In this document: one piece after another, positions 1 through 41,184 of the stretch | Layout of the letters: each line of letters begins with the position of its first letter | Position numbering within the stretch: position 1 is the first letter of the stretch | Sequence record: NC_093713.1 | Reading direction: 5' to 3' (one strand) | Length of the DNA stretch: 41,184 bases | Source of the DNA: a phage | Made by a program: the position numbers and the translations under genes | The notes under the pieces: model-generated | The model's input: the letters and a program-made list of their open reading frames with translations, nothing else | Told to the model about the DNA's origin: nothing | Databases searched by the model: none

Positions 1-2
1 GA

Positions 3-746
3 CTTGCGGGAGTTCCGGAAGATGCGCCTCTCTGGACGGGAAGCCCGCCTTGCCAACCGTTTAGCGCGGCGGGAAAGCAACTCGGACAGTTCGACCCGAG
101 ACACCTCGCACCTGTGTTCCTCGACCTTATCAGCGAGTGCCGACCTCCAGTCCTCTTTGGGGAGCAGGTTGCGCCAGCAATTGCAAAATCGTGGATGTGC
201 GATTTACAAACTCACCTGGAAGGAGAAGACTACGCCGTCGGGTTTGCCGTACTCCCAGCTTGTAGCGTCGGCGCACCGCACAAACGCGACAGACTGTTCT
301 TCGGCGCGCACAGACTGGCCCACACCGGCGGTATCACTGATAACAAACGACGTGAACATGCGCAGCACAGACGGCAGGACGAAACCGAACAAACTGGGAT
401 GGGCCGCTGCGATGGCGGCTTGGCCTACACCGACAGCGAACGACTACAGGGGGAGCGGAGAGACAGTGATTCGCAAGGACGGGAAGGACAGGACATTCGA
501 CAGGCTGGACTACTCGACGGAGCAGGGTCTGAAAATAACACAACCTATTCGCATCACGGCTTCTGGTCAGATGCTGACTGGCTCGGATGCCGGGATGGGA
601 AATTCAGGCCAGTTGAACCCGGCGCATTCCCGCTGGCTAATGGGATACCCGCCAGAGTGGGACGATTGCGCGGTTATGGCAATGCCATCGTCCCGCAAGT
701 AGCCGCTGAATTTATAAAGGCATTCATGGGGGCGGTAAATGAGTAA
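3..746 (+). CDS. DNA (cytosine-5)-methyltransferase, 3' portion (N-terminus is at the window end, 41003..41184); conserved motifs are split between two reading frames
   Basis: Frame 3 carries PCQPFSAAG (motif IV), PHKRDRLFFGAH (motif VIII) and C-terminal GNAIVPQVAAEFIKA (motif X). Frame 1 carries WPTP repeats and LNPAHSRWLMGYPPEWD (motif IX-like). Both frames are open over ~700 bp. Confidence 0.6.
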   Translation, partial: LAGVPEDAPLWTGSPPCQPFSAAGKQLGQFDPRHLAPVFLDLISECRPPVLFGEQVAPAIAKSWMCDLQTHLEGEDYAVGFAVLPACSVGAPHKRDRLFFGAHRLAHTGGITDNKRREHAQHRRQDETEQTGMGRCDGGLAYTDSERLQGERRDSDSQGREGQDIRQAGLLDGAGSENNTTYSHHGFWSDADWLGCRDGKFRPVEPGAFPLANGIPARVGRLRGYGNAIVPQVAAEFIKAFMGAVNE

Positions 747-2163
747 GTTTCAAAGGCGCGAATACCAGAAGCTCATGACTTCGTTCATGCTGCGGCACCA
801 TCGCTGCAATATCTGGGCGAGCATGGGCAGCGGTAAGTCGGGGTCAACGTTGTGGGTTCTCAATCGACTGTTCCGTAATGGGCAACTTAATGACGACGAC
901 CGAGTGTTAATTCTGGCTCCTTTACGTGTTGCGTCAGGTACGTGGCCCGCGGAACAGGCATGTTGGAACTTCCCCTGTCTGAGTGTCGTAGACGCAACCG
1001 GTTCAGAGAAGCGCCGTATCGCGGCGCTGGAGTCAGATGCTAACGTGGTGTGCACAAACTACGAAGTTATCGAGTGGCTGATTGACTACTACGGCAAAGA
1101 CGACTGGCCTTTTACGGTTATCGTTGCTGATGAGAGCACGAAGCTGAAATCTTTCCGTAGCCGTTCTGGAGGAAGCAAACGGGCTAAGGCGCTAAGCAAA
1201 GTGGCGTTCGGAAAGGTTAAGCGTTTCATTAACCTGACAGGCACACCGTCGCCGAACGGCCTCAAGGACTTGTGGGGGCAGAACTGGTTTATCGACGCTG
1301 GCGAGCGCCTTGGTTCTTCGTACACGGCATTCACAGACCGCTGGTTTAACTCGGTACAGAAAGGGAAATCCGCGATGGCGCGGGAGTATCACGCACGACC
1401 GGGTGCGGATAATGAGATTCATCAGAAGATGAAAGACATTAGTCTCACGATTGACGCCGCCGAGTGGTTTGGATGTGAAGCGCCGATTATTGTACCAGTG
1501 GAAATTGACCTGCCGAAGAAAGCGCGTCAGGCATATACCGATATGGAGGAGAAGTTATTTGCGGAACTGGAGAGCGGAGAAGTGGAAGCGGCTAACGCGG
1601 CGGCGAAGACGTCGAAGTGTTTGCAGATTGCTTCTGGTGCTGTGTATGTATCAGGGCCAGACGGAGAAGCAACCAAAGACTGGGAGAAAGTGCACGACAC
1701 GAAACTGGATGCGCTGGAGTCAATTGTTGAGGAGTTACAGGGTGCTCCGCTACTGGTAGCCTATCAGTTCAAGCACGAACTGGAGCGTATCCTGAAACGT
1801 TTCCCGCAGGCGCAGGCATTCGCGAAAGGTGCTAAGGGTAATAAGCAGATGGAAGCATGGAACCGCGGCGAAATCGAAATCTTATGCGTGCATCCTGCGT
1901 CGGCCGGACATGGTTTGAATTTACAGGACGGCGGACATCATCTGGCATTCATCTCGCAAGGCTGGAACCTTGAGCACTATTTGCAGGTTGTCGAGCGCAT
2001 AGGCCCAGTTCGCCAGAAGCAGGCAGGCCACGAACGCCCGGTGTTCCTGTATCACATCGTTGCTAAAGACACACTGGACGAGGTTGTTGCCGCGCGTACC
2101 GACGAGAAGAAATCGGTACAGGAAGAGTTGCTTAACTACATGAAGAGACGAGGTAAGAAATGA
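739..2163 (+). CDS. SNF2/DEAD-like superfamily 2 helicase
   Basis: 474 aa; Walker A GSGKSGS, DExx-like VIVADEST, motif III LTGTPSPN; ATG with upstream G-rich SD; overlaps methyltransferase stop. Confidence 0.8.
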   Translation: MSKFQRREYQKLMTSFMLRHHRCNIWASMGSGKSGSTLWVLNRLFRNGQLNDDDRVLILAPLRVASGTWPAEQACWNFPCLSVVDATGSEKRRIAALESDANVVCTNYEVIEWLIDYYGKDDWPFTVIVADESTKLKSFRSRSGGSKRAKALSKVAFGKVKRFINLTGTPSPNGLKDLWGQNWFIDAGERLGSSYTAFTDRWFNSVQKGKSAMAREYHARPGADNEIHQKMKDISLTIDAAEWFGCEAPIIVPVEIDLPKKARQAYTDMEEKLFAELESGEVEAANAAAKTSKCLQIASGAVYVSGPDGEATKDWEKVHDTKLDALESIVEELQGAPLLVAYQFKHELERILKRFPQAQAFAKGAKGNKQMEAWNRGEIEILCVHPASAGHGLNLQDGGHHLAFISQGWNLEHYLQVVERIGPVRQKQAGHERPVFLYHIVAKDTLDEVVAARTDEKKSVQEELLNYMKRRGKK

Positions 2164-2297
2164 ACATAATAGCCCCGATTCCGGCATTACAAAAACGTAT
2201 CAAGGAACTTGAAGAAGAGGTTCTACGACTACGGCAGCAAAGAGACGCCGCTAATGCGCAACTGGCGTTTGTACTGGAGAAGTTATCGGAAGAGTAG
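2160..2297 (+). CDS. small coiled-coil protein (45 aa), hypothetical
   Basis: Hand-translated ORF MNIIAPIPALQKRIKELEEEVLRLRQQRDAANAQLAFVLEKLSEE; ATG overlaps helicase stop (ATGA); not in the ORF track because it is under 60 aa. Confidence 0.4.
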   Translation: MNIIAPIPALQKRIKELEEEVLRLRQQRDAANAQLAFVLEKLSEE

Positions 2298-2300
2298 AGA

Positions 2301-2333
2301 AAAGGCCCCGTTCGGGGCCTTAGTTTTATTTAT
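2301..2333. terminator. bidirectional rho-independent terminator between convergent helicase operon and tailspike
   Basis: AAGGCCCCG-TT-CGGGGCCTT stem with T-runs on both strands; near-identical sequence recurs at 14826..14856. Confidence 0.6.
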
Positions 2334-5280
2334 CTTCTAGTGCTGCCAACCTCTTATCGAACTCGCGCATCTTCTTACGCTGATAGGCAATCTCTATGAA
2401 GAACATCTGGTCCGCCCTAACCCCCCATCTGCCGCCGGGAGGGGATACTTGTACAGTCTGGCCATCTTCATCAATATCATACGCGGCTTCAATTGAGTCG
2501 TAGCACAAGAAAGCATATTTACAATCGGTAGAATCTTTCTCCATAAGCCCATGTTTGACCAAGATGTCTCGCACATCTTGGGCTATCACACCGAAGTGTA
2601 TCCTTGCCGTGTCGCCCTTGATTGCTAGGCTTTCAAGCCACTTAAAAGATATTACATGTATATCTTCCCATGCGGTAAGGAGTTGTCCCTCAATTTCCTC
2701 TTTGTTCGTCTTAAGCGTACCATCGGACGTGTTTATCGTACCGGTGGCCGCGTACACCGTAGTCCACCTGTTACCTGCCGAACCTAAAGACACTTGCGAG
2801 TCTAAGTAAGGAAGGAAATTGTTGAATGAGTAGAAGCCTCCTGACGCATACATAATAGCCCTGTTAGGCGTTGCATGGTTCGACCCGTACAGTTGCAGCA
2901 ACGCACCATCGGAACTGGACGCACCATCACCACCGCTAACTATCAGTCTTTGACTCGATGGGGTTTTAGTGGGGACTGTTTTTGAAATCAGCCCGTAATC
3001 ACCATCAAACCGTGCACGCACGGCAGACTGTTGTGTACCATCGTATTCCAGACCCGTTACATGCAGGGAGTACACGCTTACATCATTATCAAACGTTAAA
3101 GGTGCTTCTACATGACGTACACCATCTACCCCCATGACGACAGGTAGTGTACGGTTAGGCGTTGCTCCGTATTTGAAATCACGGGATACATACGGGTGGT
3201 CTTCAATCTTTATCCGGTAACTATATAAGTCAGCCGGATGCCCATCATGTTTGTACCATAACTTCGCACTGTTATCCCCTATGCTCCAGGGAGAGAAGAA
3301 GTCTTCCCCACCAAAGATATAGTACAACCAGCCATCTTTAACACAGACAGAGCCGACGCCGACAGCAGAGTTAACAATATGACCTTGATATATTTGGTCG
3401 GTAATATTAAACCACTGAACATCATCTAAAGATGAAGGCCAGGACGACACATTAACTTTGCACATAAAGGTCCGTGGATACGAACCTTCATAGCGGCGGT
3501 CCGGCTCGCCTCCTTCCCACTCGCCAAAGGCACGTTCTGTACCAAAGATGTAGAGATAGTCACCTACTTTAGCGAACGGAAGATTGGAGTGATGTACATT
3601 GTTCGGAAATCGCAAGTAGCTCCAGTTTTGCCCAGAATCGGTGCTCATCGCCAGTGTAGAGCCAGGGGAAGTAGGTAATGTGCCGCGTGTGGTAAGGTAG
3701 AGCACACCTCCATAACTTTTCACGCACGGTTCAGAAGCGTTATCAGCGTATGCCTGAGCGACAGTGCGACGAACGAATACGCCCGGGTTGTCATAAACGT
3801 TACTAAAATACAAGACGCCAAGACGACGAGGGGACACATCGCCGTTGTGGTAGCCGACAGCGATAGTGTAGTTAGTATCATCTATAACCGCAAAACTATG
3901 TGTCTCCGTGACACACAAATCAGCGTTAGTGGAGTATGCTACCCCCGGCAATTCGGTAATTTCCCACGGGCTGTCCCAGAATCGCGTTGCGAAGTTCCAG
4001 GCAACACCCGCATTGTTTATGGAGGAACTCGCAGGGCTTGAGAGCGTAACAGTGAACGTATTTCGGTTAATTATAGACGAAACCGTCATATTACCCGATA
4101 CGCCAGTTGCCGATGTATTAGAGAAGTTAACCGCATCTCCTGCTTTTAGGCCATGATTTTCTATGACAATGGTAGCAGTAGTGGAGCCAGAACTAATAGT
4201 TATTCCGCCGGTTGGGTGTCTGAAATACGGCATTGGGCGTGACCAAAGTTCTGCCTTCTTCATCCGCATATTAGATAAGTAGCGGGTTTCTATAACTGCA
4301 TATAATCGGTTGCCGCACGTACCCATGCTCATGCAGTGGTAGTTAACTCTGTCCGCAGAAACACTAGCATTATAGTCAGCATGGATTGGAGTCAACCACT
4401 CAGGCATTGACCAAGTCTGCCCGTCGTCACCAGAGCGAACCCAAGCTACATGTAAGTTTTGAACGCCATGTCGTTCGCCCGCCATAAACGGGGCGTAAAT
4501 AACATGGTCGTAGACGAAAGTTTTATCCTGCGTCCAAGCGTTGTAGAACGGGGTATCCGTCACCTTAGTTAGTGAGCCGTTAAAGAAGCCATCAGCTACA
4601 TAAGTAAGCGGTTGCCCGGCTACGCGCTCGTAAACGAATGCAGCATTCTTAAATTTACTAATGTCAGGTAATTGGGAAACTTTATAAGTCAAACCCCTGC
4701 CGTCTATAATCCAATTGTTGGGAGAAGCTGCTAATACATTAAAAATAGATTGAGTATCATCAGTTACACCGTCGCCCACGGCACCCCATGCGCGCGGGTC
4801 GTATTCGTCCTTCCATCGCGCCATATGTAAATCTGGGTACAGAATTGCACCGTTTACATCAGATATTTGCTGCCGCAGTATGACCGACCCGACGGGCTGC
4901 CACGCCCCATCTGCCACGCCACCGGTGGACTGCGGAGAAGATAACGCGGGGATAATTTTTGGTAGAGCACCCAACCAATAGTACCAATCCCCGTCACCGC
5001 CAGAGGACGACGGCCACAAAACTGCGGTGTTTCGGTCGTTAGCGGATAGTGTACCGCCTGACGTGAAATCAAAATCTGCCAGTTTAAAACCTGCGTCACG
5101 CAACACGGCGGGGAGTGTCTTCTGCGTCTGCCCTGTAACCTGATTTGTTGCGTAATCAATATCAGCACCAGTAGCAACACCACCGGATTTACCGGTGATA
5201 ACTTCGGCTTCGAAAATCTGGTGTTTCTTAGCGGTTTGTAAATCCGCCAGGCTTAAAACGTCACCGCATCCGCTTGACAT
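2326..5280 (-). CDS. tailspike, endosialidase-like, with C-terminal intramolecular chaperone (peptidase S74-like) domain
   Basis: 984 aa; two Asp-box motifs (SGDDGQTW, STDSGQNW); pectate-lyase-like WGAVGDGVTDDT; C-terminal GNRW...TINTSDGTLKTNKEEIEG resembling the autocleaving chaperone domain of endosialidase-type tailspikes; SD AGAGGA before the ATG. Confidence 0.7.
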   Translation of the reverse strand: MSSGCGDVLSLADLQTAKKHQIFEAEVITGKSGGVATGADIDYATNQVTGQTQKTLPAVLRDAGFKLADFDFTSGGTLSANDRNTAVLWPSSSGGDGDWYYWLGALPKIIPALSSPQSTGGVADGAWQPVGSVILRQQISDVNGAILYPDLHMARWKDEYDPRAWGAVGDGVTDDTQSIFNVLAASPNNWIIDGRGLTYKVSQLPDISKFKNAAFVYERVAGQPLTYVADGFFNGSLTKVTDTPFYNAWTQDKTFVYDHVIYAPFMAGERHGVQNLHVAWVRSGDDGQTWSMPEWLTPIHADYNASVSADRVNYHCMSMGTCGNRLYAVIETRYLSNMRMKKAELWSRPMPYFRHPTGGITISSGSTTATIVIENHGLKAGDAVNFSNTSATGVSGNMTVSSIINRNTFTVTLSSPASSSINNAGVAWNFATRFWDSPWEITELPGVAYSTNADLCVTETHSFAVIDDTNYTIAVGYHNGDVSPRRLGVLYFSNVYDNPGVFVRRTVAQAYADNASEPCVKSYGGVLYLTTRGTLPTSPGSTLAMSTDSGQNWSYLRFPNNVHHSNLPFAKVGDYLYIFGTERAFGEWEGGEPDRRYEGSYPRTFMCKVNVSSWPSSLDDVQWFNITDQIYQGHIVNSAVGVGSVCVKDGWLYYIFGGEDFFSPWSIGDNSAKLWYKHDGHPADLYSYRIKIEDHPYVSRDFKYGATPNRTLPVVMGVDGVRHVEAPLTFDNDVSVYSLHVTGLEYDGTQQSAVRARFDGDYGLISKTVPTKTPSSQRLIVSGGDGASSSDGALLQLYGSNHATPNRAIMYASGGFYSFNNFLPYLDSQVSLGSAGNRWTTVYAATGTINTSDGTLKTNKEEIEGQLLTAWEDIHVISFKWLESLAIKGDTARIHFGVIAQDVRDILVKHGLMEKDSTDCKYAFLCYDSIEAAYDIDEDGQTVQVSPPGGRWGVRADQMFFIEIAYQRKKMREFDKRLAALEDK

Positions 5281-5292
5281 ATAGAGTCCTCT

Positions 5293-7848
5293 TTAATTAA
5301 AACCATTGCTGAATCCGTCGGAGAAACCGCGGCCGTATGGCGCGACGCCGTCGTATTTATAGAATCCGTCGTCATAGTTGTAGCCCGTAATCTTGACCGT
5401 GCGGTCGTCGCCAGGGTCGATTGAAGAAACAACTATCTTCTGTGCATTATGCCTTGCTTCGTTGCCGAATGAAAACTCAGTTTTTAGTGCGCTATTCCCC
5501 GTGTAGATTGCCTCCTCCGGCGCGGAGAGCATAATCACCTCGCGGTCGTGACTTCCTTTGATAACGGAGATACTCTGTACGGAGCCGTCGCGCTTCTTAA
5601 GAATGATGGAGTGGTCGTCTCCGGGGGTAAACGTAACTGGCTGAGACAGTGTCAGCGTAAGCCCATTAACGGCGACAACATAACCATCCTGCGGCGCGAT
5701 ACGCGAGCCTTTAACCACGCTGATTACCCCTCCTGGGGTAGCGAGAGCACCTTCTTCCGTAGCTTCGAACTCTACGACAACTTTACTTAACGTGTTGCGC
5801 TGGTAGCGACGCCACGCCAGCCAATATGCCTGCTGATAGTTACGTACACCCTTCGATTCGTATTCCTCAGTGTTTGCACCGAGTTCTTCTGGGATATAAA
5901 TCGTCTCCTGTACGTTAGTATCCGGGTCGATGTATGAGAACGACAGGCTATCGTAAGTTGTCGAATCGTTGAACGTGCGTGTCCATTTCTCCGTGCCGGT
6001 AGTTTTGCTGCGGTGGGTGAACACCATCTCTGGCCCAGCAACCGGACGGTCGAAGCGCAACATAATATCCGCGCCTTTACGGTACGCAGTACAGAACACG
6101 GCTTCCGCTATAGTCTGAACGATGTCCTGCATCGTGGTGTCGTAGTCGTCGAACGTGTAGCAGAACTGCCCTGCCAATTCACTTCCGAAATAGGACTCAA
6201 TTTCTTCCTGCACAGCGAGTAACTTGTCCATGTTTGCGGTTGTCAGTTCTAAGTTACCTACCGCCGTGTCACGGGCCAGTCTGATTAGCGACTGCACGGC
6301 CTGAGTGTTTGGCGACATTACTGTATCGAATACCCCATTGCCGAGGTATTTGTAGCACATCTCGGTCGCAATCATGCGCAGTTCCGGGTTGTCGATACTT
6401 GCGGCCCGCGGCGTCTGTTTACGGGCGCAATGTACGGTAGTTCGGTTGCCGTAGTGCGGTGTGGTGTCCAGAGACTGACCGTACAGGTTGATGAAGGTTA
6501 TCTCGTCACTTACCGTGCCGTTGTAGTCTTTATCGAAATTCGTTATACGGCGCATGCGGGCGCGGAAACGCGATGCGGTTGGCAACTGCCCATAAATGGA
6601 CGTGCCGACGTAATCCGTGCTATTACCAGTAATCGTAGCCTGTACCGTGTAGATATCGCTCAACGGGTTGCGTTGAGAATCAATCATCTGGTACTGGAGT
6701 TCTACGGTTACGCTGGTGCGGTTATAGCCGCCGTCGTATTTGTAGAGGCCGTTCTGCCCGGCAACGTTAGCAAGCACCCGGTCAACTTCTCCGCGCACCA
6801 TGTAATACCAGTCTGTCAGGGATACGTCATAGGTGTTGCTAGGGCCGATAAACGTATCTGAACGCTCTGTTAGCGTGTACGTCCGCCCGCTGGTCAACGC
6901 GGCCCAGTTAGATGCACCGTTTACGGCTAATCTTACTTCGAAGTCGTCAACGTATAAAACCTCAAACGAGCCGTTCAGGTTAGTGACATCAGCAACGTCA
7001 AAGTTGCTCAGCACTGCCACATCACCGACGCTAAGAAACTCAGAAAAAGCAGAGTCACCCGACGGGTCATATAGGTAGCCGGTGGTCGAAATACGTTTGG
7101 CGGTTCCACCGGAGCTTGGGTTAGCCCCGATGTCGTTTGGCGCTTTCAGTACAATACCGTCAACGTCGTCGTTGGAGTATGTCACATAGAGTTTCTGGTC
7201 GATGACGTCGCCGATTTGTAGTTGCGGCGATGTGGTATTGTTCGGCGATGTATACGGCGCATACACGGCAACAGAGGAACCTGTGATGTCGCTTATCAGG
7301 GTGTCGCCCTCCGTGACGCCATCAGCCTCAATATGCAGATGTCCGCGCCCTGCGTCATAGTACGAATACTCCAGCAAAGCACCAGTGGAGTTGAACGCTT
7401 TATACGTCTGCATAAGGTCGTTAGGGATTGTCTGCACAGTCCCGCAGATGTCATAAGAGCGCTCGTAAGGGCGTGGTTTGTTTGAGCGGTCTGTGAGGCT
7501 GTTATTTGGCGATGTTGTCTGGTTGTTAGTCGCCGTATAGTTGGCGTTTGCGGACATGTTCAGGCCAAACAACTTAGCGATTGGCTTAAGGATAAAACCG
7601 AACACCTTACTAACTGCACCAAGCGCCCCGCTACCCGCACCCTCAATAATATGGTACACGGCGTCTTCGTCTTTAAGCGCTTCGAAGTCGTCTGTAACAT
7701 CAGTATCATCGCCAATCTCGCCGAGGTAGACGCGCACGGGCACACCGTCCGGAATACGGCTAACAACAAACTCCATCGGCATCCCGACGTGTTTTGTACG
7801 GTCGAAAGCGCCATCAGCGTTTCGCGTGTAGTGCAGGATTATCGCCAA
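5293..7848 (-). CDS. tail tip / central tail fibre protein (J-like host specificity protein)
   Basis: 851 aa; lies between distal tail genes and the tailspike; track start is TTG, in-frame ATGs at 7782/7776 are alternatives. Confidence 0.5.
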   Translation of the reverse strand: MAIILHYTRNADGAFDRTKHVGMPMEFVVSRIPDGVPVRVYLGEIGDDTDVTDDFEALKDEDAVYHIIEGAGSGALGAVSKVFGFILKPIAKLFGLNMSANANYTATNNQTTSPNNSLTDRSNKPRPYERSYDICGTVQTIPNDLMQTYKAFNSTGALLEYSYYDAGRGHLHIEADGVTEGDTLISDITGSSVAVYAPYTSPNNTTSPQLQIGDVIDQKLYVTYSNDDVDGIVLKAPNDIGANPSSGGTAKRISTTGYLYDPSGDSAFSEFLSVGDVAVLSNFDVADVTNLNGSFEVLYVDDFEVRLAVNGASNWAALTSGRTYTLTERSDTFIGPSNTYDVSLTDWYYMVRGEVDRVLANVAGQNGLYKYDGGYNRTSVTVELQYQMIDSQRNPLSDIYTVQATITGNSTDYVGTSIYGQLPTASRFRARMRRITNFDKDYNGTVSDEITFINLYGQSLDTTPHYGNRTTVHCARKQTPRAASIDNPELRMIATEMCYKYLGNGVFDTVMSPNTQAVQSLIRLARDTAVGNLELTTANMDKLLAVQEEIESYFGSELAGQFCYTFDDYDTTMQDIVQTIAEAVFCTAYRKGADIMLRFDRPVAGPEMVFTHRSKTTGTEKWTRTFNDSTTYDSLSFSYIDPDTNVQETIYIPEELGANTEEYESKGVRNYQQAYWLAWRRYQRNTLSKVVVEFEATEEGALATPGGVISVVKGSRIAPQDGYVVAVNGLTLTLSQPVTFTPGDDHSIILKKRDGSVQSISVIKGSHDREVIMLSAPEEAIYTGNSALKTEFSFGNEARHNAQKIVVSSIDPGDDRTVKITGYNYDDGFYKYDGVAPYGRGFSDGFSNGFN

Positions 7849-8204
7849 AATTCAATCTCCGTGTACGTGTCTCTGAGGTCCGCCAGCCTGTCAAGCCGTA
7901 CCTGACGAGAAGCAAGCTCGCAATGGCTAACCATCCCGTCGAAGTATACTCCTGCGTGCCACACGATACGTCCCCCGCGGCGATACCCCATAAGCACCGC
8001 GCAGAAGTTTTCAGGCTTATCAATTTTTGTAAGCCCCTTCGTGTCACGGTGGCCTTCGTCAAACGCTTCGTTAATCGCCGTTGGGCTTGTAACGTCGAAC
8101 GCCGGTGTCTCTAACCCGGCATCCGCGCGGACAATGCGCACGTGATGCCAGCAATTTCGTTTGCGAAAGTCGTATGGTATGCCCGTGTAGTCGTTAATAT
8201 TCAT
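7839..8204 (-). CDS. tail assembly protein, NlpC/P60-like papain-fold peptidase (lambda K-like)
   Basis: 121 aa; candidate catalytic Cys in NCWHHV and His in WHAGVY; position between minor tail genes and J-like gene. Confidence 0.45.
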   Translation of the reverse strand: MNINDYTGIPYDFRKRNCWHHVRIVRADAGLETPAFDVTSPTAINEAFDEGHRDTKGLTKIDKPENFCAVLMGYRRGGRIVWHAGVYFDGMVSHCELASRQVRLDRLADLRDTYTEIEFWR

Positions 8205-8716
8205 GTGGTCAACAGGCCGCGTAGTAACGGTATCTCTTTAGGTGTCATCAGTATACCAGTGCTTCGTTGGTTCAGCATAGGTGTACCGACATCTGCGGAG
8301 AACTCGCCCTTCTCTTGGTTGATGGCCTGCAACTCATACACTACAGGGCCGTCAGCCGGATAAGACAGGTCTGTGCTAACGTAGCGGCGGAATACGAACT
8401 TCGGCAACTCGGTGTTACTCATCGGGATTTTATCCATCTCATCGTCAAGTTGATTGAAAATATCCGGTAAAGTAAACGTCGTCGTCTGGTCCATATCACT
8501 GTTGTTAGCGGCCCCCGACGCCTCCATCGGGGTTGGCTCAAACGTGATAGTTTCGCCTGTCTCCAGTGTTGCCGTAAGTTCCTGTAGCCCGCGCACAAGA
8601 TAGTATGTCTTTGACAGCAACGGGTGGCTGATTTGCAACGTGATGTAATCCATCTCGCCGTCGGGATTTGAAGCCAGCTTACGGCGATAGGCTGCTTCTA
8701 CTGATTCCTGGCTCAT
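8201..8716 (-). CDS. minor tail protein (lambda L-like position)
   Basis: ATG at 8716 overlaps upstream stop (ATGA); the track ORF extends to a TTG at 8731. Confidence 0.45.
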   Translation of the reverse strand: MSQESVEAAYRRKLASNPDGEMDYITLQISHPLLSKTYYLVRGLQELTATLETGETITFEPTPMEASGAANNSDMDQTTTFTLPDIFNQLDDEMDKIPMSNTELPKFVFRRYVSTDLSYPADGPVVYELQAINQEKGEFSADVGTPMLNQRSTGILMTPKEIPLLRGLLTT

Positions 8717-9213
8717 TGCATCGGGTCCCAAATTCGTGGAAACGTTGATTGTGCAGTTCCGTAGGCTTTAAGGAAACACCCCAGCCCGTCACCATAGCAA
8801 CCGTACAAATCCGGCAGATTGTTAATCAGGCACTGGTTCTCCAGGTCCTGAAACGGCGATTTCTCGGCGGTTGCCGTGAAGGTAATTGTCCAGTTAATGC
8901 CGTCTTCGGTGGACTCCGCGATGGTGGACGTGATGGTTACCTGATAATCCTCGATACCCATGCCGAAGTCGTGCGCCATCCAGAAACTTGACGCACCACC
9001 ATCGACTTTCTCAAGGAACGACAGAAACGCTTGCCGCCCCAGCGCCGATGTGAGCAGGGTTACGCTTATCGGGAACACGTCGTAATACGTGTCACGACCC
9101 TGACGTACCCCGCCGCCAGCTAAATCTACACTCCAGACGTTGTTACGTCTGGTCATCGAGTAGCCTTTCGATACAATTGGCTTAAGGCTACGTGGGAAAT
9201 ATAAGTCGCTCAT
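8713..9213 (-). CDS. minor / distal tail protein (lambda M-like position)
   Basis: 166 aa immediately downstream of tape measure; start overlaps tape measure stop (TAATG). Confidence 0.45.
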   Translation of the reverse strand: MSDLYFPRSLKPIVSKGYSMTRRNNVWSVDLAGGGVRQGRDTYYDVFPISVTLLTSALGRQAFLSFLEKVDGGASSFWMAHDFGMGIEDYQVTITSTIAESTEDGINWTITFTATAEKSPFQDLENQCLINNLPDLYGCYGDGLGCFLKAYGTAQSTFPRIWDPMQ

Positions 9214-11501
9214 TATTTAAACCCCGGCGAGTTTCTTGTGGCTTTGCGGGCCTTGCTAATCTTGCTGTTGCTGTTCTGCAAAGAGGCAGCCACCTGCTCC
9301 TCGATGATGATTCGCAAACGGCCTTCATCATCCTGCTCAGTGGATACGTTGCCGATTTGAGAACTCGTGTTGTTTACGATAGTAACATTAGGCGGGCCGG
9401 AAGAAGACCCGTTTTGCCCCATAATTTCTTTCATCTGCTGTGCTGTGCGAACACGAGATGCGCCAGCAGGCATGATGACTTCTGGTTTACCGCGTTCTGC
9501 GATGGTGGAAGCCTGCCCTGCGGATAACTGTCCCCCCTGTTCACGCGCGGACCTGATAGCGGAAATCTGCGCCATACCCGCCCCAACGGCAGCGGCAGCG
9601 GCTACGGGGGCCAGGAACGGGCCAACTACAGGGATAGCCGCCGTTGACTTGTACGCCTCAATAGCTGCGGTGTACGTGGCTATAGTGGCCTGTACGATAG
9701 CGAATGCCTTGTACGCGCCAGAAGCCTCACCCAACGCAGACCCGATGTTTGAGGCCATGTTACCAAAGGCCGTTGCCGTTGCATCGGCACGTTTGGTTGC
9801 GTATTGCTCGTTGATGGCGTTAAGAGCGGCCTGATACTGCTTCTCGCTAATCAGCCCCTGTTCACGGTATTTATCAGCTACCGCCAGTTTCTGCTGTTCC
9901 TGGATGTCGAGAAGCTCAAGCTCAGTAGCGTTCTGACCCATAATCTGAGCCATGAAGTCGTCACCTTTCTGCTGCTTTTCCTGGGCTTCTTTCTGGCGTT
10001 TATCCAGTTCATCTTGCCGTTTTTGCCCGGCTTCGAGGACGATAGCTGTTTTAGCCTGTTCGTATTCTTTCAGCGACAGCGCGCCCTGGCTGTAGAACTC
10101 TTTTGCCTTAGCCAGTTTCTGCTGTTCCTGCGCGTCGATAGCCTTTAACTCATCGTTGTTCTGGCGAGCCAAAGTGTCGAGGTAATCCTGCGCCTGATTC
10201 CGCAATTGTTCTGCTTTCTTGGCGGCGGCTTTTGCCGCTTTATCGTCGGTGTTTCCTGCCCCGCCAGTTCCGCCCTTTTTATTAACAAGACTGGCTAAGT
10301 CAATTTCTTGCTTCTTGCGCTCGTCGTACTGCTTGCGCTGTTCCTCAATTTCTTTCTTACGCTGCTTAGACCTGTTGGTAATGGCCTGTGATTCTGCCTC
10401 TGCGCGTTTTATGCTAGCGGCGTACGCGGCGTCGGCCTCTGCGGTCAGGTTTTTAAATGTTAGCGCCGCCGTTTTGCTCGGGTCAAACACGTCGGCAAGG
10501 GTCTGCCCTAACGCTACAGCGTAATCGTCGATGCGCTGGAACCACGCAATAACCTCGTGAAATGTCTGCTGGATGTCCGGCAACCACTCACGGATGGCAT
10601 CCGGTATAGTCCCCAGCGAGTCAGACATATCAACGGATTTGTCCTCGGTATCGAATGCCAGGTCATTCAAGGCGTCGGAAATAAACTTGAATGACTCATT
10701 GAACAGCGCCACCCAATCCTGGAGCGTGGCGGCTATCTCATTAGACGCGATGGCGTCGGTAAGCGCCGTGATAGCGTCTTCCGCTGTGGCCGCTTGCTCA
10801 CCTACGGCGTCGCCAAAACCAGACTGCGCCACCGCAAGAACAAGACCGTCGAAGGAGTCGGCGAGGCTCGATAACTGGCCGTCTAGCGTCTTAGAGCGCG
10901 TCTCCATCGCCCCGGCAAAATCGGTGTTGCCGATATTCAGGAGGTATTTCTGAATCTCTTCGGAGTTCTTCTTAACCGTGGTAGTTACGCCGCGGAACGT
11001 GAACGAAACTGTATCTGCCTGTTGCGACGACTTGATGCCGAACTCTTTTAAGCGCTCAAATTCAAATGTACTGGCGTCGGCAACTGCCTCAATCATCTGA
11101 TTAAGGTCTTTACCCATAGCCGCCGCGGTGTTGCCGTAGGAGATTAACGCCTCTTTGCTGGGGTTCAGACCGAGCGCAACGAGCTTGGTAAACCCCTCTA
11201 CCGCCTGATTGAGACCGTACGGGGTCTCTTTTGCGAACTGTTGCAGGACGCTGAAAGCCTTAGCCGCGTTCTCGGCGCTCCCGGTCATCGTGATGAGGCC
11301 GGAGTTCAGCTTATCGAAGTTTCGCTGGGAATCCACCAGCGCGCTGAACACCTGCTTAGCGGTTTCCAGACTGACAACGGCGGCGGCGGCGGCCCCCGCC
11401 GCCTTGGTAAGCCCGTTCAGTTGTGATGTGGTTTTATCGACGCCGGTCGATGATACTCGTACTATCAAGCTAGCGGTATCAGCCATGATTTCTACCTTCA
11501 A
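9213..11501 (-). CDS. tail tape measure protein
   Basis: 762 aa, Ala/Gln/Glu/Lys-rich and helical in character, directly downstream of the tail chaperone pair; probable ATG start at 11486 with SD AAGGT (track start is TTG at 11501). Confidence 0.85.
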   Translation of the reverse strand: MKVEIMADTASLIVRVSSTGVDKTTSQLNGLTKAAGAAAAAVVSLETAKQVFSALVDSQRNFDKLNSGLITMTGSAENAAKAFSVLQQFAKETPYGLNQAVEGFTKLVALGLNPSKEALISYGNTAAAMGKDLNQMIEAVADASTFEFERLKEFGIKSSQQADTVSFTFRGVTTTVKKNSEEIQKYLLNIGNTDFAGAMETRSKTLDGQLSSLADSFDGLVLAVAQSGFGDAVGEQAATAEDAITALTDAIASNEIAATLQDWVALFNESFKFISDALNDLAFDTEDKSVDMSDSLGTIPDAIREWLPDIQQTFHEVIAWFQRIDDYAVALGQTLADVFDPSKTAALTFKNLTAEADAAYAASIKRAEAESQAITNRSKQRKKEIEEQRKQYDERKKQEIDLASLVNKKGGTGGAGNTDDKAAKAAAKKAEQLRNQAQDYLDTLARQNNDELKAIDAQEQQKLAKAKEFYSQGALSLKEYEQAKTAIVLEAGQKRQDELDKRQKEAQEKQQKGDDFMAQIMGQNATELELLDIQEQQKLAVADKYREQGLISEKQYQAALNAINEQYATKRADATATAFGNMASNIGSALGEASGAYKAFAIVQATIATYTAAIEAYKSTAAIPVVGPFLAPVAAAAAVGAGMAQISAIRSAREQGGQLSAGQASTIAERGKPEVIMPAGASRVRTAQQMKEIMGQNGSSSGPPNVTIVNNTSSQIGNVSTEQDDEGRLRIIIEEQVAASLQNSNSKISKARKATRNSPGFK

Positions 11502-11811
11502 AGATTGCTTCTAAGCCCATGATAATGTCTATCTCGAACAGGCTAAGCTGTTTTTGCGTAACATCGAGATAGGCTTTCAGGTCTTGCCACGTAACAGATT
11601 CTCTTGCAAACAATACTACAGCGTCCTCGCGCACGTGTCGCGTAAACTTAATGTCGCAATACGTCTCAAAGGTGGATATAAAAAGGGGCGGGCATTCTGG
11701 CCCACCCCGTCGCGCTGCACGTTTTTTCTTATCGATTACACCCATCGCGATAAGCGCCTGTTCGTGTCCGTCGGCGATAGAATCAAACTCTCTGATTTTA
11801 TGCTTATCCAC
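11479..11811 (-). CDS. tail assembly chaperone, T segment (probably expressed as a G-T fusion by -1 frameshift)
   Basis: ORF is in the -1 frame relative to 11844..12260 and is open from 11862, overlapping the last 6 codons of the upstream gene. Confidence 0.5.
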   Translation of the reverse strand: MDKHKIREFDSIADGHEQALIAMGVIDKKKRAARRGGPECPPLFISTFETYCDIKFTRHVREDAVVLFARESVTWQDLKAYLDVTQKQLSLFEIDIIMGLEAIFEGRNHG

Positions 11812-11843
11812 AAACTCGTAGGTGGCGAACCTGTACAGCGCGT

Positions 11844-12260
11844 CTACTTTTCCTGTAATGCTTTACGCTCGGCGTTATGGAACGCCGCCACCTGTGTACC
11901 TAATGCCTTGAATTGGTCGAGCAATTTGCTAAACGCTTCCTTAGAGAAAGGCTCGTCAAAGCTCCAGCCGTTTACTACTTCTGCCGCAAGTTGCCGGTTG
12001 AGGTCTTCTGCCAGTTCGTTAACCGCCAGGTTATATTCAGTATAATCACCAGAGTCTTTGGCAGCTTTTTCCAGTTCTTCAAAACGTGCCAGCCCGCGGC
12101 GGTACGCAATAATGAAAGCACGCCCCGCTTTAACGGCGGCATCCGCATCTGGATTTACAACGTTAAGCCACTCACCGGAGTCTTCGCCATTCGGCAGGAG
12201 AATCGGCATCTTCTTGCCCGCCAGTGCTTTCTCTTCGAAATAAAAATCAGAAAGTTTCAT
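11844..12260 (-). CDS. tail assembly chaperone (lambda G-like)
   Basis: 138 aa, immediately upstream of tape measure; SD AAGGA before the ATG. Confidence 0.55.
   Translation of the reverse strand: MKLSDFYFEEKALAGKKMPILLPNGEDSGEWLNVVNPDADAAVKAGRAFIIAYRRGLARFEELEKAAKDSGDYTEYNLAVNELAEDLNRQLAAEVVNGWSFDEPFSKEAFSKLLDQFKALGTQVAAFHNAERKALQEK
11847..11853 (-). promoter_or_regulatory. candidate -1 programmed ribosomal frameshift site (mRNA G GAA AAG followed by TAG)
   Basis: A-site AAG to AAA slip is possible at the last sense codons of the G-like ORF; downstream frame open for ~120 codons. Confidence 0.4.
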
Positions 12261-12368
12261 TCTTTAATCCTTTGGTTAAGAGGTTACAGGTTAACGATAA
12301 ATGCGCCAGACGGGAACCACCCGCTTTTCGTGTGCGACACTAGGCGCAAAATTATTCTATCACATTAC

Positions 12369-12397
12369 TTGCACACCCCAATATAATAGGGTACTAT
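12369..12397 (+). promoter_or_regulatory. sigma70-like promoter (TTGCAC-N17-TACTAT) carrying the conserved palindromic element
   Basis: Element AATAGGGTACTATTCA at 12380..12400; same architecture on the - strand at 30306..30334 and 31115..31143. Confidence 0.55.
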
Positions 12398-12427
12398 TCA
12401 CTTACACCAACAATGGAGGGATTTAAA

Positions 12428-12619
12428 ATGTCAAGTTTACCAGTTTCCTTAATTCTGTTTGCACTTCTCGTTTATTTTGCGCCTTTCCTGGTTGCGTACT
12501 TCCGTAACCATAAAGCGAAGTTAGCGATATTCATGGCTAATCTGTTTCTTGGCTGGGCGCTGCTGCCGTGGGTCTTTATTTTAATCTGGGCGTGCAACTC
12601 GAATGTTAACGAGAAGTGA
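12428..12619 (+). CDS. superinfection immunity-like small membrane protein (Imm_superinfect-like)
   Basis: 63 aa from the ATG preceded by GGAGGG; sequence FRNHKAKLAIFMANLFLGWALLPWVFILIWA matches the family signature as recalled; two hydrophobic segments. Confidence 0.6.
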   Translation: MSSLPVSLILFALLVYFAPFLVAYFRNHKAKLAIFMANLFLGWALLPWVFILIWACNSNVNEK

Positions 12620-12657
12620 GCTAGTATAGGACAAATCCTAAACACGAGGAAGTAAGT

Positions 12658-13788
12658 ATGGCCCAGAAGAAAATAACCGACGAACAGTTGCAGGAAGAAT
12701 TGAACGCCGGGATGAAGAATATCGATATAGCTCGTAAATACGGCATCTCTGACCGCGTTATCCGTATCCGTAAAGCGAAGCTGGCTAAGAAAGGCGTAGG
12801 CCACGGGCGCGACGTTAGTCACCTTGTGCCGGACGGCTACAAGATTAAAGGAACGTCGTCGCTGGTGGACGAGTTCGGCAACACTAAGTTGCAATGGGTT
12901 AAGACAGACACCGATGCTGAACGTCAGGTCGAGTTGATGAAAGCCGTAATCGAAGGAATGAAATCAGAGATTACGCCAGTCGCCCCTGTTAAAGCAGCAC
13001 GCGCCAAACGCGACGGCAAGCTACTCAATCTTTACACGGTATCTGATTTTCACCTCGGTATGCTGGCATGGGCTGACGAGAGCGGCGACGACTGGGATAT
13101 GAAAATCGCGGAAGACCTGTTCTCTCGTTGGTTCGATGCCGCGTTTCAGAAAGCGCCGGATGCAGGAACAGGAGTTATTAATCTGCTCGGCGACCTTGCG
13201 CACTTCGATAGCCTGGACGCCGTTACACCGGCAAGTGGTCATGTTCTCGATGCGGACACGCGCTATCAGAAACTGGTCCGCTACATGATTCGTATGGTCC
13301 GCCGTGTCGTTGATATGGCCCTTGTTAAGCATAAAAATGTTCGCTTGCTTATTGTGCAAGGTAACCACGACGAAAGCGGAATGATTTGGTTAGCTGAGAT
13401 GTTCAGCACACTGTACGACAATGAGCCTCGTGTGTTCGTCGATACGTCGCCGGATGTTTACAAGATGGTGCAACACGGCAAAACGACGCTGTTCTTTACA
13501 CACGGGCATAAATGCCGGTTTGAGGTGGTCGAACCCATTATGATAGCTAAGTTCAGAAAAGCATTTGGCGAAAGCGAGTACAGTTACGCACATGTCGGGC
13601 ATCTCCACCACCAAAAGATTGTAGAAAGCCGTAACATGGTTGTTGAGCAACATCGCACCTTAGCGGCGAAAGATGCATATGCTTCCCGCGGCGGGTGGAT
13701 GTCAGGCCGTAGCGCAAACGTAATTACTTATAGCGCCGAATATGGCGAGGTCGCACGTTTAACTATTTCACCGGAGATGCTTGGATGA
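12658..13788 (+). CDS. calcineurin-like metallophosphoesterase with N-terminal HTH domain
   Basis: 376 aa; motifs SDFHLG, LGDLAHFD, QGNHDE, THGH, GHLHH; N-terminal MKNIDIARKYGISDRVIRIRKAK HTH; SD GAGGAA. Confidence 0.7.
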   Translation: MAQKKITDEQLQEELNAGMKNIDIARKYGISDRVIRIRKAKLAKKGVGHGRDVSHLVPDGYKIKGTSSLVDEFGNTKLQWVKTDTDAERQVELMKAVIEGMKSEITPVAPVKAARAKRDGKLLNLYTVSDFHLGMLAWADESGDDWDMKIAEDLFSRWFDAAFQKAPDAGTGVINLLGDLAHFDSLDAVTPASGHVLDADTRYQKLVRYMIRMVRRVVDMALVKHKNVRLLIVQGNHDESGMIWLAEMFSTLYDNEPRVFVDTSPDVYKMVQHGKTTLFFTHGHKCRFEVVEPIMIAKFRKAFGESEYSYAHVGHLHHQKIVESRNMVVEQHRTLAAKDAYASRGGWMSGRSANVITYSAEYGEVARLTISPEMLG

Positions 13789-14270
13789 AAGATATTGTGA
13801 TTTTCGATTTAGACGGGACATTGGCAGATGGTACTCATCGTTTACACCTGCTGCCGAAAGATAACTACGGCGAAACCTGGGCGTGGAAACCATTTAACAT
13901 GGCGTGCAAAGACGATGCACCCATTAAAGATAACATCGAACTGTGTAACGCCCTTAATCGTCGCTATGCCGTTATTATCTTAACAGGCCGTAGTGATGAC
14001 GCGGAAAAAGAAACCAGAATGTGGTTGCAGCGCCACCGCGTCGAATTTTATCAGTTAATCATGCGCAGCAAACACGACAACAGAAAAGACATCGTAATTA
14101 AAGAAGAGGTGTTGCGTGCTATTGGGCCGGAGAGAATCTTGTGTGCATTCGACGACTCTCCAGCGGTAATAAAGCATTTCCGCGAACTCGGCATAACCAC
14201 TCACGCAGTTACTGAATACGACTGTAACGGGAACTCTACACACTTAAAACCACATGGGAGTGATAAATAA
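13785..14270 (+). CDS. HAD-superfamily phosphatase, similar to the 3'-phosphatase domain of T4 polynucleotide kinase
   Basis: 161 aa; DxDGT motif IVIFDLDGTLA; recalled alignment to T4 Pnk phosphatase (VIILTGRSD..., KEEVL...AFDD); start overlaps upstream stop (ATGA). Confidence 0.7.
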   Translation: MKDIVIFDLDGTLADGTHRLHLLPKDNYGETWAWKPFNMACKDDAPIKDNIELCNALNRRYAVIILTGRSDDAEKETRMWLQRHRVEFYQLIMRSKHDNRKDIVIKEEVLRAIGPERILCAFDDSPAVIKHFRELGITTHAVTEYDCNGNSTHLKPHGSDK

Positions 14271-14824
14271 TGGCTAAGGTAATTATTCTTAATGGTCCTG
14301 CGGGCTGCGGGAAAGACACACTTGCTAGGGCGCTGGTAGAAATGGGCTTTGCGAAGGGTGTCGCCAGTTTCAAGAATCCGATGTTCAATATTGCTATGGC
14401 TGCGTTAGGCCAGGATGCTTACCGCGAGTTTCTCGACGGCTACGACGACCGGGCGCGGAAAGAAAAGCCAGAGGGTTTCCTTAACGGGTTGTCTCGGCGT
14501 CAGTTCATGATTGCCATTTCCGAGCAATTCATTAAACCGGTATTCGGTGATGATTATTTCGGTAAGTATCTTGCCGGAAACTTGCCCGACGGCGACGAAG
14601 TTTTTGTGGTGTCTGATGGCGGGTTCGCCAGCGAAGTAGCCCCTATCGTTGCCGCAGGGCATGATGTGAGAATCGTCCGCTTGCACAGAGACGGCCATAC
14701 GTTTGAAGGGGACAGCCGCGGTTACCTGTACGATATTGATGGTGTAAAAGATTATGACACCTACATCATACCGGGTTACGTTAAATCGAACGCTATAGGC
14801 ATTGCTTTAAGATTAGGTTTGTAA
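14270..14824 (+). CDS. deoxynucleoside monophosphate kinase-like P-loop kinase
   Basis: 184 aa; P-loop GPAGCGKDT and a C-terminal block resembling T4 gp1 dNMP kinase from memory; start overlaps upstream stop (TAATG). Confidence 0.65.
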   Translation: MAKVIILNGPAGCGKDTLARALVEMGFAKGVASFKNPMFNIAMAALGQDAYREFLDGYDDRARKEKPEGFLNGLSRRQFMIAISEQFIKPVFGDDYFGKYLAGNLPDGDEVFVVSDGGFASEVAPIVAAGHDVRIVRLHRDGHTFEGDSRGYLYDIDGVKDYDTYIIPGYVKSNAIGIALRLGL

Positions 14825-14825
14825 G

Positions 14826-14856
14826 AAAAAGGCCCCAAACGGGGCCTTAGTTTTAT
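14826..14856. terminator. bidirectional rho-independent terminator
   Basis: AAAAAGGCCCC-AAAC-GGGGCCTTAGTTTTAT between the convergent island and the major tail gene. Confidence 0.65.
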
Positions 14857-16025
14857 GCGTATGTGATACGCTGAATAACAATAGACGACTGGTACTGGTT
14901 GCCAGTAGCCTGGCCTTCAATAGACTGAGTGATTGACTCAGGTCCTCCAATCTCAGGTGTAACCGCCGTAAGTTCTGCACGTTTCAAACTGAAAGACATA
15001 GCCCCGTTTACCCCCGCCAGAATAGAGTTAATCTCCACCTGCTGCTCGTTGATAAACTTCTGAATCATCGCCATGTCGTACAGCTTACCGGAGATGGAGA
15101 AGGTGTTAGCTGCTCGGCTACGCTCCACAAAGGCCACGTTAGTGTTGCCGAGTTCGAACTGCGCGGACGCGCTGTTGTCGTTGGTGATGGTAAGGCTATC
15201 ACAACGCAACGGCGTAGAGCCATCGAACACGGAAACGTCAACCGAAGAGAACGGCTCATCACCAAAAGTAACAGATGAGAAGTTGGAACCGGTCGGCGGC
15301 GTAGTGAGAATCTCCTGACTGCGACCGATGAATGGGAAGCTGCCAGTTACCATCGCGTTAACAGCCTGTTCGATGGTAAAACCAGAAACTTCCACGCCTT
15401 TGGTTAGTGTGTACGCGTCAGTCCCGCCGCACTGGCCTTTGTACCAGGTGAGAATAGAGAACGTCTTGCACTGGCTTCCCGTTTCCAGTTTATCCCCTGT
15501 CTTAGCGGCGGTAGTTACTGTCTCTGTGGTCAGGGTATGCTGGATACCCGCCCCGGTCACTACCAGCGCCTCTACTGCAGTTACGATAAACGGTTTTGCG
15601 TTGTCACCGGTTAAGTCGGTAAACGCAATCAGGTCGCCCACTTCAACGCCGTCAGAAATAAAGCTACCTTCGGCACGGGTAAAGGTCTTGCCTGCAGGCG
15701 CGACGGTAATTGATAGCCCGGTCAGAGAACTACCGGATTGCCATGTAGAGCCTAAAGCACCCGCCAGCCAGTCGTCCTGGCTTTTCGAGCTAAGCTCAAT
15801 AGCGTATTCTCCGCTAACCTGCTTGTTACCGGTGCGGATTGACGTAGTTTCACGGCTGCCGTCCAGTTCGTTGGAGGTCAGCGTGTCGCGGGTAATGGCA
15901 GGAACGCCACCTGTGTTACGCAATGGCGACCAGACCGGGTTAGTCGGTGTTACGCCCGGGGTAGTTTCTGCCACATAGAATTGCGCAGTATTCGCGCCCT
16001 TAAAAGGAGTTGTAGCCATATTCAC
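14853..16025 (-). CDS. major tail protein (putative)
   Basis: Large ORF after head-tail joining genes and before tail chaperones; probable ATG at 16019 with SD AGAGG (track start is GTG). Confidence 0.5.
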   Translation of the reverse strand: MNMATTPFKGANTAQFYVAETTPGVTPTNPVWSPLRNTGGVPAITRDTLTSNELDGSRETTSIRTGNKQVSGEYAIELSSKSQDDWLAGALGSTWQSGSSLTGLSITVAPAGKTFTRAEGSFISDGVEVGDLIAFTDLTGDNAKPFIVTAVEALVVTGAGIQHTLTTETVTTAAKTGDKLETGSQCKTFSILTWYKGQCGGTDAYTLTKGVEVSGFTIEQAVNAMVTGSFPFIGRSQEILTTPPTGSNFSSVTFGDEPFSSVDVSVFDGSTPLRCDSLTITNDNSASAQFELGNTNVAFVERSRAANTFSISGKLYDMAMIQKFINEQQVEINSILAGVNGAMSFSLKRAELTAVTPEIGGPESITQSIEGQATGNQYQSSIVIQRITYA

Positions 16026-16438
16026 AGCCTCTTGGTGAATGCAATAAAGTTAATTGACAATGGTCGTTTGGCCCATCCGTTTTCTACAATCAGCGGCCCC
16101 AGGCTAACCTCATTCACAACGGCGCAGATGTCGTTACGTGAAAATGACTTACCTGCTTTAAACGCCGTGTTAAGTAAGTCTGCCATTTTATTGATCGGCG
16201 CGCTACCTTTCACCGATGCGTAGTTAATGTCGACCTGATAAACACCCGCGCGTTGTTCCGTGAAGAACAAATCTGCTTGCTCCGTATCCGCCAGCAACAT
16301 GTAACTTGCCAGATACGGCGTATCGGTTGACGTCGGCGCGTCGATGTTTTCAAGCGCGACCTTAATGCCGTTGGTGGTTCCGAAGGCTACCAGCGGCACA
16401 TCGAACGCTTTCGTTAAGTCCTCAAAGTAGCCCATCAT
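16022..16438 (-). CDS. head-tail joining / tail terminator-like protein (putative)
   Basis: 138 aa, position; overlaps neighbours by ATGA. Confidence 0.4.
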   Translation of the reverse strand: MMGYFEDLTKAFDVPLVAFGTTNGIKVALENIDAPTSTDTPYLASYMLLADTEQADLFFTEQRAGVYQVDINYASVKGSAPINKMADLLNTAFKAGKSFSRNDICAVVNEVSLGPLIVENGWAKRPLSINFIAFTKRL

Positions 16439-16830
16439 TTCACCTTGTTGGCTTCTTCGTTAATGAGTTGCTGGAAACGCGATATATTAGTTCTTACCAT
16501 ACCTTGTGGTGCCTGTCGCGACCAGCCATACTCCAGCCGTTGTGCATACGGCAGATTATTTGTCAGCGTGAACTCGCGCCAGTCTGTAGCTTTAAGCACG
16601 AAACTTGTAGCGTTTCCGGTTGCCGTGTTTCCTGATTTATCCGTAGCGTCTGTAATTCCGGAAGCGGGAGTGCCGCCAGACGCCATCCAGTTCATACGAA
16701 AGCGACCTGTATCTACCGGACTTGCCTTTATGATAGCGGAAAACAGTTTGATAGACACCTGACGCATCACCTTCTCGGGGTTCTTCTTCGCCTTTTCCAC
16801 GAACTTAGAGACATCAAGCGCGAAACTCAT
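16435..16830 (-). CDS. head-tail joining protein (putative)
   Basis: 131 aa, position in the neck gene block. Confidence 0.4.
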   Translation of the reverse strand: MSFALDVSKFVEKAKKNPEKVMRQVSIKLFSAIIKASPVDTGRFRMNWMASGGTPASGITDATDKSGNTATGNATSFVLKATDWREFTLTNNLPYAQRLEYGWSRQAPQGMVRTNISRFQQLINEEANKVK

Positions 16831-17240
16831 TTTCTCACCTGAATAAAATACGCCACGACATCATCGTTAACCATCTTCTTCTCGATAGCTACGACAGACC
16901 ATTGCTCGCCGCCGAATTGTACCTTGTCTTCCATTTTTGGCACGACACTGCAATCCGCTTTAACAACCATGTCGCCAGCCTGAATCGTCGTACCATTAAC
17001 CAGTCCCACGTTAACCGGAACCGGAACGGCCTTCAACGGCAGCACTTCATCGTCAGGCCATACGTACTCACCGAGAACTTCATCCCACACTTTCGATCCA
17101 GCACGAACCAGAGATACCGTGCTCCCGAATTTGGTTAGCAGTCGTGTACCAACGCCTTGCATACGTTTACTGAAAGCAGTGCTCATCTGGCGGCCTCCAG
17201 TCTCGAAATAACCAGTAGCGCGGACGGTGCTGTGCCCCAT
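16827..17240 (-). CDS. head-tail connector / head completion protein (putative)
   Basis: Probable ATG at 17186 with SD TGGAGG and ATGA overlap with the upstream stop. Confidence 0.4.
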   Translation of the reverse strand: MGHSTVRATGYFETGGRQMSTAFSKRMQGVGTRLLTKFGSTVSLVRAGSKVWDEVLGEYVWPDDEVLPLKAVPVPVNVGLVNGTTIQAGDMVVKADCSVVPKMEDKVQFGGEQWSVVAIEKKMVNDDVVAYFIQVRK

Positions 17241-17800
17241 GCGGTTACGGTAGCGACTTGTGGGTACACGCCGCCGAAGTTAGTTCCGGCGCTATCCCGC
17301 ATAATCTGTATAGCCAGCGTCTGACCGGCAGCAGGGTTAACAACTACACGCGATTCGATCGGGATTGTTACGTCGGCGCTTACCAGTTTAGTTGCTGCGG
17401 GAGAACCGTACTGAGCACCATTAAGAAGAATGCGCGATAACAGGATTGACGTTCCGCTAGCGCCCGTGCGCCCGGCCTGTAACTTGATGCGAACGGCATA
17501 GTTTCCGGGGGTGTTGAACGTAACCAGCCTCGCAGCATTAATCATTACCGGGTAGGATGCGCTACCCTGAGCAGAGCCGAAAGTTAACTGCAACGCCGTG
17601 TCTACTGCGGTAGGCGCTTGGGCTACAGTAACCGCAGCACGGAGAACTTCAACTTCTTTAACGCCTGGAGTGGCGTAAATAGGAGAGTCCGCCATCTGTG
17701 TCATTACTTCGCGTAACTTCGCGGGGGTGATAAGCCCGGTGGTGTTGTCGGGAAGATTCGCACCGATAAGGGTGAACATCTCTGTTTTAGTTTTCACCAT
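17183..17800 (-). CDS. structural protein, hypothetical
   Basis: 205 aa ORF in the structural block. Confidence 0.4.
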   Translation of the reverse strand: MVKTKTEMFTLIGANLPDNTTGLITPAKLREVMTQMADSPIYATPGVKEVEVLRAAVTVAQAPTAVDTALQLTFGSAQGSASYPVMINAARLVTFNTPGNYAVRIKLQAGRTGASGTSILLSRILLNGAQYGSPAATKLVSADVTIPIESRVVVNPAAGQTLAIQIMRDSAGTNFGGVYPQVATVTAWGTAPSALLVISRLEAAR

Positions 17801-17802
17801 TT

Positions 17803-18315
17803 TTAACCCCGGTACACGTTAAACGAGAAGCCATTGTTAAGACCGCCGCACAGTAACGGGCGTAATGCGTCGTCAGCAGCGGTAATCGCGGTTGTAGCTC
17901 CACTGCTGCCGTTGTTGAAGTAGGTTACAGTCACCGCACCCTCGACACGCTCAGTCTGCACGGAACGACCGTCTGAGTTGGCCCGCACCTCAGTACCTGC
18001 ACCATATGTAGCGGCAGCGATTACCTGCGCAAGAATCACCTGCTTCGGAATGGTATTGTTAGCTACCGAGAAGCCATTCAACGTTACCCCAGTGCGGGGG
18101 TACGCCAGCGACTGTTCAGCGGATACACGGCTACCGCACATCTGAGGTTCTGCAAGCCCAACATAAGTAGCACCGTTGCGCAGGGCCACCTCTGCGGCGG
18201 TATCGTCTGCTGGTAACCCAAGACCGTAATTAGCCGCTAACGCGCGGGCGTCGGCCAGACTAACGTAACTGTCGGCATCAGGTACTATCGACCCATCTTC
18301 CACGATTAGCGGCAT
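17803..18315 (-). CDS. head-tail adaptor / structural protein (putative)
   Basis: 170 aa ORF in the structural block. Confidence 0.4.
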   Translation of the reverse strand: MPLIVEDGSIVPDADSYVSLADARALAANYGLGLPADDTAAEVALRNGATYVGLAEPQMCGSRVSAEQSLAYPRTGVTLNGFSVANNTIPKQVILAQVIAAATYGAGTEVRANSDGRSVQTERVEGAVTVTYFNNGSSGATTAITAADDALRPLLCGGLNNGFSFNVYRG

Positions 18316-18318
18316 AAA

Positions 18319-18486
18319 TTATTCCTCTGATTTAGCCCGACGCTGGCGGCGCGGTGTCTCTTCTTTAGCCGATTCTACCACGGTGCCTTCTGGTGCGAAA
18401 CGAGCATCTACCACACGGAACCCCTGGCGGTTATACTCGCGCTTCTGCTCGATGGTAATCGGCATTGGTACATATTTAATTTCCAT
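18319..18486 (-). CDS. small protein (55 aa), hypothetical
   Basis: Hand-translated MEIKYVPMPITIEQKREYNRQGFRVVDARFAPEGTVVESAKEETPRRQRRAKSEE; strong SD AGGAGA 7 nt upstream; not in ORF track. Confidence 0.5.
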   Translation of the reverse strand: MEIKYVPMPITIEQKREYNRQGFRVVDARFAPEGTVVESAKEETPRRQRRAKSEE

Positions 18487-18504
18487 TTTAATTTCTCCTA
18501 GTAA

Positions 18505-18530
18505 AAAGGGGCCGTAGCCCCTTTGTTTTT
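18505..18530. terminator. rho-independent terminator downstream of the major capsid gene
   Basis: AAAGGGGC-CGTA-GCCCCTTT stem with T-runs on both strands. Confidence 0.65.
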
Positions 18531-18543
18531 ACCACTAACTGTA

Positions 18544-19512
18544 TCACTTGTCCGCGTCGGCGATTGCCAGAGTACCGAGGGTGTGTTTGTTCTCGGCAAC
18601 AGCTTTGTCCCAGTTGGTCGCGGTGAACAGTTCTGCGTCCAGCGGAGATTTACCGCCGTTGGCGACATCCCAGCTATAGCCTTTCAGTTTCAGGCCGAAG
18701 CTGTAATCCGCCTGCCAGGTGGTCTGGATGCGGGTGTTACCGTTGCTGGTATCAATGTTGCTGATAATATCAGAAGCATTATCAACGATGATGCCGTTGG
18801 CAACTACGGACAGGACCTTAGTCTTGTTCGGAGTACCGGCCTCGTACAGCGCAGGAATGTCAGAGATTACGTAACGCTTGCCGAGAACATCAACAACCAT
18901 AACGTTACCAGCAACGAACAGCTGGTTTGCGTTAGTCAGCGCTTTATCTACCAGCGTGTGATAAGCAGCACCAGTCATGATGTCGGTAATCAGCAGCTGA
19001 GACTGGTCGCCGAATTTAGCGTGGCTGTTGTTCAGCACGTTCAGGGACAGACCCACTGTTTCAGATACGTCGTTAACCAGCGCGGCCTGACCAGATACCG
19101 CCGCAACAGCTGCGCCAACAGCGGTGTTGAGCTGGTCTGCTAACAGCGCATCAGAGAAGCCTTCGGAAATAGCACGAATCGCGCTTGCCGGGTCTTCGTT
19201 AAGCCAGGTCATTTGCGCAGGCTCGAACAGTACCGGTCCGAAGCCGCCAGCGACTTTAACGCCCACATGCTCGCCCTGAGTCAGCGCGGTAGCTGCCTGA
19301 GACTCGATAGCGGCGTAACGGTCAACGCGGCGTTTAGCGGAGGCAATCTGGTTAAAGAAAGACTCACGGGAGAAATCACCGCGCCATGAGGCAGTAGACA
19401 GTACAATTGCGCCACCGGAGGCCGCGTTAAACTGGTCAGTTTTCTGACCAAGCAGTTCGATAGTGGTACCGACGATATCGTCGTTATAAACCTTCATATC
19501 TGACAGAGCCAT
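18544..19512 (-). CDS. major capsid protein
   Basis: 322 aa, follows the scaffold gene and is followed by a strong terminator. Confidence 0.75.
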   Translation of the reverse strand: MALSDMKVYNDDIVGTTIELLGQKTDQFNAASGGAIVLSTASWRGDFSRESFFNQIASAKRRVDRYAAIESQAATALTQGEHVGVKVAGGFGPVLFEPAQMTWLNEDPASAIRAISEGFSDALLADQLNTAVGAAVAAVSGQAALVNDVSETVGLSLNVLNNSHAKFGDQSQLLITDIMTGAAYHTLVDKALTNANQLFVAGNVMVVDVLGKRYVISDIPALYEAGTPNKTKVLSVVANGIIVDNASDIISNIDTSNGNTRIQTTWQADYSFGLKLKGYSWDVANGGKSPLDAELFTATNWDKAVAENKHTLGTLAIADADK

Positions 19513-19518
19513 AATCTC

Positions 19519-20196
19519 TTATCCTCGTTTGCCGTATTTGGCGTTAAGTTTTTGTTGAATTACGTCCGTACCACCGGCCCCGCCAGTAGAATTTTTGTTA
19601 CCGGAAGCCCCGCCGCCGGTTGCTGCATCTGCTTTAATCAGATGTGAGAATGCTTTGTGCTCACGCAGATACTTTTTAAATTGCTCTGCGTCGGTGGTGA
19701 TGACATTACCGTCCGCACCTGTGAACTTGGTCACAACGTCATCGCCGTCGAATTCGGTCTTGACCATCATAGCGATGATATCCGCTGCGCTCTCATCAAT
19801 CAACATTCCAGACAACTGGCTGATAACTGATTTACGTTCTGCGCCGAGGATACGCTCAGCCATTTTGCTAATCTTACCGTCCTTCTCGGCGAGAACTGGC
19901 TCATACTGACTGCGTAACGTTTTCTCGAATGCCTCAAGTTCGCCGTTCTGTTTTGCGCGTTCCTGTTCGGCTTTCAGCTTCGCATCTGCGGCTTCTTTCG
20001 CGGCAGCGGCGGCAGCTTTCTTTTCAGACAAGAGTTTCTCGTTGTTAGCTTTAAGACCGGATACCAGCGCGTCAACTTCTTCTTTGGTAAACGTGGTCTT
20101 AGTCTCTTGTTGTTCGATAGTTTCGTCTTTCACTTCTTCGCTCATCAGTATGTCCCCTGGACGTTGGAATCCGGGCCACCCGGATTTACATGTCAA
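19519..20196 (-). CDS. scaffolding protein
   Basis: Helical, charged, Ala/Lys/Glu-rich; probable ATG at 20145 (MSEEV...) with SD GGGGA; track start is TTG. Confidence 0.6.
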   Translation of the reverse strand: MTCKSGWPGFQRPGDILMSEEVKDETIEQQETKTTFTKEEVDALVSGLKANNEKLLSEKKAAAAAAKEAADAKLKAEQERAKQNGELEAFEKTLRSQYEPVLAEKDGKISKMAERILGAERKSVISQLSGMLIDESAADIIAMMVKTEFDGDDVVTKFTGADGNVITTDAEQFKKYLREHKAFSHLIKADAATGGGASGNKNSTGGAGGTDVIQQKLNAKYGKRG

Positions 20197-20224
20197 GAAT
20201 AAATTATTCCAACATACAAGGCAA

Positions 20225-20488
20225 CTATTCCAGAATATTCCTCACGTAATCCTGCAACATGAACACTTTAAGTCTCAGTTGCCGTACACATTCTGCGTTC
20301 TGGACGTCAATAGCTAAATCCTCGTCCGCGTCGTTACTCGGCAGTGCCAGTTTGCACGGCGGCTGCATCATCGTCGTATCCGGGGATGGAGTTGGCGTTT
20401 GCGACGGCGCGGGACTTAAGCTGCACGCGCTCAGGGTCAAAAGTGCACACGCTGCGACCAGGCGTTTTAATGTACTTAACGACTTCAT
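20225..20488 (-). CDS. o-spanin-like outer-membrane lipoprotein (Rz1-like)
   Basis: 87 aa; signal peptide with lipobox LSAC, then Pro-rich SLSPAPSQTPTPSPD; lies out of frame within the i-spanin region; SD AGAGGT. Confidence 0.6.
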   Translation of the reverse strand: MKSLSTLKRLVAACALLTLSACSLSPAPSQTPTPSPDTTMMQPPCKLALPSNDADEDLAIDVQNAECVRQLRLKVFMLQDYVRNILE

Positions 20489-20799
20489 GTGTAATTACCT
20501 CTGATTTCGTCTTGCCTTCGTTATCAGCGGCTGCGGCCTTCGACTCATCCTGCTGCTGCCGTTGTGTTTTCTTAGCTAACTCAGCCTCTGTTCGTGTTGT
20601 TATCAGCGGCTGCGGCCTTCGACTCATCCTGCTGCTGCCGTTGTGTTTTCTTAGCTAACTCAGCCTGTGCTTTCTGCTGTTGCTGCGAAACGAGATTCGC
20701 CCGGCCTCCGTTCCAGCCGCTGCTATACTGGTAGATGCCGTGTGCGTAAGCCAGGATGATGAAACATGCTCCCGCTACGACAGTTGCTTTAAGATTCAT
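20334..20799 (-). pseudogene. i-spanin (Rz-like) split into two frames by a 79 bp tandem duplication
   Basis: N-terminal fragment (20581..20799) has a transmembrane segment; C-terminal fragment (20334..20627) is in a frame offset by one; AELAKKTQRQQQDESKAAAADN is encoded by both repeat copies. Confidence 0.6.
20520..20677. repeat. tandem direct repeat, period 79 bp, two copies (68 bp identical core)
   Basis: GTTATCAGCGGCTGCGGCCTTCGACTCATCCTGCTGCTGCCGTTGTGTTTTCTTAGCTAACTCAGCCT at 20520 and 20599. Confidence 0.85.
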
Positions 20800-21049
20800 G
20801 TTTCCCCTTTCTCGATAAGTAAAGCCCCGCCTTAAAGCGGGGCGCTAGTCCTTATCATTTAAACATAGAAACGGCGTAATCTCAGTAAACCAGTTACTTT
20901 TTACACAAGCAATATAGTATGGCCCTTCCGAACGCGTCAGCGCAACTACACTCGGACTTAACGTCCGGCTCCGTTACCTGCCGCGCCGCGGTCGCTTGTT
21001 CATACTTCACAAGCTCAGGTGGAGCTTAGCACATTTTTGGTGAAAAGTC

Positions 21050-21065
21050 AACTATTCGAATAGTT
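21050..21065. promoter_or_regulatory. perfect 16 bp palindrome AACTATTCGAATAGTT in the intergenic region upstream of the spanin-scaffold-capsid block
   Basis: Contains the same GAATAG/CTATTC half-sites as the promoter element but everted; adjacent to a TTGACT hexamer on the - strand. Confidence 0.4.
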
Positions 21066-21113
21066 TACTCCAACATTTACAATTGAGTGGAATAACTGGA
21101 ATAATCACAGGCA

Positions 21114-21137
21114 CTAAAAAGCCCCTTTCGGGGCTTC
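21114..21137 (-). terminator. rho-independent terminator
   Basis: GCCCCGAAAGGGGC stem followed by TTTTTAG on the - strand, after 21141..21602. Confidence 0.6.
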
Positions 21138-21140
21138 AGT

Positions 21141-21602
21141 TTATTCTGGCTTAGTAACCTTCGCCGCTTTACTGACGGCCTCTACCCCATCGGCATCGGT
21201 GACTTTAACGAAGTATTCACCGACAGCATTAACCGTCAGAGACAAAGCCTCTTCTGGGGCGTTTACCACTTCCTTGCTGTCTTTGTACCAGGTCAGTACA
21301 CACGGCGCTTTACCCGCCTTAACTTCGACGGTGATGGTGGCGCTACCGTCGACCAGCTCGGTGTCTTTCGGTTGCACCGAGAAATACACGTCACCTGCAT
21401 CCGCCAGATACGGAATTTCATAAAGCATGCCCGCCGCGGGTAACGCAATACCGGTTTTATCTGCAAACGGCATATCGTCTTCGGGTGTACCGAGTACACT
21501 TTCATCATCAATAAACACCACGTTCTCACCAGAGCCAGACACGCGGGCGTACTGGACTACGCGACGTGACGGTACATCAGTTACTTTGAAAAAGCCCATC
21601 AT
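21141..21602 (-). CDS. Ig-like domain protein (possible head decoration or minor capsid protein)
   Basis: 153 aa; C-terminal segment PCVLTWYKDSKEV...GEYFVKVTDADG typical of Ig-like domains; start overlaps upstream stop. Confidence 0.45.
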   Translation of the reverse strand: MMGFFKVTDVPSRRVVQYARVSGSGENVVFIDDESVLGTPEDDMPFADKTGIALPAAGMLYEIPYLADAGDVYFSVQPKDTELVDGSATITVEVKAGKAPCVLTWYKDSKEVVNAPEEALSLTVNAVGEYFVKVTDADGVEAVSKAAKVTKPE

Positions 21603-22678
21603 TAATCCCCTTTCAGATAATCAGCAACACGTTTATCGAGTTCCGCCATCTGCTTAAGCGTGAGCGGATTCCCGAAACCATCTACAGATATTACGCGAAA
21701 CTCTTCCGGCGATATACCGCTGTTACGGAAAATCTTACCTCGCACCGGGCCGAGCGCCTGGTCCTGAAACCACGCCGGTTGTTGTTTAAGGAACTCGTAG
21801 TAAGTGGTGTCTGCGCTTACCTGAGTGCCACCTTCCGCGCCTTTAGCCGCGCGTTTTGCGCCTTTATCGAGGAAGTCGAACTCGGAACTGATTACCGGAG
21901 CCGTGCACGACCGGCAGTTCGGATGGGCTGGGGGCATCGGCCCCTTACCAATTTCCCACGTCATCCCGTCTCTGACCCTGCAAATCGTACTGGTGCGGCT
22001 GTCAAGCGTTGACACCCACTCGTACTTCTCGATGATGTCGTCGTTCTGGCGGTACGTCTCGTTACGGGCTTCGTTGGACACGTGAGACAGCGCGGTGCGG
22101 ATGACGGTAGCGGCGTTACGCTCAGAGATGTCAGCCAGCCCACCGGCGCCTACTACATTCTTAACAATCTGCCGTGTTGTTTGACCTTGTACAAAGCCCA
22201 TCTTAACGCCGGTTACAAGACGTGCTACTTCCGTTTCACCCCAACCTGACATCAGTTTAGTGAAATCAACTGGCTTGCCACTCAATGATAATGGCTGAAA
22301 CTCAGCAGCGGCCCACACCTGTTCGGCGGTGGGCGTAACAAATTCCGCATCTACGTTGGCGGTCAGGGTCTTTACGTTCCACTCAGCTTCATACACCGCC
22401 AGTTCCTTGAGGTCTTCTGCCAGCTTTGTTTGCCAGTCACCAGTAAGTCCTGTCAGTGCTTCTTCAAGGTCACGTAACAGTTTATTCAGTCGCGCAGTGC
22501 TGCGACCGTCGTCGCCGAATAGCAGCACCTGCCGTTTGATTTCGTCCCGCATCTCCTTAATGAACGGCGCGAGGTCTTTCACCTCACCGGATGCGGTGCG
22601 TTGCAGCCATATCTGGTGGCTGATTAGTGATGTAAGTAAGCTCATAGATAAACCCTGTGGCGCTAAAGTTAATAGCAT
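21602..22678 (-). CDS. head morphogenesis / minor capsid protein (SPP1 gp7 / Mu F-like)
   Basis: 358 aa directly downstream of portal; alternative ATG at 22645. Confidence 0.55.
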   Translation of the reverse strand: MLLTLAPQGLSMSLLTSLISHQIWLQRTASGEVKDLAPFIKEMRDEIKRQVLLFGDDGRSTARLNKLLRDLEEALTGLTGDWQTKLAEDLKELAVYEAEWNVKTLTANVDAEFVTPTAEQVWAAAEFQPLSLSGKPVDFTKLMSGWGETEVARLVTGVKMGFVQGQTTRQIVKNVVGAGGLADISERNAATVIRTALSHVSNEARNETYRQNDDIIEKYEWVSTLDSRTSTICRVRDGMTWEIGKGPMPPAHPNCRSCTAPVISSEFDFLDKGAKRAAKGAEGGTQVSADTTYYEFLKQQPAWFQDQALGPVRGKIFRNSGISPEEFRVISVDGFGNPLTLKQMAELDKRVADYLKGD

Positions 22679-22684
22679 ACTATA

Positions 22685-22706
22685 AGAAAGCCCCTTTCGG
22701 GGCTAT
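22685..22706 (-). terminator. terminator-like hairpin between portal and head morphogenesis genes
   Basis: GCCCCGAAAGGGGC stem followed by TTTCTTAT. Confidence 0.45.
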
Positions 22707-22714
22707 ATGTGAAC

Positions 22715-24208
22715 TTACTGCTGGGTGGGGTCTTTTTGCTGCGCCGACTGCGGAATCTCCCCCGCTACCTGAGTAACCGCACCAATCGGCAGAGGTGCGT
22801 CCTCGATAGCATTCTGAATGTCCTCGTCCGTCCAGTCAGTTACACCCGCCTTGCGCAATGCAGCATAGTAAGCGGTCGCTGGTAACAGGCCTGCGTTTAT
22901 ATCAGCCATCCACTGCGCACGGTCCTGAGCGGTCATCGGTTGCAGGAAGAACTCCATATTCAGCTTAAACTCAATCTCAGTACCGTCACTAAGCCCAAGC
23001 ATGCCTGCAACCCATTTCAGCGCATCGGTATACGCCATGCTTACGTTACGTGCGATTGTCGCCATAACGGACGTGTCGGCGCCGCGTTGCAGTCGGGCGG
23101 ATTCAGCGGTAATTTGCTGTGTCGGGGTAATAAGCTGCGCACCAATCTGGATGGCCTGATTCTCTTTATCCAGCATGTTTTGTTTGGCGAGGTTGTTCTC
23201 TCCCGCCTGAACCAGAAACGCATTGCCGCCGTAACCGATGTTATGGCCTGAACGCGACCCCATGCGCACTCCGTGAGGGTTAGCTTCTTTCCACTGAGCC
23301 ATGCTCATGTTCTCACCCGGCGCAATGAACAAGGTTGGCTGGCCCACAACGAAGCTGGACTCCTCGTTGTCTGCGCTGTTGCGGAAGTGCCCGATATTAA
23401 GTTCAGCCAACGGCAGCAAAGGCGCATCGTCAGGAGTTGAGTCATTATTACCTGCACCAATGAAAGTGAACGGAATCACCCCGACCGGAATATTACCGAG
23501 TTTCGGGAAGATTTCGACATAGCCACCTTCCATCAGTGCGCCTTTCTGGTTAAAGCGGTACAGACGCTGGCGATACTGGCCTTCGAAAATATCAAGGACG
23601 CGGTATTGCTCACCGTAGTTTGGGCTGAACTCATCCGTGCCGTCGGTGTACTCGTATTCTTCACGCAATACAACCATAACCACACGGTTGACAGACCCTA
23701 CACGCTGGAGCCGCCAGTTGATGATGTTCTCCGCGGTGTAGAACGCGATTGTCGGGTTAAGTAATCCCTCGTTTTGCTCCGCCATAGTAGCGACTTCTAC
23801 CGCGGGCGCGTCCACAAGCAAACCACCGCGACCAACGGCGTCAATCTCATACAACGTATCCTGCGCGTGCTGCCACAGGCCTACGCCAGACCCATCGCAG
23901 TTAGTGGTCAGGTATTCCATCTGAGACGGAATAATCATCTCAGGGTCTTTGCGCATTACGCTGCCGACCATGCCTGAAAGCGTTCGCTTGGTGAAGTTGT
24001 AGCAAATTGCCCCCGCTTCGTATTCAGCCTGACGCTGGCGACCGTAAACCGGGTCCGGCTCATTCTTACCGACGTCACGTAGATACGATGTCAGGTCGCC
24101 AGAAAGCGCATGTCGCACCTTCTGCCACTTAGGGAAATACTCTTCGTACTGGCGGTGGCTGGTTTTAACGTTCTGCCATTGCCCTGCGTTAATGTTTGCG
24201 GAAACCAT
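22715..24208 (-). CDS. portal protein
   Basis: 497 aa immediately downstream of terminase large subunit. Confidence 0.7.
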   Translation of the reverse strand: MVSANINAGQWQNVKTSHRQYEEYFPKWQKVRHALSGDLTSYLRDVGKNEPDPVYGRQRQAEYEAGAICYNFTKRTLSGMVGSVMRKDPEMIIPSQMEYLTTNCDGSGVGLWQHAQDTLYEIDAVGRGGLLVDAPAVEVATMAEQNEGLLNPTIAFYTAENIINWRLQRVGSVNRVVMVVLREEYEYTDGTDEFSPNYGEQYRVLDIFEGQYRQRLYRFNQKGALMEGGYVEIFPKLGNIPVGVIPFTFIGAGNNDSTPDDAPLLPLAELNIGHFRNSADNEESSFVVGQPTLFIAPGENMSMAQWKEANPHGVRMGSRSGHNIGYGGNAFLVQAGENNLAKQNMLDKENQAIQIGAQLITPTQQITAESARLQRGADTSVMATIARNVSMAYTDALKWVAGMLGLSDGTEIEFKLNMEFFLQPMTAQDRAQWMADINAGLLPATAYYAALRKAGVTDWTDEDIQNAIEDAPLPIGAVTQVAGEIPQSAQQKDPTQQ

Positions 24209-24219
24209 TTGTTGTCCTC

Positions 24220-25470
24220 TTAAAGTGCGAAAGTCACGGGGATGTTGATTACTGGTTTAACAACCGGCATCTCGTAAACTACAGGATAGCCGAGGGCATC
24301 CGCCATATGGTCAATGATGCCGTCTTTAGCTGGCTCTCCGTTATCGTCGTATGCCTGCTGTTCCAGCGTCTTTGCTATCTCAGGGCATAAGTGGTCGTTA
24401 ACCCACAGCTTACCTTTTTCCAGTGCGGTATTCACGGCTAAAACACGGTCTTTAACCGGAGGGTTGGCGGATTTAGCGCGAACATCGAAACCTGCCTGCT
24501 GGAGTAACGCAATATCTGAGATTGACGCCGAGTTGGTCTTGCGGTTCTTGCCGCTGGCGTCCGGGTAAACGACTATGCGGTGGCCCTGCGACTTCCACTT
24601 CTCAGTAATTACGCGCACGGTATCCGGTGTATCGAACAGGCCTTTCAGTTCTGCTACCGCGTGCCAGCCGTCTTTACGTTGCACATACACGGCGCTTGCG
24701 TTCTTCGTAACGTTGAAGTCCTGCCCGATGTACAACGTGTCGCCCGGTTGAATTACCTCTTTGCTGCGGTGCTTACGGCGGTCATATGCGTAATACACGC
24801 TGCCGGAGGTAAGGTTGACGAACTCACCATTCAGATACGCGTTAATCAACTGCGCCGGATAAGTCTCGGTCAGCGAACTAATGTAGTCAGGTGGCAGGAA
24901 TCGCGCGTTCTCGTGTGTAGAAGCCTGCACCATCGAGTAACTCGGCGTCGGGTTCTCTTTGAACTTGGCGTAGACGAACTTGAACCCTTCCGGTGTCGTG
25001 GTGACAGAGATGTGGTTAATTACGCCAGGAATAACAAGACGCATACGGGCCACAATTTTGTTCCACGCCAGTTCAGCTTTCTCGCGGCTCAATACATCCA
25101 GCTCATCCACGACTGCCGCAGCGATTTTGAAGCCGACGATAGAGCCTGGGTTATCCATCGAACGGCAGATAACAGTTCCGAGAACCGTCTTACCGCGAGT
25201 AACCACGACTTCTTTGTCGCCAGATTTAACCAGCACATCGAGGCCGAGCAGGTTAGCGGCTTCCTCAAATGTCGGGTAGAAGATGTCACGGATAGCCGGG
25301 TATGTCGGGCCGAAGTAACCCAGGCGCGTACCTGGATGCTTGAGCATAAACGTAAGCAGGTCAAGGCAGCCAACAAATGTCTTTCCGCTGCCGAAGCCGC
25401 CGACATATGCCTTATATTTGTTATCACAATTCAGGAACAGCGCCTGCGGTGCGGATAGCTGAATACTCAT
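24220..25470 (-). CDS. terL: terminase large subunit
   Basis: 416 aa; Walker A GGFGSGKT and Walker B AAVVDELD; overlaps TerS stop. Confidence 0.85.
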   Translation of the reverse strand: MSIQLSAPQALFLNCDNKYKAYVGGFGSGKTFVGCLDLLTFMLKHPGTRLGYFGPTYPAIRDIFYPTFEEAANLLGLDVLVKSGDKEVVVTRGKTVLGTVICRSMDNPGSIVGFKIAAAVVDELDVLSREKAELAWNKIVARMRLVIPGVINHISVTTTPEGFKFVYAKFKENPTPSYSMVQASTHENARFLPPDYISSLTETYPAQLINAYLNGEFVNLTSGSVYYAYDRRKHRSKEVIQPGDTLYIGQDFNVTKNASAVYVQRKDGWHAVAELKGLFDTPDTVRVITEKWKSQGHRIVVYPDASGKNRKTNSASISDIALLQQAGFDVRAKSANPPVKDRVLAVNTALEKGKLWVNDHLCPEIAKTLEQQAYDDNGEPAKDGIIDHMADALGYPVVYEMPVVKPVINIPVTFAL

Positions 25471-26051
25471 TCCTCTACCTCACCCATATTCGTTGTTACA
25501 ATTTTACCTACAGGCTCTGCAACACTAAAAATAATCTCAGTCGGTGCCGTTTCTTCGGTGGATTCGACTGGTTTCTCTTTACCGAGGCCCAGTTTAGCTG
25601 CGGCGAACGTAGCAGAGATGCCCGCGGCCCCTGTCTCAGTGAAGTACGCCTCTTCCAGTGCCTGTGCTGTCTCGTATGCTTCTGCAAATGCGGGAATCTC
25701 GCGCAGCCACAGCTTAATAATCGGGATAGTGACGCCTATGTGCAGGGCGAAGCGGGCCAGTGACGGAGGTTTATCCTGAATCAGCGGGCGTTCGTCACCC
25801 TTAGACGTAGGCACAAGCTCCCATGACGTGCGGTCGAAGAACTCGATTAACGCGTCGCAATAGTCCGGGTCCCACAACGCTGCGGAATTACGGGATGATT
25901 GATAAAGGCTCTGTTTACCGCGCGGTCGCTTACGGCGGCGGTTTGCGCTAACAGCTTCTTCATGTGCAGCTTGCACCACCTCTGGCGATGGCTGCTTGAG
26001 TTTCAGCTTCATAGAATCCCCTTGCATATGCGTCTGACCATCAGAGCGCAT
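25467..26051 (-). CDS. terS: terminase small subunit (putative)
   Basis: Position upstream of TerL; basic N-terminal region; probable ATG at 26012 (MKLKL...) with SD AGGGGA. Confidence 0.55.
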   Translation of the reverse strand: MRSDGQTHMQGDSMKLKLKQPSPEVVQAAHEEAVSANRRRKRPRGKQSLYQSSRNSAALWDPDYCDALIEFFDRTSWELVPTSKGDERPLIQDKPPSLARFALHIGVTIPIIKLWLREIPAFAEAYETAQALEEAYFTETGAAGISATFAAAKLGLGKEKPVESTEETAPTEIIFSVAEPVGKIVTTNMGEVEE

Positions 26052-26109
26052 CAGACGCGCCCTACGCGTCTAAAGGGATTATATAAGGGGATTGGGCGGG
26101 ATGTACAGA

Positions 26110-26130
26110 AAAGCCCTCCGTAGAGGGCTT
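26110..26130 (-). terminator. rho-independent terminator between the small-gene operon and terS
   Basis: GCCCTC-TACG-GAGGGC followed by TTTTCTGT on the - strand. Confidence 0.6.
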
Positions 26131-26144
26131 GTGTGTTGGTTATT

Positions 26145-26315
26145 TTACAGTTCTGCGGATGTCAGATGGCTGGCCGCGGCTTTAACCGCATCTTTAAGGT
26201 TAGCATACGCGGAAGTAAAAGACGTATGCGCCCCTTTTGAGATAACTGTAACGCCGCCGTAATGGTCGTTAGCTACGGGAATGGCCCAGGTGTTAGGGAT
26301 GATTAGTAGTCTCAT
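26145..26315 (-). CDS. small protein (56 aa), hypothetical
   Basis: Hand-translated MRLLIIPNTW...; ATG overlaps upstream stop (ATGA). Confidence 0.4.
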   Translation of the reverse strand: MRLLIIPNTWAIPVANDHYGGVTVISKGAHTSFTSAYANLKDAVKAAASHLTSAEL

Positions 26316-26470
26316 TTGAAGAAACCATCCTTGACAAGCTGACGGTATAGTTTAGCTGCGTAACGCTCTGCCTGGCCTTTGCGCCGAAATATTTTCCCAT
26401 TAACTGAATACTTATTTAACTCTGGCTCGTACCAAACTTGGTTGTCGATGAACTCCAGAATACTAATCAT
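26312..26470 (-). CDS. small protein (52 aa), hypothetical
   Basis: Hand-translated MISILEFIDNQVWYEPELNK...; ATGA coupling at both ends. Confidence 0.4.
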   Translation of the reverse strand: MISILEFIDNQVWYEPELNKYSVNGKIFRRKGQAERYAAKLYRQLVKDGFFK

Positions 26471-26703
26471 TCCCCACTCCCCTCTTTAGCAATACGTTGC
26501 TCTGTTTTAGTAATACCCCGGCGCGTGAATAACACCGGGCTTGTCTTAACGTGCGTCATCAGACGATTGTTATAAATTACGTGGCGCTCGCAATCGACGT
26601 CTTTGCTGTACTTCGCAATCGTCATTTCGTTGATGCCGGTTTGTCTGCATGTCTCAGCCATCGTGCCAAATTCTTTAATCAGGTTCGGAATGCTGGTAAT
26701 CAT
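26467..26703 (-). CDS. small HTH-like protein (78 aa)
   Basis: ATG at 26703 overlaps upstream stop; MAETCRQTGINEMTIAKY resembles an HTH; the track ORF (to 26727) uses a GTG in the same frame. Confidence 0.45.
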   Translation of the reverse strand: MITSIPNLIKEFGTMAETCRQTGINEMTIAKYSKDVDCERHVIYNNRLMTHVKTSPVLFTRRGITKTEQRIAKEGSGE

Positions 26704-26876
26704 CCTAAAAAATTCCTCGTTGTCCACATCGCATTCGGATATTTATTATCACGGTCCTGTACCACAGCAATCATGTTTCCGCGTTGCACCAGGCAGAAGT
26801 GCCGTTGTTGTTCACCGTTGTAGCGACGCCAGATTGCTTCTTCGATTGCCGCATTAATGTCACTGAACATAATCAT
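26700..26876 (-). CDS. small protein (56-58 aa), hypothetical
   Basis: Hand-translated MIMFSDINAAIEEAIWRRYNGEQQRHFCLVQ...; ATGA coupling to both neighbours; overlaps the GTG-extended track ORF in another frame. Confidence 0.4.
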   Translation of the reverse strand: MIMFSDINAAIEEAIWRRYNGEQQRHFCLVQRGNMIAVVQDRDNKYPNAMWTTRNFLG

Positions 26877-27055
26877 CCCACTATCTCATCACCAAGCCAC
26901 GCCGTTTCTCGTATATCGTCGACCACACAGGCGGCGTGCTCACGGCTAATTGCAAAAATGTAGAAACTAAACTTCTTCCCGTCGGCGTCGATATGGTTAA
27001 CCGAGTAGGGTTTCCCCAGGACACCATCAATTACTACTGGTTTAGTCGACTCCAT
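26873..27055 (-). CDS. small protein (60 aa), hypothetical
   Basis: ORF track; stop overlaps the next start. Confidence 0.4.
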   Translation of the reverse strand: MESTKPVVIDGVLGKPYSVNHIDADGKKFSFYIFAISREHAACVVDDIRETAWLGDEIVG

Positions 27056-27299
27056 ACGCTTTACCGCATTTTAAGCATGTGACTCGATGCACCCCATCAA
27101 CTAAATGCAGGCGGTAATCATGCTCGCAGGCGTTCATCTTTTCCTCTTCTCCTCTCAACAACATGAGAAGAACCTTAAATGCGGCTAACTGGTACTCACC
27201 GTTAATCGACAGTTGCCCGCCTAGCGTCTGTTTCTCCGACTCAAGCACCAGAATACGGCGCTCGAGCGATGCGATTGTGATTTTAGGCATTGGTATCAC
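27042..27299 (-). CDS. small protein (85 aa) with C/H cluster, possible zinc-binding
   Basis: CEHDYRLHLVDGVHRVTCLKCGKAYG. Confidence 0.4.
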   Translation of the reverse strand: MIPMPKITIASLERRILVLESEKQTLGGQLSINGEYQLAAFKVLLMLLRGEEEKMNACEHDYRLHLVDGVHRVTCLKCGKAYGVD

Positions 27300-27471
27300 C
27301 TTTGTTCAGGTTGAAGCGGTTAATAAGTTCGCGGCGTTGTTCCATGAGGATGTCTACTTTATTAGCGTAGTAAGTAATCATCTGATCGAGACAGGCAATC
27401 TGGCTCTCCCCACCTGCGGCGGGTTTCAGGGCTGCTGCGACACATGCTTTTTCGTATTCGTTGTTAGTCAT
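27283..27471 (-). CDS. small protein (62 aa), hypothetical
   Basis: ORF track; overlaps neighbours. Confidence 0.4.
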   Translation of the reverse strand: MTNNEYEKACVAAALKPAAGGESQIACLDQMITYYANKVDILMEQRRELINRFNLNKGDTNA

Positions 27472-27625
27472 TTTTACGCGCTCCCCACATGCGATTGAGA
27501 TACTTGTTCTTGTCCGGCCCAGGGAAACTGTTACGTTTCATCAGTTCCTCGCGTGTCGGGAACGGGGCGTGACTGACTTTACGGCCTACTCGTAACGGTT
27601 GGCTTACTGGGCCTTGTTCGCTCAT
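27464..27625 (-). CDS. small protein (53 aa), hypothetical
   Basis: Hand-translated MSEQGPVSQPLRVGRKV...; SD AGGAGA; ATGA coupling. Confidence 0.4.
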   Translation of the reverse strand: MSEQGPVSQPLRVGRKVSHAPFPTREELMKRNSFPGPDKNKYLNRMWGARKND

Positions 27626-27771
27626 TTCTTCTCTCCTGCATAAGCTGCTTTAAGTGTCTGCATCGCAGCGAACCAGAACGCGTCCGCTGGAATGCTGTTG
27701 CTCAGGTTACTAACGGCGATGCGTGCCATCAGTTGTGCGTCTTTGAATGCTTCGATGTCTGTGATTTTCAT
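27622..27771 (-). CDS. small protein (49 aa), first gene of the operon
   Basis: Hand-translated MKITDIEAFKDAQLMARIAV...; SD GGAG. Confidence 0.4.
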   Translation of the reverse strand: MKITDIEAFKDAQLMARIAVSNLSNSIPADAFWFAAMQTLKAAYAGEKK

Positions 27772-27804
27772 TTTCTCTACTCCGTTCTCGTTGTCGATGG
27801 AGTA

Positions 27805-27833
27805 AATATAATAGGGTCTAAGGTAATAGTCAA
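27805..27833 (-). promoter_or_regulatory. sigma70-like promoter (TTGACT-N17-TATATT) for the small-gene operon
   Basis: Hexamers with 17 nt spacing just downstream of two terminators. Confidence 0.5.
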
Positions 27834-27855
27834 CTAGTCATTACAGAAAACAGAT

Positions 27856-27887
27856 AAAAAAAATCCCGGCTGGGGCAGGGCCGGGAT
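27856..27887 (-). terminator. rho-independent terminator
   Basis: ATCCCGGC...GCCGGGAT stem followed by T8 on the - strand. Confidence 0.7.
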
Positions 27888-27926
27888 AAAACTGGAGAGC
27901 AGAGGGATGGAACAGGAGGTGATTTA
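27860..27926 (-). ncRNA. candidate small RNA, ~60-70 nt, containing an anti-Shine-Dalgarno-like AUCACCUCCU
   Basis: TTGACA-N17-GATACT promoter (27955..27927) followed ~60 nt later by a T8 terminator; no ORF on either strand. Confidence 0.25.
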
Positions 27927-27960
27927 AGTATCGTCGGATTAGTCTCAGGTGTCAATTGGT

Positions 27961-27988
27961 AAAATAAAACCCGGATTCGCGGTCCGGG
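27961..27988 (-). terminator. rho-independent terminator after the lysis genes
   Basis: CCCGGA-CCGCGAA-TCCGGG followed by TTTTATTTT on the - strand. Confidence 0.65.
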
Positions 27989-28117
27989 TTTCGGTCATAA
28001 GCCCTGAACCCTACGCAGTCTCCACCGCTTGGGCTGCTGCTTCGGGTTTACCGGGGCTTAGTATGCAAGCACAAGCAGCGTAGGGATAAGTTTACTAAAC
28101 GCCTTCGTATTCGTCCA

Positions 28118-28603
28118 TCATTTAACAGCCCTCCCAATAGCCTCAGCCTCTTGCCACGGTTTACCGTCGAACAGCGCCAGACGCCCGGCTGTACGGCGAC
28201 GCAGGCCAAGTAGTGGTTTGCCGTTCTGGTTGATGAACAGCGCCAGCTTAGCCCGCAGTGTTGCAGTATCACCAGAACGCAGTGCCTTGCCTGCGCCCGT
28301 AGTAGACGCAATCACGCCAGCACCTGCGTTATAGACCAGGTCGCACACTGCATCAAACTGCGCCTGTGTCAGGGAGTGGTGTGCTGCTGCGTCAACCGCA
28401 GCTACAGCCTTAGCCATATCACGATTCAGTAACAGGAGGCCTTGCCCTGGCGTGATGGTCTTACCTGGTGTTACGTCTGGCCCGTAGTGACCATAACCAA
28501 TAGTCAGGTACTTCTCGTTCGGCGTAGCGCGATACGCAGTTCCGCGGAATCCCTCGAACGCGGCACAGAAATGCAATCCATTATCTGAAATATTTCGAGA
28601 CAT
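28118..28603 (-). CDS. endolysin, phage lysozyme (glycoside hydrolase family 24-like)
   Basis: 161 aa; N-terminal FEGFRGTAYRATPNEKYLTIGYGH consistent with the T4 lysozyme catalytic E/D/T region. Confidence 0.75.
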   Translation of the reverse strand: MSRNISDNGLHFCAAFEGFRGTAYRATPNEKYLTIGYGHYGPDVTPGKTITPGQGLLLLNRDMAKAVAAVDAAAHHSLTQAQFDAVCDLVYNAGAGVIASTTGAGKALRSGDTATLRAKLALFINQNGKPLLGLRRRTAGRLALFDGKPWQEAEAIGRAVK

Positions 28604-28853
28604 GCTTATGTCCTCCGTATGACAGCCACGCCTGGCGAATCTGGCGCAGCGCGACTAATGTGATTAATGTCTCAGGCAGCGTAGGCGACATGCTGCCCTG
28701 TAACAGGTGAATACATCCGGCGGCACAGACGATAGCAGTCAGGATATAGAGAACACGCCCGAACAGCCCGTCGTCCACGCGTTCATTATACACGTTGAAC
28801 AGGGACGAAGCGCCCATTGAAAGCATTGTGACAAACCAGAATAGCTCAGTCAT
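28581..28853 (-). CDS. membrane protein between holin and endolysin (holin/antiholin-like)
   Basis: ATG at 28853 preceded by AGGAGG; two hydrophobic segments; the track ORF extends upstream in frame. Confidence 0.45.
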   Translation of the reverse strand: MTELFWFVTMLSMGASSLFNVYNERVDDGLFGRVLYILTAIVCAAGCIHLLQGSMSPTLPETLITLVALRQIRQAWLSYGGHKHVSKYFR

Positions 28854-29154
28854 GCGGTCCTCCTGGGCGGGCAATATCGCCGCCCGATACGATGCCAGAA
28901 AGGCGGGAATAGATAGGCATCCAGAGAATGGCAATGATGAATCCGAGGCCAGCTATCTCGCGCTCACCGGTAATACCAAACCATTGAGCCGCAAGAGGTG
29001 CGCCAAATACGGCGCAAGTGAAGCCAGTTGCAATAAAGCAGAAGCCGTCAATAGGGCCAGAAATAACGGACTTATGTTGCCTTAGTCCGATTACCCCACC
29101 AGCTAGTGCGGCGGCGAGAAGCCACCCCGTCACTGTTTCAGTAAATTTATCCAA
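28846..29154 (-). CDS. holin (putative), TTG start
   Basis: 102 aa with hydrophobic segments, directly upstream of the endolysin; only in-frame start is TTG with SD GGAGGA 6 nt upstream. Confidence 0.55.
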   Translation of the reverse strand: MDKFTETVTGWLLAAALAGGVIGLRQHKSVISGPIDGFCFIATGFTCAVFGAPLAAQWFGITGEREIAGLGFIIAILWMPIYSRLSGIVSGGDIARPGGPHD

Positions 29155-29160
29155 GATGAA

Positions 29161-29198
29161 TCCTCCAGGTGCGTATTAAGTATGCAGTAACTGGAGGA
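29161..29198 (-). promoter_or_regulatory. hairpin sequestering the holin Shine-Dalgarno sequence
   Basis: 8 bp stem TCCTCCAG / CTGGAGGA with a 22 nt loop; the 3' arm is the SD of the TTG-initiated holin. Confidence 0.45.
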
Positions 29199-29229
29199 TA
29201 CCACGGGTAGGAATTATCCTAATAGTTGT

Positions 29230-29523
29230 TTATTTATGTCTCCAGATGTATTGGCGTCTCTGCGGTTTCGTCGGAATATCATCGTATCCCAACGATTTCC
29301 AGTAATTAAATAGCCGATTAGCGATTGCTGCGCGTTCCTGTGTTTTAAACTCACCGAGATTCACAGCCTTCCCGTTCTGGAATCCACAGGCGCGGACCGC
29401 TTTGCGTCTGGCCTGAATCTCGGGGTACAGTGCATTACGGCGGCGCTTGTGTATACGCGTATTCGCTCTCGGCGACAGCGGCGCAAGGCCGCTTCGTTTC
29501 AGGATGTCAGTTGCTAACGACAT
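29230..29523 (-). CDS. basic protein (97 aa), hypothetical
   Basis: ORF track; TAATG overlap with the upstream gene. Confidence 0.4.
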   Translation of the reverse strand: MSLATDILKRSGLAPLSPRANTRIHKRRRNALYPEIQARRKAVRACGFQNGKAVNLGEFKTQERAAIANRLFNYWKSLGYDDIPTKPQRRQYIWRHK

Positions 29524-29744
29524 TATTTCTCCTGTTTACCAAGTCGCTTAGGTGAGCAGATAGCGCGTACCTCCGAATCGTTGGGCTTGTCGCCCTGAAA
29601 CAGGAAGTGCGCGTTCTCTGCGGCGCGTGCCGCTGACTGGCACGCCTCCATCGAGTAAAACGTTTCTGATGCCGCCAGATGCATCTGACCCGTGGACAGC
29701 ACCCAGATAAATAAGATGCTGGTCATCAGAAGTATTCCCCACAC
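29523..29744 (-). CDS. small protein with N-terminal hydrophobic segment (secreted or membrane)
   Basis: ORF track; MTSILFIWVLSTG hydrophobic N-terminus, two Cys. Confidence 0.35.
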   Translation of the reverse strand: MWGILLMTSILFIWVLSTGQMHLAASETFYSMEACQSAARAAENAHFLFQGDKPNDSEVRAICSPKRLGKQEK

Positions 29745-30274
29745 GTTTTACATACTTTCGTACCGAACGGCGCGGAGCCATCTGTTATTACATAATAGAA
29801 ACTGTGTTTGCACTCCTGTGTACAGGCTGTTGCCCCATACTCAAGTCCGTCCCACTCACGCTTGCCGCATTCGCAGCAAAACAGGCTACCGGGCACGTTG
29901 TCCTTGTTGCCTTCGGCAATAAACAATCCTGGAGCGATAATCCAATTGTGGTCACATTCCTGCGTATCTTCTTTTCGGCAACCAGATTGCTCCGAACCGT
30001 ACGCACCTTTGCGGATAAGTTTGTATGCCTCCACGTCACCAGTAGCCTCGGCCAATGCCAGACGCAACTCCTTAACTTGCCCTGTCAGGTGCGATATGTG
30101 CTCAGATTTCTTAATGTTGTCTTCCCGCAACTCCTTAATCTGCACCTCATGCGCCAGGTCTTCGCTCACCCCGTTATAGACGCCGTTGTAGTCCCCGTCG
30201 CAGATGAACGGGTAGAGCATATCTTCGTACTCGTCCTGCAACTCACCTAAAGTTACTTCGCTATAATCTTTCAT
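29726..30274 (-). CDS. Cys-rich protein (182 aa), possible zinc-binding
   Basis: Several CxxC / C-x-C pairs in the C-terminal half; directly downstream of the conserved-element promoter. Confidence 0.45.
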   Translation of the reverse strand: MKDYSEVTLGELQDEYEDMLYPFICDGDYNGVYNGVSEDLAHEVQIKELREDNIKKSEHISHLTGQVKELRLALAEATGDVEAYKLIRKGAYGSEQSGCRKEDTQECDHNWIIAPGLFIAEGNKDNVPGSLFCCECGKREWDGLEYGATACTQECKHSFYYVITDGSAPFGTKVCKTCGEYF

Positions 30275-30305
30275 ATTCTGTCTCCCCTCTCGTTTGTGTA
30301 AATGA

Positions 30306-30334
30306 ATAGTAGCCTATTCTATCTTAGTGTGCAA
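30306..30334 (-). promoter_or_regulatory. sigma70-like promoter (TTGCAC-N17-TACTAT) with conserved palindromic element
   Basis: Element TGAATAGTAGCCTATTCTAT at 30303..30322. Confidence 0.5.
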
Positions 30335-30341
30335 GTAAATT

Positions 30342-30515
30342 TTATTGGTGTGTTATAGAGTCGATGAACGCCAGTAACTCCCTTTCCGCTTCTGCTTCTC
30401 TTTCTTCAAGCGACCAGGTAGCGGATTCATCTGTTGCCGTTGCTAAATCGGTTTTTACGTCAATCATCGTGTCGATTAACGTTATTAGTCGTTCAGCCTG
30501 TTCTTTAGTAATCAT
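30342..30515 (-). CDS. small acidic protein (57 aa), hypothetical
   Basis: Hand-translated MITKEQAERLITLIDTMIDVK...; SD AGGAGA; preferred over the + strand track ORF 30364..30576. Confidence 0.4.
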   Translation of the reverse strand: MITKEQAERLITLIDTMIDVKTDLATATDESATWSLEEREAEAERELLAFIDSITHQ

Positions 30516-30649
30516 TGTTGCATCTCCTGCAATAGTCGCTTCGATTGTTGCGTTTGATGAAAGTGTCGCCTTTTGACGACACTAAGTTAAAGTTGTACGC
30601 TGCTACACAGCAGCGTAAGTCACTCAATAAAATCCCAAACTATTGAACA

Positions 30650-30844
30650 TCACACTTCTGGCGGCTCGGGTAACGGCATCCAGTGTGTTGGTTCACATAC
30701 CCCCTCAACACCATTCATGTAAAAGAATTGAAATAGCCCTTTACCTTTGTGAAACCCCACCATCTGCTCTTTTGTATCTGAACAATAAACCAAAACATCT
30801 TCTTCGTTTGGCATCCGCTCACTACACTTAATCCACTCACCCAT
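30650..30844 (-). CDS. small protein (64 aa), hypothetical
   Basis: ORF track; MGEWIKCSERMPNEEDVLVYC... Confidence 0.45.
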   Translation of the reverse strand: MGEWIKCSERMPNEEDVLVYCSDTKEQMVGFHKGKGLFQFFYMNGVEGVCEPTHWMPLPEPPEV

Positions 30845-30847
30845 AAA

Positions 30848-30991
30848 TCACCCCTTATTCATCACAGATTGCACGCCAGCTTTCCACGCCCGCCACGCAA
30901 GACGGGTCTTAACGTTCAGGTACTCTTTCTTTGAACCCTTGTTAACCGGCAGACCCTCGACCACAGCCCACCGTTCAAATGCTTCTCTCAT
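30848..30991 (-). CDS. small protein (47 aa), hypothetical
   Basis: Hand-translated MREAFERWAVVEGLPVNKGSKKEYLNVKTRLAWRAWKAGVQSVMNKG; SD GAGGT; ATGA overlap with upstream gene. Confidence 0.4.
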   Translation of the reverse strand: MREAFERWAVVEGLPVNKGSKKEYLNVKTRLAWRAWKAGVQSVMNKG

Positions 30992-31080
30992 ACCAGAACC
31001 TCACATTCATCCTCGTCTTTGGTAACTATTACGTGTTGCCGGCTGCGCTTTGTTTTCACCAACTGACCATTCTTAAACAT
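30988..31080 (-). CDS. small protein (30 aa), hypothetical
   Basis: Hand-translated MFKNGQLVKTKRSRQHVIVTKDEDECEVLV; SD GGAGTGAGGG; first ORF after the promoter. Confidence 0.3.
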   Translation of the reverse strand: MFKNGQLVKTKRSRQHVIVTKDEDECEVLV

Positions 31081-31114
31081 AACCCTCACTCCTCTGTCTC
31101 GTTTTGATAAGTGA

Positions 31115-31143
31115 ATAGTATCCTATTATGTTGGGGTGTGCAA
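31115..31143 (-). promoter_or_regulatory. sigma70-like leftward early promoter (TTGCAC-N17-TACTAT) with conserved palindromic element
   Basis: Near-identical to the 12369..12397 promoter; element TGAATAGTATCCTATTATG at 31112..31130. Confidence 0.55.
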
Positions 31144-31516
31144 GAGATTAGTTACGTTGCCGTTGTGATTCTTCAGGTAGGGTTGTGCCTTTATTCTTAT
31201 TACTTGGTAACTAAAGGGCAGGCCCTAAGCCTGCCCAATAATCGTTACATTTTTACGGTTGCGAATCTACGGCACTTTAAGAAAATCAGATACTTAAGAT
31301 ATATTCCGCCGATGGGAATAGAGCTTGCCCAGGGCAACCGGAGATACTTAGGAAGGAAAGTTACGATAATTCGAATGTTCAGTAAACTGCCGCCTAACAC
31401 TTCGCGTTGGGCGCTCGTTTTCGGCGGGTTTTACAAGGTGAACAAGAATCAAAGTAACTAAGATACAGAAGCACCTTAAACGAAGATTTCCATAATGTCA
31501 ATAGGTGCGATTATGT

Positions 31517-31545
31517 TTGATTTCCCATTATTCGCAATGTATACT
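31517..31545 (+). promoter_or_regulatory. sigma70-like rightward promoter (TTGATT-N17-TATACT)
   Basis: Hexamers ~30 nt upstream of the HTH regulator gene. Confidence 0.5.
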
Positions 31546-31577
31546 TGGTTTCGTTAACTGATAATGGGGGTTTGAGA

Positions 31578-31748
31578 ATGACACAGAATGAAGTAGCCGA
31601 GCGTATTGGGGTTACCCGTCGCACGCTGAATAACTGGTTAAAGAGTGGGAAGTTCCCGGATTGTTGTATCCGTATTATGGGCCGCCGGCAGCCGGGTACT
31701 TTCGACCCGGAGAAAGTGGAAGCGTGGATTAAGGAGAATGTAAAATGA
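31578..31748 (+). CDS. small HTH DNA-binding regulator (AlpA / excisionase-like)
   Basis: 56 aa from the ATG preceded by GGGGGT; VAERIGVTRRTLNNWLKSGKFP HTH; the track ORF begins at an upstream TTG. Confidence 0.55.
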   Translation: MTQNEVAERIGVTRRTLNNWLKSGKFPDCCIRIMGRRQPGTFDPEKVEAWIKENVK

Positions 31749-31978
31749 CCGAGTTCCAGTCCCGCGTATTTACGGCAGTCGTTTCATTAACCCGTAAAAA
31801 AGGGTCGTGCAGCGTTATGGACTTGCGCCGTAGTTATTTTAGGTACTATAGTTCCGCCATTATTGAAGGGTCGTTGAAGGTACTGGTTAAATCTGGTGTC
31901 GTGAAAAATGTTGGCGGGAAATATAGTGCTGTTGCCGAAGTTCGCGGAATGACCGCTACTTTAGAAGACCTGGAATAA
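31745..31978 (+). CDS. hypothetical protein (77 aa)
   Basis: ORF track; ATGA overlap with upstream gene. Confidence 0.45.
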   Translation: MTEFQSRVFTAVVSLTRKKGSCSVMDLRRSYFRYYSSAIIEGSLKVLVKSGVVKNVGGKYSAVAEVRGMTATLEDLE

Positions 31979-32036
31979 AAGAAAGCCCCGACGCGGTGAA
32001 CGCCGAGGCTAAATTACTTGCTGAAGGAAATATAAC

Positions 32037-34295
32037 ATGTCCGATGTAATTTTATCCTACTCGTGGTCTCGTCGCAACGCGCGGGCCGAGAAAAAGGATA
32101 TAAACGTCAGAACCACACACACGGCAACGCTGGACGACCTGAAAGATTTAATCCAGCCGCTTGATGCTGTCCGTGACGGAATTAACCCGAAGACCGCACC
32201 TGGTTACATCACCGCTGCGTGCGACTCTACGCACAGCACCGTAAAAGACCCGGAAACAGGTGACTTTAAGCAAGCGCGTAAAGGCTTTTTCTATCGCTGC
32301 GACGCGTCTGTAAGCAAATCGTCGCTGGCGTACCTGGACTTTGACAGTGCAACCCTGGAAGAGTATCAGGAAGCTGTGCGCCTGGTTAAGCGCAGCCGGC
32401 GGGCGATGTGCCTCTATACCACGGCATCACACACAGACGAAGCCCCGCGCTTTCGCGTCGTCATGCCGCTGGCCCGAACGGTTGAGGGCGGTGACATCAT
32501 TCGTGTTCGTCATGGATTGCTGGAGCACTTCTTCAAAGGCATGGGCGCCGACCGCAGCGGGTTCACTCTTTCGCAGCCGATGTACTTGCCTCCTGTCGGC
32601 GCTACCGTTATCTGGTCGCGCCGCAACGACCTGATTGACCCTGATGAGTTACTGGAAGGCGTCCCAGCCGTTGACATCAGCAGCGCATCTGATTACCAGA
32701 TACCGGAAGAACTGCGCACCGCGTTTACAGATGCGTTTGAAGCACTGGCATTCGAGTACGGCGGCATCATGACGCCGCGTGGCCTTAAGATGCCAGCTAC
32801 GCCAGAACACGCAGAAAACTACAGCGACCCGACACCACGCCCGGACGATTTCCTGTTATGTTTCCCGCGCGAGGGATACGAAGCGCCGAACGTAACCATG
32901 ATTCACGACACCGACATTGCCGCGACCGAAGGAATGCCCCCGAAAGAAGTGTGGAAATACGCGTGTGATGCGACCGGGCTGCCGTTCAGTGAAGTCGCCG
33001 AGGCTATCGGATGGGGTGCGCGTGAATCTGTTTCATGCAGCCTCGACGACCTGGAAGACGATGATGACTCAGAAGAGGACGAGCTACCGGAACCGGTAAA
33101 GGCTGATTTCGTCGTTGAGGGGTACATGCCGTCAGATTGTATCTGGGATATTGTTGGGGAATCCGGCACGTACAAATCGTTCTATACGCTGGGGATGATG
33201 TACCTGAGCGCCGCCGGATACCGGTTTGCCGGGGCGGATACCCAGCGTTGCCACCATTTCTATATCGACGGTGAGGGAGGCGCAGCTACACGCACACGTA
33301 TTGACGCGCTCGCGGCTAAATACGGCGAGGAAGGTAAAGATTACGTACATGTCATTGATATGGGTGAGGTGCTCGCCGCGCATGGTGATAAAAAAATCCC
33401 CGCGCTAATCCGCAGGATGCGTGAAGCTGCAGGGGACGAGCCTATTGGTATGGTCGCGTTCGATACCCTCAACCAGACGCTGGCCCTGACAATTGACAAG
33501 TTCGACGAGAACAGTTCATCAACTGCAATTGGCATGGGTAAAGTTATCGCCATCCTTAAAAAAGTACGCGACGCAACTAAAGCCGCTGTGGGTGTCGTCC
33601 ACCATACGCCTAAGGGTGGAAAGAAAGCCCGTGGTAGCGGGGCGCTGTATGCCGGTGTTGATGTGGAGCTGACAATTGAGCGCGCTACCGACCGCCAGAT
33701 AAACGTATACCACTCGAAATTTAAGCATGGGCCTCAACAGAAAACGGTTGGCATGGTTCTGGAGTCGGTACAGTTCCGTGAAGCCCCGCCTCCGAAAGAA
33801 TACCGTGCGGTTGAGTTCCTCGGTAGCACAGAGGAATACGGCACAATCGTAAACCTCGATCTGCCTGAGCCGCACAAGGCGCTTGTGCTGATGCCGTGGG
33901 GCTTCGAGCCGTTCAAAACTGACGAGGAGAAGGAGCGGGAAGAAGGGTTAACTAAAGAAGGTAAAGAAAACGTAAAGAATGCTGTAAAACGCGGGAAGGA
34001 TGAAGGGCGTAAGGAATCAATACTCGCCGCGCTGGAAGACCTGCAACAGTCCGACGACACCGGACGAGGTTTTACCCAACGGCAGATAGTGGCGAACTCG
34101 GGGGACCACGCCATCACCAACCACCATCTTGAGAAGATGCTGAAAGACGGTGAGTTGATGCTCGGGTGCGATGTTAACGGTGAAGTTATACCAGGCACAT
34201 ACCGGATACCTGAAAAGATGGGGGACAGATTAAGACCGAAGACGATATACGAACCGAATGAACTGTTAACAGTGACAGAGGAGGATTTAGAATAG
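32037..34295 (+). CDS. primase / replicative ATPase (PrimPol-like N-terminus with RecA-like AAA_25-type C-terminal domain)
   Basis: 752 aa; Walker A-like GESGTYKS; Walker B-like VAFDTLNQ; SD AAGGAAAT. Confidence 0.6.
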   Translation: MSDVILSYSWSRRNARAEKKDINVRTTHTATLDDLKDLIQPLDAVRDGINPKTAPGYITAACDSTHSTVKDPETGDFKQARKGFFYRCDASVSKSSLAYLDFDSATLEEYQEAVRLVKRSRRAMCLYTTASHTDEAPRFRVVMPLARTVEGGDIIRVRHGLLEHFFKGMGADRSGFTLSQPMYLPPVGATVIWSRRNDLIDPDELLEGVPAVDISSASDYQIPEELRTAFTDAFEALAFEYGGIMTPRGLKMPATPEHAENYSDPTPRPDDFLLCFPREGYEAPNVTMIHDTDIAATEGMPPKEVWKYACDATGLPFSEVAEAIGWGARESVSCSLDDLEDDDDSEEDELPEPVKADFVVEGYMPSDCIWDIVGESGTYKSFYTLGMMYLSAAGYRFAGADTQRCHHFYIDGEGGAATRTRIDALAAKYGEEGKDYVHVIDMGEVLAAHGDKKIPALIRRMREAAGDEPIGMVAFDTLNQTLALTIDKFDENSSSTAIGMGKVIAILKKVRDATKAAVGVVHHTPKGGKKARGSGALYAGVDVELTIERATDRQINVYHSKFKHGPQQKTVGMVLESVQFREAPPPKEYRAVEFLGSTEEYGTIVNLDLPEPHKALVLMPWGFEPFKTDEEKEREEGLTKEGKENVKNAVKRGKDEGRKESILAALEDLQQSDDTGRGFTQRQIVANSGDHAITNHHLEKMLKDGELMLGCDVNGEVIPGTYRIPEKMGDRLRPKTIYEPNELLTVTEEDLE

Positions 34296-34304
34296 GCAAA
34301 AAGA

Positions 34305-34323
34305 AAGGGGCGTTAAGCCCCTT
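34305..34323. terminator. bidirectional terminator hairpin between primase and repressor genes
   Basis: AAGGGGC-GTTAA-GCCCCTT. Confidence 0.5.
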
Positions 34324-34528
34324 CACCGAACGCCAGCCACTTGGCATCTACTTGCAGCACTTCCGCCAGTTTAAACAGCGTCGCTGGGCGGACGTCCTTA
34401 GTTACACCGAGTGCCAGCTGGTTAATCGCGCCCTGGGAAACACCGGCCAGGACAGCCAGACGGCGTTGGGAAATGCCGAGTTCTTTACGGCGCTGTTCTA
34501 CACGGATGCCTAGTTCAGATGGTTGCAT
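34313..34528 (-). CDS. XRE-family HTH transcriptional repressor (Cro/CI-type)
   Basis: 71 aa; QRRLAVLAGVSQGAINQLALG HTH; SD AAGGAG; transcribed divergently from the operator-containing rightward promoter. Confidence 0.75.
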   Translation of the reverse strand: MQPSELGIRVEQRRKELGISQRRLAVLAGVSQGAINQLALGVTKDVRPATLFKLAEVLQVDAKWLAFGEGA

Positions 34529-34555
34529 GTCAATTACTCCTTAGTCAGTTGATAT

Positions 34556-34622
34556 GTGAATAGTACCATATTAATTATTTTAGAAAAGCCCATTGACAAC
34601 GTGAATAGTTCGCTATTATAGT
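34556..34622. promoter_or_regulatory. divergent promoter region with two copies of the conserved palindromic element
   Basis: Rightward TTGACA-N18-TATAGT overlapping GTGAATAGTTCGCTATTATAGTT; second, degenerate copy TGTGAATAGTACCATATTAAT toward the repressor gene, whose own -35 is poor. Confidence 0.55.
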
Positions 34623-34653
34623 TAACACATACCAAACGAGAGGAGAGAAACAA

Positions 34654-35172
34654 ATGTTAGAGAAATTCTTGGTATTACTGGAACGTTTCGTAGTCGCCCA
34701 CGAACTGATTGCTGCAAACAGTGTGAAACAACCGACTAGCAAATCTGTAGGTGAATTGACTGTTGACGTCGCGGTAACTGGGGTAGAGACAGTTAAAAAA
34801 GAACTGGCTAAAGCACTTGAAGAAGTCGAGAAGGCGAAAGAAATCCCGGTTGAAGGTGAAGACATCGTCGACACTAAACCAGCAGAAGAAGAGAAGCCGA
34901 AACGCAAGCCGCGTAAATCTAAAGTAGAGGAACCGACGCCAGAACCGGAAGAGAAGGAAGAAGTAGATTACCAGTCTCTGCGTGACCAGATTCAGGCTAT
35001 CGACGATGCAATTAACGAAGGTCCGAGCGACGCCGCGTGCGATGATTCCGATGAACTGCTGGAAGAGTTCACCGGTAAGAAGATGAAGATTGCCGCGATT
35101 AAAGACGAAGACCTTGCCGAATACCTGGAACGCCTGACGGCAATCAAGAACAAGTATTTCGAAGAAGAATAA
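34654..35172 (+). CDS. acidic protein (172 aa), hypothetical
   Basis: SD AGGAGAG; Glu/Asp-rich with a strongly acidic C-terminus; first gene after the operator-controlled promoter. Confidence 0.55.
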   Translation: MLEKFLVLLERFVVAHELIAANSVKQPTSKSVGELTVDVAVTGVETVKKELAKALEEVEKAKEIPVEGEDIVDTKPAEEEKPKRKPRKSKVEEPTPEPEEKEEVDYQSLRDQIQAIDDAINEGPSDAACDDSDELLEEFTGKKMKIAAIKDEDLAEYLERLTAIKNKYFEEE

Positions 35173-35215
35173 TTATCCCGCGGCCTTCGGGCCGCTTTAA
35201 CTGAGGGTCGGGATT

Positions 35216-35488
35216 ATGATTTACCAACTATACCGCGCCGTTGACCGGCGGGATAACACAGAGGCGCTATGGTTATTGCGTGCGCCGTCCGGTGCACACC
35301 AGATGGGAGATATGGCGTACTTAGGCAAAGTGCCACGGCCTAAAGACATAGGCCGCCACGTGTCACATATTAAGCGCACGACTTTCGCCAAACCGGACTT
35401 TTACGTCTTCGAGTCGATGTATGGCTGGGCTATGCACTGCGACCATAAGACACGACATTTAATTGACCAGTGGGAGAGCAGGGTATGA
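35216..35488 (+). CDS. hypothetical protein (90 aa)
   Basis: ORF track; SD GAGGGT. Confidence 0.45.
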   Translation: MIYQLYRAVDRRDNTEALWLLRAPSGAHQMGDMAYLGKVPRPKDIGRHVSHIKRTTFAKPDFYVFESMYGWAMHCDHKTRHLIDQWESRV

Positions 35489-36735
35489 TTTTAAAGGAAC
35501 GCGGCGGCAATAACGATGTGCACGCCTTACTGTCGCCGTCTGGTGCTAAAAAGTGGCTGGCGTGCAGTGCATCACTGGCCTGTGAAAAAGATATTCCTAA
35601 CACGTCAGGTAAAGCCGCCGTATTAGGGACGGCTATGCACACCATAGCTGAGATGCACTTAAACCAGTACATCAAAGGCACTGCGTTGCCGTTAGAGCGC
35701 GAAGTAGGTGCTTACGTGCTGGATGAGGGTAAAGGCCAGATTAAGGCGCTAATCAGCCCGATGAAAGGCGCGGTACTGATTACGGCTGACATGATTGAGC
35801 AGGTGCGCAAGTACACCGACCACTGCAAAGCTGTTATCGATGTAGCGACTTACGCCAAACTCGAGATGCGTGTCAATCTTACTGAGGTATTGCATCCAGG
35901 CTACGAAGGCGTTGAGACATTCGGAACCGCCGACATTGTTGCCGTTCAGGAACTGGCGAACACCGACGAGCACATGCTCATTATTGGCGACCTTAAAACT
36001 GGACGGCATCGTGTTGAAGCGAAAGAAAACAAGCAGCTTATGCTTTACGCTCTCGGAGTTTATCGCCGACTCAAGAGACGTTATAACATCACAGTAGTGC
36101 GCCTGGTCATCTTCCAGCCGTACGCGGGGGGTGCGTCAGAGTGGGACATCTCGGTCGAAGGTCTGGAACTGTTCGCTAAGTTCGCACAGAAACGGGCACT
36201 GTTAGCGCTTGATGCTTATTTCCGTGGAAAGAAGAACCTGAAAGCGTCGGACTTTAAACCGTCGGTCGATGGTTGCCAGTGGTGCCGGTTCTCTGAACAG
36301 TGTGCCGCGCGTACAAAGACGGTTAATTCTGTACTGGCGGAAGAACTTGAAGACGACTTTGTGCTGGAACTGACGACGGAGCAACTCGTAGTTGAGTATG
36401 AGAAGTTGCCGCTGTTGCGCCAGCACATCGACAAGGTTGAGAAAGCGATGTCCGCCGCATTGCATTCCGGTAAGAAAGTGCCAGGGTACAAACTGGTAGA
36501 AGGCCGCCCGGGTAATCGTGCGTGGAAAGATGCCGATGCGATTGAAGTGTCACACGGCGACATTCTCAAAAAAGAGGTATTGATGTCCCCTACGGAGGCA
36601 GCAAAAGTTCTTTCTGCGGATGAGATGGCAGCGCTTGAGCCGTTTATTACCCGTAAGCCAGGCGCACCATGTGTCGCAACGGCAGACGACAAACGTCCTG
36701 AGTGGAATCAGGTTAGTGAAGAAGATTTGGAATAA
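35485..36735 (+). CDS. PD-(D/E)XK nuclease with C-terminal Cys cluster (DUF2800 / Cas4-like)
   Basis: GDLKTG and QLMLYALG motifs; C-terminal CQWCRFSEQC; ATG at 35485 with SD GGAGAG (track starts at a GTG at 35470). Confidence 0.65.
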   Translation: MILKERGGNNDVHALLSPSGAKKWLACSASLACEKDIPNTSGKAAVLGTAMHTIAEMHLNQYIKGTALPLEREVGAYVLDEGKGQIKALISPMKGAVLITADMIEQVRKYTDHCKAVIDVATYAKLEMRVNLTEVLHPGYEGVETFGTADIVAVQELANTDEHMLIIGDLKTGRHRVEAKENKQLMLYALGVYRRLKRRYNITVVRLVIFQPYAGGASEWDISVEGLELFAKFAQKRALLALDAYFRGKKNLKASDFKPSVDGCQWCRFSEQCAARTKTVNSVLAEELEDDFVLELTTEQLVVEYEKLPLLRQHIDKVEKAMSAALHSGKKVPGYKLVEGRPGNRAWKDADAIEVSHGDILKKEVLMSPTEAAKVLSADEMAALEPFITRKPGAPCVATADDKRPEWNQVSEEDLE

Positions 36736-36739
36736 AGTG

Positions 36740-36768
36740 TTGACACCTGAATAGTTAGCTATTATAGT
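36740..36768 (+). promoter_or_regulatory. sigma70-like promoter (TTGACA-N17-TATAGT) with conserved palindromic element
   Basis: CTGAATAGTTAGCTATTATAGTT in the spacer and -10. Confidence 0.55.
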
Positions 36769-36821
36769 TCTAATCACTGGCCGGGCAGTTCCCGGAGTAA
36801 ACTGAAAAGCGAGAAATCACG

Positions 36822-37448
36822 ATGGGTATTAAACTGAATCTGCGTAAAGTAAACACTGCATGGGTTAACGTATTCGAACGCGAAAAAGACCGTGAAAACG
36901 ATGATGGCTCAATCACTAAAGGCCAGTACAGCGCGACTATCATCCTGCCGTCTGACCACGCACAAATCGACGCGCTCTACGACACCGTTTACGCTGTGGT
37001 TGAAGAAGCGTTGGGCGCAGCTGCCGCTGAGAAGTGGATGAAGTCCAACTACGGCGAAGGTAAGCACATGGATAAATGTGCGATTAAAGACATTGCCGAG
37101 CGCGACAATCCGTTTGAAGACTTCCCGGAAGGCTTCTACTTCAAGGCGAAGGCACAGAAACAGCCACTGATTGTAACCTCTAAAAAAGGCGAGACTCAGG
37201 TAGAACAGGACTTCAATGTAGACGGCGAACAGATTGAAGGTGAACAGGTTTACAGCGGCTGCGTCGCTAACGTAAGCGTTGAAATCTGGTTCAGTCAGAA
37301 ATATAAAGTCCTCGGCGTTAACCTGCTGGCGATTAAATACATTGGCGAAGGCAAAGCGTTTGGCGGTTCTAAAGTCGCTGCAAGCGTCAACGACCTGGAA
37401 GACGACGAAGAAGATGAAGCACCGCGCCGCGAGCGTCGTCGCCGCTAA
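36822..37448 (+). CDS. DUF2815-like protein (putative single-stranded DNA-binding protein)
   Basis: 208 aa with acidic C-terminal tail DLEDDEEDEAPRRERRRR; sits in the DUF2800 - DUF2815 - polymerase arrangement. Confidence 0.55.
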   Translation: MGIKLNLRKVNTAWVNVFEREKDRENDDGSITKGQYSATIILPSDHAQIDALYDTVYAVVEEALGAAAAEKWMKSNYGEGKHMDKCAIKDIAERDNPFEDFPEGFYFKAKAQKQPLIVTSKKGETQVEQDFNVDGEQIEGEQVYSGCVANVSVEIWFSQKYKVLGVNLLAIKYIGEGKAFGGSKVAASVNDLEDDEEDEAPRRERRRR

Positions 37449-37467
37449 TATCTGAATCAATTTAACT

Positions 37468-37493
37468 AAGGCCCTTCATTGGGCCCTTTTTAC
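37468..37493 (+). terminator. rho-independent terminator
   Basis: AAGGCCC-TTCATT-GGGCC followed by TTTTTA. Confidence 0.55.
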
Positions 37494-37503
37494 CGGAGTC
37501 AGA

Positions 37504-37977
37504 ATGGAACATATAAAAGATTTTCTAAGCTACGACCGAGAAACCGGGGTATTTACGTGGATACAGCCTACTTACCGTCGAGGGCGACCGGGAGACATTG
37601 CGGGGTGCATCAATAGTAGTGGATACTGGCGAATTCCGTACATGGGTCGATATTACATGGCGCACAGGCTAGCGTGGTTTTTCGAGTACGGTGAATGGCC
37701 CGAAGGCCCTCTTGACCATATAAACCGTGACAGGTTAGACAATAGGATTTCTAACCTAAGGAAAGCAACAACCGCCGATAATGTGCGAAACGCTAAAAAT
37801 AAGGGAGCTAGAACAGGAGTTAAGGGGGTAGTTAAAAACGGCAACCGATTTTACGGGCGTGTGCATTTTAACTACAAAAGTTATAACGCTGGTAGCTACG
37901 GAACTCTTGAAGAAGCAGAAAGCGCTGTAAAGAAATTAAGAGAAAAACTGCACAAGGAATTTTATTGCCATGACTAG
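37504..37977 (+). CDS. HNH homing endonuclease (with AP2-like DNA-binding region)
   Basis: 157 aa; MAHRLAWFFEYGEWPEGPLDHINRDRLDNRISNL HNH motif; free-standing between SSB-like and polymerase genes. Confidence 0.7.
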   Translation: MEHIKDFLSYDRETGVFTWIQPTYRRGRPGDIAGCINSSGYWRIPYMGRYYMAHRLAWFFEYGEWPEGPLDHINRDRLDNRISNLRKATTADNVRNAKNKGARTGVKGVVKNGNRFYGRVHFNYKSYNAGSYGTLEEAESAVKKLREKLHKEFYCHD

Positions 37978-40147
37978 TTTATTATACCTGGATACCGAGA
38001 CGTTCTCTGAAGCGGACTTAAAGAAAGTCGGGTCGTATGCGTACGCGGAGCACCCAACGACAGAGGTTATAATTTGTACATATGCCGTTGATGACGGTCC
38101 TGTAGAAGTATGGGATTGCACTTCCGAACCAGTAATGCCGATAAGCCTCCGTGTTGCGCTCCGTAATGTTATGCGCGGACGTATGAAAATCGTGGGCCAT
38201 AACTTTTTAATGTTCGATCGTCTTATCATGAAGCATTGCTGGGACTTTGATATTCCGGTAAGCAACACCATTGATACGATGATTTGGGCGTTTCGTCACG
38301 CGCTGCCGGGTTCTCTTGATGCGCTGTGTGAAGTGCTTGGCGTGTCCGCAGACAACGCGAAAGACAAACGAGGCAAAGCGCTTATTCAGCGTTTTTCTAA
38401 ACCGACACCGAAGAACTACAAAATCCGCCGCTACACTGCTGAAACGCACCCGGATGAGTGGGCGCTGTTCATCAAGTACGCCGTTAGCGACATCACCGCG
38501 ATGCGTGAAGTGTTCCATAAGCTGCCACGTTGGGGCAACTCCGAGTTCGAAGACCGTGTGCTGGAACTGGACCAGTTAATCAACGACCGCGGGTTTAAGG
38601 TTGACGTTGCACTGGCGGAAGCCGCGATTGAAGCCGTGGAGAAACACAAAGCGCAGTTACAGGAAGAAGCCCAACGTAAATACGGCGGCTCGCTTACCGG
38701 AAAGGACTTCCTTCCTATTCTGCGTGAACTCGCACCGGCGCACCGTATTCACAACGCACAGAAGTCAACGCTTAACGACCTGCTTGCTGACGACGATTTA
38801 CCGGACGACGCCAGCGCGATTATCGAGATGCGACTCGGGGCCGCGTCTACCGCGTCAACGAAATATAACCCGCTGTTGTTGGGCCGCTCTTCTGACGACC
38901 GCCGTCGCGGTTGCATACAATATGGTGGAGCTAAGCGTACTTTACGGTTTGCAGGTAAAGGCTTCCAGCCGCAGAACCTCGCACGCGGGTACTATCACGA
39001 TGATGAACTGGATAAAGGAATTTCTGCGTTACTTAAGGGCCGCGCTCATCGTCGATTTGACGTAGCCAAGCTAACGGCATCTACCGTTCGTAGCTGCATC
39101 ATACCGGAAACTGGACATAAGTTTGTCGTTGCCGATTACTCTAACGTCGAAGGCCGCGGGCTTGCGTGGCTGGCGGGGGAAGAAACCGCGCTAGATACGT
39201 TCCGTGCCGGACTGGATATTTACTGCGTAACCGCGGGTAAGATGTTCGGTATGGAGCCGGATTACATTAAGAAAGAACGTAAAGACTTACGCCAGATTGG
39301 TAAGGCATGCGAACTGGGACTTGGCTACGCGGGTGGTGTCGGCGCATTCGTACAGTTCGCCAAGAACCTCGGCCTTGACCTTGTTGATATGGCAAAAACA
39401 ATGGACGGGACTTTCCCCGACCACATCTGGGCCGCTACCGCGCGTGGGTATGAGTGGGCGCGTATTCAGGAAGCCAAGAGACCGCCACGTCCCGGTGAAA
39501 AAGATGACCGACCATCATATATTCTGGACAAGAAAGTGTGGCGTACATGCGACGCCATCAAGCGTATGTGGCGGGAGTCTCACCCTGAAACAGTAGCTTT
39601 CTGGCGGGATATTGAAGACGCAGCTATGGCAGCTATCCGCAATCCAGGTAAAGAGTTCACTGCAGGGCCTCGCGGCGTTAAGTTTTCGCGTAACGTAGAG
39701 ACAGATAACAACGGCAACAAAGTCGCCGGTTGGTGGTTGCGCATGACGTTGCCGTCGGGCCGCGTTATGTCTTATCCAGGTGTCGGGTTAAGCGTGTCGA
39801 AAGAGACAGACGAAGACGGGAAGGTGTCCACTAACGTCCGCATCAAGTACCAGGGCGAAAACCAGTTAACACGGCAGTGGGGCTTCCAGTACACATATTC
39901 CGGTAAACTCGTGGAAAACTGCACTCAGGCGCTGTGCCGTGATTTGTTGGCTAATGCGCTGCTTAACGTAGAAGCAAACGGCTATCCGATTGTGCTTCAC
40001 GTACACGATGAGATTATCTGCGAGACACCAGATTTACCAGAATACAATGTTGCAGAGCTTGAGCGGTTGATGTGCGAATTACCGGAATGGGCTGAGGGGT
40101 TCCCTCTTGTAGCAGAAGGTGCGGAGATGAAGCGTTATGCCAAGTAA
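37970..40147 (+). CDS. DNA polymerase, family A, with 3'-5' exonuclease domain
   Basis: 725 aa; exo motif LYLDTETF; polymerase motif C LHVHDEII. Confidence 0.85.
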   Translation: MTSLLYLDTETFSEADLKKVGSYAYAEHPTTEVIICTYAVDDGPVEVWDCTSEPVMPISLRVALRNVMRGRMKIVGHNFLMFDRLIMKHCWDFDIPVSNTIDTMIWAFRHALPGSLDALCEVLGVSADNAKDKRGKALIQRFSKPTPKNYKIRRYTAETHPDEWALFIKYAVSDITAMREVFHKLPRWGNSEFEDRVLELDQLINDRGFKVDVALAEAAIEAVEKHKAQLQEEAQRKYGGSLTGKDFLPILRELAPAHRIHNAQKSTLNDLLADDDLPDDASAIIEMRLGAASTASTKYNPLLLGRSSDDRRRGCIQYGGAKRTLRFAGKGFQPQNLARGYYHDDELDKGISALLKGRAHRRFDVAKLTASTVRSCIIPETGHKFVVADYSNVEGRGLAWLAGEETALDTFRAGLDIYCVTAGKMFGMEPDYIKKERKDLRQIGKACELGLGYAGGVGAFVQFAKNLGLDLVDMAKTMDGTFPDHIWAATARGYEWARIQEAKRPPRPGEKDDRPSYILDKKVWRTCDAIKRMWRESHPETVAFWRDIEDAAMAAIRNPGKEFTAGPRGVKFSRNVETDNNGNKVAGWWLRMTLPSGRVMSYPGVGLSVSKETDEDGKVSTNVRIKYQGENQLTRQWGFQYTYSGKLVENCTQALCRDLLANALLNVEANGYPIVLHVHDEIICETPDLPEYNVAELERLMCELPEWAEGFPLVAEGAEMKRYAK

Positions 40148-40268
40148 ACTGATTATCGCGGTACTGGCGGGATTTGCTGCCGGTGTCTACTGTCACGAGG
40201 GTCAATACAGCATGATGGTCGCCATATTGGGCATGTTCATCGCAATTTATCTGTGGGTGCTGGAATGA
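40137..40268 (+). CDS. small hydrophobic peptide (43 aa)
   Basis: Hand-translated MPSKLIIAVLAGFAAGVYCHEGQYSMMVAILGMFIAIYLWVLE; overlaps polymerase stop; not in ORF track. Confidence 0.35.
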   Translation: MPSKLIIAVLAGFAAGVYCHEGQYSMMVAILGMFIAIYLWVLE

Positions 40269-40354
40269 AAATCTACTGGTTTTATGAAGAAGACTGTCGA
40301 ATCTGTCCGCGCTGCGGTATTGAACATACGAAACGGGAGGGGTGCGTACTATGA
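40265..40354 (+). CDS. small Cys-rich peptide (29 aa), zinc-ribbon-like
   Basis: Hand-translated MKIYWFYEEDCRICPRCGIEHTKREGCVL; ATGA-coupled. Confidence 0.3.
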   Translation: MKIYWFYEEDCRICPRCGIEHTKREGCVL

Positions 40355-40503
40355 CAATGTTTGTATTTCGGACGATAGTAACCATGCTCGCACTGTTACT
40401 CGGGGCGGGAATAGCCGCGATGTTCTGTTACGGCCTGTTCTTTAAGTTTGCCGGTGTTGCCGTTCTAGGCGGGGCGTTTATAACTTGGGTTCTGCGCTCA
40501 TGA
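40351..40503 (+). CDS. small membrane peptide (50 aa)
   Basis: Hand-translated MTMFVFRTIVTMLALLLGAGIAAMFCYGLFFKFAGVAVLGGAFITWVLRS; ATGA-coupled to VRR-NUC. Confidence 0.35.
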   Translation: MTMFVFRTIVTMLALLLGAGIAAMFCYGLFFKFAGVAVLGGAFITWVLRS

Positions 40504-40784
40504 CCCCGGAAGGCAAAATACAGAAATACGCAAAAGAGCGATTCGAGGCCATCGGCGGCCTCGTTCGTAAGCTCTCCTACGAAGGACGTTCGGGTGCCCC
40601 TGACCTGCTGGTAATTCTCCCCGGCGGCATAGTCTGGTTCGTCGAGGTGAAGAAAGACGAAAACACGAAGCCAGACCCGCACCAGATACGTGAGCACGAG
40701 CGGATGCGTAAACGTGGTGCGAATGTTTTTGTCGTTGGTTCGTTTAAACAGGTTGACGACCTAATAGCGAGCTATTATAGTTAG
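40500..40784 (+). CDS. VRR-NUC domain nuclease
   Basis: 94 aa from ATG at 40500; PDLLVILPGGIVWFVEVKKDENTKPDPHQ fits the VRR-NUC pattern. Confidence 0.65.
   Translation: MTPEGKIQKYAKERFEAIGGLVRKLSYEGRSGAPDLLVILPGGIVWFVEVKKDENTKPDPHQIREHERMRKRGANVFVVGSFKQVDDLIASYYS
40753..40781 (+). promoter_or_regulatory. sigma70-like promoter (TTGACG-N17-TATAGT) with conserved palindromic element, inside the 3' end of the VRR-NUC gene
   Basis: CTAATAGCGAGCTATTATAGTT. Confidence 0.5.
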
Positions 40785-40814
40785 TCATACACCAACAATA
40801 TAAGGAATTGAGAA

Positions 40815-41006
40815 ATGAAACACGAATATGACCGCAAACCAGCACGTGACATCGTACCTGGCGATATGATTTTCAACGTTAAGACCCGCCACCCTGTTGC
40901 CGTTGATACGGTGTACGTCGAGTCAAACGGTAAACTGGTTATCGAAGATGTAACCGGTAACGTTACGGCGTTCGGTCGTAAAGAGTTAGTTCTGGTGGCG
41001 AAATGA
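40815..41006 (+). CDS. hypothetical protein (63 aa)
   Basis: ORF track; SD AAGGAA. Confidence 0.45.
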   Translation: MKHEYDRKPARDIVPGDMIFNVKTRHPVAVDTVYVESNGKLVIEDVTGNVTAFGRKELVLVAK

Positions 41007-41184
41007 ACTATTACAATGAATGGGATAAAGGCGCAGCCGCGTGGCTGCGTGAGTTGATAAAACAGGGTCACATACCTTTTGGAGTTGTAGATGAAAGAAG
41101 CATTACCGAAGTTAAGCCAGAAGACCTTGACGGGTTCACCCAGTGTCATTTTTTCGCGGGTATCGGCGGCTGGCCTCTCGCGCT
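41003..41184 (+). CDS. DNA (cytosine-5)-methyltransferase, N-terminal fragment (runs off the window end)
   Basis: Hand-translated MNYYNEWDKGAAAWLRELIKQGHIPFGVVDERSITEVKPEDLDGFTQCHFFAGIGGWPLA; motif I FAGIGG; ATGA overlap with upstream gene. Confidence 0.65.
   Translation, partial: MNYYNEWDKGAAAWLRELIKQGHIPFGVVDERSITEVKPEDLDGFTQCHFFAGIGGWPLA

Follow-up and report, generated by a model that had tools for sequence, protein, structure and literature searches.

Two overlapping reading frames at a phage cytosine methyltransferase locus encode a catalytic protein and a nested partner that likely acts in target recognition

Introduction

How can the conserved motifs of one C5-cytosine methyltransferase come to be divided between two reading frames, each of them open over some 700 bp of the same phage DNA? 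The question is raised by one end of sequence record NC_093713.1, a phage DNA of 41,184 nucleotides (hereafter, the window). An earlier note, made from the letters alone, had placed motifs IV, VIII and X in frame 3 and the middle region with its WPTP repeats in frame 1, had located switches between the frames near 300-310 and 665-672, and had explained the arrangement by a compensating pair of indels or by two sequencing errors. Here, we compare the locus with its relatives and examine which segments of which frame are under selection. Two polypeptides appear to be made from the same DNA, and they probably form the catalytic and the recognition subunit of one enzyme.

Layout of the locus

Direct reading of frame 3 bears out the placement of motifs IV, VIII and X in this frame, where motif VI is found as well. 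Frame 1 indeed holds the WPTP repeats and LNPAHSRWLMGYPPEW. Both frames are open as described, frame 3 over 3-746 and frame 1 over 1-702, and frame 2 contains many stops across 1-746. The window very probably represents a complete phage genome, linearised within the methyltransferase gene: positions 1-746 carry the 3' four fifths of the gene, and the remainder lies at the opposite end of the window, which encodes MNYYNEWDK...FAGIGGWPLAL starting at the ATG at 41003. Compared with the genomes of phages K1ind2, K1ind3 and fEg-Eco06, the two ends join with the loss of two bases (CA), and thus the sequence record is not error-free.

Across this junction, the frame-3 product (alpha) is a protein of 309 aa and the frame-1 product (beta) is a protein of 265 aa. 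Beta lies in the +1 frame relative to alpha, begins 88 nt into it and stops 44 nt short of its stop codon, so that it spans approximately 85% of alpha (Table 1).

Table 1. Positions of the coding regions, motifs and doubly constrained segments in the window
Feature	Position	Strand	Remarks
Alpha CDS, 5' part	41003..41184	+	codons 1-60 plus 2 nt; ATG at 41003
Alpha YYNEWDK	41009-41029	+	motif II-like
GGAG	41081..41084	+	Shine-Dalgarno-like core, 6 nt 5' of beta ATG
In-frame TAG	41088-41090	+	abuts beta ATG
Beta CDS, 5' part	41091..41184	+	ATG 41091-41093; shifted by +1 against alpha; the non-conserved 'passenger' leader begins here
Alpha FAGIGG	41153-41170	+	motif I
Beta CDS, 3' part (frame 1)	1..702	+	positions 1-699, stop 700-702
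Alpha CDS, 3' part (frame 3)	3..746	+	positions 3-743, stop 744-746
Alpha SPPCQPFS	48-56 (PCQ)	+	motif IV
Overlap B	127..306	+	constraint in both frames; beta laid over alpha motifs VI-VIII
Alpha LFGEQV	156-170 (FGEQV); 159-170 (GEQV)	+	motif VI; GEQV is an ENV variant
Alpha APHKRDRLFFGAH / PHKRDRLFFGAH	276-311	+	motif VIII region; HKRDR 279-293
Middle region	312..557	+	frame 1, variable WPTP cassettes of beta; frame 3, passenger linker of alpha
Beta DWPTP	316-327 (WPTP)	+	frame 1
Beta AAWPTPTAND	421-432 (WPTP)	+	frame 1
Overlap D	547..680	+	constraint in both frames; beta RITASGQMLTGSDAG...QLNPAHSRWLMGYPPEW, alpha FWSDADWLGCRDGKFRPVEPGAFPLANGIPARVGRL
Beta QLNPAHSRWLMGYPPEW	610-660	+	motif IX-like; frame 1
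Alpha GYGNAIVPQV	672-701	+	motif X; GNAIVP 678-695
Helicase gene, downstream	739..2163	+	ATG at 739-741, sharing bases with the stop codon of alpha (ATGAGTAA); context, outside the methyltransferase

The nested arrangement is widespread

Identity of the region is 99.1% with the Kagunavirus phages K1ind2 and K1ind3; many other Kagunavirus genomes reach 92-95%. The records of K1ind1, K1ind2, K1ind3, K1G and K1H annotate both frames as separate overlapping genes, namely, alpha as a 309-aa 'putative C-specific methylase' and beta as a 265-aa 'putative Mte8-like protein', and most other records annotate alpha alone. Beta is matched in 241 records of cultured phages; among the 40 listed, 4 annotate a feature corresponding to beta and the others annotate just alpha or an unrelated feature. 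The annotated homologues follow frame 3 throughout, a finding that the earlier note had named as contrary to its own reading; nonetheless, frame 1 is conserved too.

Homologues of alpha number in the thousands (at least 8,000 were scored, every one of them significant). Their alignment contains two invariant blocks, one from the N-terminus to RLFFGA and the other from FWSDADWLGCRDGKFRPVEPG to the C-terminal end, separated by a low-complexity stretch that varies in both sequence and length, with protein sizes of 274-359 aa. The relatives of beta form 9,398 clusters at 50% identity and are rarely annotated; beta matches the PHROG family phrog_1008. The annotated neighbours of the gene in relatives encode a VRR-NUC domain protein, small hypothetical proteins, a DNA polymerase and a helicase, and no endonuclease gene adjoins the methyltransferase.

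We took 65 loci from viral contigs that encode alpha relatives with 42-93% identity. Openness was counted over the 61 sequences in which alpha is complete, the window included; the excluded loci were on truncated contigs or had no recognised PCQ, and none was left out for a stop in alpha. In 60 of the 61 sequences, the +1 frame is open for 217-453 codons, and in most of them it opens approximately 55-124 nt past the alpha start and closes approximately 11-83 nt ahead of the alpha stop, with a few of the frames extending beyond it. Stated more roughly, the frame runs from a Shine-Dalgarno-like sequence and ATG ~90-110 nt into the gene to a point ~15-60 nt short of the alpha stop. The open +1 frame nearly always contains WPTP (one to five copies) together with the LNPxxSxWLMG motif. 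The exception, locus L045, has one stop within the beta frame. The same nesting was observed in Burkholderia phage BcepC6B, Rhodobacter phage RcDora, Xanthomonas phage PhiXhv-28 and Erythrobacter phage ZS04.

Maintenance of two open frames

The openness of the two frames was compared with that of shuffled genes, in which synonymous codons were permuted within each alpha gene 1000 times, with the protein and the codon usage preserved. For 53 of 54 sequences, only 0-0.4% of the 1000 shuffles matched the real open length of the +1 frame, and the figure for the remaining one was 3.2%; for the window, none of the 1000 shuffles reached it, which upholds the earlier opinion that two long frames over the same DNA are unlikely by chance. 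The +2 frame contains 19 stops in the window and 9-33 across all sequences. The stops that do occur in the real +1 frame are confined to the first ~106 nt of alpha and to its last ~180 nt, downstream of the beta stop.

The converse comparison concerns the middle region, where the frame of alpha contains no stops in 39 sequences, as against 112 expected in total from beta-synonymous shuffles; the third frame contains 226 stops in the same 39 sequences. As had been noted, frame 3 is open throughout and can yield a full-length protein; moreover, because alpha remains stop-free through a middle that is otherwise unconstrained, it appears to be translated straight through. Taken together, the two shuffle tests indicate that both frames are actively kept open, even where their amino acids are not conserved.

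Purifying selection acts on each frame in its own segments

Selection was mapped along the gene, in window coordinates, from pN/pS ratios calculated by the Nei-Gojobori method for 18 Kagunavirus-like sequences. Over the first part of the gene (-183..150), the ratio is 0.21 for alpha and 1.87 for beta; over 190-306, it is 0.37 and 1.02; over 307-546, 0.94 and 0.54; over 547-666, 0.48 and 0.59; and over 667-743, 0.18 and 1.69, respectively. The entropy of codon positions in 51 sequences shows a pattern that agrees with the pN/pS ratios. Purifying selection thus acts on the two open frames over segments proper to each: on frame 3 at either end of the gene, on frame 1 in its middle, and on the two together within 127-306 and 547-680.

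These two overlaps leave no room for sharp switch points between the frames. The conservation of beta starts at ~127, with the pattern SSASA.LQSSLG.RLRQQL..G..Y.L.WK.K.TP.G..Y.Q..AS..RT, that is, approximately 180 nt upstream of the first proposed switch and across the codons that alpha uses for motifs VI-VIII. Conversely, the constraint on alpha resumes at ~558, upstream of the second proposed switch, and its amino acids there are conserved down to 44% identity. The frame-3 middle had been described as an out-of-frame, low-complexity translation of about 120 residues; its nature was recognised correctly, the stretch being hypervariable in frame 3 and conserved in frame 1, but it comprises approximately 80 residues.

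Third positions of conserved four-fold-degenerate alpha codons show the double constraint directly. Their entropy is 1.48 and 1.35 bits in the parts that belong to alpha only, versus 0.73 bits in the two overlaps, and 6 of 19 sites in the overlaps are almost invariant, as against none of the 34 sites outside them (Mann-Whitney p = 6e-5). Because a single ribosome cannot read the overlaps in both frames, constraint in both implies two products. On this evolutionary evidence, two polypeptides must be made from one stretch of DNA.

Beta has a start of its own

TAG-ATG marks the opening of the +1 frame in the Kagunavirus group, with a GGAG spaced 6 nt from the ATG (Table 1). In a distant group, the beta ATG lies 18 nt further downstream, with an AGGAG spaced 8 nt from it; this AGGAG is built from an invariant Arg-Ser of alpha, for which the rare AGG codon is used. 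The GC-rich phage BcepC6B likewise has AGGAG-N8-ATG. Overall, a beta-frame ATG at the opening of the frame with GGAG, GAGG or AGGA 4-12 nt upstream was found in 36 of 49 sequences, over a background of 12%.

The ~70 codons between the beta ATG and position 127 are free of stops, and the protein that they encode is not conserved, which fits a leader that may be translated and yet dispensable. A TTG at 169 was considered as the beta start and dropped, because beta is constrained already from ~127 and its frame is open back to the Shine-Dalgarno-like sequence and ATG at 41091.

Alpha carries the catalytic motifs

Among the two products, only that of frame 3 matches the Pfam profile PF00145 (57.7 bits, cut-off 22; E = 1.7e-15), and the match covers profile positions 62-167 only; TIGR00675 gives 40 bits on alpha, under its cut-off of 100.65. 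With 97% probability, alpha aligns to residues 2-171 of M.HhaI, the part that holds motifs I and IV-VIII. The first 30 residues of alpha (3-29) align to M.HhaI 37-61, the region of motifs II-III (E = 1e-4), and therefore the order of motifs at the N-terminus is II-III-I-IV. The catalytic motifs I, IV, VI, VIII and X are all present in the single alpha chain. It shares with M.HhaI-like monomers FxGxGG, PCQ, the ENV-like GEQV, the RxR of motif VIII and GNAIVP, but differs from them in having no folded variable region and in carrying motifs II-III before motif I.

Between motifs VIII and X of alpha, no target-recognition domain was recognised, and motif IX is represented by no more than a weakly similar segment, the better match to it being in frame 1. 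Residues ~166-245 are hypervariable and of low complexity, with a pN/pS of 0.94 and a pLDDT of 21-39. Because this middle is unconstrained, it offers no candidate target-recognition domain. The C-terminal part of alpha, DGKFRPVEPGAFPLANGIP...GNAIV, aligns to M.HhaI motif IX as weakly as beta does, so alpha may not require beta for this motif.

Beta is a modular protein

In beta, a conserved head is followed by cassettes, one to five in number, and by a nearly invariant tail. Each cassette starts with WPTP-like residues, and the cassettes, including their number, differ even among close relatives. The tail has the pattern RITASGQ.LTGSDAG....GQLNPAHSRWLMG(F/Y)PPEW. Sequence searches with beta of Pfam, NCBIfam and PDB gave no match. 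With hhalign, the C-terminus of beta (NSGQLNPAHSRWLMGYPPEWD) falls weakly on motif IX of M.HhaI, residues 270-290 (E 0.018, probability 2.5%), and the matches of beta to motif IX overall have E values of ~0.01-0.03 and probabilities under 4%. The segments of beta and alpha resemble motif IX in the same register, both weakly.

AlphaFold2 models of the separate chains have a low pLDDT, 43.9 for beta (46 sequences), a poor model, and 45.9 for alpha (23-sequence alignment), with the lowest confidence in the alpha middle. Given these values, the single-chain models provide no fold evidence for either protein.

No relative that unites WPTP with motifs IX and X in a single frame and chain was found among the homologues examined. 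The few proteins that join PF00145 to beta (P0147, P0191 and P0142) each come from a single assembly and are devoid of motif VIII, motif X or both; they are most simply explained as indels.

A likely two-subunit methyltransferase

We consider it likely, by analogy with M.EcoHK31I, that this one stretch of DNA encodes a heterodimeric methyltransferase composed of a catalytic alpha and a nested recognition beta. This reading rests on three points, namely, that alpha has no constrained variable region, that beta is modular with a motif IX-like end, and that the beta chain of M.EcoHK31I is likewise encoded inside alpha in another frame. Alpha would provide the AdoMet-binding catalytic large domain, running through motifs II-III-I, IV, VI and VIII to a disordered passenger linker and the C-terminal segment with motif X. 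Beta would supply the small domain, that is, the recognition cassettes and motif IX, and dock on alpha, and the heterodimer would be the active orphan methyltransferase that modifies phage DNA. The WPTP cassettes would set the specificity, so that an exchange of cassettes in beta would alter it, and alpha would need only to tolerate a different linker.

In M.EcoHK31I, the beta chain is encoded wholly inside alpha in a different frame, both chains are required for activity, and stepwise removal of N-terminal residues from beta weakens its association with alpha by degrees (PMC2836561; PMC3404938). This enzyme of E. coli HK31 (recognition sequence YGGCCR) is a C5-methyltransferase heterodimer, and the likeness is judged on gene layout: the phage beta is nested as well, ends in a motif IX-like segment and has a non-conserved N-terminal part, and a beta ORF lying wholly within alpha in another frame was found in 60 of the 61 loci. 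The two systems differ in several respects. M.EcoHK31I belongs to a restriction-modification system, whereas the phage gene is an orphan adjoining a helicase gene; the target-recognition domain of M.EcoHK31I has been assigned to alpha, whereas the conserved modular variable region of the phage pair is in beta; and the phage beta covers ~85% of alpha.

Another natural two-polypeptide C5-methyltransferase, M.AquI of Agmenellum quadruplicatum (CYCGRG), is split within the variable region (PMC3404938). The split is serial, with motifs I-VIII in alpha and the rest of the variable region and motifs IX-X in beta. In this it is unlike the phage pair, in which motif X belongs to alpha, and beta, nested rather than placed downstream, stops without it.

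The multispecific orphan C5-methyltransferases of Bacillus phages, M.SPRI, M.Phi3TI and M.Rho11sI, have in their variable region several tandem recognition modules, which can be gained or lost. These modules recall the one to five WPTP cassettes of the phage beta, the number of which differs between close relatives, but they lie in one polypeptide and one frame, and we know of no WPTP motif in the recognition domains of these enzymes.

Alternative explanations

The alternative that survives best, although we regard it as unlikely, also has both products made: alpha would be a self-sufficient methyltransferase, and beta would serve a different purpose, for example in regulation, in anti-defence or as a DNA-binding accessory. 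It draws on the conserved C-terminal segment of alpha, which aligns to M.HhaI 268-316 and includes a motif IX-like part and motif X, on the absence of a detectable domain in beta, and on some genomes in which the beta-frame ORF continues into domains of another kind (Endonuclease VII in L024; in P0251 and P0252, Dam or PD-(D/E)XK). A self-sufficient alpha is difficult to reconcile, however, with the hypervariable stretch between motif VIII and the C-terminal segment, where there is no selection at the protein level, and with the strict co-inheritance of beta with alpha. Moreover, the end of beta, LNPxxSxWLMGxPxEW, is in register with motif IX, and its cassettes vary in length as those of a recognition domain do. 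For these reasons, we favor a heterodimer in which beta is the recognition subunit.

Far less probable is a single methyltransferase of canonical order for which the ribosome is programmed to shift frame twice, by +1 near 300-310 and by -1 near 665-672. The path from frame 3 to frame 1 and back to frame 3 would indeed yield motifs I-VIII, a variable region, IX and X in canonical order, and one protein, P0147, consists of alpha 1-164 fused exactly to beta 47-177; yet P0147 comes from a lone 3.7-kb assembly and has no motif X. Inspection of the sequence at 295-315 and 660-675 revealed no slippery heptamer and no homopolymer, the latter in agreement with the earlier note. The early onset of constraint on beta, over codons that alpha needs, and the resumption of constraint on alpha ahead of the second shift contradict the frameshifts, as do the stop-free frame of alpha in its unconstrained middle and the Shine-Dalgarno-like sequence and ATG that beta has of its own, right behind an in-frame stop.

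Scarcely any better placed, and if anything slightly worse, is the possibility that frame 1 is an untranslated shadow ORF arising from the amino-acid and codon composition of alpha. Off-frame ORFs are commoner in GC-rich genomes, and beta alone has no predicted fold; but synonymous shuffles that preserve alpha almost never leave the +1 frame open, purifying selection acts on frame 1 where alpha shows none, and four-fold-degenerate sites of alpha are frozen in the overlaps. Furthermore, the first ~100 nt of alpha contain 1-5 stops in the +1 frame, which cease at the Shine-Dalgarno-like sequence and ATG.

The original explanation, whether as two compensating indels of recent date or as a pair of sequencing errors in the genome of the window, is dismissed as almost certainly wrong: the window does lack two bases at its own junction relative to its relatives, but alignment with related phages, by which the indels were to be placed, shows the gene interior to be colinear and free of indels with respect to K1ind2, K1ind3 and fEg-Eco06, and the two-frame layout is common to 60 of 61 independent loci, with alpha identity down to 42%, and to the 241 cultured-phage records. 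The gene in the window is ordinary for the genus and undamaged.

Implications for phage methyltransferases

A broader generalization, to which we give an even chance, is that a very large family of orphan C5-methyltransferases from proteobacterial phages and prophages consists of obligate two-subunit enzymes, each encoded by a same-strand nested pair of ~800 nt, with the catalytic domain in one frame and the whole exchangeable recognition domain in the +1 frame. The only natural heterodimeric C5-methyltransferases that we found in the literature are M.AquI and M.EcoHK31I (PMC3404938). Should the generalization hold, M.EcoHK31I would be one case of a common design rather than a curiosity, the 'passenger' stretch of each protein would be a mere out-of-frame translation of its partner, and few dual-coding gene pairs in bacteriophages would be longer or more widespread.

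There would be practical consequences as well. If the phage family works like M.EcoHK31I, most genome annotations omit the recognition subunit; in that case, the methylation specificity would be unpredictable from the annotated protein, and alpha cloned alone may be inactive. The gene pair also offers a clean natural system for the evolution of two proteins on shared DNA, in which the exchange of cassettes in one is set against a tolerated linker in the other.

In the literature on overlapping and alternative-frame phage methyltransferases, and on those of Kagunavirus and Mte8, we found no published description of the nested architecture, its conservation or its likely function. The overlapping ORF itself has been in GenBank since 2010 and is also included in PHROGs, and hence its existence is not new. 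A related entry, the 127-aa 'DNA methyltransferase' of Erythrobacter phage ZS04, was considered as a stand-alone protein and rejected as such; it is the annotated tail of a beta nested in an unannotated alpha.

Motif order of alpha and the nested frame

The C5-cytosine methyltransferase encoded in frame 3, alpha, has a permuted motif order. In an alignment with the monomeric enzyme M.HhaI, alpha residues 3-29 (YYNEWDK...G.V) matched M.HhaI residues 37-61, corresponding to motifs II-III (E = 1e-4), and motif I, FAGIGG, was found only after this part, at residues 51-56, and leads directly into PCQ. Furthermore, a single stretch of DNA encodes a motif IX-like peptide in each of two frames, DGKFRPVEPGAFPLANGIP in alpha and SGQLNPAHSRWLMGYPPEW in beta, and the two are in register; beta is the product of the +1 frame nested inside the alpha gene. 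Both peptides align weakly with M.HhaI 262-290, and proline and glycine are kept at the same places in the two frames through CCC/CCG and GGG/GGA codons. The ATG of the downstream helicase gene overlaps the alpha stop codon (ATGAGTAA), which suggests that the methyltransferase and helicase genes are translationally coupled.

Variants of the nested pair in relatives

In some relatives (loci L024, L025 and L066, and database proteins P0251 and P0252), the beta-frame ORF lacks a stop near the end of alpha and continues into another domain (see table). L045 is the only locus with an interrupted beta frame, in which one stop leaves 203 and 149 aa; either decay of this copy or a mistake in the assembly may account for it. 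In three database proteins, each known from a single assembly, an alpha N-terminus leads into the beta frame, and the point of fusion differs among the three. They resemble what a frameshift mutation or an assembly indel in the nested alpha/beta pair would produce.

In the record of Erythrobacter phage ZS04, the 365-aa alpha is unannotated, and a minus-strand 'hypothetical protein' is annotated across it instead; of the nested beta (318 aa), only the last 127 aa are annotated, under the name 'DNA methyltransferase'.

Features of the methyltransferase region, related loci and the tailspike
Feature	Source	Position	Detail
Permuted alpha motifs	window	41009-41170	alpha residues 3-56
Motif IX-like peptides	window	598-665	both frames
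Alpha stop/helicase ATG	window	739-746	overlap
Tailspike	window	2326-5280	minus strand, 984 aa
Beta-frame extension	L024	668-2026	Endonuclease VII (PF02945, E = 6e-24)
Beta-frame extension	P0251		Dam (PF05869)
Beta-frame extension	P0252		DUF2800 / PD-(D/E)XK
Interrupted beta frame	L045	671-1729	one stop
Unannotated alpha	L072 (ZS04)	618-1715	365 aa
Fusion	P0147	after alpha residue 164
Fusion	P0191	after alpha residue ~118
Fusion	P0142	after alpha residue ~56

Genome ends and tailspike

The window very probably represents a complete 41,184-bp phage genome that was opened within the methyltransferase gene. Compared with the related phages K1ind2, K1ind3 and fEg-Eco06, two bases, CA, are absent at the 41184/1 junction. 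Thus, with the genome cut inside the gene and CA missing at the join, the 'Mte8-like protein' of the phage P AB-2017 record is only a fragment of 226 aa, with its start at ATG 22. The listing of this gene among the 'divergent' genes of phage P (PMC5582158) may be an artefact of the cut position.

The tailspike contains the complete endosialidase domain set (End_N_terminal, End_beta_propel, End_beta_barrel and End_tail_spike), followed by a C-terminal Peptidase_S74 chaperone. The phage therefore has a spike that degrades the K1 capsule, yet K1ind2 and K1ind3, the phages closest to it in the methyltransferase region, bear 'ind' names, which denote K1-capsule-independent isolates.

Follow-up and report, generated by a model that had tools for sequence, protein, structure and literature searches.

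Genomic context and identity of the tailspike gene

The question raised by this locus is which receptor the phage tailspike recognizes, and whether its enzymatic part is of one kind or composite. The window (the whole stretch of 41,184 nucleotides that was analyzed, NC_093713.1) is a Kagunavirus, a K1G-like siphovirus, and is 93-94% identical to K1-dependent kagunaviruses. Its tailspike gene is one ORF, exactly 2326..5280 on the minus strand, encoding 984 amino acids from an ATG start. The gene is the sole spike gene of the phage and occupies the standard locus, immediately after the J-like tail-tip gene (5293..7848), which ends at 5293, in synteny with K1G. This location and a conserved N-terminal anchor characterize Kagunavirus/Guernseyvirinae tailspikes, and both were found. 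The gene and its flanking signals are as follows.

2326..5280, minus strand: tailspike precursor, predicted endosialidase (endo-N-acetylneuraminidase) of the 63D/K1G type (ORF, identity; 108.2 kDa)
5287..5292, minus strand: RBS AGAGGA, 6 nt before the tailspike ATG (sequence read)
2302..2321, no strand assigned: GC-rich hairpin AAGGCCCCGTTCGGGGCCTT, T-runs on either strand (sequence; Shashou annotation)

An RBS is annotated at the equivalent position in the GenBank record of 63D. The hairpin AAGGCCCCGTTCGGGGCCTT separates the tailspike gene from a convergent small ORF (2160..2297, plus strand) and is likely a bidirectional terminator; the Shashou annotation has terminators at the corresponding site on each strand. 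No tRNA genes and no Rfam matches were found in the tailspike region, and promoter-like sites occurred there only at chance level. Strong homology spans the whole length of the gene, and the ORFs that lie wholly inside it on the opposite strand or in other frames (e.g., 4854..5183, 3908..4156, and 2555..2809) were treated as spurious.

At the nucleotide level the gene was 96-97% identical to the tailspike genes of K1G, K1H, 63D ("Phage #D"), JSSK01, ULINTec2, and UTI89UKE1. The protein was 98.2% identical to the K1G spike (ADA82273; 18 substitutions), 98.1% identical to that of UTI89UKE1, and 97.6% identical to the biochemically characterized 63D endo-N-acetylneuraminidase (BAA32990, AB015437). 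The spikes of 63D, K1G and K1H (annotated as "tailspike 63D sialidase"), JSSK01 (ORF40), ULINTec2, UTI89UKE1, and fTaEco also match it in length (984 aa), in domain order, and in following the J-like tail gene. Judged by its sequence, the spike is a new allele of a known protein and not a new protein; the endosialidase identity is already known, proteins about 98% identical having been sequenced and tested before. The gene product is thus almost certainly a tailspike that both binds and destroys the receptor, in a Kagunavirus dependent on the K1 capsule (K1G/K1H/63D-type siphovirus). What we observed directly is the sequence, the conservation of domains and residues, and the genomic context. 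Nothing in the sequence speaks against this best explanation.

Domain layout, motifs, and active-site residues

The protein was divided into the following parts by Pfam, structural relatives, and sibling spikes.

4861..5280, minus strand: N-terminal anchor for attachment to the virion, about aa 1-140, with Tail_spike_N at aa 97-131 (sibling identity, Pfam, GC)
4582..4860, minus strand: conserved linker (ILYPDLHMARWKDEYDPRAWG) and endosialidase N-terminal extension (PF12218, aa 167-233), including GDGVTDDT (Pfam E 9.6e-38)
3202..4581, minus strand: catalytic beta-propeller (PF12217, aa 234-693; Pfam E 1.6e-224, profile positions 1-367 of 367)
3982..4230, minus strand: beta-barrel inserted into the propeller (PF12195, aa 351-433; Pfam E 1.6e-40)
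2728..3201, minus strand: stalk/tail-spike domain (PF12219, aa 694-851; Pfam E 6.6e-74)
2329..2727, minus strand: C-terminal intramolecular chaperone domain (Peptidase_S74, aa 852-984, 15.2 kDa; Pfam, PDB 3gw6, S911/K916 alignment)

The preliminary description, made from the letters alone, had proposed an endosialidase-type tailspike, and the domain analysis bears this out. End_N_terminal, End_beta_propel, End_beta_barrel, End_tail_spike, and Peptidase_S74 all matched well over their cut-offs, and the endosialidase accessory domains (the N-terminal extension with GDGxxDDT, the inserted beta-barrel, and the stalk) were all present. The best PDB matches were all endosialidases. Over aa 166-851 the spike was 78.9% identical (1306 bits) to PDB 4hiz, which we take to be the crystal structure of the phi92 endosialidase gp143, and over the crystallized part it was 52% identical (about 770 bits) to K1F endoNF (PDB 1v0e). 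The family presumably corresponds to CAZy GH58. K1F endoNF (gp17; PDB 1v0e, 3gvj-l, and 3gw6) served as the mechanistic reference: it shares with the window spike the domain architecture, two Asp-boxes, GDGVTDDT, the catalytic residues, and a Ser/Lys self-cleaving chaperone domain.

Four short motifs were located by motif search, the Asp-boxes also by alignment to K1F and to PNJ1809-36, a phAPEC8-like myovirus.

4411..4434, minus strand: Asp-box 1, SGDDGQTW, aa 283-290
3622..3645, minus strand: Asp-box 2, STDSGQNW, aa 546-553
4753..4776, minus strand: GDGVTDDT, aa 169-176
2710..2727, minus strand: SDGTLK, aa 852-857

Loose Asp-boxes numbered two, where a shuffled protein would be expected to have 0.0175; for GDGVTDDT and SDGTLK the chance expectations were 0.0005 and 0.022. 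The two Asp-boxes noticed earlier lie at aa 283 and 546 and correspond to positions 362 and 610 of K1F endoNF, whose GDG motif is at 248, and in the PNJ1809-36 endosialidase all four motifs occur at corresponding positions (78, 192, 454, and 760, the Asp-boxes being at 192 and 454). Since the counts far exceed expectation and the positions correspond in both endosialidases, the motifs are confirmed as real and not due to chance.

Global alignment to K1F gp17 placed five putative active-site residues on the minus strand.

4468-4470: H271
3826-3828: R485
3730-3732: E517
3685-3687: R532
3532-3534: R583

These align with endoNF H350, R549, E581, R596, and R647, respectively, residues that have been named as catalytic or sialic-acid-binding (PMC12632334), and all five are conserved. 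A spike that only binds polysialic acid, being an endosialidase homolog without catalysis, is therefore hard to credit: none of the 18-24 scattered differences from the K1G and 63D spikes touches a listed functional residue, and the gene is the only spike gene of the phage, at its standard locus. Nothing specific favors such a spike beyond the general point, conveyed by the title of Jakobsson 2007 as listed in PMC5380687, that single substitutions can separate binding from cleavage in endosialidases.

Conservation in the stalk was less complete. K1F Q853, which we take to be one of three residues forming the polysialic-acid binding site of the endoNF stalk, aligns with L794, so that one of the three is not conserved and processivity may differ from that of endoNF.

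The C-terminal chaperone domain and its predicted cleavage

A C-terminal self-cleaving chaperone had been proposed from the SD...LK segment, and this assignment was upheld. Peptidase_S74 (PF13884) matched aa 852-912 with 48.8 bits against a cut-off of 22, directly after PF12219, and the C-terminal part of endoNF (PDB 3gw6) matched aa 756-984 with E 1.5e-55. S852 (2725-2727) and K857 (2710-2712) align with endoNF S911 and K916 and keep the S-x4-K spacing at the cleavage site, where the motif reads SNGERK in K1F versus SDGTLK in the window. The Ser/Lys self-cleavage mechanism is described in PMC3828593, which cites Schulz 2010. Cleavage is predicted before S852, with K857 as general base. The maturation cut of K1F is placed between residues 910 and 911 in its GenBank record (AM084414, mat_peptide), and the last residue of the 4hiz chain aligns with T851. 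The mature tailspike is thus predicted to end at T851, the two products having masses of 92.9 and 15.2 kDa.

Receptor, proposed mechanism, and host range

Both K1G and K1H depend on K1. Experiments on near-identical proteins, the 63D enzyme and JSSK01 ORF40, agree with the polysialic acid (K1) receptor proposed in the preliminary description; these proteins are 96.5-98% identical to the window tailspike (nucleotide or amino acid), and endo-cleavage of alpha-2,8-polysialic acid has been reported for them (PMC3594737; PMC5380687; PMC11641727). JSSK01 ORF40 was reported to be 97.76% identical to the K1G spike, and the recombinant protein was located at the end of the tail and removes the K1 capsule (PMC11641727). 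Cloned endosialidases with enzymatic activity include that of 63D (PMC3594737; PMC5380687), and ULINTec2 is K1-dependent (PMC8541614). By analogy with these phages, the K1 polysialic acid capsule should be the primary receptor.

Enzymatic activity, trimerization, autocleavage, and K1 dependence are all expected from close homologs, and a scheme can be proposed on that footing. [quoted passage not shown] This domain would then remove itself by Ser852/Lys857-catalyzed cleavage between T851 and S852, giving a 93-kDa mature spike that would dock onto the Kagunavirus tail tip through its N-terminal ~140 residues. The beta-propeller (aa 234-693, with its inserted beta-barrel) would bind alpha-2,8-polysialic acid and cut it internally via E517, R532, and R583 (plus H271 and R485), allowing the virion to tunnel through the K1 capsule to the outer membrane, where the adjacent J-like tail-tip protein (5293..7848) would presumably make irreversible contact. 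From the homology of stalk and chaperone to endoNF and 4hiz, which are trimeric, a trimer is expected; a homotetramer, by contrast, is what Machida 2000 (cited in PMC5380687) reported for the enzyme of 63D.

A broader specificity deserves consideration, in which the spike would cleave both alpha-2,8 and alpha-2,9 sialyl linkages, as phi92 does, and the phage would use K92-type capsules as well, not being strictly K1-dependent. The closest solved relative over the catalytic part and stalk is 4hiz (78.9% identity, versus 52% for K1F), and the phi92 endosialidase gp143 is reported as bifunctional on both linkage types in PMC13450770, where Schwarzer 2015 is cited. For the 63D/K1G type, dual action is hypothetical: the recorded hosts of near-identical spikes are all K1 strains (sequence records; PMC11641727; PMC8541614), and about 21% of residues differ from 4hiz. 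We regard it as possible but rather unlikely.

The practical value of these results lies in annotation, as they mark the window as a K1-capsule-dependent Kagunavirus with a predicted host range of E. coli K1, neonatal meningitis, UPEC, and APEC O18:K1 strains among them. K1 phages and their endosialidases already serve as therapeutic and diagnostic tools. The main call of the preliminary description is right, but the finding is ordinary, and no open question becomes newly testable through it.

Modular structure of the spike

The anchor and the remainder of the protein have different relatives. Residues 1-60 were at least 90% identical to the tailspikes of K1ind1, NTEC3, and Shashou, which have unrelated bodies, with divergence from about aa 60-140 onwards and similarity gone beyond about aa 120-140; aa 1-138 were about 70% identical to Salmonella Jerseyvirus spikes. 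The anchor-coding segment (4861..5280) has a backbone-like GC content of 0.531. The spike is modular, with a Kagunavirus-specific anchor (about aa 1-140) joined to a lower-GC endosialidase cassette.

K1ind1, NTEC3, and Shashou (K1-independent and other kagunaviruses) carry their spikes at the same locus as the window, and these spikes showed no endosialidase domains, GDG motif, or Peptidase_S74. The K1ind1 body has Phage_spike_2 and a sub-threshold HK620-type C-terminal match, consistent with its GenBank note, and the Shashou body has a G7C-type domain and a weaker, sub-threshold similarity to GDSL esterases. The PNJ1809-36 spike is 74.5% identical to the window spike over aa 133-984, including the SDGTLK cleavage motif, whereas its N-terminal attachment module is entirely unlike (16% identity), in keeping with a spike that attaches to the baseplate of a myovirus and not, as in the window, to the tail tip of a siphovirus. 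Residues ~85-245 of K1F align with the Kagunavirus N-terminus at 38% identity, and K1F has an additional N-terminal segment of ~80 residues, presumably the T7-gp17-type attachment region, without counterpart in the window spike.

The GDGxxDDT motif

A GDGxxDDT motif near residue 160 had been taken as pectate-lyase-like and atypical of a pure beta-propeller sialidase, and as a hint that the enzymatic domain might be composite. The motif itself is present (GDGVTDDT, aa 169-176), but it is not atypical: it lies inside PF12218 and is conserved in K1F gp17 and PNJ1809-36 and in the crystallized catalytic fragments of 4hiz and K1F endoNF. In a composite enzyme the motif would mark an additional catalytic element of the pectate-lyase (beta-helix) type, and with it a second glycan specificity besides polysialic acid. 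The motif does resemble the start of the pectate-lyase-like beta-helix profile PF12708, and AVGDGIADDT occurs in the beta-helix tailspike CBA120 TSP1 (4oj5) after the same kind of N-terminal domain. When aa 1-166 and aa 153-248 were scanned separately against Pfam with E up to 10, however, the only match to such a domain was a sub-threshold one to PF12708 (E 0.086; 13.1 bits, the cut-off being 27) that took in 20 of the 213 positions of the profile and lay wholly inside the PF12218 region, and a pectate-lyase or composite domain was rejected. PF12218 (E 9.6e-38) fully explains residues 167-233 and the propeller begins right after them, which leaves no stretch to hold a beta-helix; moreover, the motif is absent from the sibling kagunavirus spikes whose bodies are of other kinds. 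We therefore consider the composite reading essentially refuted and its probability very slight. The correction that follows is that GDGxxDDT does not signal a second enzymatic module.

The motif was also considered as a module-swap junction within Kagunavirus and was rejected in that role, as K1ind1, NTEC3, and Shashou diverge upstream of it and lack it. The linker ILYPDLHMARWKDEYDPRAWG and the GDG motif are together conserved in K1F gp17, PNJ1809-36, and PDB 9vvr, 9vvr matching the window spike only in the N-terminal region and in one further stretch. A speculative idea, to which we give little weight, is that the linker and GDGxxDDT extension (aa ~141-233) may be what remains of a beta-helix (pectate-lyase-type) tailspike cap, kept by endosialidases as a shared joint for swapping propeller and beta-helix cassettes between phage families; that the 63D-type enzyme might share the dual alpha-2,8/alpha-2,9 specificity of phi92 is a separate and equally tentative thought. 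Linker and motif occur together in 9vvr and the motif in the CBA120 TSP1 beta-helix spike, yet the swap points seen within Kagunavirus lie upstream of the motif.

Endosialidase tailspike of the K1G and 63D type

The tailspike gene forms exactly one ORF with an ATG start, preceded at 6 nt 5' of the ATG by a ribosome-binding site (AGAGGA); the preceding tail gene has its stop codon at 5293. Domains and motifs were identified by Pfam comparison and motif search, respectively.

Domains and motifs of the tailspike (2326..5280, minus strand, 984 aa; positions in aa)
97-131, Tail_spike_N (E 4.9e-13)
167-233, End_N_terminal (E 9.6e-38)
169-176, motif GDGVTDDT
234-693, End_beta_propel (E 1.6e-224, full-length profile match)
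283-290, Asp-box SGDDGQTW
351-433, End_beta_barrel, inserted (E 1.6e-40)
546-553, Asp-box STDSGQNW
694-851, End_tail_spike (E 6.6e-74)
852-912, Peptidase_S74 (48.8 bits, cut-off 22)
852-857, motif SDGTLK

Every motif named in the preliminary description was thus recovered, and none is attributable to chance, since only 0.0175 loose Asp-boxes, 0.0005 GDG motifs, and 0.022 SDGTLK motifs were expected per shuffled tailspike (2000 shuffles). The GDG motif and both Asp-boxes occur at corresponding positions (248, 362, and 610) in K1F gp17 (endoNF), and all four motifs in the endosialidase of the phAPEC8-like myovirus PNJ1809-36 (78, 192, 454, and 760).

Comparison with solved structures returned endosialidases without exception as best matches. 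The closest was 4hiz (aa 166-851, 1306 bits), which we take to be the phi92 endosialidase gp143, followed by K1F endoNF (1v0e/3gvj-l, ~770 bits); the endoNF C-terminal chaperone construct 3gw6 matched aa 756-984 (E 1.5e-55). Over aa 166-851, identity was 78.9% to 4hiz and 52.0% to K1F. Within the phage collection, the full-length gene showed 96-97% nucleotide identity to those of UTI89UKE1, K1G, K1H, and "Phage #D" (63D, AB015437), and the same range held for JSSK01, ULINTec2, fTaEco01/03, and other tailspike genes. Protein identity was 98.2% to K1G ADA82273 ("tailspike 63D sialidase"), 97.6% to 63D BAA32990, and 98.1% to UTI89UKE1. The Pfam domains, structure matches, and near-identical K1G and 63D proteins support the earlier proposal of an endosialidase tailspike. 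It is a new allele of a protein that was first described in 1998-2000 and that many sequenced phages encode.

The GDG motif was previously considered atypical of a sialidase and suggestive of a composite enzyme, but it lies within the endosialidase N-terminal extension PF12218. The crystallized fragments of 4hiz and K1F carry SAVGDGATDDT and SAKGDGVTDDT, and in K1F, PNJ1809-36, and our tailspike the motif is accompanied by a conserved linker, ILYP[DE]L..ARW.DE.D.R.WGA. The beta-helix spike CBA120 TSP1 (4oj5) has AVGDGIADDT in the same relative place. The likeness to beta-helix spikes is real, but what our tailspike shares with them is a short motif rather than a domain. Pectate-lyase-like PF12708 scored 13.1 bits against a cut-off of 27, over 20 residues only. 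The proposal of a composite enzymatic domain is thus unsupported.

Catalysis, maturation, and receptor

The working mode of the tailspike can be inferred from homology, with residues checked in the sequence. We take endoNF R837, S848, and Q853 to be stalk residues of a second polySia site; in the alignment to K1F gp17, R837 and S848 are conserved and Q853 is replaced by L794. Residues H350, R549, E581, R596, and R647 of endoNF, which are catalytic or sialic-acid-binding and mutation-intolerant (PMC12632334), align to identical H271, R485, E517, R532, and R583. According to PMC13450770, phi92 gp143 acts on both alpha-2,8 and alpha-2,9 linkages.

In endoNF, once the protein has trimerized, the Ser-Lys pair S911/K916 cleaves away the intramolecular chaperone domain (PMC3828593, with reference to Schulz 2010 and Schwarzer 2007). 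These residues, within SNGERK at the K1F cut site, align to S852/K857, which together with the Peptidase_S74 match supports the proposed self-cleaving C-terminal chaperone. In the K1F GenBank record the maturation site is annotated between residues 910 and 911, and T851 aligns to the last residue of the 4hiz crystal chain. From these three correspondences, a 108.2-kDa precursor is predicted to release a domain of 15.2 kDa and leave a mature spike of 92.9 kDa. A review table gives the 63D enzyme as 108 kDa (PMC5380687), and the same review reports it as a tetramer, citing Machida 2000. Homology to trimeric endoNF and 4hiz and the trimerizing chaperone domain predict a trimer for our tailspike.

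The JSSK01 spike, reported as 97.76% identical to that of K1G, was located at the tail end by immunogold labeling, and a K1 strain lost its capsule upon exposure to the recombinant protein (PMC11641727). Cloned, enzymatically active endosialidases include 63D (PMC3594737), and ULINTec2 is K1-dependent (PMC8541614). From these experiments on near-identical proteins, we infer that the primary receptor is the K1 polysialic acid capsule, in agreement with the initial proposal.

Modular organization of the spike

Spikes of three other kagunaviruses (K1ind1, NTEC3, and Shashou) shared at least 90% identity with the tailspike only over aa 1-60, and likeness was gone beyond ~aa 120-140. For K1ind1, the GenBank note describes an HK620-type body, and Pfam gave Phage_spike_2 and, below threshold, an HK620 C-terminal match; the body of Shashou has G7C-type domains with weaker GDSL esterase similarity (GDSL lipase match sub-threshold). 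Pfam detected no endosialidase domains in the Shashou and K1ind1 spikes, which have only the N-terminal anchor in common with true endosialidase spikes. The annotations "tailspike endosialidase" (Shashou, MK931440 2501-4873) and "tailspike 63D sialidase" (K1ind1, GU196279 3332-5497) are misleading.

Salmonella Jerseyvirus spikes were ~70% identical over aa 1-138. Window positions 4786-5265 (aa 6-165) align along their length with K1F gp17 aa ~85-245 (38% identity), which in K1F follow an ~80-residue N-terminal segment, and tail fiber N-termini of Kayfunavirus and other T7-like phages match the Kagunavirus spike N-terminus at 31-32%. These alignments suggest common ancestry of the attachment region in siphovirus and podovirus spikes. 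GC content was 0.531 in the anchor, 0.523 in the J-like gene, 0.481 in the endosialidase cassette, 0.464 in the chaperone domain, and 0.513 across the window, which fits an acquired cassette.

Genome context

The window is a Kagunavirus (Guernseyvirinae) genome with the gene order of K1G: tape measure, minor tail proteins, J-like protein, tailspike, and convergent helicase and methylase genes. Its backbone is mosaic. The structural half (1-25000), where the tailspike lies, is most similar to the K1-dependent phages UTI89UKE1 and fTaEco (93-94%), and the replication/lysis half (25001-41184) to the kagunavirus K1ind1 (96.8% nucleotide identity), which is K1-independent and has another spike. Searches of the whole window found neither tRNA genes nor Rfam families at the gathering threshold.

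Features around the tailspike gene
4..702 and 114..746, plus strand, long overlapping ORFs in different frames
2160..2297, convergent 45-aa ORF (weak DUF1192 coiled-coil match)
2302-2321, perfect 8-bp GC-rich hairpin, T-runs either side on both strands
5293-7848, minus strand, J-like 851-aa tail-tip protein
7839-8204 and 8713-9213, minus strand, small tail proteins

The J-like and two small tail proteins matched no Pfam family at E<=0.001 and are conserved across Guernseyvirinae; a secondary (outer-membrane) receptor-binding determinant is presumably among them. Irreversible adsorption would probably proceed via the adjacent J-like protein.

The counterparts of the first two ORFs in K1G are annotated as "C-specific methylase" and as "Mte8-like protein." ORF 114..746 has a weak C-5 methylase match, and the methylase gene appears cut off by the window start. 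The hairpin, located between the tailspike gene and the 45-aa ORF, is likely a bidirectional terminator separating late and early/middle transcription units.

What the first reader, a model, noticed from the sequence alone, without database searches (positions are those of the whole stretch)
11479..12260. Candidate -1 programmed frameshift joining the two tail assembly chaperone ORFs
The ORF 11479..11811 is in the -1 frame relative to 11844..12260 and is open from 11862, overlapping the last six codons of the upstream gene. The mRNA reads CAG GAA AAG UAG there, allowing an A-site AAG to AAA slip just before the stop. This matches the conserved G/GT arrangement upstream of tape measure genes, although the heptamer GGAAAAG is not the canonical X XXY YYZ form.
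Basis: partly seen in the sequence, partly recalled or inferred. Interest (0 to 1): 0.45.

Follow-up and report, generated by a model that had tools for sequence, protein, structure and literature searches.

The report
Known tail-chaperone −1 frameshift (A_AAG-stop)
This is the phage's tail-assembly chaperone gene pair, where a few ribosomes probably slip back one base on A-AAG just before the stop codon and make a longer fusion protein; the signal looks real but is already annotated in the public records of this phage (K1ind2/K1ind3).

Summary
The window is the reverse complement of Escherichia phage K1ind2/K1ind3 (Kagunavirus). On the minus strand, G (12260..11844, 138 aa, Phage_TAC_4) is followed by a −1-frame ORF (open 11862..11479, Phage_TAC_18). 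That ORF ends 8 nt inside the tape measure gene.

The junction reads CAG_GAA_AAG_UAG. GenBank GU196280/GU196281 (2010) and RefSeq already carry a joined CDS. My predicted 260-aa fusion (…LQEK-VDALY…) is identical to ADA82419.1. The finding is therefore a rediscovery.

Comparison adds one point. In 69 distinct homologous junctions (43–99% aa identity) the last G codon is always AAG, preceded by a codon ending in A and followed directly by a stop. The preceding codon varies: GAA 49, GCA 13, GUA 4, AAA 2, GGA 1. So the conserved signal is the tetramer A_AAG plus the stop, not the heptamer.

Some relatives have no start codon for the first 108 T codons. No conserved hairpin or SD-like stimulator was found. 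Nothing has been tested experimentally.

Side observations:
- Unexplained synonymous invariance of GCG_YUG just 3′ of the site.
- A covarying terminator-like hairpin inside the T frame.
- An int-alpA-like RNA in the operon leader.

The parts
11844..12260 (-). Gene G: tail assembly chaperone, 138 aa, ending in UAG 11846..11844
   Evidence: Pfam Phage_TAC_4 and phrog_15027 positions 1-138. Annotated as ORF21A/22A in K1ind2/K1ind3.
11847..11850 (-). Shift site A_AAG. tRNA-Lys re-pairs from AAG (11849..11847) to AAA (11850..11848). It lies within the non-canonical heptamer G_GAA_AAG (11853..11847).
   Evidence: Sequence. Invariant in 69 of 69 distinct homologous junctions, while the preceding codon varies among GAA, GCA, GUA, AAA and GGA.
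11844..11846 (-). Zero-frame stop UAG directly 3' of the shift site (possible 'shifty stop')
   Evidence: A stop (UAG or UAA; UGA in L030) directly follows AAG in all homologues examined. A stimulating role is inferred, not shown.
11863..11865 (-). UAA in the -1 frame. It closes the T frame upstream and limits the shift window to 19 nt.
11479..11847 (-). T extension read in the -1 frame from GUA 11847..11845 to UGA 11481..11479 (122 codons). Fusion GT = 138 + 122 = 260 aa.
   Evidence: Pfam Phage_TAC_18 1.1e-18 and phrog_15027 positions 137-259. The fusion is identical to ADA82419.1, ADA82468.1 and YP_009597354.1. Wobble-position periodicity switches to the -1 frame right at the junction.
11836..11841 (-). 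GCGCUG: T-frame Ala-Leu codons with no synonymous variation among relatives. Candidate 3' context element; function unexplained.
   Evidence: GCG in 25 of 25 and YUG in 25 of 25 representatives, while other invariant residues vary freely at the wobble position.
9213..11486 (-). Tape measure protein gene. Its ATG 11486 overlaps the T stop by 8 nt.
   Evidence: phrog_1538 1.5e-194 and Pfam TMP_3. Annotation.
11676..11708 (-). Intrinsic-terminator-like hairpin (9 bp, 8 GC, 6-nt loop) plus UUUUUAUAU, embedded in the T coding frame. Side observation, not part of the shift signal.
   Evidence: Top terminator-like hit. dG about -20.6 kcal/mol, z = -2.2. Covariation in relatives. Present at the same place in 43 of 77 distinct T regions.
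12286..12350 (-). int-alpA-like structured RNA (Rfam RF02996) in the leader 26 nt upstream of the G start. Side observation.
   Evidence: 31.8 bits against a gathering score of 35.8, E = 2e-4, full-length model match. Same motif upstream of G in 8 of 20 divergent relatives, one above the gathering score.

Best explanation
G and T are the two tail assembly chaperone reading frames of a Kagunavirus, expressed as G (138 aa) and a G-T fusion (260 aa) by -1 programmed ribosomal frameshifting.

Shown:
- Gene order, frames and homology.
- A 19-nt shift window.
- A conserved A_AAG plus stop.
- No conserved start for T.

Inferred:
- Most ribosomes decode ...CAG GAA AAG and terminate at UAG.
- A small fraction slip when the single E. 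coli tRNA-Lys (anticodon UUU) un-pairs from AAG (11849..11847) and re-pairs one base back on AAA (11850..11848).
- GUA (Val, 11847..11845) is then read, and translation continues for 122 codons to UGA 11481..11479.
- The product is ...ALQEK-VDALYRF....

Relatives show that re-pairing of the upstream tRNA is not required in this family, so the core event is a single-tRNA slip. It most plausibly occurs with tRNA-Lys in the P site while the slowly decoded stop occupies the A site. In this phage, partial re-pairing of tRNA-Glu (GAA to GGA, with a G.U pair in the middle) may add to it.

By analogy with lambda, the G part would bind the tape measure protein and the T part would recruit the tail tube protein. 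The fusion would be made at a few per cent of G.
For: 1. Annotation. The window is 100% identical to K1ind2/K1ind3 over 1 kb. Those records carry a two-piece joined CDS over exactly 12260..11479. My predicted fusion is an exact match to ADA82419.1; the alternative junction ...QGK... is absent from the collection.
2. Family membership. Pfam TAC_4 and TAC_18, and a PHROG built from fused products. The tape measure gene lies directly downstream. The tail terminator gene and a 390-aa tail protein gene (phrog_290; its homologues are annotated as tail tube/major tail protein in Shashou and Smarc3) lie upstream.
3. Conservation. In 69 distinct junctions from IMG/VR plus GenBank relatives, NNA_AAG is followed directly by a stop in every case, and T is always in the -1 frame. 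The penultimate codon is GAA 49, GCA 13, GUA 4, AAA 2, GGA 1. C_GCA and A_GCA cannot re-pair in the P site.
4. Coding periodicity. The weakly conserved codon position moves from zero-frame position 3 to -1-frame position 3 exactly at the junction.
5. No independent start. GUG 11811 is not conserved. L106 and L110 have no ATG/GTG/TTG before T codon 108, L094 none before codon 94, and L097 none before codon 57.
6. Literature. Z_ZZN is the minimal -1 motif. A_AAG is by far the best tetramer in E. coli. NNA_AAG sites are used by IS1222 and occur in B. subtilis cdd. E. coli has a single tRNA-Lys. The lambda G:GT ratio is about 30:1 (PMC5009743; PMC4066793).
Against: - No experimental evidence exists for this phage or its subfamily. 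No held paper describes the site.
- In reporter assays, tetramers without a stimulator were barely above background (0.147% against 0.112%). Even the best V_VVA_AAG heptamers gave about 0.3% (PMC4066793).
- I found no conserved stimulator. The downstream fold is no better than shuffles (z = +0.4 and +0.6). The alignment fold gives -0.2 kcal/mol with no covariation. An SD-like sequence lies 4-17 nt upstream in only 5 of 25 representatives.
- The stimulating role of the adjacent stop is inferred only.
- The authors of phage Shashou, which has the identical junction, wrote that there is no canonical slippery sequence. They annotated T from a UUG.
Confidence: 0.88

Rival explanations
1. Same frameshift and same product, but in this phage the operative event is classical tandem slippage of two tRNAs on the heptamer G_GAA_AAG. 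tRNA-Glu moves GAA to GGA in the P site and tRNA-Lys moves AAG to AAA in the A site.
For: - GAA is the penultimate codon in 49 of 69 distinct junctions, always preceded by G.
- GAA to GGA keeps two Watson-Crick pairs plus a G.U pair.
- A close relative (Raoultella phage RP180, L020/L046) has the canonical lambda-type G_GGA_AAG, and two environmental relatives have A_AAA_AAG.
- Heptamers are more shift-prone than tetramers (PMC4066793).
Against: - 13 of 69 junctions have C_GCA, A_GCA or G_GCA and 4 have G_GUA. There, P-site re-pairing is impossible or poor, yet A_AAG plus stop is kept.
- The base before the penultimate codon is not conserved (G, C or A).
- The middle-position mismatch makes G_GAA non-canonical.
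Confidence: 0.2
2. There is no frameshift. T is made as a separate small protein from its own start: GUG 11811, AUG 11745, or UUG/CUG three codons after the junction, as annotated in Shashou, SE2 and Bas73/74.
For: - Several records annotate T as a stand-alone CDS.
- In the Jerseyvirus/Shashou lineage, a UUG lies 12 nt after an AGGA that sits in the slip site.
- The wobble G of that YUG codon is invariant.
- An AUG at T codon 34 is present in 19 of 26 sequences.
Against: - In this window that codon is CUG, as in 22 of 25 representatives.
- GUG 11811 has no SD-like sequence and is GUC/GUU in close relatives.
- Some relatives have no start codon for 57-108 codons, yet the whole T frame is conserved as protein from the junction Val onward.
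- This model does not explain the invariant A_AAG or the A-ending penultimate codon across five amino acids.
- In lambda, the G part of the fusion binds the tape measure protein and the T part links it to the tail tube protein (PMC5009743). A T made without the G part would therefore lack the tape-measure contact, by analogy.
Confidence: 0.05
3. The -1 change is made at the RNA level. RNA polymerase slips on the A run and adds one A, giving a subpopulation of mRNAs in which G and T are in frame.
For: The site contains AAAA (11851..11848). Transcriptional slippage is a known alternative route to such fusions (PMC5009743 title and text).
Against: - Four A is far shorter than known slippage-prone runs (own knowledge).
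- 17 of 69 relatives have only AAA (GCAAAG, GUAAAG) yet keep the arrangement.
- The strict reading-frame phase of A_AAG and the adjacent stop are not needed for slippage by polymerase.
Confidence: 0.01

Closest known systems
The public annotation of this same locus: K1ind2 ORF21A/21B and K1ind3 ORF22A/22B (GU196280, GU196281, NC_041898; protein ADA82419.1)
   Same: Identical DNA over the 1001 bases compared (window 11400-12400), identical coordinates for the two-piece CDS, and an identical 260-aa fusion sequence.
   Different: Nothing differs in substance. The records give no mechanism or evidence. Related records are inconsistent: some carry a joined CDS (fKuEco01, Smarc3), while many annotate a separate T ORF with an arbitrary start.
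Phage lambda G/GT tail assembly chaperone frameshift (Levin 1993; Xu, Hendrix & Duda 2004, 2013, as cited in PMC5009743)
   Same: - Two overlapping ORFs directly upstream of the tape measure gene.
- The downstream ORF is in the -1 frame, with the shift near the end of G.
- No conserved RNA stimulator was found here.
- The A-site codon is AAG.
- Presumed low, fixed G:GT ratio.
   Different: - Lambda uses the canonical G_GGA_AAG. Here the heptamer is G_GAA_AAG, and in relatives only A_AAG is kept.
- Here the zero-frame stop is always the very next codon.
- The G and T proteins belong to other Pfam families (TAC_4, TAC_18).
- A 2.4-kb block of opposite-strand genes separates G from the tail tube gene.
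Hexanucleotide NNA_AAG -1 shift sites: IS1222 (G_CGA_AAG) and Bacillus subtilis cdd (A_CGA_AAG)
   Same: Single-tRNA-Lys slip on A_AAG with no re-pairing of the upstream tRNA. Low-level frameshifting that depends on the 5' codon (PMC5009743).
   Different: - The 5' codon here is GAA (GCA, GUA, AAA or GGA in relatives), not CGA.
None is conserved here.
- The adjacent stop is invariant here.
E. coli dnaX A_AAA_AAG
   Same: Same host tRNA-Lys and the same AAG-to-AAA re-pairing (PMC5009743). Two relatives (L091, L095) actually carry A_AAA_AAG at this site.
   Different: dnaX has a full heptamer plus an upstream SD and a downstream stem-loop, and is highly efficient. Its frameshift product is the shorter protein.

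Membership tests
G/GT-type tail assembly chaperone pair expressed by -1 programmed frameshift | Two ORFs between the tail tube gene and the tape measure gene, directly upstream of the latter | tested here: met
   The T stop overlaps the tape measure ATG. TMP matches phrog_1538 at 1.5e-194. The 390-aa tail protein gene (phrog_290; homologues are annotated as tail tube/major tail protein in Shashou and Smarc3) and the tail terminator gene lie upstream. A 2.4-kb opposite-strand insert sits in between; it is absent in Serratia and Klebsiella relatives.
G/GT-type tail assembly chaperone pair expressed by -1 programmed frameshift | Downstream ORF in the -1 frame, overlapping the end of G, without its own conserved start or ribosome-binding site | tested here: met
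   A -1 frame with 19-nt overlap. The frame is -1 in all 79 related loci. No conserved start; some relatives have none for 108 codons.
G/GT-type tail assembly chaperone pair expressed by -1 programmed frameshift | Canonical X_XXY_YYZ slippery heptamer in the overlap | tested here: not met
   G_GAA_AAG is not X_XXY_YYZ. Only 3 of 69 related junctions are canonical: G_GGA_AAG once and A_AAA_AAG twice. The minimal Z_ZZN form is met. I recall published surveys of tail-gene frameshifts listing non-canonical sites, but I did not check this.
G/GT-type tail assembly chaperone pair expressed by -1 programmed frameshift | Sequence membership of tail assembly chaperone protein families | tested here: met
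   Pfam Phage_TAC_4 (26.3 bits, cut-off 21.1) and Phage_TAC_18 (67.6 bits, cut-off 27). phrog_15027 at 3.5e-72 and 1.2e-70.
G/GT-type tail assembly chaperone pair expressed by -1 programmed frameshift | Fusion protein actually made at a low fixed ratio and needed for tail assembly | not testable with these tools
   No experimental report was found in the held literature.
Tetra/hexanucleotide (NN)A_AAG single-tRNA -1 shift sites | In-phase A_AAG decoded by the single tRNA-Lys of the host | tested here: met
   A_AAG at 11850..11847 in the zero-frame phase. Invariant in 69 of 69 junctions. The host is E. coli, which has one tRNA-Lys (PMC5009743).
Tetra/hexanucleotide (NN)A_AAG single-tRNA -1 shift sites | Re-pairing of the 5' (P-site) tRNA is not required | tested here: met
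   Met at family level. GCA (13) and GUA (4) penultimate codons, preceded by C, A or G, cannot re-pair, yet the site is kept. For this phage alone (GAA) it cannot be decided.
Tetra/hexanucleotide (NN)A_AAG single-tRNA -1 shift sites | A stimulator: upstream SD-like sequence or downstream structure | tested here: not met
   No conserved structure. SD-like sequence 4-17 nt upstream in 5 of 25 representatives. An invariant adjacent stop and an invariant GCG_YUG are the only conserved flanking features.
'Shifty stop' frameshift sites | [quoted passage not shown] | tested here: inconclusive
   The position is met in all homologues: UAG, UAA, and UGA in L030. The effect on shifting cannot be measured here. 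The fixed position could also simply avoid a long zero-frame extension of G.
Rho-independent terminator (side observation, 11708..11676) | GC-rich hairpin directly followed by a U tract, on the transcribed strand | tested here: met
   9 bp with 8 GC, followed by UUUUUAUAU. Covariation in relatives. Termination activity was not tested.

The most novel reading that the evidence does not exclude
The frameshift may be wired into transcription. The G-T-tape-measure operon starts with a conserved int-alpA-like leader RNA. It also carries a covarying intrinsic-terminator hairpin inside the T frame, about 135 nt after the G stop.

Only ribosomes that have shifted into the T frame translate through that hairpin. 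A shifted ribosome following RNA polymerase closely could prevent the hairpin from forming. If so, read-through into the tape measure gene would be coupled to GT synthesis, as an attenuation-like mechanism. Transcripts whose lead ribosome stops at UAG would terminate. This would set the tape measure mRNA level by the frameshift rate.

A milder variant: the invariant GCG_YUG 3' of the stop is a new kind of short 3' context stimulator for a minimal A_AAG-stop shift site.
Probability: 0.06. Interest if true: 0.6.

Novelty: already known. Interest (0 to 1): 0.2.

Why it matters
Practically, it matters for annotation. Of the roughly 500 related phage records found, many I opened list T as a free-standing 'hypothetical protein' with arbitrary starts, including a CUG. 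One genome paper dismisses the frameshift because the heptamer is not canonical. The rule 'NNA_AAG followed directly by a stop, with T in the -1 frame' would correct these records. It also shows that predictors which demand X_XXY_YYZ miss real sites.

Biologically, it is a clean natural series. A minimal tetranucleotide site is kept over deep divergence. Occasional lineages have upgraded it to canonical heptamers (G_GGA_AAG, A_AAA_AAG). This makes a useful test bed for how little signal a low-level -1 frameshift needs in E. coli. None of it changes the accepted picture of G/GT chaperones.

Tried and rejected
- **Downstream stimulatory structure.** Folding 57 and 107 nt after the site gave energies no better than shuffles. 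RNAalifold on 25 divergent relatives over 82 and 173 nt gave only three weak pairs and no covariation. Rejected.
- **Upstream SD-like stimulator.** Present 4-17 nt upstream in only 5 of 25 representatives. The AGGA in CAGGAAAAG abuts the site, is too close, and is not conserved. Rejected.
- **Independent start for T.** Rejected; see the rival explanations.
- **Other shift sites in the window.** The 19-nt overlap holds no other slippery motif.
- **Transcriptional slippage.** The A run is too short, and relatives have only AAA.
- **First IMG/VR scan with the T protein alone.** It returned only near-identical phages. A profile of divergent G proteins was needed.
- **Literature.** A search for 'GGAAAAG' plus frameshift returned nothing on phages. 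The primary paper on NNA_AAG hexanucleotide motifs is not held, so I relied on the review PMC5009743.
- **Rfam.** No family matches the slip region itself.
Full report
**What is there.** All genes discussed lie on the minus strand.
- An ORF of 138 codons runs from ATG 12260 to UAG 11846..11844.
- A second frame opens after a UAA at 11865..11863 and runs to UGA 11481..11479.
- It is displaced by -1. Zero frame reads GCA UUA CAG GAA AAG UAG; the -1 frame reads AGC AUU ACA GGA AAA GUA GAC.
- The overlap is 19 nt.
- The tape measure gene starts at ATG 11486, inside the last codons of the second frame.

**Identity.**
- The first ORF matches Pfam Phage_TAC_4. The second matches Phage_TAC_18 at 1.1e-18. 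The third is a tape measure protein.
- One PHROG profile of 259 positions, phrog_15027, matches the first ORF over positions 1-138 and the second over 137-259. It was therefore built from fused products.
- Upstream lie the tail completion gene, the tail terminator gene and a 390-aa tail protein gene (phrog_290 'minor tail protein'). Homologues of the 390-aa protein are annotated as tail tube or major tail protein in Shashou and Smarc3.
- These are separated from G by about 2.4 kb of opposite-strand genes: superinfection immunity, exonuclease and polynucleotide kinase.

**Already annotated.**
- The 1-kb region is 100% identical to Escherichia phages K1ind2 and K1ind3 (Kagunavirus, Guernseyvirinae).
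- The original 2010 GenBank records, and RefSeq, carry a two-piece joined CDS (ORF21B/22B) beside the short ORF21A/22A. It spans exactly the interval of the finding.
- I built the product expected from a slip on GAA_AAG: 138 + 122 = 260 aa...ALQEK-VDALYRF....
- This sequence is present letter for letter as ADA82419.1, ADA82468.1, YP_009597354.1 and UniRef100_D2XJT9. A junction one codon earlier (...QGK...) is not on record.
- The finding is therefore a correct rediscovery.

**Is the frameshift real?** Annotation in relatives is inconsistent.
- Some records join the frames, for example fKuEco01 and Serratia Smarc3 ('pre-tape measure frameshift protein').
- Many annotate a separate ORF with different starts.
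- The genome paper of phage Shashou states that there is 'no canonical slippery sequence' (PMC6776780). Yet Shashou has the identical CAG GAA AAG TAG junction.

I therefore compared relatives. A profile of eight divergent G proteins retrieved 80 IMG/VR loci. Seventy-nine contained the G stop. They gave 69 distinct junction sequences, at 43-99% amino-acid identity to the window's G. The results:
- The last sense codon is AAG in all of them.
- The codon before it always ends in A.
- A stop (UAG or UAA) follows directly.
- The T frame is always -1.
- The penultimate codon is GAA in 49, GCA in 13, GUA in 4, AAA in 2 and GGA in 1.
- The base before it is G, C or A.

Klebsiella phage VLCpiS11a reads AAC GCA AAG UGA. 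The amino acid changes (E, A, V, K, G), but the A-ending codon is always the one chosen. Those codons make up only 54, 23, 29, 57 and 12% of their families in this genome, and AAG is 43% of Lys codons. Treating the five codon families as independent gives a chance of about 4e-5. This is my rough estimate, and relatedness is ignored within each class.

Further support:
- Conservation by codon position switches from the zero frame to the -1 frame exactly at the junction.
- The T protein is conserved from the junction Val onward: V-x-A-L-[YLF]-x-[FY]-A-x-W.
- No start codon is conserved. GUG 11811 lacks an SD-like sequence and is GUC/GUU in close relatives.
- L106 and L110 have no ATG/GTG/TTG before T codon 108 of 121, L094 none before codon 94, and L097 none before codon 57.

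Independent initiation cannot explain expression of this conserved frame.

**Mechanism.** The conserved element is the tetramer A_AAG plus the adjacent stop, not the heptamer. What the literature says:
- Z_ZZN is the minimal -1 motif.
- A_AAG is the best-studied such motif, and NNA_AAG sites operate in IS1222 and B. subtilis cdd.
- Efficiency depends on the 5' codon.
- E. coli decodes AAA and AAG with one tRNA-Lys (PMC5009743).
- In a systematic E. coli assay A_AA.G was by far the best tetramer, at 5.6% with a pseudoknot. Without a stimulator, tetramers were near background, and the best V_VVA_AAG heptamers gave about 0.3%, rising to about 3.7% with a favourable 3' context (PMC4066793).

My inference is as follows. 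tRNA-Lys slips from AAG to AAA, and GUA is read next. GCA and GUA lineages cannot re-pair the upstream tRNA, so a single-tRNA slip is the family's common mechanism. The invariant stop suggests the slip happens with tRNA-Lys in the P site while termination is pending, the 'shifty stop' idea. That role is not shown. The stop's fixed position could equally just prevent a long zero-frame extension of G.

In this phage, GAA to GGA re-pairing (G.U in the middle) may contribute. The protein product is the same either way. By analogy with lambda, where G:GT is about 30:1 (PMC5009743), I expect a few per cent.

**Stimulators.** None was found.
- Local folds are no better than shuffles.
- Alignment folds give -0.2 kcal/mol, three pairs and no covariation.
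- SD-like sequences at a useful distance occur in 5 of 25 representatives.
- Rfam has nothing at the site.

One unexplained feature remains. The two T-frame codons at 11841..11836 are GCG in 25 of 25 representatives and YUG in 25 of 25. Other invariant residues nearby use two to five synonymous codons. The base after the stop is A or C in all 25 (G in L030). This may be a 3' context effect. It could also reflect use of YUG as a reinitiation codon, but CUG is a poor initiator (own knowledge), and that model leaves A_AAG unexplained.

**Side observations.**
- *Terminator-like hairpin.* A 9-bp GC-rich hairpin followed by UUUUUAUAU lies on the coding strand inside the T frame (11708..11676). It is the strongest terminator-like site between 9000 and 13000, with dG about -20.6 kcal/mol and z = -2.2. 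Relatives keep a hairpin at the same place with compensatory changes: pair types GC 7 / AU 6 and AU 7 / GC 3 / CG 2. The covariation score is 0.305 against 0.144 in shuffles, with 0 of 500 shuffles reaching it. One slid control, at +3, reached 0.303, so this control does not separate the structure cleanly. My own scan found a terminator-like site in 45 of 77 distinct T regions. Forty-three of these lie at the same place, 132-139 nt after the G stop. The Jerseyvirus-type and Cornellvirus-type lineages lack it. It is too far from the shift site to stimulate slipping. A partial terminator that lowers tape measure expression is a plausible reading.
- *Leader RNA.* The leader 26 nt upstream of G matches the Rfam int-alpA RNA over its whole length: 31.8 bits, against a gathering score of 35.8, with E = 2e-4. 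The same motif lies upstream of G in 8 of 20 divergent relatives, one above the gathering score. Its function is unknown.
- *Speculation.* Together these invite the idea that shifted ribosomes suppress the embedded terminator. I rate this as unlikely but not excluded.

**Verdict.** It is already in the public record for this phage, and the mechanism belongs to known kinds (G/GT chaperone frameshift; A_AAG tetranucleotide site). The modest added value is the comparative rule 'NNA_AAG followed directly by a stop'. It resolves the conflicting annotations in this subfamily.

Noticed in passing
window 11676..11708, minus strand: An intrinsic-terminator-like hairpin (9 bp, 8 GC, then UUUUUAUAU) sits inside the T coding frame, about 135 nt after the G stop. 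Relatives keep it with compensatory changes. It is present in 43 of 77 distinct T regions and absent in Jerseyvirus- and Cornellvirus-type lineages. It may be a partial terminator between G and the tape measure gene.
   Followed up: partly
window 12286..12350, minus strand: A full-length match to Rfam int-alpA RNA (RF02996), 31.8 bits against a gathering score of 35.8, E = 2e-4, in the leader 26 nt upstream of the G start. The same motif lies upstream of G in 8 of 20 divergent relatives, with L056 above the gathering score. Its function is unknown.
   Followed up: partly
window 11836..11841, minus strand (GCGCUG): No synonymous variation in the Ala-Leu codons just 3' of the stop: GCG in 25 of 25 and YUG in 25 of 25. 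Other invariant residues vary freely. The base after the stop is A or C in 25 of 25. Unexplained.
   Followed up: partly
window 12413..14824, plus strand: A block of opposite-strand genes (superinfection immunity, DNA repair exonuclease, polynucleotide kinase) interrupts the tail module between the 390-aa tail protein gene (likely the tail tube gene) and G. It is absent at this position in Serratia phage Smarc3 and Klebsiella phage VLCpiS11a. G-T-TMP must therefore have its own promoter in 12261..12412.
   Followed up: no
L114 (Shashou MK931440) 14794..14818; also L002, L023, L025, L026, L027: Public records with the same A_AAG-stop junction annotate T as a separate ORF with differing starts: UUG, CUG or internal codons. 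The Shashou paper states that no canonical slippery sequence exists. These annotations are probably wrong.
   Followed up: yes
L031 (Vibrio phage 1.117.O) about 1358..1369; L033 (Serratia phage Opt-155) about 1412..1423: Distant G-like genes (28-32% identity) also have a -1 ORF running into the tape measure gene. The overlap contains U_UUU_UUC in the Vibrio phage and C_CGA_AAG in the Serratia phage. Neither record annotates a frameshift.
   Followed up: no
L024 (OR594180.1, Escherichia phage vB_EcoM_SHAK7693): The record's taxonomy line places this Guernseyvirinae-like siphovirus in Autographiviridae/Kayfunavirus. This looks like a misclassification.
   Followed up: no

Follow-up and report, generated by a model that had tools for sequence, protein, structure and literature searches.

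The window analysed here is the whole 41,184-nucleotide stretch of phage DNA under record NC_093713.1. It comes from a Kagunavirus (Guernseyvirinae), an E. coli phage, and is about 98% identical to the phages K1ind2 and K1ind3 at the locus described below. Four genes on the plus strand lie there between the tail-tube and tail-chaperone genes, both of which are on the minus strand (Table 1). They encode a T4 Imm-type protein (Imm), a metallophosphoesterase with an N-terminal HTH (MPE), a HAD phosphatase and a P-loop kinase. The last three genes overlap start-to-stop, the MPE stop and the HAD start as ATGA, and the HAD stop and the kinase start as TAATG. An opposite-strand island with coupling of its last three genes had been proposed in the initial annotation, and the ORF positions, the family matches of the flanking tail genes and the two overlaps agreed with both parts of that proposal. 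Chance ORFs were rejected, with strong family matches and hundreds to thousands of homologues for all four genes.

Table 1. Positions of the genes and sequence elements discussed in the text.
Feature	Position	Strand	Basis or remarks
Chaperone frameshift partner ORF	11479-11811	-	the pair with the chaperone gene is a joined CDS in the K1ind2 annotation
Tail assembly chaperone gene	11844..12260	-	flank; PF08748 and phrog_15027 matches
Promoter-like site and 37-nt element	12359..12404	+	site 12359-12387, element 12368-12404
T4 Imm-type superinfection immunity protein, 63 aa	12428..12619	+	PF14373, phrog_1039, BLASTP
HTH-tethered metallophosphoesterase, 376 aa	12658..13788	+	phrog_704 9e-167
Stand-alone T4-Pnk-type HAD phosphatase, 161 aa	13785..14270	+	PF25109 HAD_PNKP
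NMP-kinase-fold P-loop kinase (GCGKDT), 184 aa	14270..14824	+	phrog_139 3.8e-46
Bidirectional intrinsic terminator	14829..14848		common to the island and the convergent tail-tube gene
Tail tube protein gene	14853..16025	-	flank; PF18906 1.2e-41
Third full element copy	30299..30335	-	5' of minus-strand genes leading to holin and endolysin
Second full element copy	31108..31144	-	5' of small minus-strand genes without known function

The island is delimited by its own control signals. Upstream of the first gene lies a 37-nt element, CTTGCACACCCCAATATAATAGGGTACTATTCACTTA, with a promoter-like site (ATCACA-17-TATAAT) embedded. Three copies of the element are present in the window (0 expected), and six of its core, ATAGGNTACTATTCA (0.15 expected). 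The core includes a short palindrome, ATAG-N4-CTAT, which reads ATAG-GGTA-CTAT at the island and covers the -10 and +1 region. At the other end, the terminator hairpin AAGGCCCC-AAAC-GGGGCCTT is built on an 8-bp stem, 6 pairs of which are G-C; it is preceded by an A-run and followed by a T-run, and it scored on both strands. The conserved palindromic element, the separate promoter and the bidirectional terminator claimed earlier were thus all recovered. The promoter element is operator-like and is common to early and lysis promoters, and the island is a separately controlled, self-contained plus-strand operon inverted within the tail module. In RNA-seq of the Kagunavirus K1B4, the Imm gene clusters with the DNA methylase and polymerase genes (PMC12645636). 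The operator-bearing promoter provides a handle on how non-structural genes embedded in the late region are scheduled in this phage group.

The first gene likely starts at 12428, where GGAGGG is found 7 nt upstream and where the start is also annotated in K1ind2; an alternative ATG lies upstream at 12413. Its product scored 50.1 bits on PF14373 (Imm_superinfect; Pfam gathering cut-off 27.9), and T4 Imm scored 58.2 bits on the same model. It also matched phrog_1039 (2e-23) and T4 Imm itself (BLASTP, 7e-11 over 54 aa). Two hydrophobic segments at residues 4-26 and 32-57, containing hydrophobic 19-mers, correspond to two transmembrane helices, which is in line with the Imm-like membrane protein of the initial annotation. 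The protein would be a two-helix inner-membrane protein, and it is expected to block DNA entry by superinfecting phages.

The second gene product is an MPE with an N-terminal HTH, as had been claimed. Its AF2 model (pLDDT 84) consists of the HTH (residues 8-44), a β-hairpin and helix (61-102) and the MPE core (119-376). All of the five motifs of the calcineurin-like superfamily (DxH, GD, GNH, H and GHxH) are present. The metal ligands D130, H132, D179, N236, H237, H282, H315 and H317 are invariant in sets of 55 and 89 diverse homologues, and H182 of the motif II GDxxH is near-invariant in the same sets. The scores fell just under the Pfam cut-offs (25.2 versus 27 for PF12850, 19.6 versus 21.5 for PF00149). 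When the model was compared with the PDB by Foldseek, more than 100 MPE structures were matched at E≤1e-3. The best of them were Mre11 nucleases (6x1y at 9.7e-9, and 4tug), and the PolD DP1 exonuclease was also among them; Rv0805, YfcE, purple acid phosphatase and Vps29 followed within about 2 logs of Mre11. At the sequence level, the MPE profile gave no significant Mre11 match in the PDB (TmMre11 at E 0.11), and hhalign gave none with T4 gp47 (10.9% probability). A Rad50/SbcC partner was neither annotated in the complete K1ind2 genome nor found adjoining the MPE in the loci examined. On these results, the assignment of the MPE to the nucleases is weak. Its N-terminal HTH argues for a DNA substrate.

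In phage Ent3 the gene is annotated as a λ-type Ser/Thr protein phosphatase. Enzymes of the PPP class carry the signatures GDxHG, GDxVDRG and GNHE, all of which are absent from the window MPE. Its motifs are DFH, GDLAH and GNHD, no PPP enzyme was among its best 50 structural matches, and the annotation was rejected. At 50% identity, the MPE family makes up at least 4,683 clusters, and it occurs in more than 2,000 sequenced phages. Despite a perfectly conserved active site, it is among the larger phage protein families that have no experimentally assigned function.

For the third gene, the assignment as a Pnk-like HAD phosphatase was clear, with an E-value of 6.7e-20 on PF25109 HAD_PNKP (72.1 bits, cut-off 27.6). 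Pnkp1 (4xrp) was the best hit at 1.7e-6 in a sequence search of the PDB, in which T4 PNK was also matched. When aligned with T4-type PseT, the HAD proved to be invariant at the catalytic residues D8, D10, R19, R69, D98, R100, D102, K106, D123 and D124. The catalytic motifs, whose loss on proper alignment would have spoken against the earlier assignments, were kept in both the MPE and the HAD.

The kinase had been likened to T4 dNMP kinase by its GKDT P-loop, and the structural comparison supported this. T4 dNMP kinase (1dek) was the best PDB match of the AF2 model (pLDDT 94) in Foldseek, with an E-value of 5.2e-5 and a TMq of 0.67, and T4 PNK was not among the best 50. T4 gp1 falls into the same PHROG, phrog_139 (1.8e-65). 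By hhalign, the kinase aligned with T4 gp1 over 74 N-terminal columns at 72.7% probability; with PseT, the alignment was restricted to a 27-column P-loop. A split T4-type polynucleotide kinase was rejected on the P-loop-only alignment to PseT and on the fold, which is nearest to dNMP/NMP kinases. No match to PF21448 (Pfam DNMK) was obtained for the kinase at E≤0.1, whereas T4 gp1 scores 3.1e-107 on this model. When the PDB was queried with the MPE and the kinase, as single sequences and as profiles, the matches did not go beyond the level of the HTH or the P-loop. A fold search of BFVD returned uncharacterised viral homologues only, and an NCBIfam search nothing informative.

Comparison with 34 close relatives revealed the architecture of the operon. 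The MPE was present in all of them. The HAD and kinase pair was present in 16 and was replaced by orf76, HNH or Ant in the other 18, where the breakpoints fall exactly at the MPE stop and at the terminator; homology to cassette-less relatives resumes at 14821-14824. On the other side of the MPE, a 108-aa signal-peptide protein takes the place of Imm in 9 of the 34, and homology to relatives with a different first gene persists to about 12399. The MPE is a fixed anchor, with Imm and the HAD-kinase pair as exchangeable cargo in slots on either side, and the site between the tail-tube and tail-chaperone genes is a recombination hot-spot of Kagunavirus. The term accessory, as first applied to the whole island, holds for Imm and for the HAD-kinase pair, which are swapped in about half of the relatives, but not for the MPE, which stays constant across the genus. 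Had orf76 been a mini nucleotide kinase like T7 gp1.7/DUF3310, slot 2 would alternate between two kinase types. This was unsupported, with no Pfam match at E≤0.1; orf76 matched PHROG families of about 240 aa only in their C-terminal parts, and these families are labelled unknown or "ATPase".

The same four genes are already annotated in K1ind-type phages (GU-series GenBank accessions), where their RefSeq names are immunity to superinfection, DNA repair exonuclease, polynucleotide kinase and ATP-binding protein. As a sequence feature the island is ordinary; what is new is the anchor and cargo architecture. The check as to whether these are ordinary genes with documented roles gave a divided answer: they are annotated in this phage group (PMC8004638; PMC7203180), but without a documented experimental role, and our literature search on the three enzymes in these phage groups found no experimental work. 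The 16 relatives with the HAD-kinase pair and the 18 with other cargo are natural near-isogenic variants of a small, engineerable phage genus, in which the contribution of the cassette is directly testable.

Outside the genus, the order MPE, HAD, kinase recurs in Drexlerviridae and Autographiviridae. The triad follows the helicase, VRR-NUC and Dam genes in the Klebsiella phage Webervirus 1513, lies between exonuclease/endonuclease and DNA ligase genes in Erwinia phage S2 (Eracentumvirus), and is found in two IMG/VR loci (L038 and L039), from a search that used a 7-sequence MPE alignment as the query. In Pantoea phage AAS23 it corresponds to gp38-40, termed nucleotide-metabolism enzymes by the authors (PMC8004638). 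The MPE occurs without the HAD and the kinase in Jerseyvirus, Dhillonvirus and Casjensviridae. Related kinases adjoin thymidylate synthase and ribonucleotide reductase genes in Vequintavirus, and an exonuclease gene in Kuravirus.

Of the roles proposed initially, we favour dNMP salvage, which, together with the processing of DNA breakdown products, is in our view the likeliest role of the operon, although this preference is tentative. The operon would be transcribed from its operator-bearing promoter of the early/lysis type and not with the tail genes. The MPE would bind DNA via the HTH and cut the host chromosome or DNA ends into 5'-dNMPs or oligonucleotides. The HAD might then strip ends or nucleotides of 3'-phosphates, which would otherwise stand in the way of further digestion or reuse. 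Finally, the kinase would convert dNMPs to dNDPs, which the host NDP kinase would turn into dNTPs for the synthesis of phage DNA. Mre11-type nucleases leave 5'-phosphate and 3'-OH products, so an MPE of this type would provide no obvious substrate for a 3'-phosphatase. Moreover, since the MPE is found without the HAD-kinase pair in 18 of the 34 relatives and in most lineages, the three enzymes need not form one pathway. Host DNA degradation by these phages has indirect support from the sensitivity of Guernseyvirinae to ApeA, a sensor of deoxydinucleotides thought to be derived from host DNA (bioRxiv 10.64898/2026.01.26.701840).

The strongest rival takes this separation further, and we consider it unlikely but worth weighing. 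The MPE would be a functionally independent DNA-binding enzyme with its own role, in DNA end or concatemer processing, linked to packaging or lysis, regulatory or even virion-associated, and the HAD and kinase an unrelated cassette for dNMP metabolism that happens to occupy a permissive site 3' of the MPE gene. The replacement of the pair at exact breakpoints in the 18 relatives is consistent with this, as are the positions of lone MPE genes, which lie directly 5' of terS/terL in Dhillonvirus, directly 5' of the holin gene in Warwickvirus, after the lysis genes in RcJoli, and before an HNH gene and the head genes in a Vibrio phage. Among the IMG/VR MPE loci, terL follows at a distance of 2-4 kb or lysis genes adjoin, and in Hanrivervirus the three genes are dispersed. 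The MPE was also detected by LC-MS/MS in AAS23 virions (PMC8004638), although this may reflect carry-over of an abundant protein. Against independence, chance insertion alone does not readily account for the conserved order MPE, HAD, kinase, often with overlapping genes, in three phage families.

End healing was the second role proposed initially, and we regard it as improbable. In this case, the three enzymes would act as a healing or repair module that regenerates 3'-OH and 5'-phosphate ends where host defence nucleases, for example anticodon nucleases, have cut RNA or DNA, like T4 Pnk with Rnl or bacterial Pnkp. The HAD indeed belongs to the Pnkp phosphatase family, with Pnkp1 of the Pnkp1-Rnl-Hen1 RNA repair system as its best PDB sequence match, and in bacterial Pnkp a P-loop kinase and an MPE phosphatase are united. 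A DNA ligase gene directly follows the kinase gene in Erwinia S2, Vibrio AS51, L038 and L039. However, the kinase fold is nearest to dNMP/NMP kinases with only its P-loop alignable to PseT, in other phages the kinase is found by itself amid nucleotide-metabolism genes, no ligase is annotated (as judged from the K1ind2 annotation), and this phage has no tRNA genes.

Least probable, and very unlikely in our judgement, is the removal of nucleotide signals, into which the earlier suggestion of second-messenger hydrolysis falls. The MPE and HAD would hydrolyse, or the kinase convert, immune messengers or danger signals such as cyclic (oligo)nucleotides, m6-dAMP or deoxydinucleotides. The cyclic-nucleotide phosphodiesterase Rv0805 was second in the Foldseek list of the MPE, which carries an HTH that suggests DNA rather than small molecules. 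The folds described for anti-CBASS and anti-Pycsar enzymes are, to our knowledge, different ones, and the four island proteins had no match at E≤0.01 in PADLOC-DB, a defence-system protein library. In favour of this reading, a bacterial Calcineurin-CE and HAD pair is a two-step nucleotide phosphohydrolase triggered by m6-dAMP (bioRxiv 10.64898/2026.01.15.699771), and ApeA, to which Guernseyvirinae are sensitive, is triggered by deoxydinucleotides; in the BASEL study, however, Kagunavirus isolates were not unusually resistant to the defence systems that it covered.

Returning to DNA breakdown and dNMP salvage, a bolder version can be formulated, which we hold to be rather improbable. The HTH-MPE would represent an unrecognised and very widespread class of phage DNA nucleases and, where the HAD and the kinase join it, carry out the first of three steps leading from host DNA to dNDPs, maybe clearing m6-dAMP or deoxydinucleotide alarms as well. 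If this were true, the variants with the HAD-kinase pair and those with orf76 would differ in their sensitivity to such defences.

The island can be compared with several known systems. Against K1ind2, K1ind3 and K1G, the DNA is 96-98% identical over 12300-14900 with the same four genes in the same place; nothing of substance differs, and the window is an isolate-level variant. The Imm protein is homologous to T4 Imm and shares its two-helix membrane topology, with 63 aa for the predicted window homologue versus 83 aa. Like Mre11/SbcD (T. maritima and M. jannaschii Mre11, T4 gp47), the MPE has an MPE fold in its AF2 model and the GDxxH motif II, GNHD and GHxH in its sequence, but it is without the capping domain and the Rad50/SbcC partner, and it has the N-terminal HTH and the family-specific VTPxSGHxLDxDxR and TLAAKDAYASRGGW motifs. 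The HAD and the PseT phosphatase domain (PF25109) belong to one HAD fold family and have in common the DxDGT nucleophile motif and the remaining essential residues. The window protein differs in not being fused to a Pnk-type kinase, and the neighbouring kinase is of the NMP-kinase type. That kinase has T4 gp1 (1dek, PF21448) as its best structural match and shares the GKDT P-loop and PHROG 139 with it, but it is 18% identical and has 184 aa versus 241 aa; the T4 gene, too, is embedded among virion genes. Finally, the triads of Webervirus 1513, AAS23 and Erwinia S2 have the same order, are 42-57% identical and have overlapping HAD and kinase genes, whereas they lie co-directionally in a DNA-metabolism or lysis region and are not accompanied by Imm.

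The four + strand genes of the island, which encode Imm, an HTH-tethered metallophosphoesterase (MPE), a HAD phosphatase and a P-loop kinase, are most economically explained as a non-structural operon that sits at a permissive site within the tail module, with a superinfection-exclusion moron attached. The 2.6 kb around the island was 96-98% identical to Escherichia phages K1ind3, K1ind2, K1ind1 and K1G, all of the genus Kagunavirus (Guernseyvirinae). The region was matched by 211 phage records, and in 48 the match covered 80% or more of it. The RefSeq entry of K1ind2 holds the same four genes between the tail assembly chaperone and a "putative tail protein", and names them immunity to superinfection, DNA repair exonuclease, polynucleotide kinase and ATP-binding protein. 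Judged by this identity and gene layout, the 41,184-bp window is an essentially complete Kagunavirus genome. The island is conserved in a phage genus that has been sampled well, is annotated there in public records, and consists of known families throughout.

Features of the island, its surroundings and the alternative cargo genes (slot 1 and slot 2, cargo sites upstream and downstream of the MPE gene; L006 and L018, comparison loci)
Feature	Coordinates	Strand	Remark
Tape measure gene	9213-11501	−	
Tail assembly chaperone genes	11844-12260, 11479-11811	−	
σ70-like promoter site	12359-12387	+	
37-nt promoter/operator element, full copies	12368-12404 (+), 31108-31144 (−), 30299-30335 (−)		
Further core copies of the element	34557-34571, 34602-34616, 36748-36762	−	
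Imm ORF	12413/12428-12619	+	slot 1
MPE ORF	12658-13788	+	
HAD ORF	13785-14270	+	
Kinase ORF	14270-14824	+	
Terminator hairpin	14829-14848	both	A-run before, T-run after; scores in both directions
Tail tube gene	14853-16025	−	PF18906
Imm substitute, 108-109 aa, N-terminal signal peptide	L018:4609-4935; L006:3609-3938		phrog_14165, unknown function
76-aa ORF (MTSKYNRTMTN...VYDVLRAFDIRDPALQHALKKLL...)	IMG/VR loci L098-L157, e.g. L018:6128-6358		slot 2

The initial annotation had described four + strand genes amid − strand tail genes, with their own promoter and its palindromic element, a bidirectional terminator and start/stop coupling of the last three genes. All of these features were recovered. 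The MPE/HAD and HAD/kinase junctions read ATGA and TAATG, and no strong internal terminator was present within the island. Imm most likely starts at 12428, where GGAGGG precedes the start codon and where K1ind2 is annotated with the same start. The overlap of the two chaperone ORFs (11479-12260, −) is typical of a programmed translational frameshift, and K1ind2 carries them as a joined CDS.

The σ70-like site is part of a 37-nt element with three full copies against none expected. Its core, ATAGGNTACTATTCA, contains ATAG-N4-CTAT and occurs six times (0.15 expected). The other two full copies lie upstream of small genes of unknown function and of a gene run toward holin and endolysin. Two core copies in a divergent region flank the start of a 71-aa Cro/CI-like HTH gene (34313-34528, −), a hint that one repressor governs a small regulon of non-structural promoters. 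We infer that the island belongs to this repressor-controlled promoter class, apart from tail-gene transcription. In RNA-seq of Kagunavirus K1B4, the Imm gene clusters with DNA methylase and polymerase genes and not with most structural genes (PMC12645636); this backs non-structural transcription of the island weakly, because the time course covers several infection cycles.

To compare relatives, IMG/VR was sampled through tail-tube homology, independently of the island. The close-relative set comprised 34 contigs in which the tube protein reached 89% identity or more and the locus included both flanking genes. Both slots proved exchangeable, and the MPE was constant, lying between chaperone and tube in 34/34 contigs. 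Slot 1 held Imm in 24 contigs and the 108-aa signal-peptide protein in nine, and was empty in one. Slot 2 held HAD and kinase in 16/34, and in the other 18 a 76-aa ORF with or without a 66-aa ORF, an HNH endonuclease or an Ant-like gene. No contig combined the HAD+kinase pair with the 76-aa ORF (0/34); the two are mutually exclusive occupants. The 76-aa ORF had no Pfam match, and matched solely the C-terminal parts of ~240-aa PHROG families (phrog_2452; phrog_17613, labelled 'ATPase'). The breakpoints were sharp at slot 2, where DNA homology to the window stops exactly at the MPE stop codon (13788) and returns at 14821-14824, immediately ahead of the terminator; on the two sides of Imm, homology stops at ~12399 and returns at 12626. 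Jerseyviruses carry the MPE with other cargo. In 22 more distant contigs (L128-L156; tube 64-77% identical) the chaperone-tube interval contained no MPE and was empty or held one small ORF only, and compared with these genomes the operon as a whole therefore resembles an insertion. A differently rotated IMG/VR contig, L017 / L098 (IMGVR_UViG_3300045988_018086), matches the window exactly in length (41,184 bp) but is only ~94% identical to it over 7.6 kb. Its HAD and kinase are 100% identical to those of the window but its Imm and MPE only 95-96%, which suggests a recombination mosaic.

The slot 1 protein, previously called Imm-like, proved to be a true Imm homologue with predicted superinfection immunity. 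It scored 50.1 bits on PF14373 (cut-off 27.9) and 2e-23 on phrog_1039, has two hydrophobic helices, and matched T4 Imm by BLASTP at 7e-11; T4 Imm matches the same Pfam model. The G+C contents of Imm (43.8%) and HAD (45.1%) are both under the genome mean of 51.3%. The signal-peptide protein in Imm's place, which is also found in Jerseyvirus ER7, may be an alternative superinfection-exclusion factor.

The MPE scored slightly under the Pfam thresholds and matched phrog_704 at 9e-167. Exhaustive search gave 4,683 homologue clusters (50% identity) at E≤1e-3 and 1,142 at E≤1e-30, nearly all of 370-420 aa, and tblastn found the gene in 2,061 phage records. In the AF2 model (pLDDT 84, pTM 0.74), a three-helix HTH (8-44) and a β-hairpin plus helix (61-102) precede the MPE core, which begins at 119; the HTH-metallophosphoesterase assignment thus held. 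Alignments of 55 and 89 diverse homologues retained the catalytic motifs: D130, H132, D179, N236, H237, H282, H315 and H317 were invariant, and H182 (GDxxH) invariant or almost so. VTPxSGHxLDxDxR and TLAAKDAYASRGGW are family-specific. The best Foldseek matches in PDB were T. maritima and M. jannaschii Mre11 (9.7e-9 to 1e-6), and next in the list, within ~two logs, came Rv0805, YfcE, purple acid phosphatase, Vps29, GpdQ and the PolD small subunit. Profile searches gave marginal matches only (GerE 0.056, TmMre11 0.11, "Nuclease MPE" 0.23), and NCBIfam, PADLOC and BFVD yielded no functional clue. The hhalign match to T4 gp47, an SbcD/Mre11-like protein, reached 10.9% probability, yet the alignment spans all motifs. 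Within this otherwise weak alignment there is a local resemblance, as the family motif HRTLAAKDAYASRGGW (residues ~332-350; 13651-13707) aligns with TLTAGDENDPRGFW of gp47. The MPE is thus predicted to be catalytically competent and HTH-tethered to DNA, with a tentative lean to the nuclease type. Its homologue in Pantoea phage AAS23, gp38, was detected by LC-MS/MS in purified virion preparations (PMC8004638), and could be packaged or virion-associated, or a carry-over of abundant protein.

The proposed resemblance to the T4 Pnk 3'-phosphatase domain was borne out. HAD matched PF25109 (HAD_PNKP) at 6.7e-20 and, by sequence in PDB, Pnkp1 (4xrp, 1.7e-6) and the T4 PNK phosphatase domain. Residues D8, D10, R19, R69, D98, R100, D102, K106, D123 and D124 are conserved with T4-type PseT, and correspond to those which we take to be essential in T4 Pnkp. 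Unlike T4 Pnk, HAD stands alone without a Pnk-type kinase domain. In T4, the phosphatase of this type acts on 3'-phosphates of DNA, RNA and 3'-dNMPs, according to work cited in PMC7203180.

The likeness of the kinase to T4 dNMP kinase was also upheld. It matched phrog_139 "dNMP kinase" at 3.8e-46, the only PHROG matched by T4 gp1 (1.8e-65), and its AF2 model (pLDDT 94) found T4 dNMP kinase 1dek as best PDB match (5.2e-5, TMq 0.67), followed by adenylate-kinase-like proteins and animal phosphomevalonate kinase. T4 PNK was not found among the top 50 structure matches. By hhalign, 74 columns aligned with T4 gp1 (72.7% probability) versus 27 columns, the P-loop only, with PseT. The kinase did not match Pfam DNMK (PF21448), which T4 gp1 matches at 3.1e-107. 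Taken together, these searches describe a distant T4 gp1 relative at the PHROG and fold level, outside the Pfam DNMK family, whose substrate would be dNMP.

The MPE→HAD→kinase order is shared with other phages: it precedes holin in Klebsiella phage 1513 (Webervirus), stands between exonuclease/endonuclease and DNA ligase in Erwinia phage S2 (Autographiviridae), and occurs in IMG/VR loci L038 and L039. It is also present in AAS23 (gp38-40), where the authors filed it under nucleotide metabolism (PMC8004638). In a Vequintavirus a lone kinase lies by thymidylate synthase and ribonucleotide reductase, and in a Kuravirus by an exonuclease. Because of these relatives and neighbours of the kinase, we favor a reading in which the enzymes would act on the products of DNA breakdown and salvage dNMPs; the weakest link of this reading is the MPE as its nuclease. 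The main rival is an independent function of the MPE, which in Dhillonvirus, Warwickvirus, RcJoli and Vibrio phages occurs alone, adjoining lysis or terminase genes. Record counts agree with the distribution of the trio (Klebsiella phages: MPE 468, kinase 445; Salmonella phages: MPE 373, kinase 43). End healing by the enzymes is a further possible rival, and signal removal is the remaining one.

The remaining value of the island lies mainly in its natural cassette variants and in the MPE family, which is large and uncharacterised. A bacterial Calcineurin-CE + HAD defence that dephosphorylates dNTPs stepwise shows that such enzyme pairs can act on nucleotide pools (bioRxiv 10.64898/2026.01.15.699771). 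In phage T4 (L014), gene 1 for dNMP kinase (L014:2650-3375) is embedded among the virion genes 57A, 3, 2 and 4, which parallels the nucleotide kinase inside the morphogenesis cluster here.

Follow-up and report, generated by a model that had tools for sequence, protein, structure and literature searches.

Does the palindromic element that recurs in the promoters of this phage act as one shared operator and, if so, which protein binds it? The DNA analysed (the window, the whole stretch of 41,184 nucleotides of NC_093713.1) is that of a Kagunavirus (Guernseyvirinae, K1ind1-like), a virulent phage of E. coli K1. A preliminary description had listed seven copies of the element, with a spacer of three or four nucleotides. 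All seven were found where they had been placed, but the spacer is 4 nucleotides in every copy, a flanking T having been counted in. The core is a 14-bp symmetric dyad, AATAG-N4-CTATT, extended at its ends by (G/T) and (A/C). Exact matches to AATAG-N4-CTATT occur six times in the window (at 12385, 30305, 31114, 34604, 36750 and 40763), against 0.02 expected by chance in Markov simulations and 0.034 from composition, and the seventh copy (34559-34572) carries a mismatch in one half-site (ATATT). Among all dyads of the form 5-mer-N0-10-reverse complement, AATAG-N4-CTATT ranks top in the window. Similarly, GAATAGTNNNCTATTATA with up to 3 mismatches gave 12 matches, with 0.70 expected, and none of 100 shuffles reached 12. 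In a genome-wide weight-matrix scan, a check that the preliminary description had proposed, the seven sites scored 20-24 bits, whereas the top score in simulations had a mean of 11.9 and a maximum of 18.6. We also scanned IMG/VR for the exact pattern GAATAGTNNNCTATTAT; among the matches listed, most were single copies, probably arising by chance, and the contigs with several copies were 41-45 kb long and Kagunavirus-like.

Each copy lies inside a predicted sigma-70-type promoter that would be read by the host RNA polymerase. The promoters are of two kinds, both anticipated in the preliminary description. The form TTGCAC-N17-TACTAT, said there to present the element from the opposite strand, can be read directly at 12369-12397 (plus strand), 30334-30306 and 31143-31115 (both minus strand); the dyad covers the predicted −10 and would be centred at about −12.5. 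Copy 1 (AATAG-GGTA-CTATT, 12385..12398, 24.2 bits) belongs to the first of these (TTGCAC 12369-12374, TACTAT 12392-12397), ahead of an island with imm, exonuclease, PNK and ATPase genes (about 12428-14824), and has orthologous sites in phages T102 (at 19355) and AH01 (at 21793). Copy 2 (AATAG-TAGC-CTATT, 30305..30318, 21.8 bits; TTGCAC 30334-30329, TACTAT 30311-30306) precedes the gene at 30274..29726, with small genes and lysis genes downstream, and copy 3 (AATAG-TATC-CTATT, 31114..31127, 23.8 bits; TTGCAC 31143-31138, TACTAT 31120-31115) precedes small ORFs from about 31080 downwards.

The co-directional form, TTGAC(A/G)-N17/18-TATAGT, has the geometry described for it at 34593-34622, 36740-36768 and 40753-40781, all on the plus strand, with a predicted dyad centre at about −18.5. 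Copy 5 (AATAG-TTCG-CTATT, 34604..34617, 23.9 bits; TTGACA 34593-34598, N18, TATAGT 34617-34622) occupies spacer sequence together with the first base of the −10, and is followed by an operon of ORF172, ORF90 and an exonuclease gene. Copy 6 (AATAG-TTAG-CTATT, 36750..36763, 23.6 bits; TTGACA 36740-36745, N17, TATAGT 36763-36768) is followed by genes for a Gp2.5-like SSB, an HNH endonuclease and DNA polymerase. Copy 7 (TAATAG-CGAG-CTATTA, 40763..40776, 20.7 bits; TTGACG 40753-40758, N17, TATAGT 40776-40781) stands before the gene at 40815..41006 and genes past the end of the window. The two TTGACA/TATAGT promoters match 11 of 12 sigma-70 consensus positions, and the TTGCAC/TACTAT promoters 7 of 12. 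Copy 4 is a weakened site (AATAG-TACC-ATATT, 34559..34572) with the lowest score of the seven, 20.2 bits. It covers the −10 of the predicted minus-strand promoter of a gene for a 71-residue protein of the XRE family, in which an extended −10 (TGgTACTAT, 34568-34560) is combined with a poor −35. Copies 4 and 5 share this divergent region, a 125-bp gap in which they are 45 bp apart centre to centre; at all other loci the element is single.

The weight-matrix scan ranked three weaker candidates next, all on the minus strand. TATAG-TATG-CTATT (22671..22684) reached 17.7 bits, against the simulated maximum of 18.6; it lies directly after a terminator (22704-22689), at the start of a head-morphogenesis gene, and is kept in phage K1ind1. 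The equivalent site was reported as a PHIRE promoter in phage Golestan (PMC7203180). AATAG-TTGA-CTTTT (21043..21056, 15.9 bits) overlaps the −35 (TTGACT) of a promoter with an extended −10 (TGcTAAGCT), which corresponds to the host promoter HP1 of phage fBC-Eco01 (PMC9825357). ACTAG-TTGA-CTATT (27825..27838), also kept in K1ind1, overlaps the −35 of TTGACT-17-TATATT upstream of a cluster of small genes and terminase genes; its 13.1 bits fall inside the chance range.

The pattern of conservation distinguishes the half-sites from their surroundings. Over alignments of 11-40 distinct orthologous sequences, entropy was 0.017 bits in the half-sites, compared with 0.418 for the N4 between them and 0.232 for flanks of 8 bp. 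Conserved half-sites around a free centre are expected of a site for a dimeric helix-turn-helix (HTH) protein and support the reading of the dyad as an operator. Moreover, relative to the −10 hexamer the dyad is found in either orientation and at two different registers, suggesting a separate protein site rather than an element of promoter recognition by the polymerase. Related genera carry dyads at the same promoters, with half-sites that are clade-specific. In the Jerseyvirus T102, seven orthologous promoters have TAATAG-N4-CTATTA. Five copies of AATAC-N4-GTATT, against 0.033 expected, are present in Pantoea phage AH01, where the G-to-C change is symmetric in both halves. Phages phiEap-2, TS33 and SaI_NFG_5577 have one consistent dyad variant each, but there the two half-sites differ consistently from one another, which a plain homodimer does not predict and which counts against a simple dimer model. 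The operator in the promoter of the XRE gene is degenerate in one half-site in Kaguna viruses, Jersey viruses and AH01 alike, and the mismatch in copy 4 is invariant across 34 distinct Kagunavirus sequences. As a further point against an operator for the XRE protein, no convincing genome-wide dyad was found in the more distant clades that have an XRE homologue (VLCpiS11a-like, L067-like, L075-like and Tsm2): Tsm2 has only two exact copies of AATAG-N4-CTATT, and the XRE promoter of VLCpiS11a a single AATAC-TATA-GTATC. The proposal that several promoters share an operator thus gains support from the constraint on the half-sites, the two registers and orientations, the layout in T102 and the clade variants, all of it comparative evidence.

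Roles of other kinds were also considered for the dyad. An RNA-level role was rejected on two counts: promoters of either class have the dyad ahead of the predicted transcription start, at −25 to −6, and the hairpin it could form, with a stem of 5 bp and a loop of 4 nt, is not strong enough to have an effect. A scan of the whole window against Rfam at gathering thresholds returned 0 matches, indicating that none of the non-coding gaps belongs to a known RNA family and that the dyad lies outside any known RNA element. A resemblance to the ArgR box (TGAAT...ATTCA) was rejected on spacing, which is N8 in the phage element and N4 in ARG boxes.

Which protein, then, is likely to bind the dyad? The preliminary description had named two HTH proteins as candidates, and they fared differently. 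The XRE protein (34313..34528, minus strand) is 434-Cro-like, and no other HTH protein is shared by every clade with dyads; the second candidate, a 56-residue HTH_17 (excisionase-like) protein (31578..31748, plus strand), occurs in Kaguna and Jersey viruses alone. The XRE protein matches Pfam HTH_3 over residues 11-65 (48.2 bits, cut-off 23, E 1.1e-12) and phrog_4 ('transcriptional repressor'). Its best sequence match in the PDB is 434 Cro (E 1.7e-7, residues 6-68 onto 4-64). A single-sequence AlphaFold2 model (pLDDT 84.2) has five helices (5-17, 21-28, 32-39, 48-57 and 62-66), and a Foldseek search of the PDB with this model gave 2cro, 1pra and 3cro as the best matches (TM 0.72-0.79), led by 2cro (TM 0.72-0.78), with about 40% identity to 2cro and 3cro. 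The gene is present at the same locus in nine of the nine genomes compared, and in the window, T102 and AH01 it lies beside a divergent promoter region that contains two operator copies. We therefore consider it probable, from these sequence and model comparisons, that the dyad is an operator bound by a dimer of the phage's own XRE protein.

Binding by another protein (the HTH_17 protein, some other small phage protein or a host factor) appears unlikely, although several observations speak for the HTH_17 protein. Between Kaguna and Jersey viruses, whose operator consensus is the same, it has 84% identity; the XRE protein has just 52%, and its predicted recognition helix is SQGAINQ in Kaguna and SQSLITH in Jersey viruses. 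Taken alone, a consensus shared despite so divergent an XRE protein would favour the HTH_17 protein as the binder. In addition, the predicted promoter of the HTH_17 gene (TTGATT-17-TATACT, 31517-31545) has no dyad, as expected of an upstream regulator, and the one annotated 'early' gene in the RNA-seq of the Kagunavirus K1B4 ('Helix-turn-helix domain') may be this one, by a mapping deduced from Pfam descriptions and gene order. Yet homologues were found in K1ind1 and T102 only; none was detected in AH01, TS33, phiEap-2, SaI_NFG_5577, VLCpiS11a or Tsm2 by tblastn or phmmer (best E 0.19), and the first four of these have dyads at the same promoter positions. It is also the XRE gene, not that for the HTH_17 protein, that is flanked by two operator copies, and a conserved host factor would leave the clade-specific half-sites unexplained. 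A 'code' relating the XRE recognition helix to the half-site was dropped: there are too few independent clades, and the Kaguna and Jersey viruses are a counter-example.

With the XRE protein as the probable binder, one helix-turn-helix of the dimer would contact each half-site. Since the dyad centres fall within the promoters, at about −12.5 or −18.5, a bound repressor would be expected to block binding of the polymerase. The predicted regulon would comprise essentially all of the non-structural transcription units, namely the operons for replication and recombination (34602, 36748 and 40761), the leftward small-gene and lysis units (30303 and 31112), the immunity, nuclease and PNK island within the tail cluster (12380), and the repressor's own gene (34556). 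The conserved weakened copy in the promoter of the XRE gene suggests autoregulation, and because its own operator is the weaker copy, self-repression would set in last. What the sequence shows directly is the dyad with its positions and pattern of conservation, and the family and fold of the protein; binding of the XRE protein to the dyad, repression rather than activation, and the timing of the proposed switch we infer. One published data set counts against the operator-regulon model. RNA-seq of K1B4 distinguishes coarse classes of 4 early, 42 middle and 11 late genes (PMC12645636); it calls imm and pol 'late' and splits the genes expected behind operator promoters across temporal classes, by a mapping of gene numbers that is itself insecure.

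The repeated palindrome could also have arisen with no dedicated binder, if paralogous promoter-plus-leader cassettes had spread by duplication or recombination. In that case, the symmetry would arise incidentally from hexamers on the two strands that are rich in AT and resemble a −10 (TATAAT/TATAGT and TACTAT), and the cassettes might serve as recombination points between modules. A 48-nt repeat at 30288-30335 and 31097-31144 (77% identity) fits this account, as do the ACCAAACGAGAGGAG-type ribosome-binding regions that the leaders have in common and the overlap of the right half with the TATTATAGT −10 region, which is conserved in many clades. However, the promoter-distal half-site is as invariant as the −10 although its place is the spacer, a region with few base-specific contacts to sigma-70 polymerase, and the bases between the halves vary. 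The internal spacing of 4 bp also stays constant while the −10 register shifts by 6 bp and the orientation flips, and at the five AH01 sites both half-sites have changed symmetrically. Spread of cassettes is, in our view, an improbable explanation. The operator reading must be weighed, too, against one that keeps the XRE protein on the dyad and assigns it a different task, mainly as an activator, or in a replication origin or superinfection exclusion, rather than in early/middle shut-off; this we think very unlikely. The TTGCAC/TACTAT promoters are poor and might need help, but TTGACA/TATAGT is near consensus, so that an activator is not needed there, and dyads centred at −12.5 and −18.5 overlap the polymerase footprint, whereas known activators of the family bind upstream of the −35. 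In an infected cell, a repressor sitting on every early promoter would also shut down related genomes on entry; such exclusion is compatible with repression and not a separate mechanism.

The repeat itself has been published, with yet another interpretation. In the Kagunavirus fBC-Eco01 it was described as PHIRE 'phage promoters', seven copies (PP1-PP7) with the consensus tgAATAGTa-ccTATTat-T, among them TGAATAGTACCATATTAATT and TGAATAGTATCCTATTATGT; the paper attributes the element to a phage RNA polymerase, and its Table S2 labels PP1-PP7 'Phage RNAP promoter' (PMC9825357). Seven PHIRE promoters, such as TAATAGCGAACTATTCACAT and TAATATGGTACTATTCACAT, were also reported for Golestan, another Kagunavirus (PMC7203180). 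That PHIRE picks the element as the dominant repeated intergenic motif agrees with a phage-specific promoter, for a phage-encoded RNA polymerase or sigma-like factor. We find this hardly credible: the element is a symmetric dyad that occurs in both orientations to the downstream gene, not an asymmetric motif at a fixed orientation and distance, and each copy sits in a sigma-70-type −35/−10 pair with a 17-18-bp spacer. Moreover, the large ORFs are all assigned to other functions or to tail proteins, and neither the K1ind1 annotation nor the ten largest ORFs, when scanned against Pfam, gave an RNA polymerase gene. Both papers describe a promoter motif, with no mention of its dyad symmetry, of the sigma-70 promoters that surround it or of a link to the Cro-like gene. 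With the repeat already known, what is most likely new is its reading, from sequence, as a Cro-like operator, which would correct the label 'phage RNA polymerase promoters'.

Read as an operator, the element marks out a probable regulon of seven to ten promoters and points to the small gene predicted to control it. This reading also offers a cheap experimental handle, one 71-residue protein and a 14-bp site, and the clade-specific half-sites could be a source of matching repressor-operator pairs for engineering. Among phages isolated for therapy or biocontrol of E. coli and Salmonella, Kaguna and Jersey viruses rank with the most frequent. The mechanism is a classical, textbook switch, and what is gained concerns annotation and this group of phages rather than concepts. 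More tentatively, and with the odds somewhat against it, the entire non-structural programme of Guernseyvirinae, a large and strictly virulent group of enterobacterial siphophages, may be under the control of one 'orphan' Cro without a cI. This 434-Cro-like repressor would act on single operators, in two registers, at each early and middle promoter, and its specificity would have drifted together with the operators genus by genus (AATAG, AATAC, ATTAG and mixed half-sites). If true, the subfamily would hold a natural series of matched repressor-operator pairs and provide a simple model of a part of a lysogeny switch reused as a lytic-cycle timer or a superinfection block.

How does the proposed system compare with known ones? 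Its closest solved relative by both sequence and fold is 434 Cro, which also has 71 residues. The predicted site resembles that of 434 Cro as well, being a dyad of 14 bp in which the outer bases are conserved and the centre is free, and which lies over the −10 of promoters, that of the proposed repressor among them. The 434 operators are ACAA-N6-TTGT dyads of 14 bp, bound by dimers. The half-sites (AATAG in the phage, ACAA in 434) and recognition helices (SQGAINQ and KQQSIQL) differ, however, and in place of two clusters of three (OR1-3 and OL1-3) the phage has at least seven single operators genome-wide, in two registers. No lambdoid tripartite array of three adjacent operators was found, the divergent region having two copies and the other loci one. 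Neither did we find a long, cI-type repressor divergent from the XRE gene, where the neighbour encodes a 172-residue acidic protein (phrog_3127) with no Pfam match, or a CI-like gene in the K1ind1 annotation. An integrase or lysogeny module was likewise absent among the ORFs of the window as mapped onto the K1ind1, T102 and AH01 annotations, and papers on related phages report no lysogeny genes. Serratia phage eta ('unstable lysogens') has only the structural module in common and is irrelevant to the operator. The proposed logic is nonetheless that of lambdoid Cro in the late turn-down of PR and PL, with a small repressor made from an early promoter and, by occlusion of the polymerase, feedback on that promoter and on other early ones; unlike lambdoid Cro, the XRE protein would take no part in a lysis-lysogeny decision, and its proposed regulon reaches internal operon promoters and the tail-cluster island. 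A MerR-type operator within the spacer was rejected, the spacers being 17-18 bp rather than 19-20, as was a MerR-type regulator, a type that needs a coiled coil and an effector domain, the HTH_17 protein being just 56 residues long with a MerR_1 match of 20.9 bits, under the cut-off of 21.6. The C proteins of restriction-modification systems (C.AhdI, C.BclI) are small dimers of the XRE fold that bind dyads in their own promoter, as proposed for the XRE protein, and the C-protein structures 1y7y and 2b5a were among its fold matches. They differ in that the XRE locus lies outside any restriction-modification context, and in that a C protein works at one promoter, through paired operators and a switch between activation and repression, whereas the phage has single operators at many promoters.

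The window represents a K1-capsule-specific Kagunavirus of the subfamily Guernseyvirinae (41,184 bp), with 92-98% identity to Escherichia phage K1ind1 in the replication region (the K1ind1 record has the opposite orientation) and about 94% identity to the UTI89UKE1 and fTaEco phages in the structural region. It codes for an endosialidase tailspike, a family A DNA polymerase, a helicase-primase, a DUF2800/PD-(D/E)XK exonuclease and a Gp2.5-like SSB. All seven copies of the palindromic element reported in the preliminary description were found at the positions given there, and are named here by their starts (12380, 30303, 31112, 34556, 34602, 36748 and 40761). The pattern as first described, with up to three mismatches, matched 12 times in the window against 0.70 expected. 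Reduced to its symmetric core, AATAG-N4-CTATT, the element occurs six times exactly, where Markov simulations of the window gave 0.02; in the seventh copy, at 34559-34572, the right half reads ATATT. This core ranks first among all dyads in the window formed by a 5-mer and its reverse complement 0-10 nt apart, with 0.034 expected from composition. The dyad is a real feature.

Three copies had been placed in TTGAC(A/G)-N17/18-TATAGT promoters, and near-consensus predicted promoters are present at 34593-34622 (TTGACA-18-TATAGT), 36740-36768 (TTGACA-17-TATAGT) and 40753-40781 (TTGACG-17-TATAGT), all on the plus strand. In this group the dyad extends from about -25 to about -12 and is centred near -18.5. 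The three TTGCAC-N17-TACTAT promoters also described are likewise predicted, at 12369-12397 (+), 30334-30306 (-) and 31143-31115 (-). For these, the dyad covers positions from about -19 to about -6 (centre near -12.5), and the -10 hexamer TACTAT is the complement of ATAGTA in its left half. Under the 34556 copy, directly upstream of the gene for a 71-aa XRE protein, is a predicted extended -10 (TGgTACTAT) with a poor -35. Relative to the predicted promoters, one and the same dyad is thus found in either orientation and in two registers that differ by 6 bp, which argues against its belonging to RNA polymerase recognition. The same sequences were listed as seven "Phage RNAP promoters" of fBC-Eco01 (consensus tgAATAGTa-ccTATTat-T; PMC9825357), and the seven PHIRE promoters of Golestan are of the same family (PMC7203180). 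As a sequence, then, the repeat is already published and not new. Assigning it to a phage RNA polymerase cannot be upheld; no gene for such an enzyme was found among the large ORFs of the window or in the K1ind1 annotation. Dyad symmetry, embedding in sigma-70 promoters, clade-specific variants and a link to a Cro-like gene were not reported in the searchable literature.

A 48-nt promoter-plus-leader cassette is present twice (30288-30335 and 31097-31144, 77% identity), and the leaders of most operator-bearing promoters share a ACCAAACGAGAGGAG-type ribosome-binding region, suggesting that promoter, operator and leader move as a single module. An SSB and HNH endonuclease module with the 36748-type promoter and operator (window 36748-37977) is absent from K1ind1 (29573-30658); the number of operators thus changes with gene content, from six copies in K1ind1 to seven in the window. 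For the superinfection-immunity ORF, ATG 12428 is the probable start: GGAGGG precedes it, and the resulting 63 aa agree with the K1ind1 annotation; the alternative, a first ATG at 12413, would be separated from the predicted start of the transcript by only about 8 nt.

Conservation was assessed in orthologous regions from 46 Kagunavirus and Jerseyvirus loci (IMG/VR, XRE alignment) and the complete genomes of K1ind1 and the Jerseyvirus T102. Over six dyad copies, each with 11-40 distinct sequences, mean column entropy was 0.017 bits at the ten half-site positions, 0.418 bits at the four central positions and 0.232 bits in the 8-bp flanks, which take in parts of the -35 and -10. As judged from sequence, two invariant half-sites around a free centre are what characterises an operator for a dimeric helix-turn-helix protein. 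T102 carries TAATAG-N4-CTATTA, exact or with one mismatch, at seven promoters that match those of the window one-to-one: the tail-cluster island, two early leftward units, the divergent pair, and the units upstream of SSB and downstream of polymerase. Other Guernseyvirinae have dyads at the same promoter positions with half-sites of their own: AATAC-N4-CTATT in phiEap-2, AATAG-N4-GTAAT in Hafnia phage TS33, ATTAG-N4-GTATT in SaI_NFG_5577 and AATAC-N4-GTATT in Pantoea phage AH01, which has five exact copies (0.033 expected) and no Kagunavirus-type dyad. That G has changed to C symmetrically in the two halves of five AH01 sites is hard to explain otherwise than by a cognate protein whose specificity shifted with its sites. 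Together with the two registers and orientations, half-site conservation and clade variants make a shared operator, as first proposed, the best-supported reading.

Two phage proteins had been put forward as binders. The evidence favours the XRE protein (34313..34528, -), an HTH_3/XRE member (E 1.1e-12) grouped with transcriptional repressors in PHROGs and already called "Cro" or "transcriptional repressor" in GenBank records. Among proteins of solved structure it best matches phage 434 Cro, likewise of 71 aa (E 1.7e-7, residues 6-68), and next the N-terminal domain of the 434 repressor and P22 C2; for a single-sequence model with five helices (pLDDT 84), 434 Cro was again the top fold match (2cro, 3cro; TM 0.72-0.79). 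All nine genomes compared have a homologue at this locus, next to the gene for the helicase-primase and oriented divergently from the exonuclease-polymerase operon. Two operator copies flank the gene in the window and likewise in T102 and AH01; in each of the three, the copy over the gene's own promoter has one degenerate half-site, a defect invariant in 34 distinct Kagunavirus sequences and compatible with selected weak autoregulation.

That the other candidate, the 56-aa excisionase-like HTH_17 protein (31578..31748, +), binds the dyad would better suit the 84% identity it retains between Kaguna and Jersey viruses, clades that share the operator consensus; the main point against XRE is that it is only 52% identical between them, with different recognition-helix residues, yet one operator consensus. 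HTH_17 homologues, however, were found in these two genera only, tblastn and phmmer giving none in six other clades, four of which have clear dyads. The predicted promoter of the HTH_17 gene itself lacks the dyad. Given also the family, fold, locus and operators of XRE, we consider binding by HTH_17 or any other non-XRE protein unlikely.

We infer repression by XRE, and its timing, as follows. Host sigma-70 polymerase would read all dyad-bearing promoters; XRE, made from its own extended -10 promoter, would build up and, by occupying the strong operators that cover -10 and spacer in the promoters of non-structural units, shut these promoters down by occlusion; its own synthesis would be limited last, via the weaker operator. 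Shut-down would affect the operons for replication and recombination, two leftward units of small genes and lysis genes, and the imm/exonuclease/PNK/ATPase island, which is set against the tail genes and ends at a bidirectional terminator (14829-14848). The sole transcript series for a Kagunavirus, that of K1B4, is coarse. The stem of the terminator at 14829-14848, AAGGCCCC-N4-GGGGCCTT, is identical at another module boundary (2302-2321); GCCCC-N4-GGGGC, present four times in the window, is seen again in every related genome.

A position-weight-matrix scan, as had been proposed, with the matrix derived from the seven sites themselves, gave these sites 20-24 bits. Weaker candidates lie in intergenic gaps of the late region, at 22671 (17.7 bits; in the Golestan PHIRE list, PMC7203180), 21043 (15.9 bits) and 27825 (13.1 bits), the latter two being one-mismatch dyads over a -35 TTGACT. 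All three are kept in K1ind1; they are at most suggestive, because simulated top scores average 11.9 and reach 18.6. It is a weak possibility that the promoters with the 21043 and 27825 dyads are under partial control. An additional half-site adjoins the 21043 dyad (21046-21069), so that this late-region promoter has three successive half-sites (minus strand, CTATTC-GAATAG-TTGA-CTTTT). From 21049 to 20824 (-), a TTGACT-17-TGcTAAGCT promoter (extended -10), listed as HP1 for fBC-Eco01 (PMC9825357), is followed by about 180 nt without an ORF, and a strong terminator hairpin (20843-20824) closes this stretch shortly before the start of the spanin gene (20799). The stretch has no Rfam match; a role as leader, attenuator or small RNA is conceivable.

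Between the 36748 promoter and the SSB gene (36822..37448), the 5' leader contains a hairpin, CCGGG-CAGTT-CCCGG (36781-36795). The surrounding AATCACTGGCCGGGCAGTTCCCGGAGTAAAC hardly varies among 24 distinct sequences of Kaguna and Jersey viruses and can still be recognised in phiEap-2 and SaI_NFG_5577; the hairpin could be a translational operator for SSB. The 447-bp non-coding gap between the 31112 promoter and the HTH_17 gene (31131-31577) has GC-rich hairpins on both strands (31216-31236 and 31391-31413) and short direct repeats, AGATACTTAAGA and AGATACTTAGGA, 54 bp apart; a replication origin and a packaging site are possibilities.

We tentatively propose, as a possibility somewhat short of an even chance, that an "orphan Cro" sets the timing of the entire non-structural programme in a subfamily of virulent phages, and that operator specificity co-evolves from genus to genus. 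A lambdoid immunity region has cI, integrase and tripartite operators; the locus in the window is without all three and is therefore not such a region. The system would nevertheless work like the Cro-operator systems of 434 and lambda, to whose protein family XRE belongs.

Follow-up and report, generated by a model that had tools for sequence, protein, structure and literature searches.

The spanin locus of the phage genome NC_093713.1 lies at positions 20225–20799 of the window, the whole 41,184-bp stretch of DNA analyzed here, and is carried on the minus strand. It contains three open reading frames (orfs), which the orf list places where the initial annotation had them: one of 72 aa (20581–20799), one of 97 aa (20334–20627), and one of 87 aa (20225–20488). 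The first two had been read as the halves of a split i-spanin gene, and comparison with phrog_2536 bears this out. The 72-aa orf, the 5′ fragment, matches positions 1–70 of 129 (E = 6.5e-22), and the 97-aa orf, the 3′ remainder in the +1 frame relative to it, matches positions 44–128 (E = 2.8e-37). With tblastn, residues 1–67 of the fTaEco01 spanin align at 20799–20599 in frame −1 (98.5% identity) and residues 43–128 at 20594–20337 in frame −2. The ATG of the 5′ fragment is preceded by a Shine-Dalgarno sequence, AAGGGG, at 20804–20809, and just upstream of this is a terminator-like G+C-rich hairpin followed by a T-run (20824–20843, minus strand), which is conserved in relatives. Similar G+C-rich hairpins (AAAAGGCCCCnnnnGGGGCCTT-like) are present at 2300–2329, 14827–14856, 21116–21145 and 22685–22714, at boundaries between gene blocks, and are probably bidirectional intrinsic terminators.

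The i-spanin gene is interrupted by a repeat. Two 68-bp copies, identical at 68 of 68 positions, lie at 20599–20666 (copy 1, upstream in the orientation of the gene) and 20520–20587 (copy 2), and between them is an 11-nt filler at 20588–20598 that reads AACACGAACAG on the minus strand; the layout is 68+11+68, with a period of 79 bp. On the minus strand the order is AAAGCAC, the first copy (AGGCTGAG...GCTGATAAC), AACACGAACAG, the second copy (AGGCTGAG...GCTGATAAC), and GAAGGCAAG. The occurrence of a 68-bp sequence twice at this period, reported previously, was recovered as two exact copies both by a script and by Tandem Repeats Finder (20520–20666, period 79, 1.9 copies, 100% matches, score 294); a separate direct-repeat search gives the copies as 20520–20590 and 20599–20669. 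The repeat is far beyond chance, as no other tandem repeat in the whole window scores above 41 and no other long exact direct repeat is present.

The initial annotation described the event as a tandem duplication; the duplication of 68 bp and the 79-bp period stand, but it is not a pure tandem duplication, because 11 non-templated bases separate the copies. The filler is absent from the aligned relatives, and a pattern search of the genome found elsewhere only two matches to the 11-mer, each with one mismatch, which is about the chance expectation, and none to the filler extended to a 17-mer; a template elsewhere in the genome was rejected on these grounds. The filler loosely resembles the downstream sequence AAGACGAAATCAG, and half of 5,000 random 11-mers (2,590) fit the local sequence as well as it does. 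The junctions of the repeat are without microhomology, and the two complete head-to-tail copies with explained junctions that characterize a simple tandem duplication (by slipped-strand replication or unequal crossing-over) are not seen at 20520–20666. The event is a 68-bp duplication accompanied by 11 non-templated bases, not a classic slipped-strand product, and the identity of the copies at all 68 positions indicates that it is recent. We also considered a duplication of 87 bp that was at first in frame, was flanked by AGG microhomology, and later shrank to 79 bp; with random 11-mers fitting the local sequence so often, this was rejected as unsupported.

The 79-bp insertion sits after codon 44 of the i-spanin gene and, as 79 equals 3n+1, throws translation out of frame beyond residue 67 and ends it at residue 72 (…AAAADN-NTNRG). 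The resulting 72-aa stub comprises the N-terminal transmembrane segment, about 45 periplasmic residues and the frameshift tail NTNRG, and ends at a TGA stop codon. The C-terminal 61 residues are lost; among 45 relatives in IMG/VR, 33 of these 61 positions are at least 90% conserved, including the sole periplasmic Cys. This Cys (C92 after in silico repair) is encoded, together with the C-terminal half, by the 97-aa orf, the homologous part of which begins at about 20594, and which has neither a signal peptide nor a transmembrane domain (TMD). The sole ATG of this orf is at 20627, with GCAGG ahead of it at essentially no spacing; its Shine-Dalgarno sequence appears weak and badly spaced, and the product, if translated, would stay in the cytoplasm. 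No uninterrupted frame from the TMD to the C-terminal o-spanin-binding domain is present in 20334–20799, and the i-spanin as written is a disrupted allele, predicted not to be a functional member of its family.

Removal in silico of 79 bp (one copy plus the filler) restores a single 128-aa orf, as had been claimed for the deletion of one copy. The repaired protein is identical at 125 of 128 residues to the Rz-like spanin of K1H (gp06), and it matches positions 1–127 of 129 of phrog_2536, labelled 'Rz-like spanin', with an E-value of 1.3e-55; Pfam gives a single, sub-threshold match, DUF2514. Its best 19-residue Kyte-Doolittle window (mean 1.72) covers residues 5–23 and is preceded by a Lys at position 4, as would be expected of a class II protein with a single N-terminal TMD, and an N-in/C-out orientation is predicted. 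The periplasmic domain is assumed to be mainly α-helical or coiled-coil, from the identity of about 98% with the K1H protein and the published description of the family (PMC6139136). By these sequence features the interrupted gene is assigned to the i-spanins of the Jersey family of two-component spanins.

The third orf, which the initial annotation had taken to be an overlapping, out-of-frame lipoprotein o-spanin, is indeed an intact gene of this kind. The 87-aa product matches phrog_5672 (E = 7e-30) and phrog_1267 (E = 9.7e-19), both labelled "Rz-like spanin", and is about 95% identical to K1H gp07 by manual count. It has a signal peptide, MKSLSTLKRLVAACALLTLSA, followed directly by Cys22 of the lipobox LSAC; the residue at +2 is Ser and not Asp, and the protein is accordingly predicted to be a lipoprotein sorted to the outer membrane. 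The mature part is 66 aa long and has eight Pro residues, seven of them within its first 24 residues, and two further Cys residues, consistent with the short Pro-rich periplasmic domain and periplasmic Cys expected of an o-spanin. Its gene overlaps that of the i-spanin by 155 nt (20334–20488), is in the +1 frame of the 3′ portion of the i-spanin gene, and runs 109 nt past it. A GAGG Shine-Dalgarno sequence is located at 20498–20501; this motif, the length of 87 aa, and a Cys at position 22 or 23 are kept in 44 of the 45 IMG/VR relatives.

The start codon of the o-spanin gene (20486–20488, minus strand) is ATG, whereas that of K1H, fTaEco01, Bas70, and 39 of the 45 IMG/VR relatives is GTG. An ATG start is found in only five of the IMG/VR relatives, all of them about 61–65% identical to the i-spanin of the window, and the change from GTG to ATG also replaces Arg by His in the overlapping i-spanin (ITREV to ITHEV). 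In some relatives, Bas70 (PQ850619.1, 754–897) among them, an internal ATG has been taken as the start of the o-spanin, giving a 47-aa protein that lacks the lipobox, and phrog_5672 is only 47 positions long and matches o-spanin residues 41–87 only; a truncated gene call thus seems to have been propagated in the databases.

The locus was compared with those of related phages. It is 672 bp long and single-copy in all 40 full-length phage relatives listed among the matches of 131 phage records that cover at least 80% of the query, versus 751 bp in the window. Alignments with K1H, fTaEco01, Bas70, and one IMG/VR contig each show one clean 79-bp gap and are otherwise 94–99% identical. All 48 relative loci in IMG/VR (48 of 48) are single-copy as well, and their 68-bp stretch aligns to both copies in the window. 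None of the phage records covers the two-copy junction. A pattern for duplications of this segment with any filler no longer than 30 nt has one match in the window and none in the viral, genome, and metagenome contig collections; the E. coli complete genomes gave no match to the spanin locus. Exact look-ups of the 72-aa stub, the o-spanin, and the Hoc-like protein gave no identical protein in the records. Comparison with related genomes had been named beforehand as a test that could overturn the claim of a disrupted gene, and no relative with two copies and an intact frame was found: every aligned relative is single-copy. Among the public collections compared, the 79-bp insertion appears to be private to NC_093713.1. 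The i-spanin gene is present in 506 phage records, 496 of which cover at least 80% of the gene in one place; it is in a single piece in all 60 of the 506 records that were sampled, and it is 118–129 aa long in the 45 IMG/VR relatives. This near-universal intactness implies that the gene is under purifying selection. One contig, IMGVR_UViG_3300045988_018086, is 94–97% identical over the 2.4 kb compared and has a single-copy i-spanin, and is a different phage; the metagenome it comes from (3300045988) holds more than 20 distinct Kagunavirus contigs.

A megablast search with the first 25 kb of the window identifies the genome as that of a Kagunavirus (Guernseyvirinae), with matches at 93–94% identity over 88–100% of the query. 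The matches are UTI89UKE1, fTaEco01/03, fKuEco01, K1G, and K1H, which are K1-capsule-specific coliphages with an endosialidase tailspike, and at less than 95% identity to any record in the collections compared the genome appears to represent a new Kagunavirus. By whole-genome BLAST against fTaEco01 and K1H, the window is a genome in full; compared with those two records it is circularly permuted and in reverse complement, and its ends meet without redundancy inside a DNA methyltransferase gene. An untrimmed terminal overlap from contig circularization was rejected as the source of the spanin repeat, which has 1.9 copies plus filler and lies away from the window ends; the joining of the ends without redundancy also counts against such an origin.

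The gene spanning the ends is a DNA cytosine methyltransferase gene (1–743 and 41003–41184), by which the genome is circularly closed. Within it, about 93 bp (328–420) has no counterpart in fTaEco01 or K1H; overlapping BLAST segments had raised the suspicion of a second duplication here, which was rejected when Tandem Repeats Finder and the direct-repeat search found no repeat, and the segment appears to be divergent or inserted. Between the head-tail adaptor and tail-completion genes there is a 205-aa orf (17183–17800, minus strand) whose counterpart is two tiny orfs (58 and 32 aa) in fTaEco01 and one 75-aa orf in K1H; only the ends of this region are shared with relatives, and about 300–400 bp is extra or replaced. 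The replicative helicase/primase region (31967–34292) has about 32% amino acid identity to fTaEco01 over half of the protein and about 90% DNA identity to K1H, which suggests that the replication module has undergone mosaic exchange. The window also lacks counterparts of several small early fTaEco01 orfs, and its tape-measure gene contains a 53-nt direct repeat (9883–9935 and 10111–10163) whose copies, 228 nt apart, have diverged to 74% identity and probably encode an internal repeat of the protein.

The other lysis genes are intact. Tblastn with fTaEco01 proteins and the orf list place a holin at 28846–29154, a second holin at about 28581–28853, and the endolysin at 28118–28603, all on the minus strand, full length, and 87–94% identical to their fTaEco01 counterparts. 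Of the 69 fTaEco01 proteins used as tblastn queries, the i-spanin is the only one encoded by a conserved gene with a frame break; other incomplete matches come from the gene wrapping the window ends, from divergent modules, and from absent genes. The base-level quality of the record is accordingly high, given that no other conserved gene is frame-broken and that the circle closes exactly. The spanin genes are 7.3–8.4 kb from the holin and endolysin genes, in agreement with the earlier estimate of about 8 kb, and they lie away from the holin-endolysin cassette in every relative examined, so that the separation appears to be a conserved trait of the subfamily and not peculiar to NC_093713.1.

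The prototype of the overlapped architecture is LysB/LysC of phage P2, in which, as in the window, the o-spanin gene begins within the i-spanin gene and runs past the stop codon of the latter. LysB/LysC belongs to a different sequence family and, unlike the pair in the window, lies within the lysis cassette. The closest described counterpart is K1H, whose annotation gives the corresponding region two overlapping "Rz-like spanin" genes, gp06 (387 bp) and gp07 (264 bp). In both genomes the pair is flanked by a Hoc-like decoration gene and a scaffolding gene, the overlap is 155 nt, and the o-spanin is in the +1 frame; the window differs from K1H in the 79-bp interruption of its i-spanin and in the ATG start of its o-spanin. 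K1G, K1H, K1ind1-3, Jersey, and SETP3 have been grouped in the Jersey family of overlapped two-component spanins, with a 155-bp overlap given for the Jersey pair (Kongari et al. 2018, PMC6139136), and the overlap in the window equals this value, as befits the overlapped Rz/Rz1-type pair proposed in the initial annotation. As in λ Rz/Rz1, a class II inner-membrane protein is paired with a Pro-rich lipoprotein of the outer membrane whose gene is in the +1 frame, although no significant sequence similarity to the λ family was found. The λ genes also differ in being embedded rather than overlapped and in being linked to holin and endolysin genes, and the mature o-spanin is longer in the window (66 aa versus 40 aa in λ). 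Earlier work has already described this gene family, the overlap of its genes, and their distance from holin and endolysin; the overlap, the +1 register, and the distance are also common to every relative examined. What is new here is a single disrupted i-spanin allele in a new Kagunavirus genome.

The reading that we consider the most likely, and on balance probable, is that NC_093713.1 carries a recent, private i-spanin-null mutation that is tolerated in laboratory propagation. In the normal state the N-terminal TMD would hold the 128-aa i-spanin in the inner membrane, and the periplasmic C-terminal part of the protein would bind the o-spanin; once holin and endolysin had removed the peptidoglycan, the spanin complex would fuse both membranes and free the progeny. 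The mutation would have inserted 79 bp, made up of a second exact 68-bp copy and 11 untemplated bases, and the mutant product would keep the membrane anchor and lack the 61 C-terminal residues, including the conserved Cys and the o-spanin-binding half, while the leaderless remainder, with its poor ribosome-binding site, could not reach the periplasm. We infer that the spanin complex cannot form, because the C-terminal part of λ Rz binds Rz1 (PMC6139136) and the window has lost that half. Loss of function is predicted from λ genetics, in which knockout of either spanin gene blocks lysis, an effect that shaking of the culture hides and divalent cations bring out (PMC6139136). Holin, endolysin, and o-spanin would still work in such a phage, and lysis would stall at the outer-membrane step, leaving spherical cells, whenever the outer membrane is stabilized, for instance by millimolar Mg2+ or in the absence of shear; in shaken laboratory culture the defect would be near-neutral, which would explain its survival. 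Laboratory nonsense and truncation mutants of λ Rz are alike in keeping the TMD and losing the distal periplasmic part, with the same predicted phenotype; what sets the truncation in the window apart is its origin, a spontaneous duplication-insertion in a genome that is otherwise wild, and for it the phenotype is a prediction.

That the record might hold either a genuine spanin-defective variant or an assembly artefact was recognized in the initial annotation, and we agree that the uncertainty lies there. It is a lesser but substantial possibility that the insertion arose in assembly or sequencing, or that a minority variant was carried into the consensus, and that the real phage has an intact 128-aa i-spanin like that of its relatives; a chimeric read, template switching during library PCR, or a wrongly traversed assembly-graph loop could be the source. 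Such an origin would fit a lesion that is unique among aligned relatives and absent from every collection scanned, with no independent public copy of the junction to be found in them, in a gene that is otherwise almost universally intact and seemingly under purifying selection. The copies are 100% identical, and a template-less 11-nt filler without junction microhomology is as suggestive of a chimeric junction as of a biological one. Against it, no other conserved gene is frameshifted and the genome closes precisely as a circle; moreover, spanin-null phages are viable in the laboratory (PMC6139136). We favor a real mutation because the repeat is not at a window end, is not the clean k-mer-length terminal overlap that two full copies would make, and includes 11 novel bases, a junction that should enter an assembly only if its k-mers exist in the reads; from this we infer that the insertion is probably present in the phage DNA and not only in the assembly.

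A real insertion with retained function, either by +1 ribosomal frameshifting or through two fragments acting as a split i-spanin, is very improbable, and a working 154-aa i-spanin produced by a +1 shift, its stalk carrying a duplicated 26-residue segment, is the least probable outcome of all. Both frames are open together over about 70 nt (20584–20654), the UGA stop has a GAGG shortly before it, and the two frames would be joined exactly if the U of that codon were skipped; a +1 shift at GGC-UGA-G (20581–20587) would give a 154-aa i-spanin with a helical stalk 26 residues longer, close in length to the 153 aa of λ Rz. There is no slippery codon, however, as tRNA-Gly on GGC cannot re-pair on GCU, and the arrangement is absent from all relatives, so that no recoding signal can have evolved. 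As for a split protein, the 97-aa fragment could not reach the periplasm, given its weak, poorly spaced Shine-Dalgarno sequence and its lack of both a TMD and a signal peptide. Rescue by recoding or by a split protein was rejected for want of a slippery site and of an export signal. Were the 154-aa product nonetheless made, it would be a natural test of the effect of stalk length on membrane fusion.

Under either of the main readings no new biology is implied, the lesion being an ordinary loss of function or a possible assembly error in a known gene pair. Should the lesion prove to be an artefact, the consequence would be a purely practical one: the entry should be corrected, as automated pipelines would otherwise list two small spurious orfs where the i-spanin belongs. 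The main relevance is to correct annotation, to quality control, and to users of the phage, which may lyse poorly when the outer membrane is stabilized. If the i-spanin-null mutation is real, the phage would be a spontaneous i-spanin knockout among the K1-capsule-specific coliphages that are being explored for therapy, with incomplete lysis where the outer membrane is stabilized (by Mg2+ or Ca2+, in static or in vivo settings) affecting burst release and efficacy, and it would provide a ready-made strain for studying Jersey-family spanins. We think it somewhat better than an even prospect that NC_093713.1 is a natural, viable i-spanin-null Kagunavirus, for which the spanin was dispensable under the conditions of isolation.
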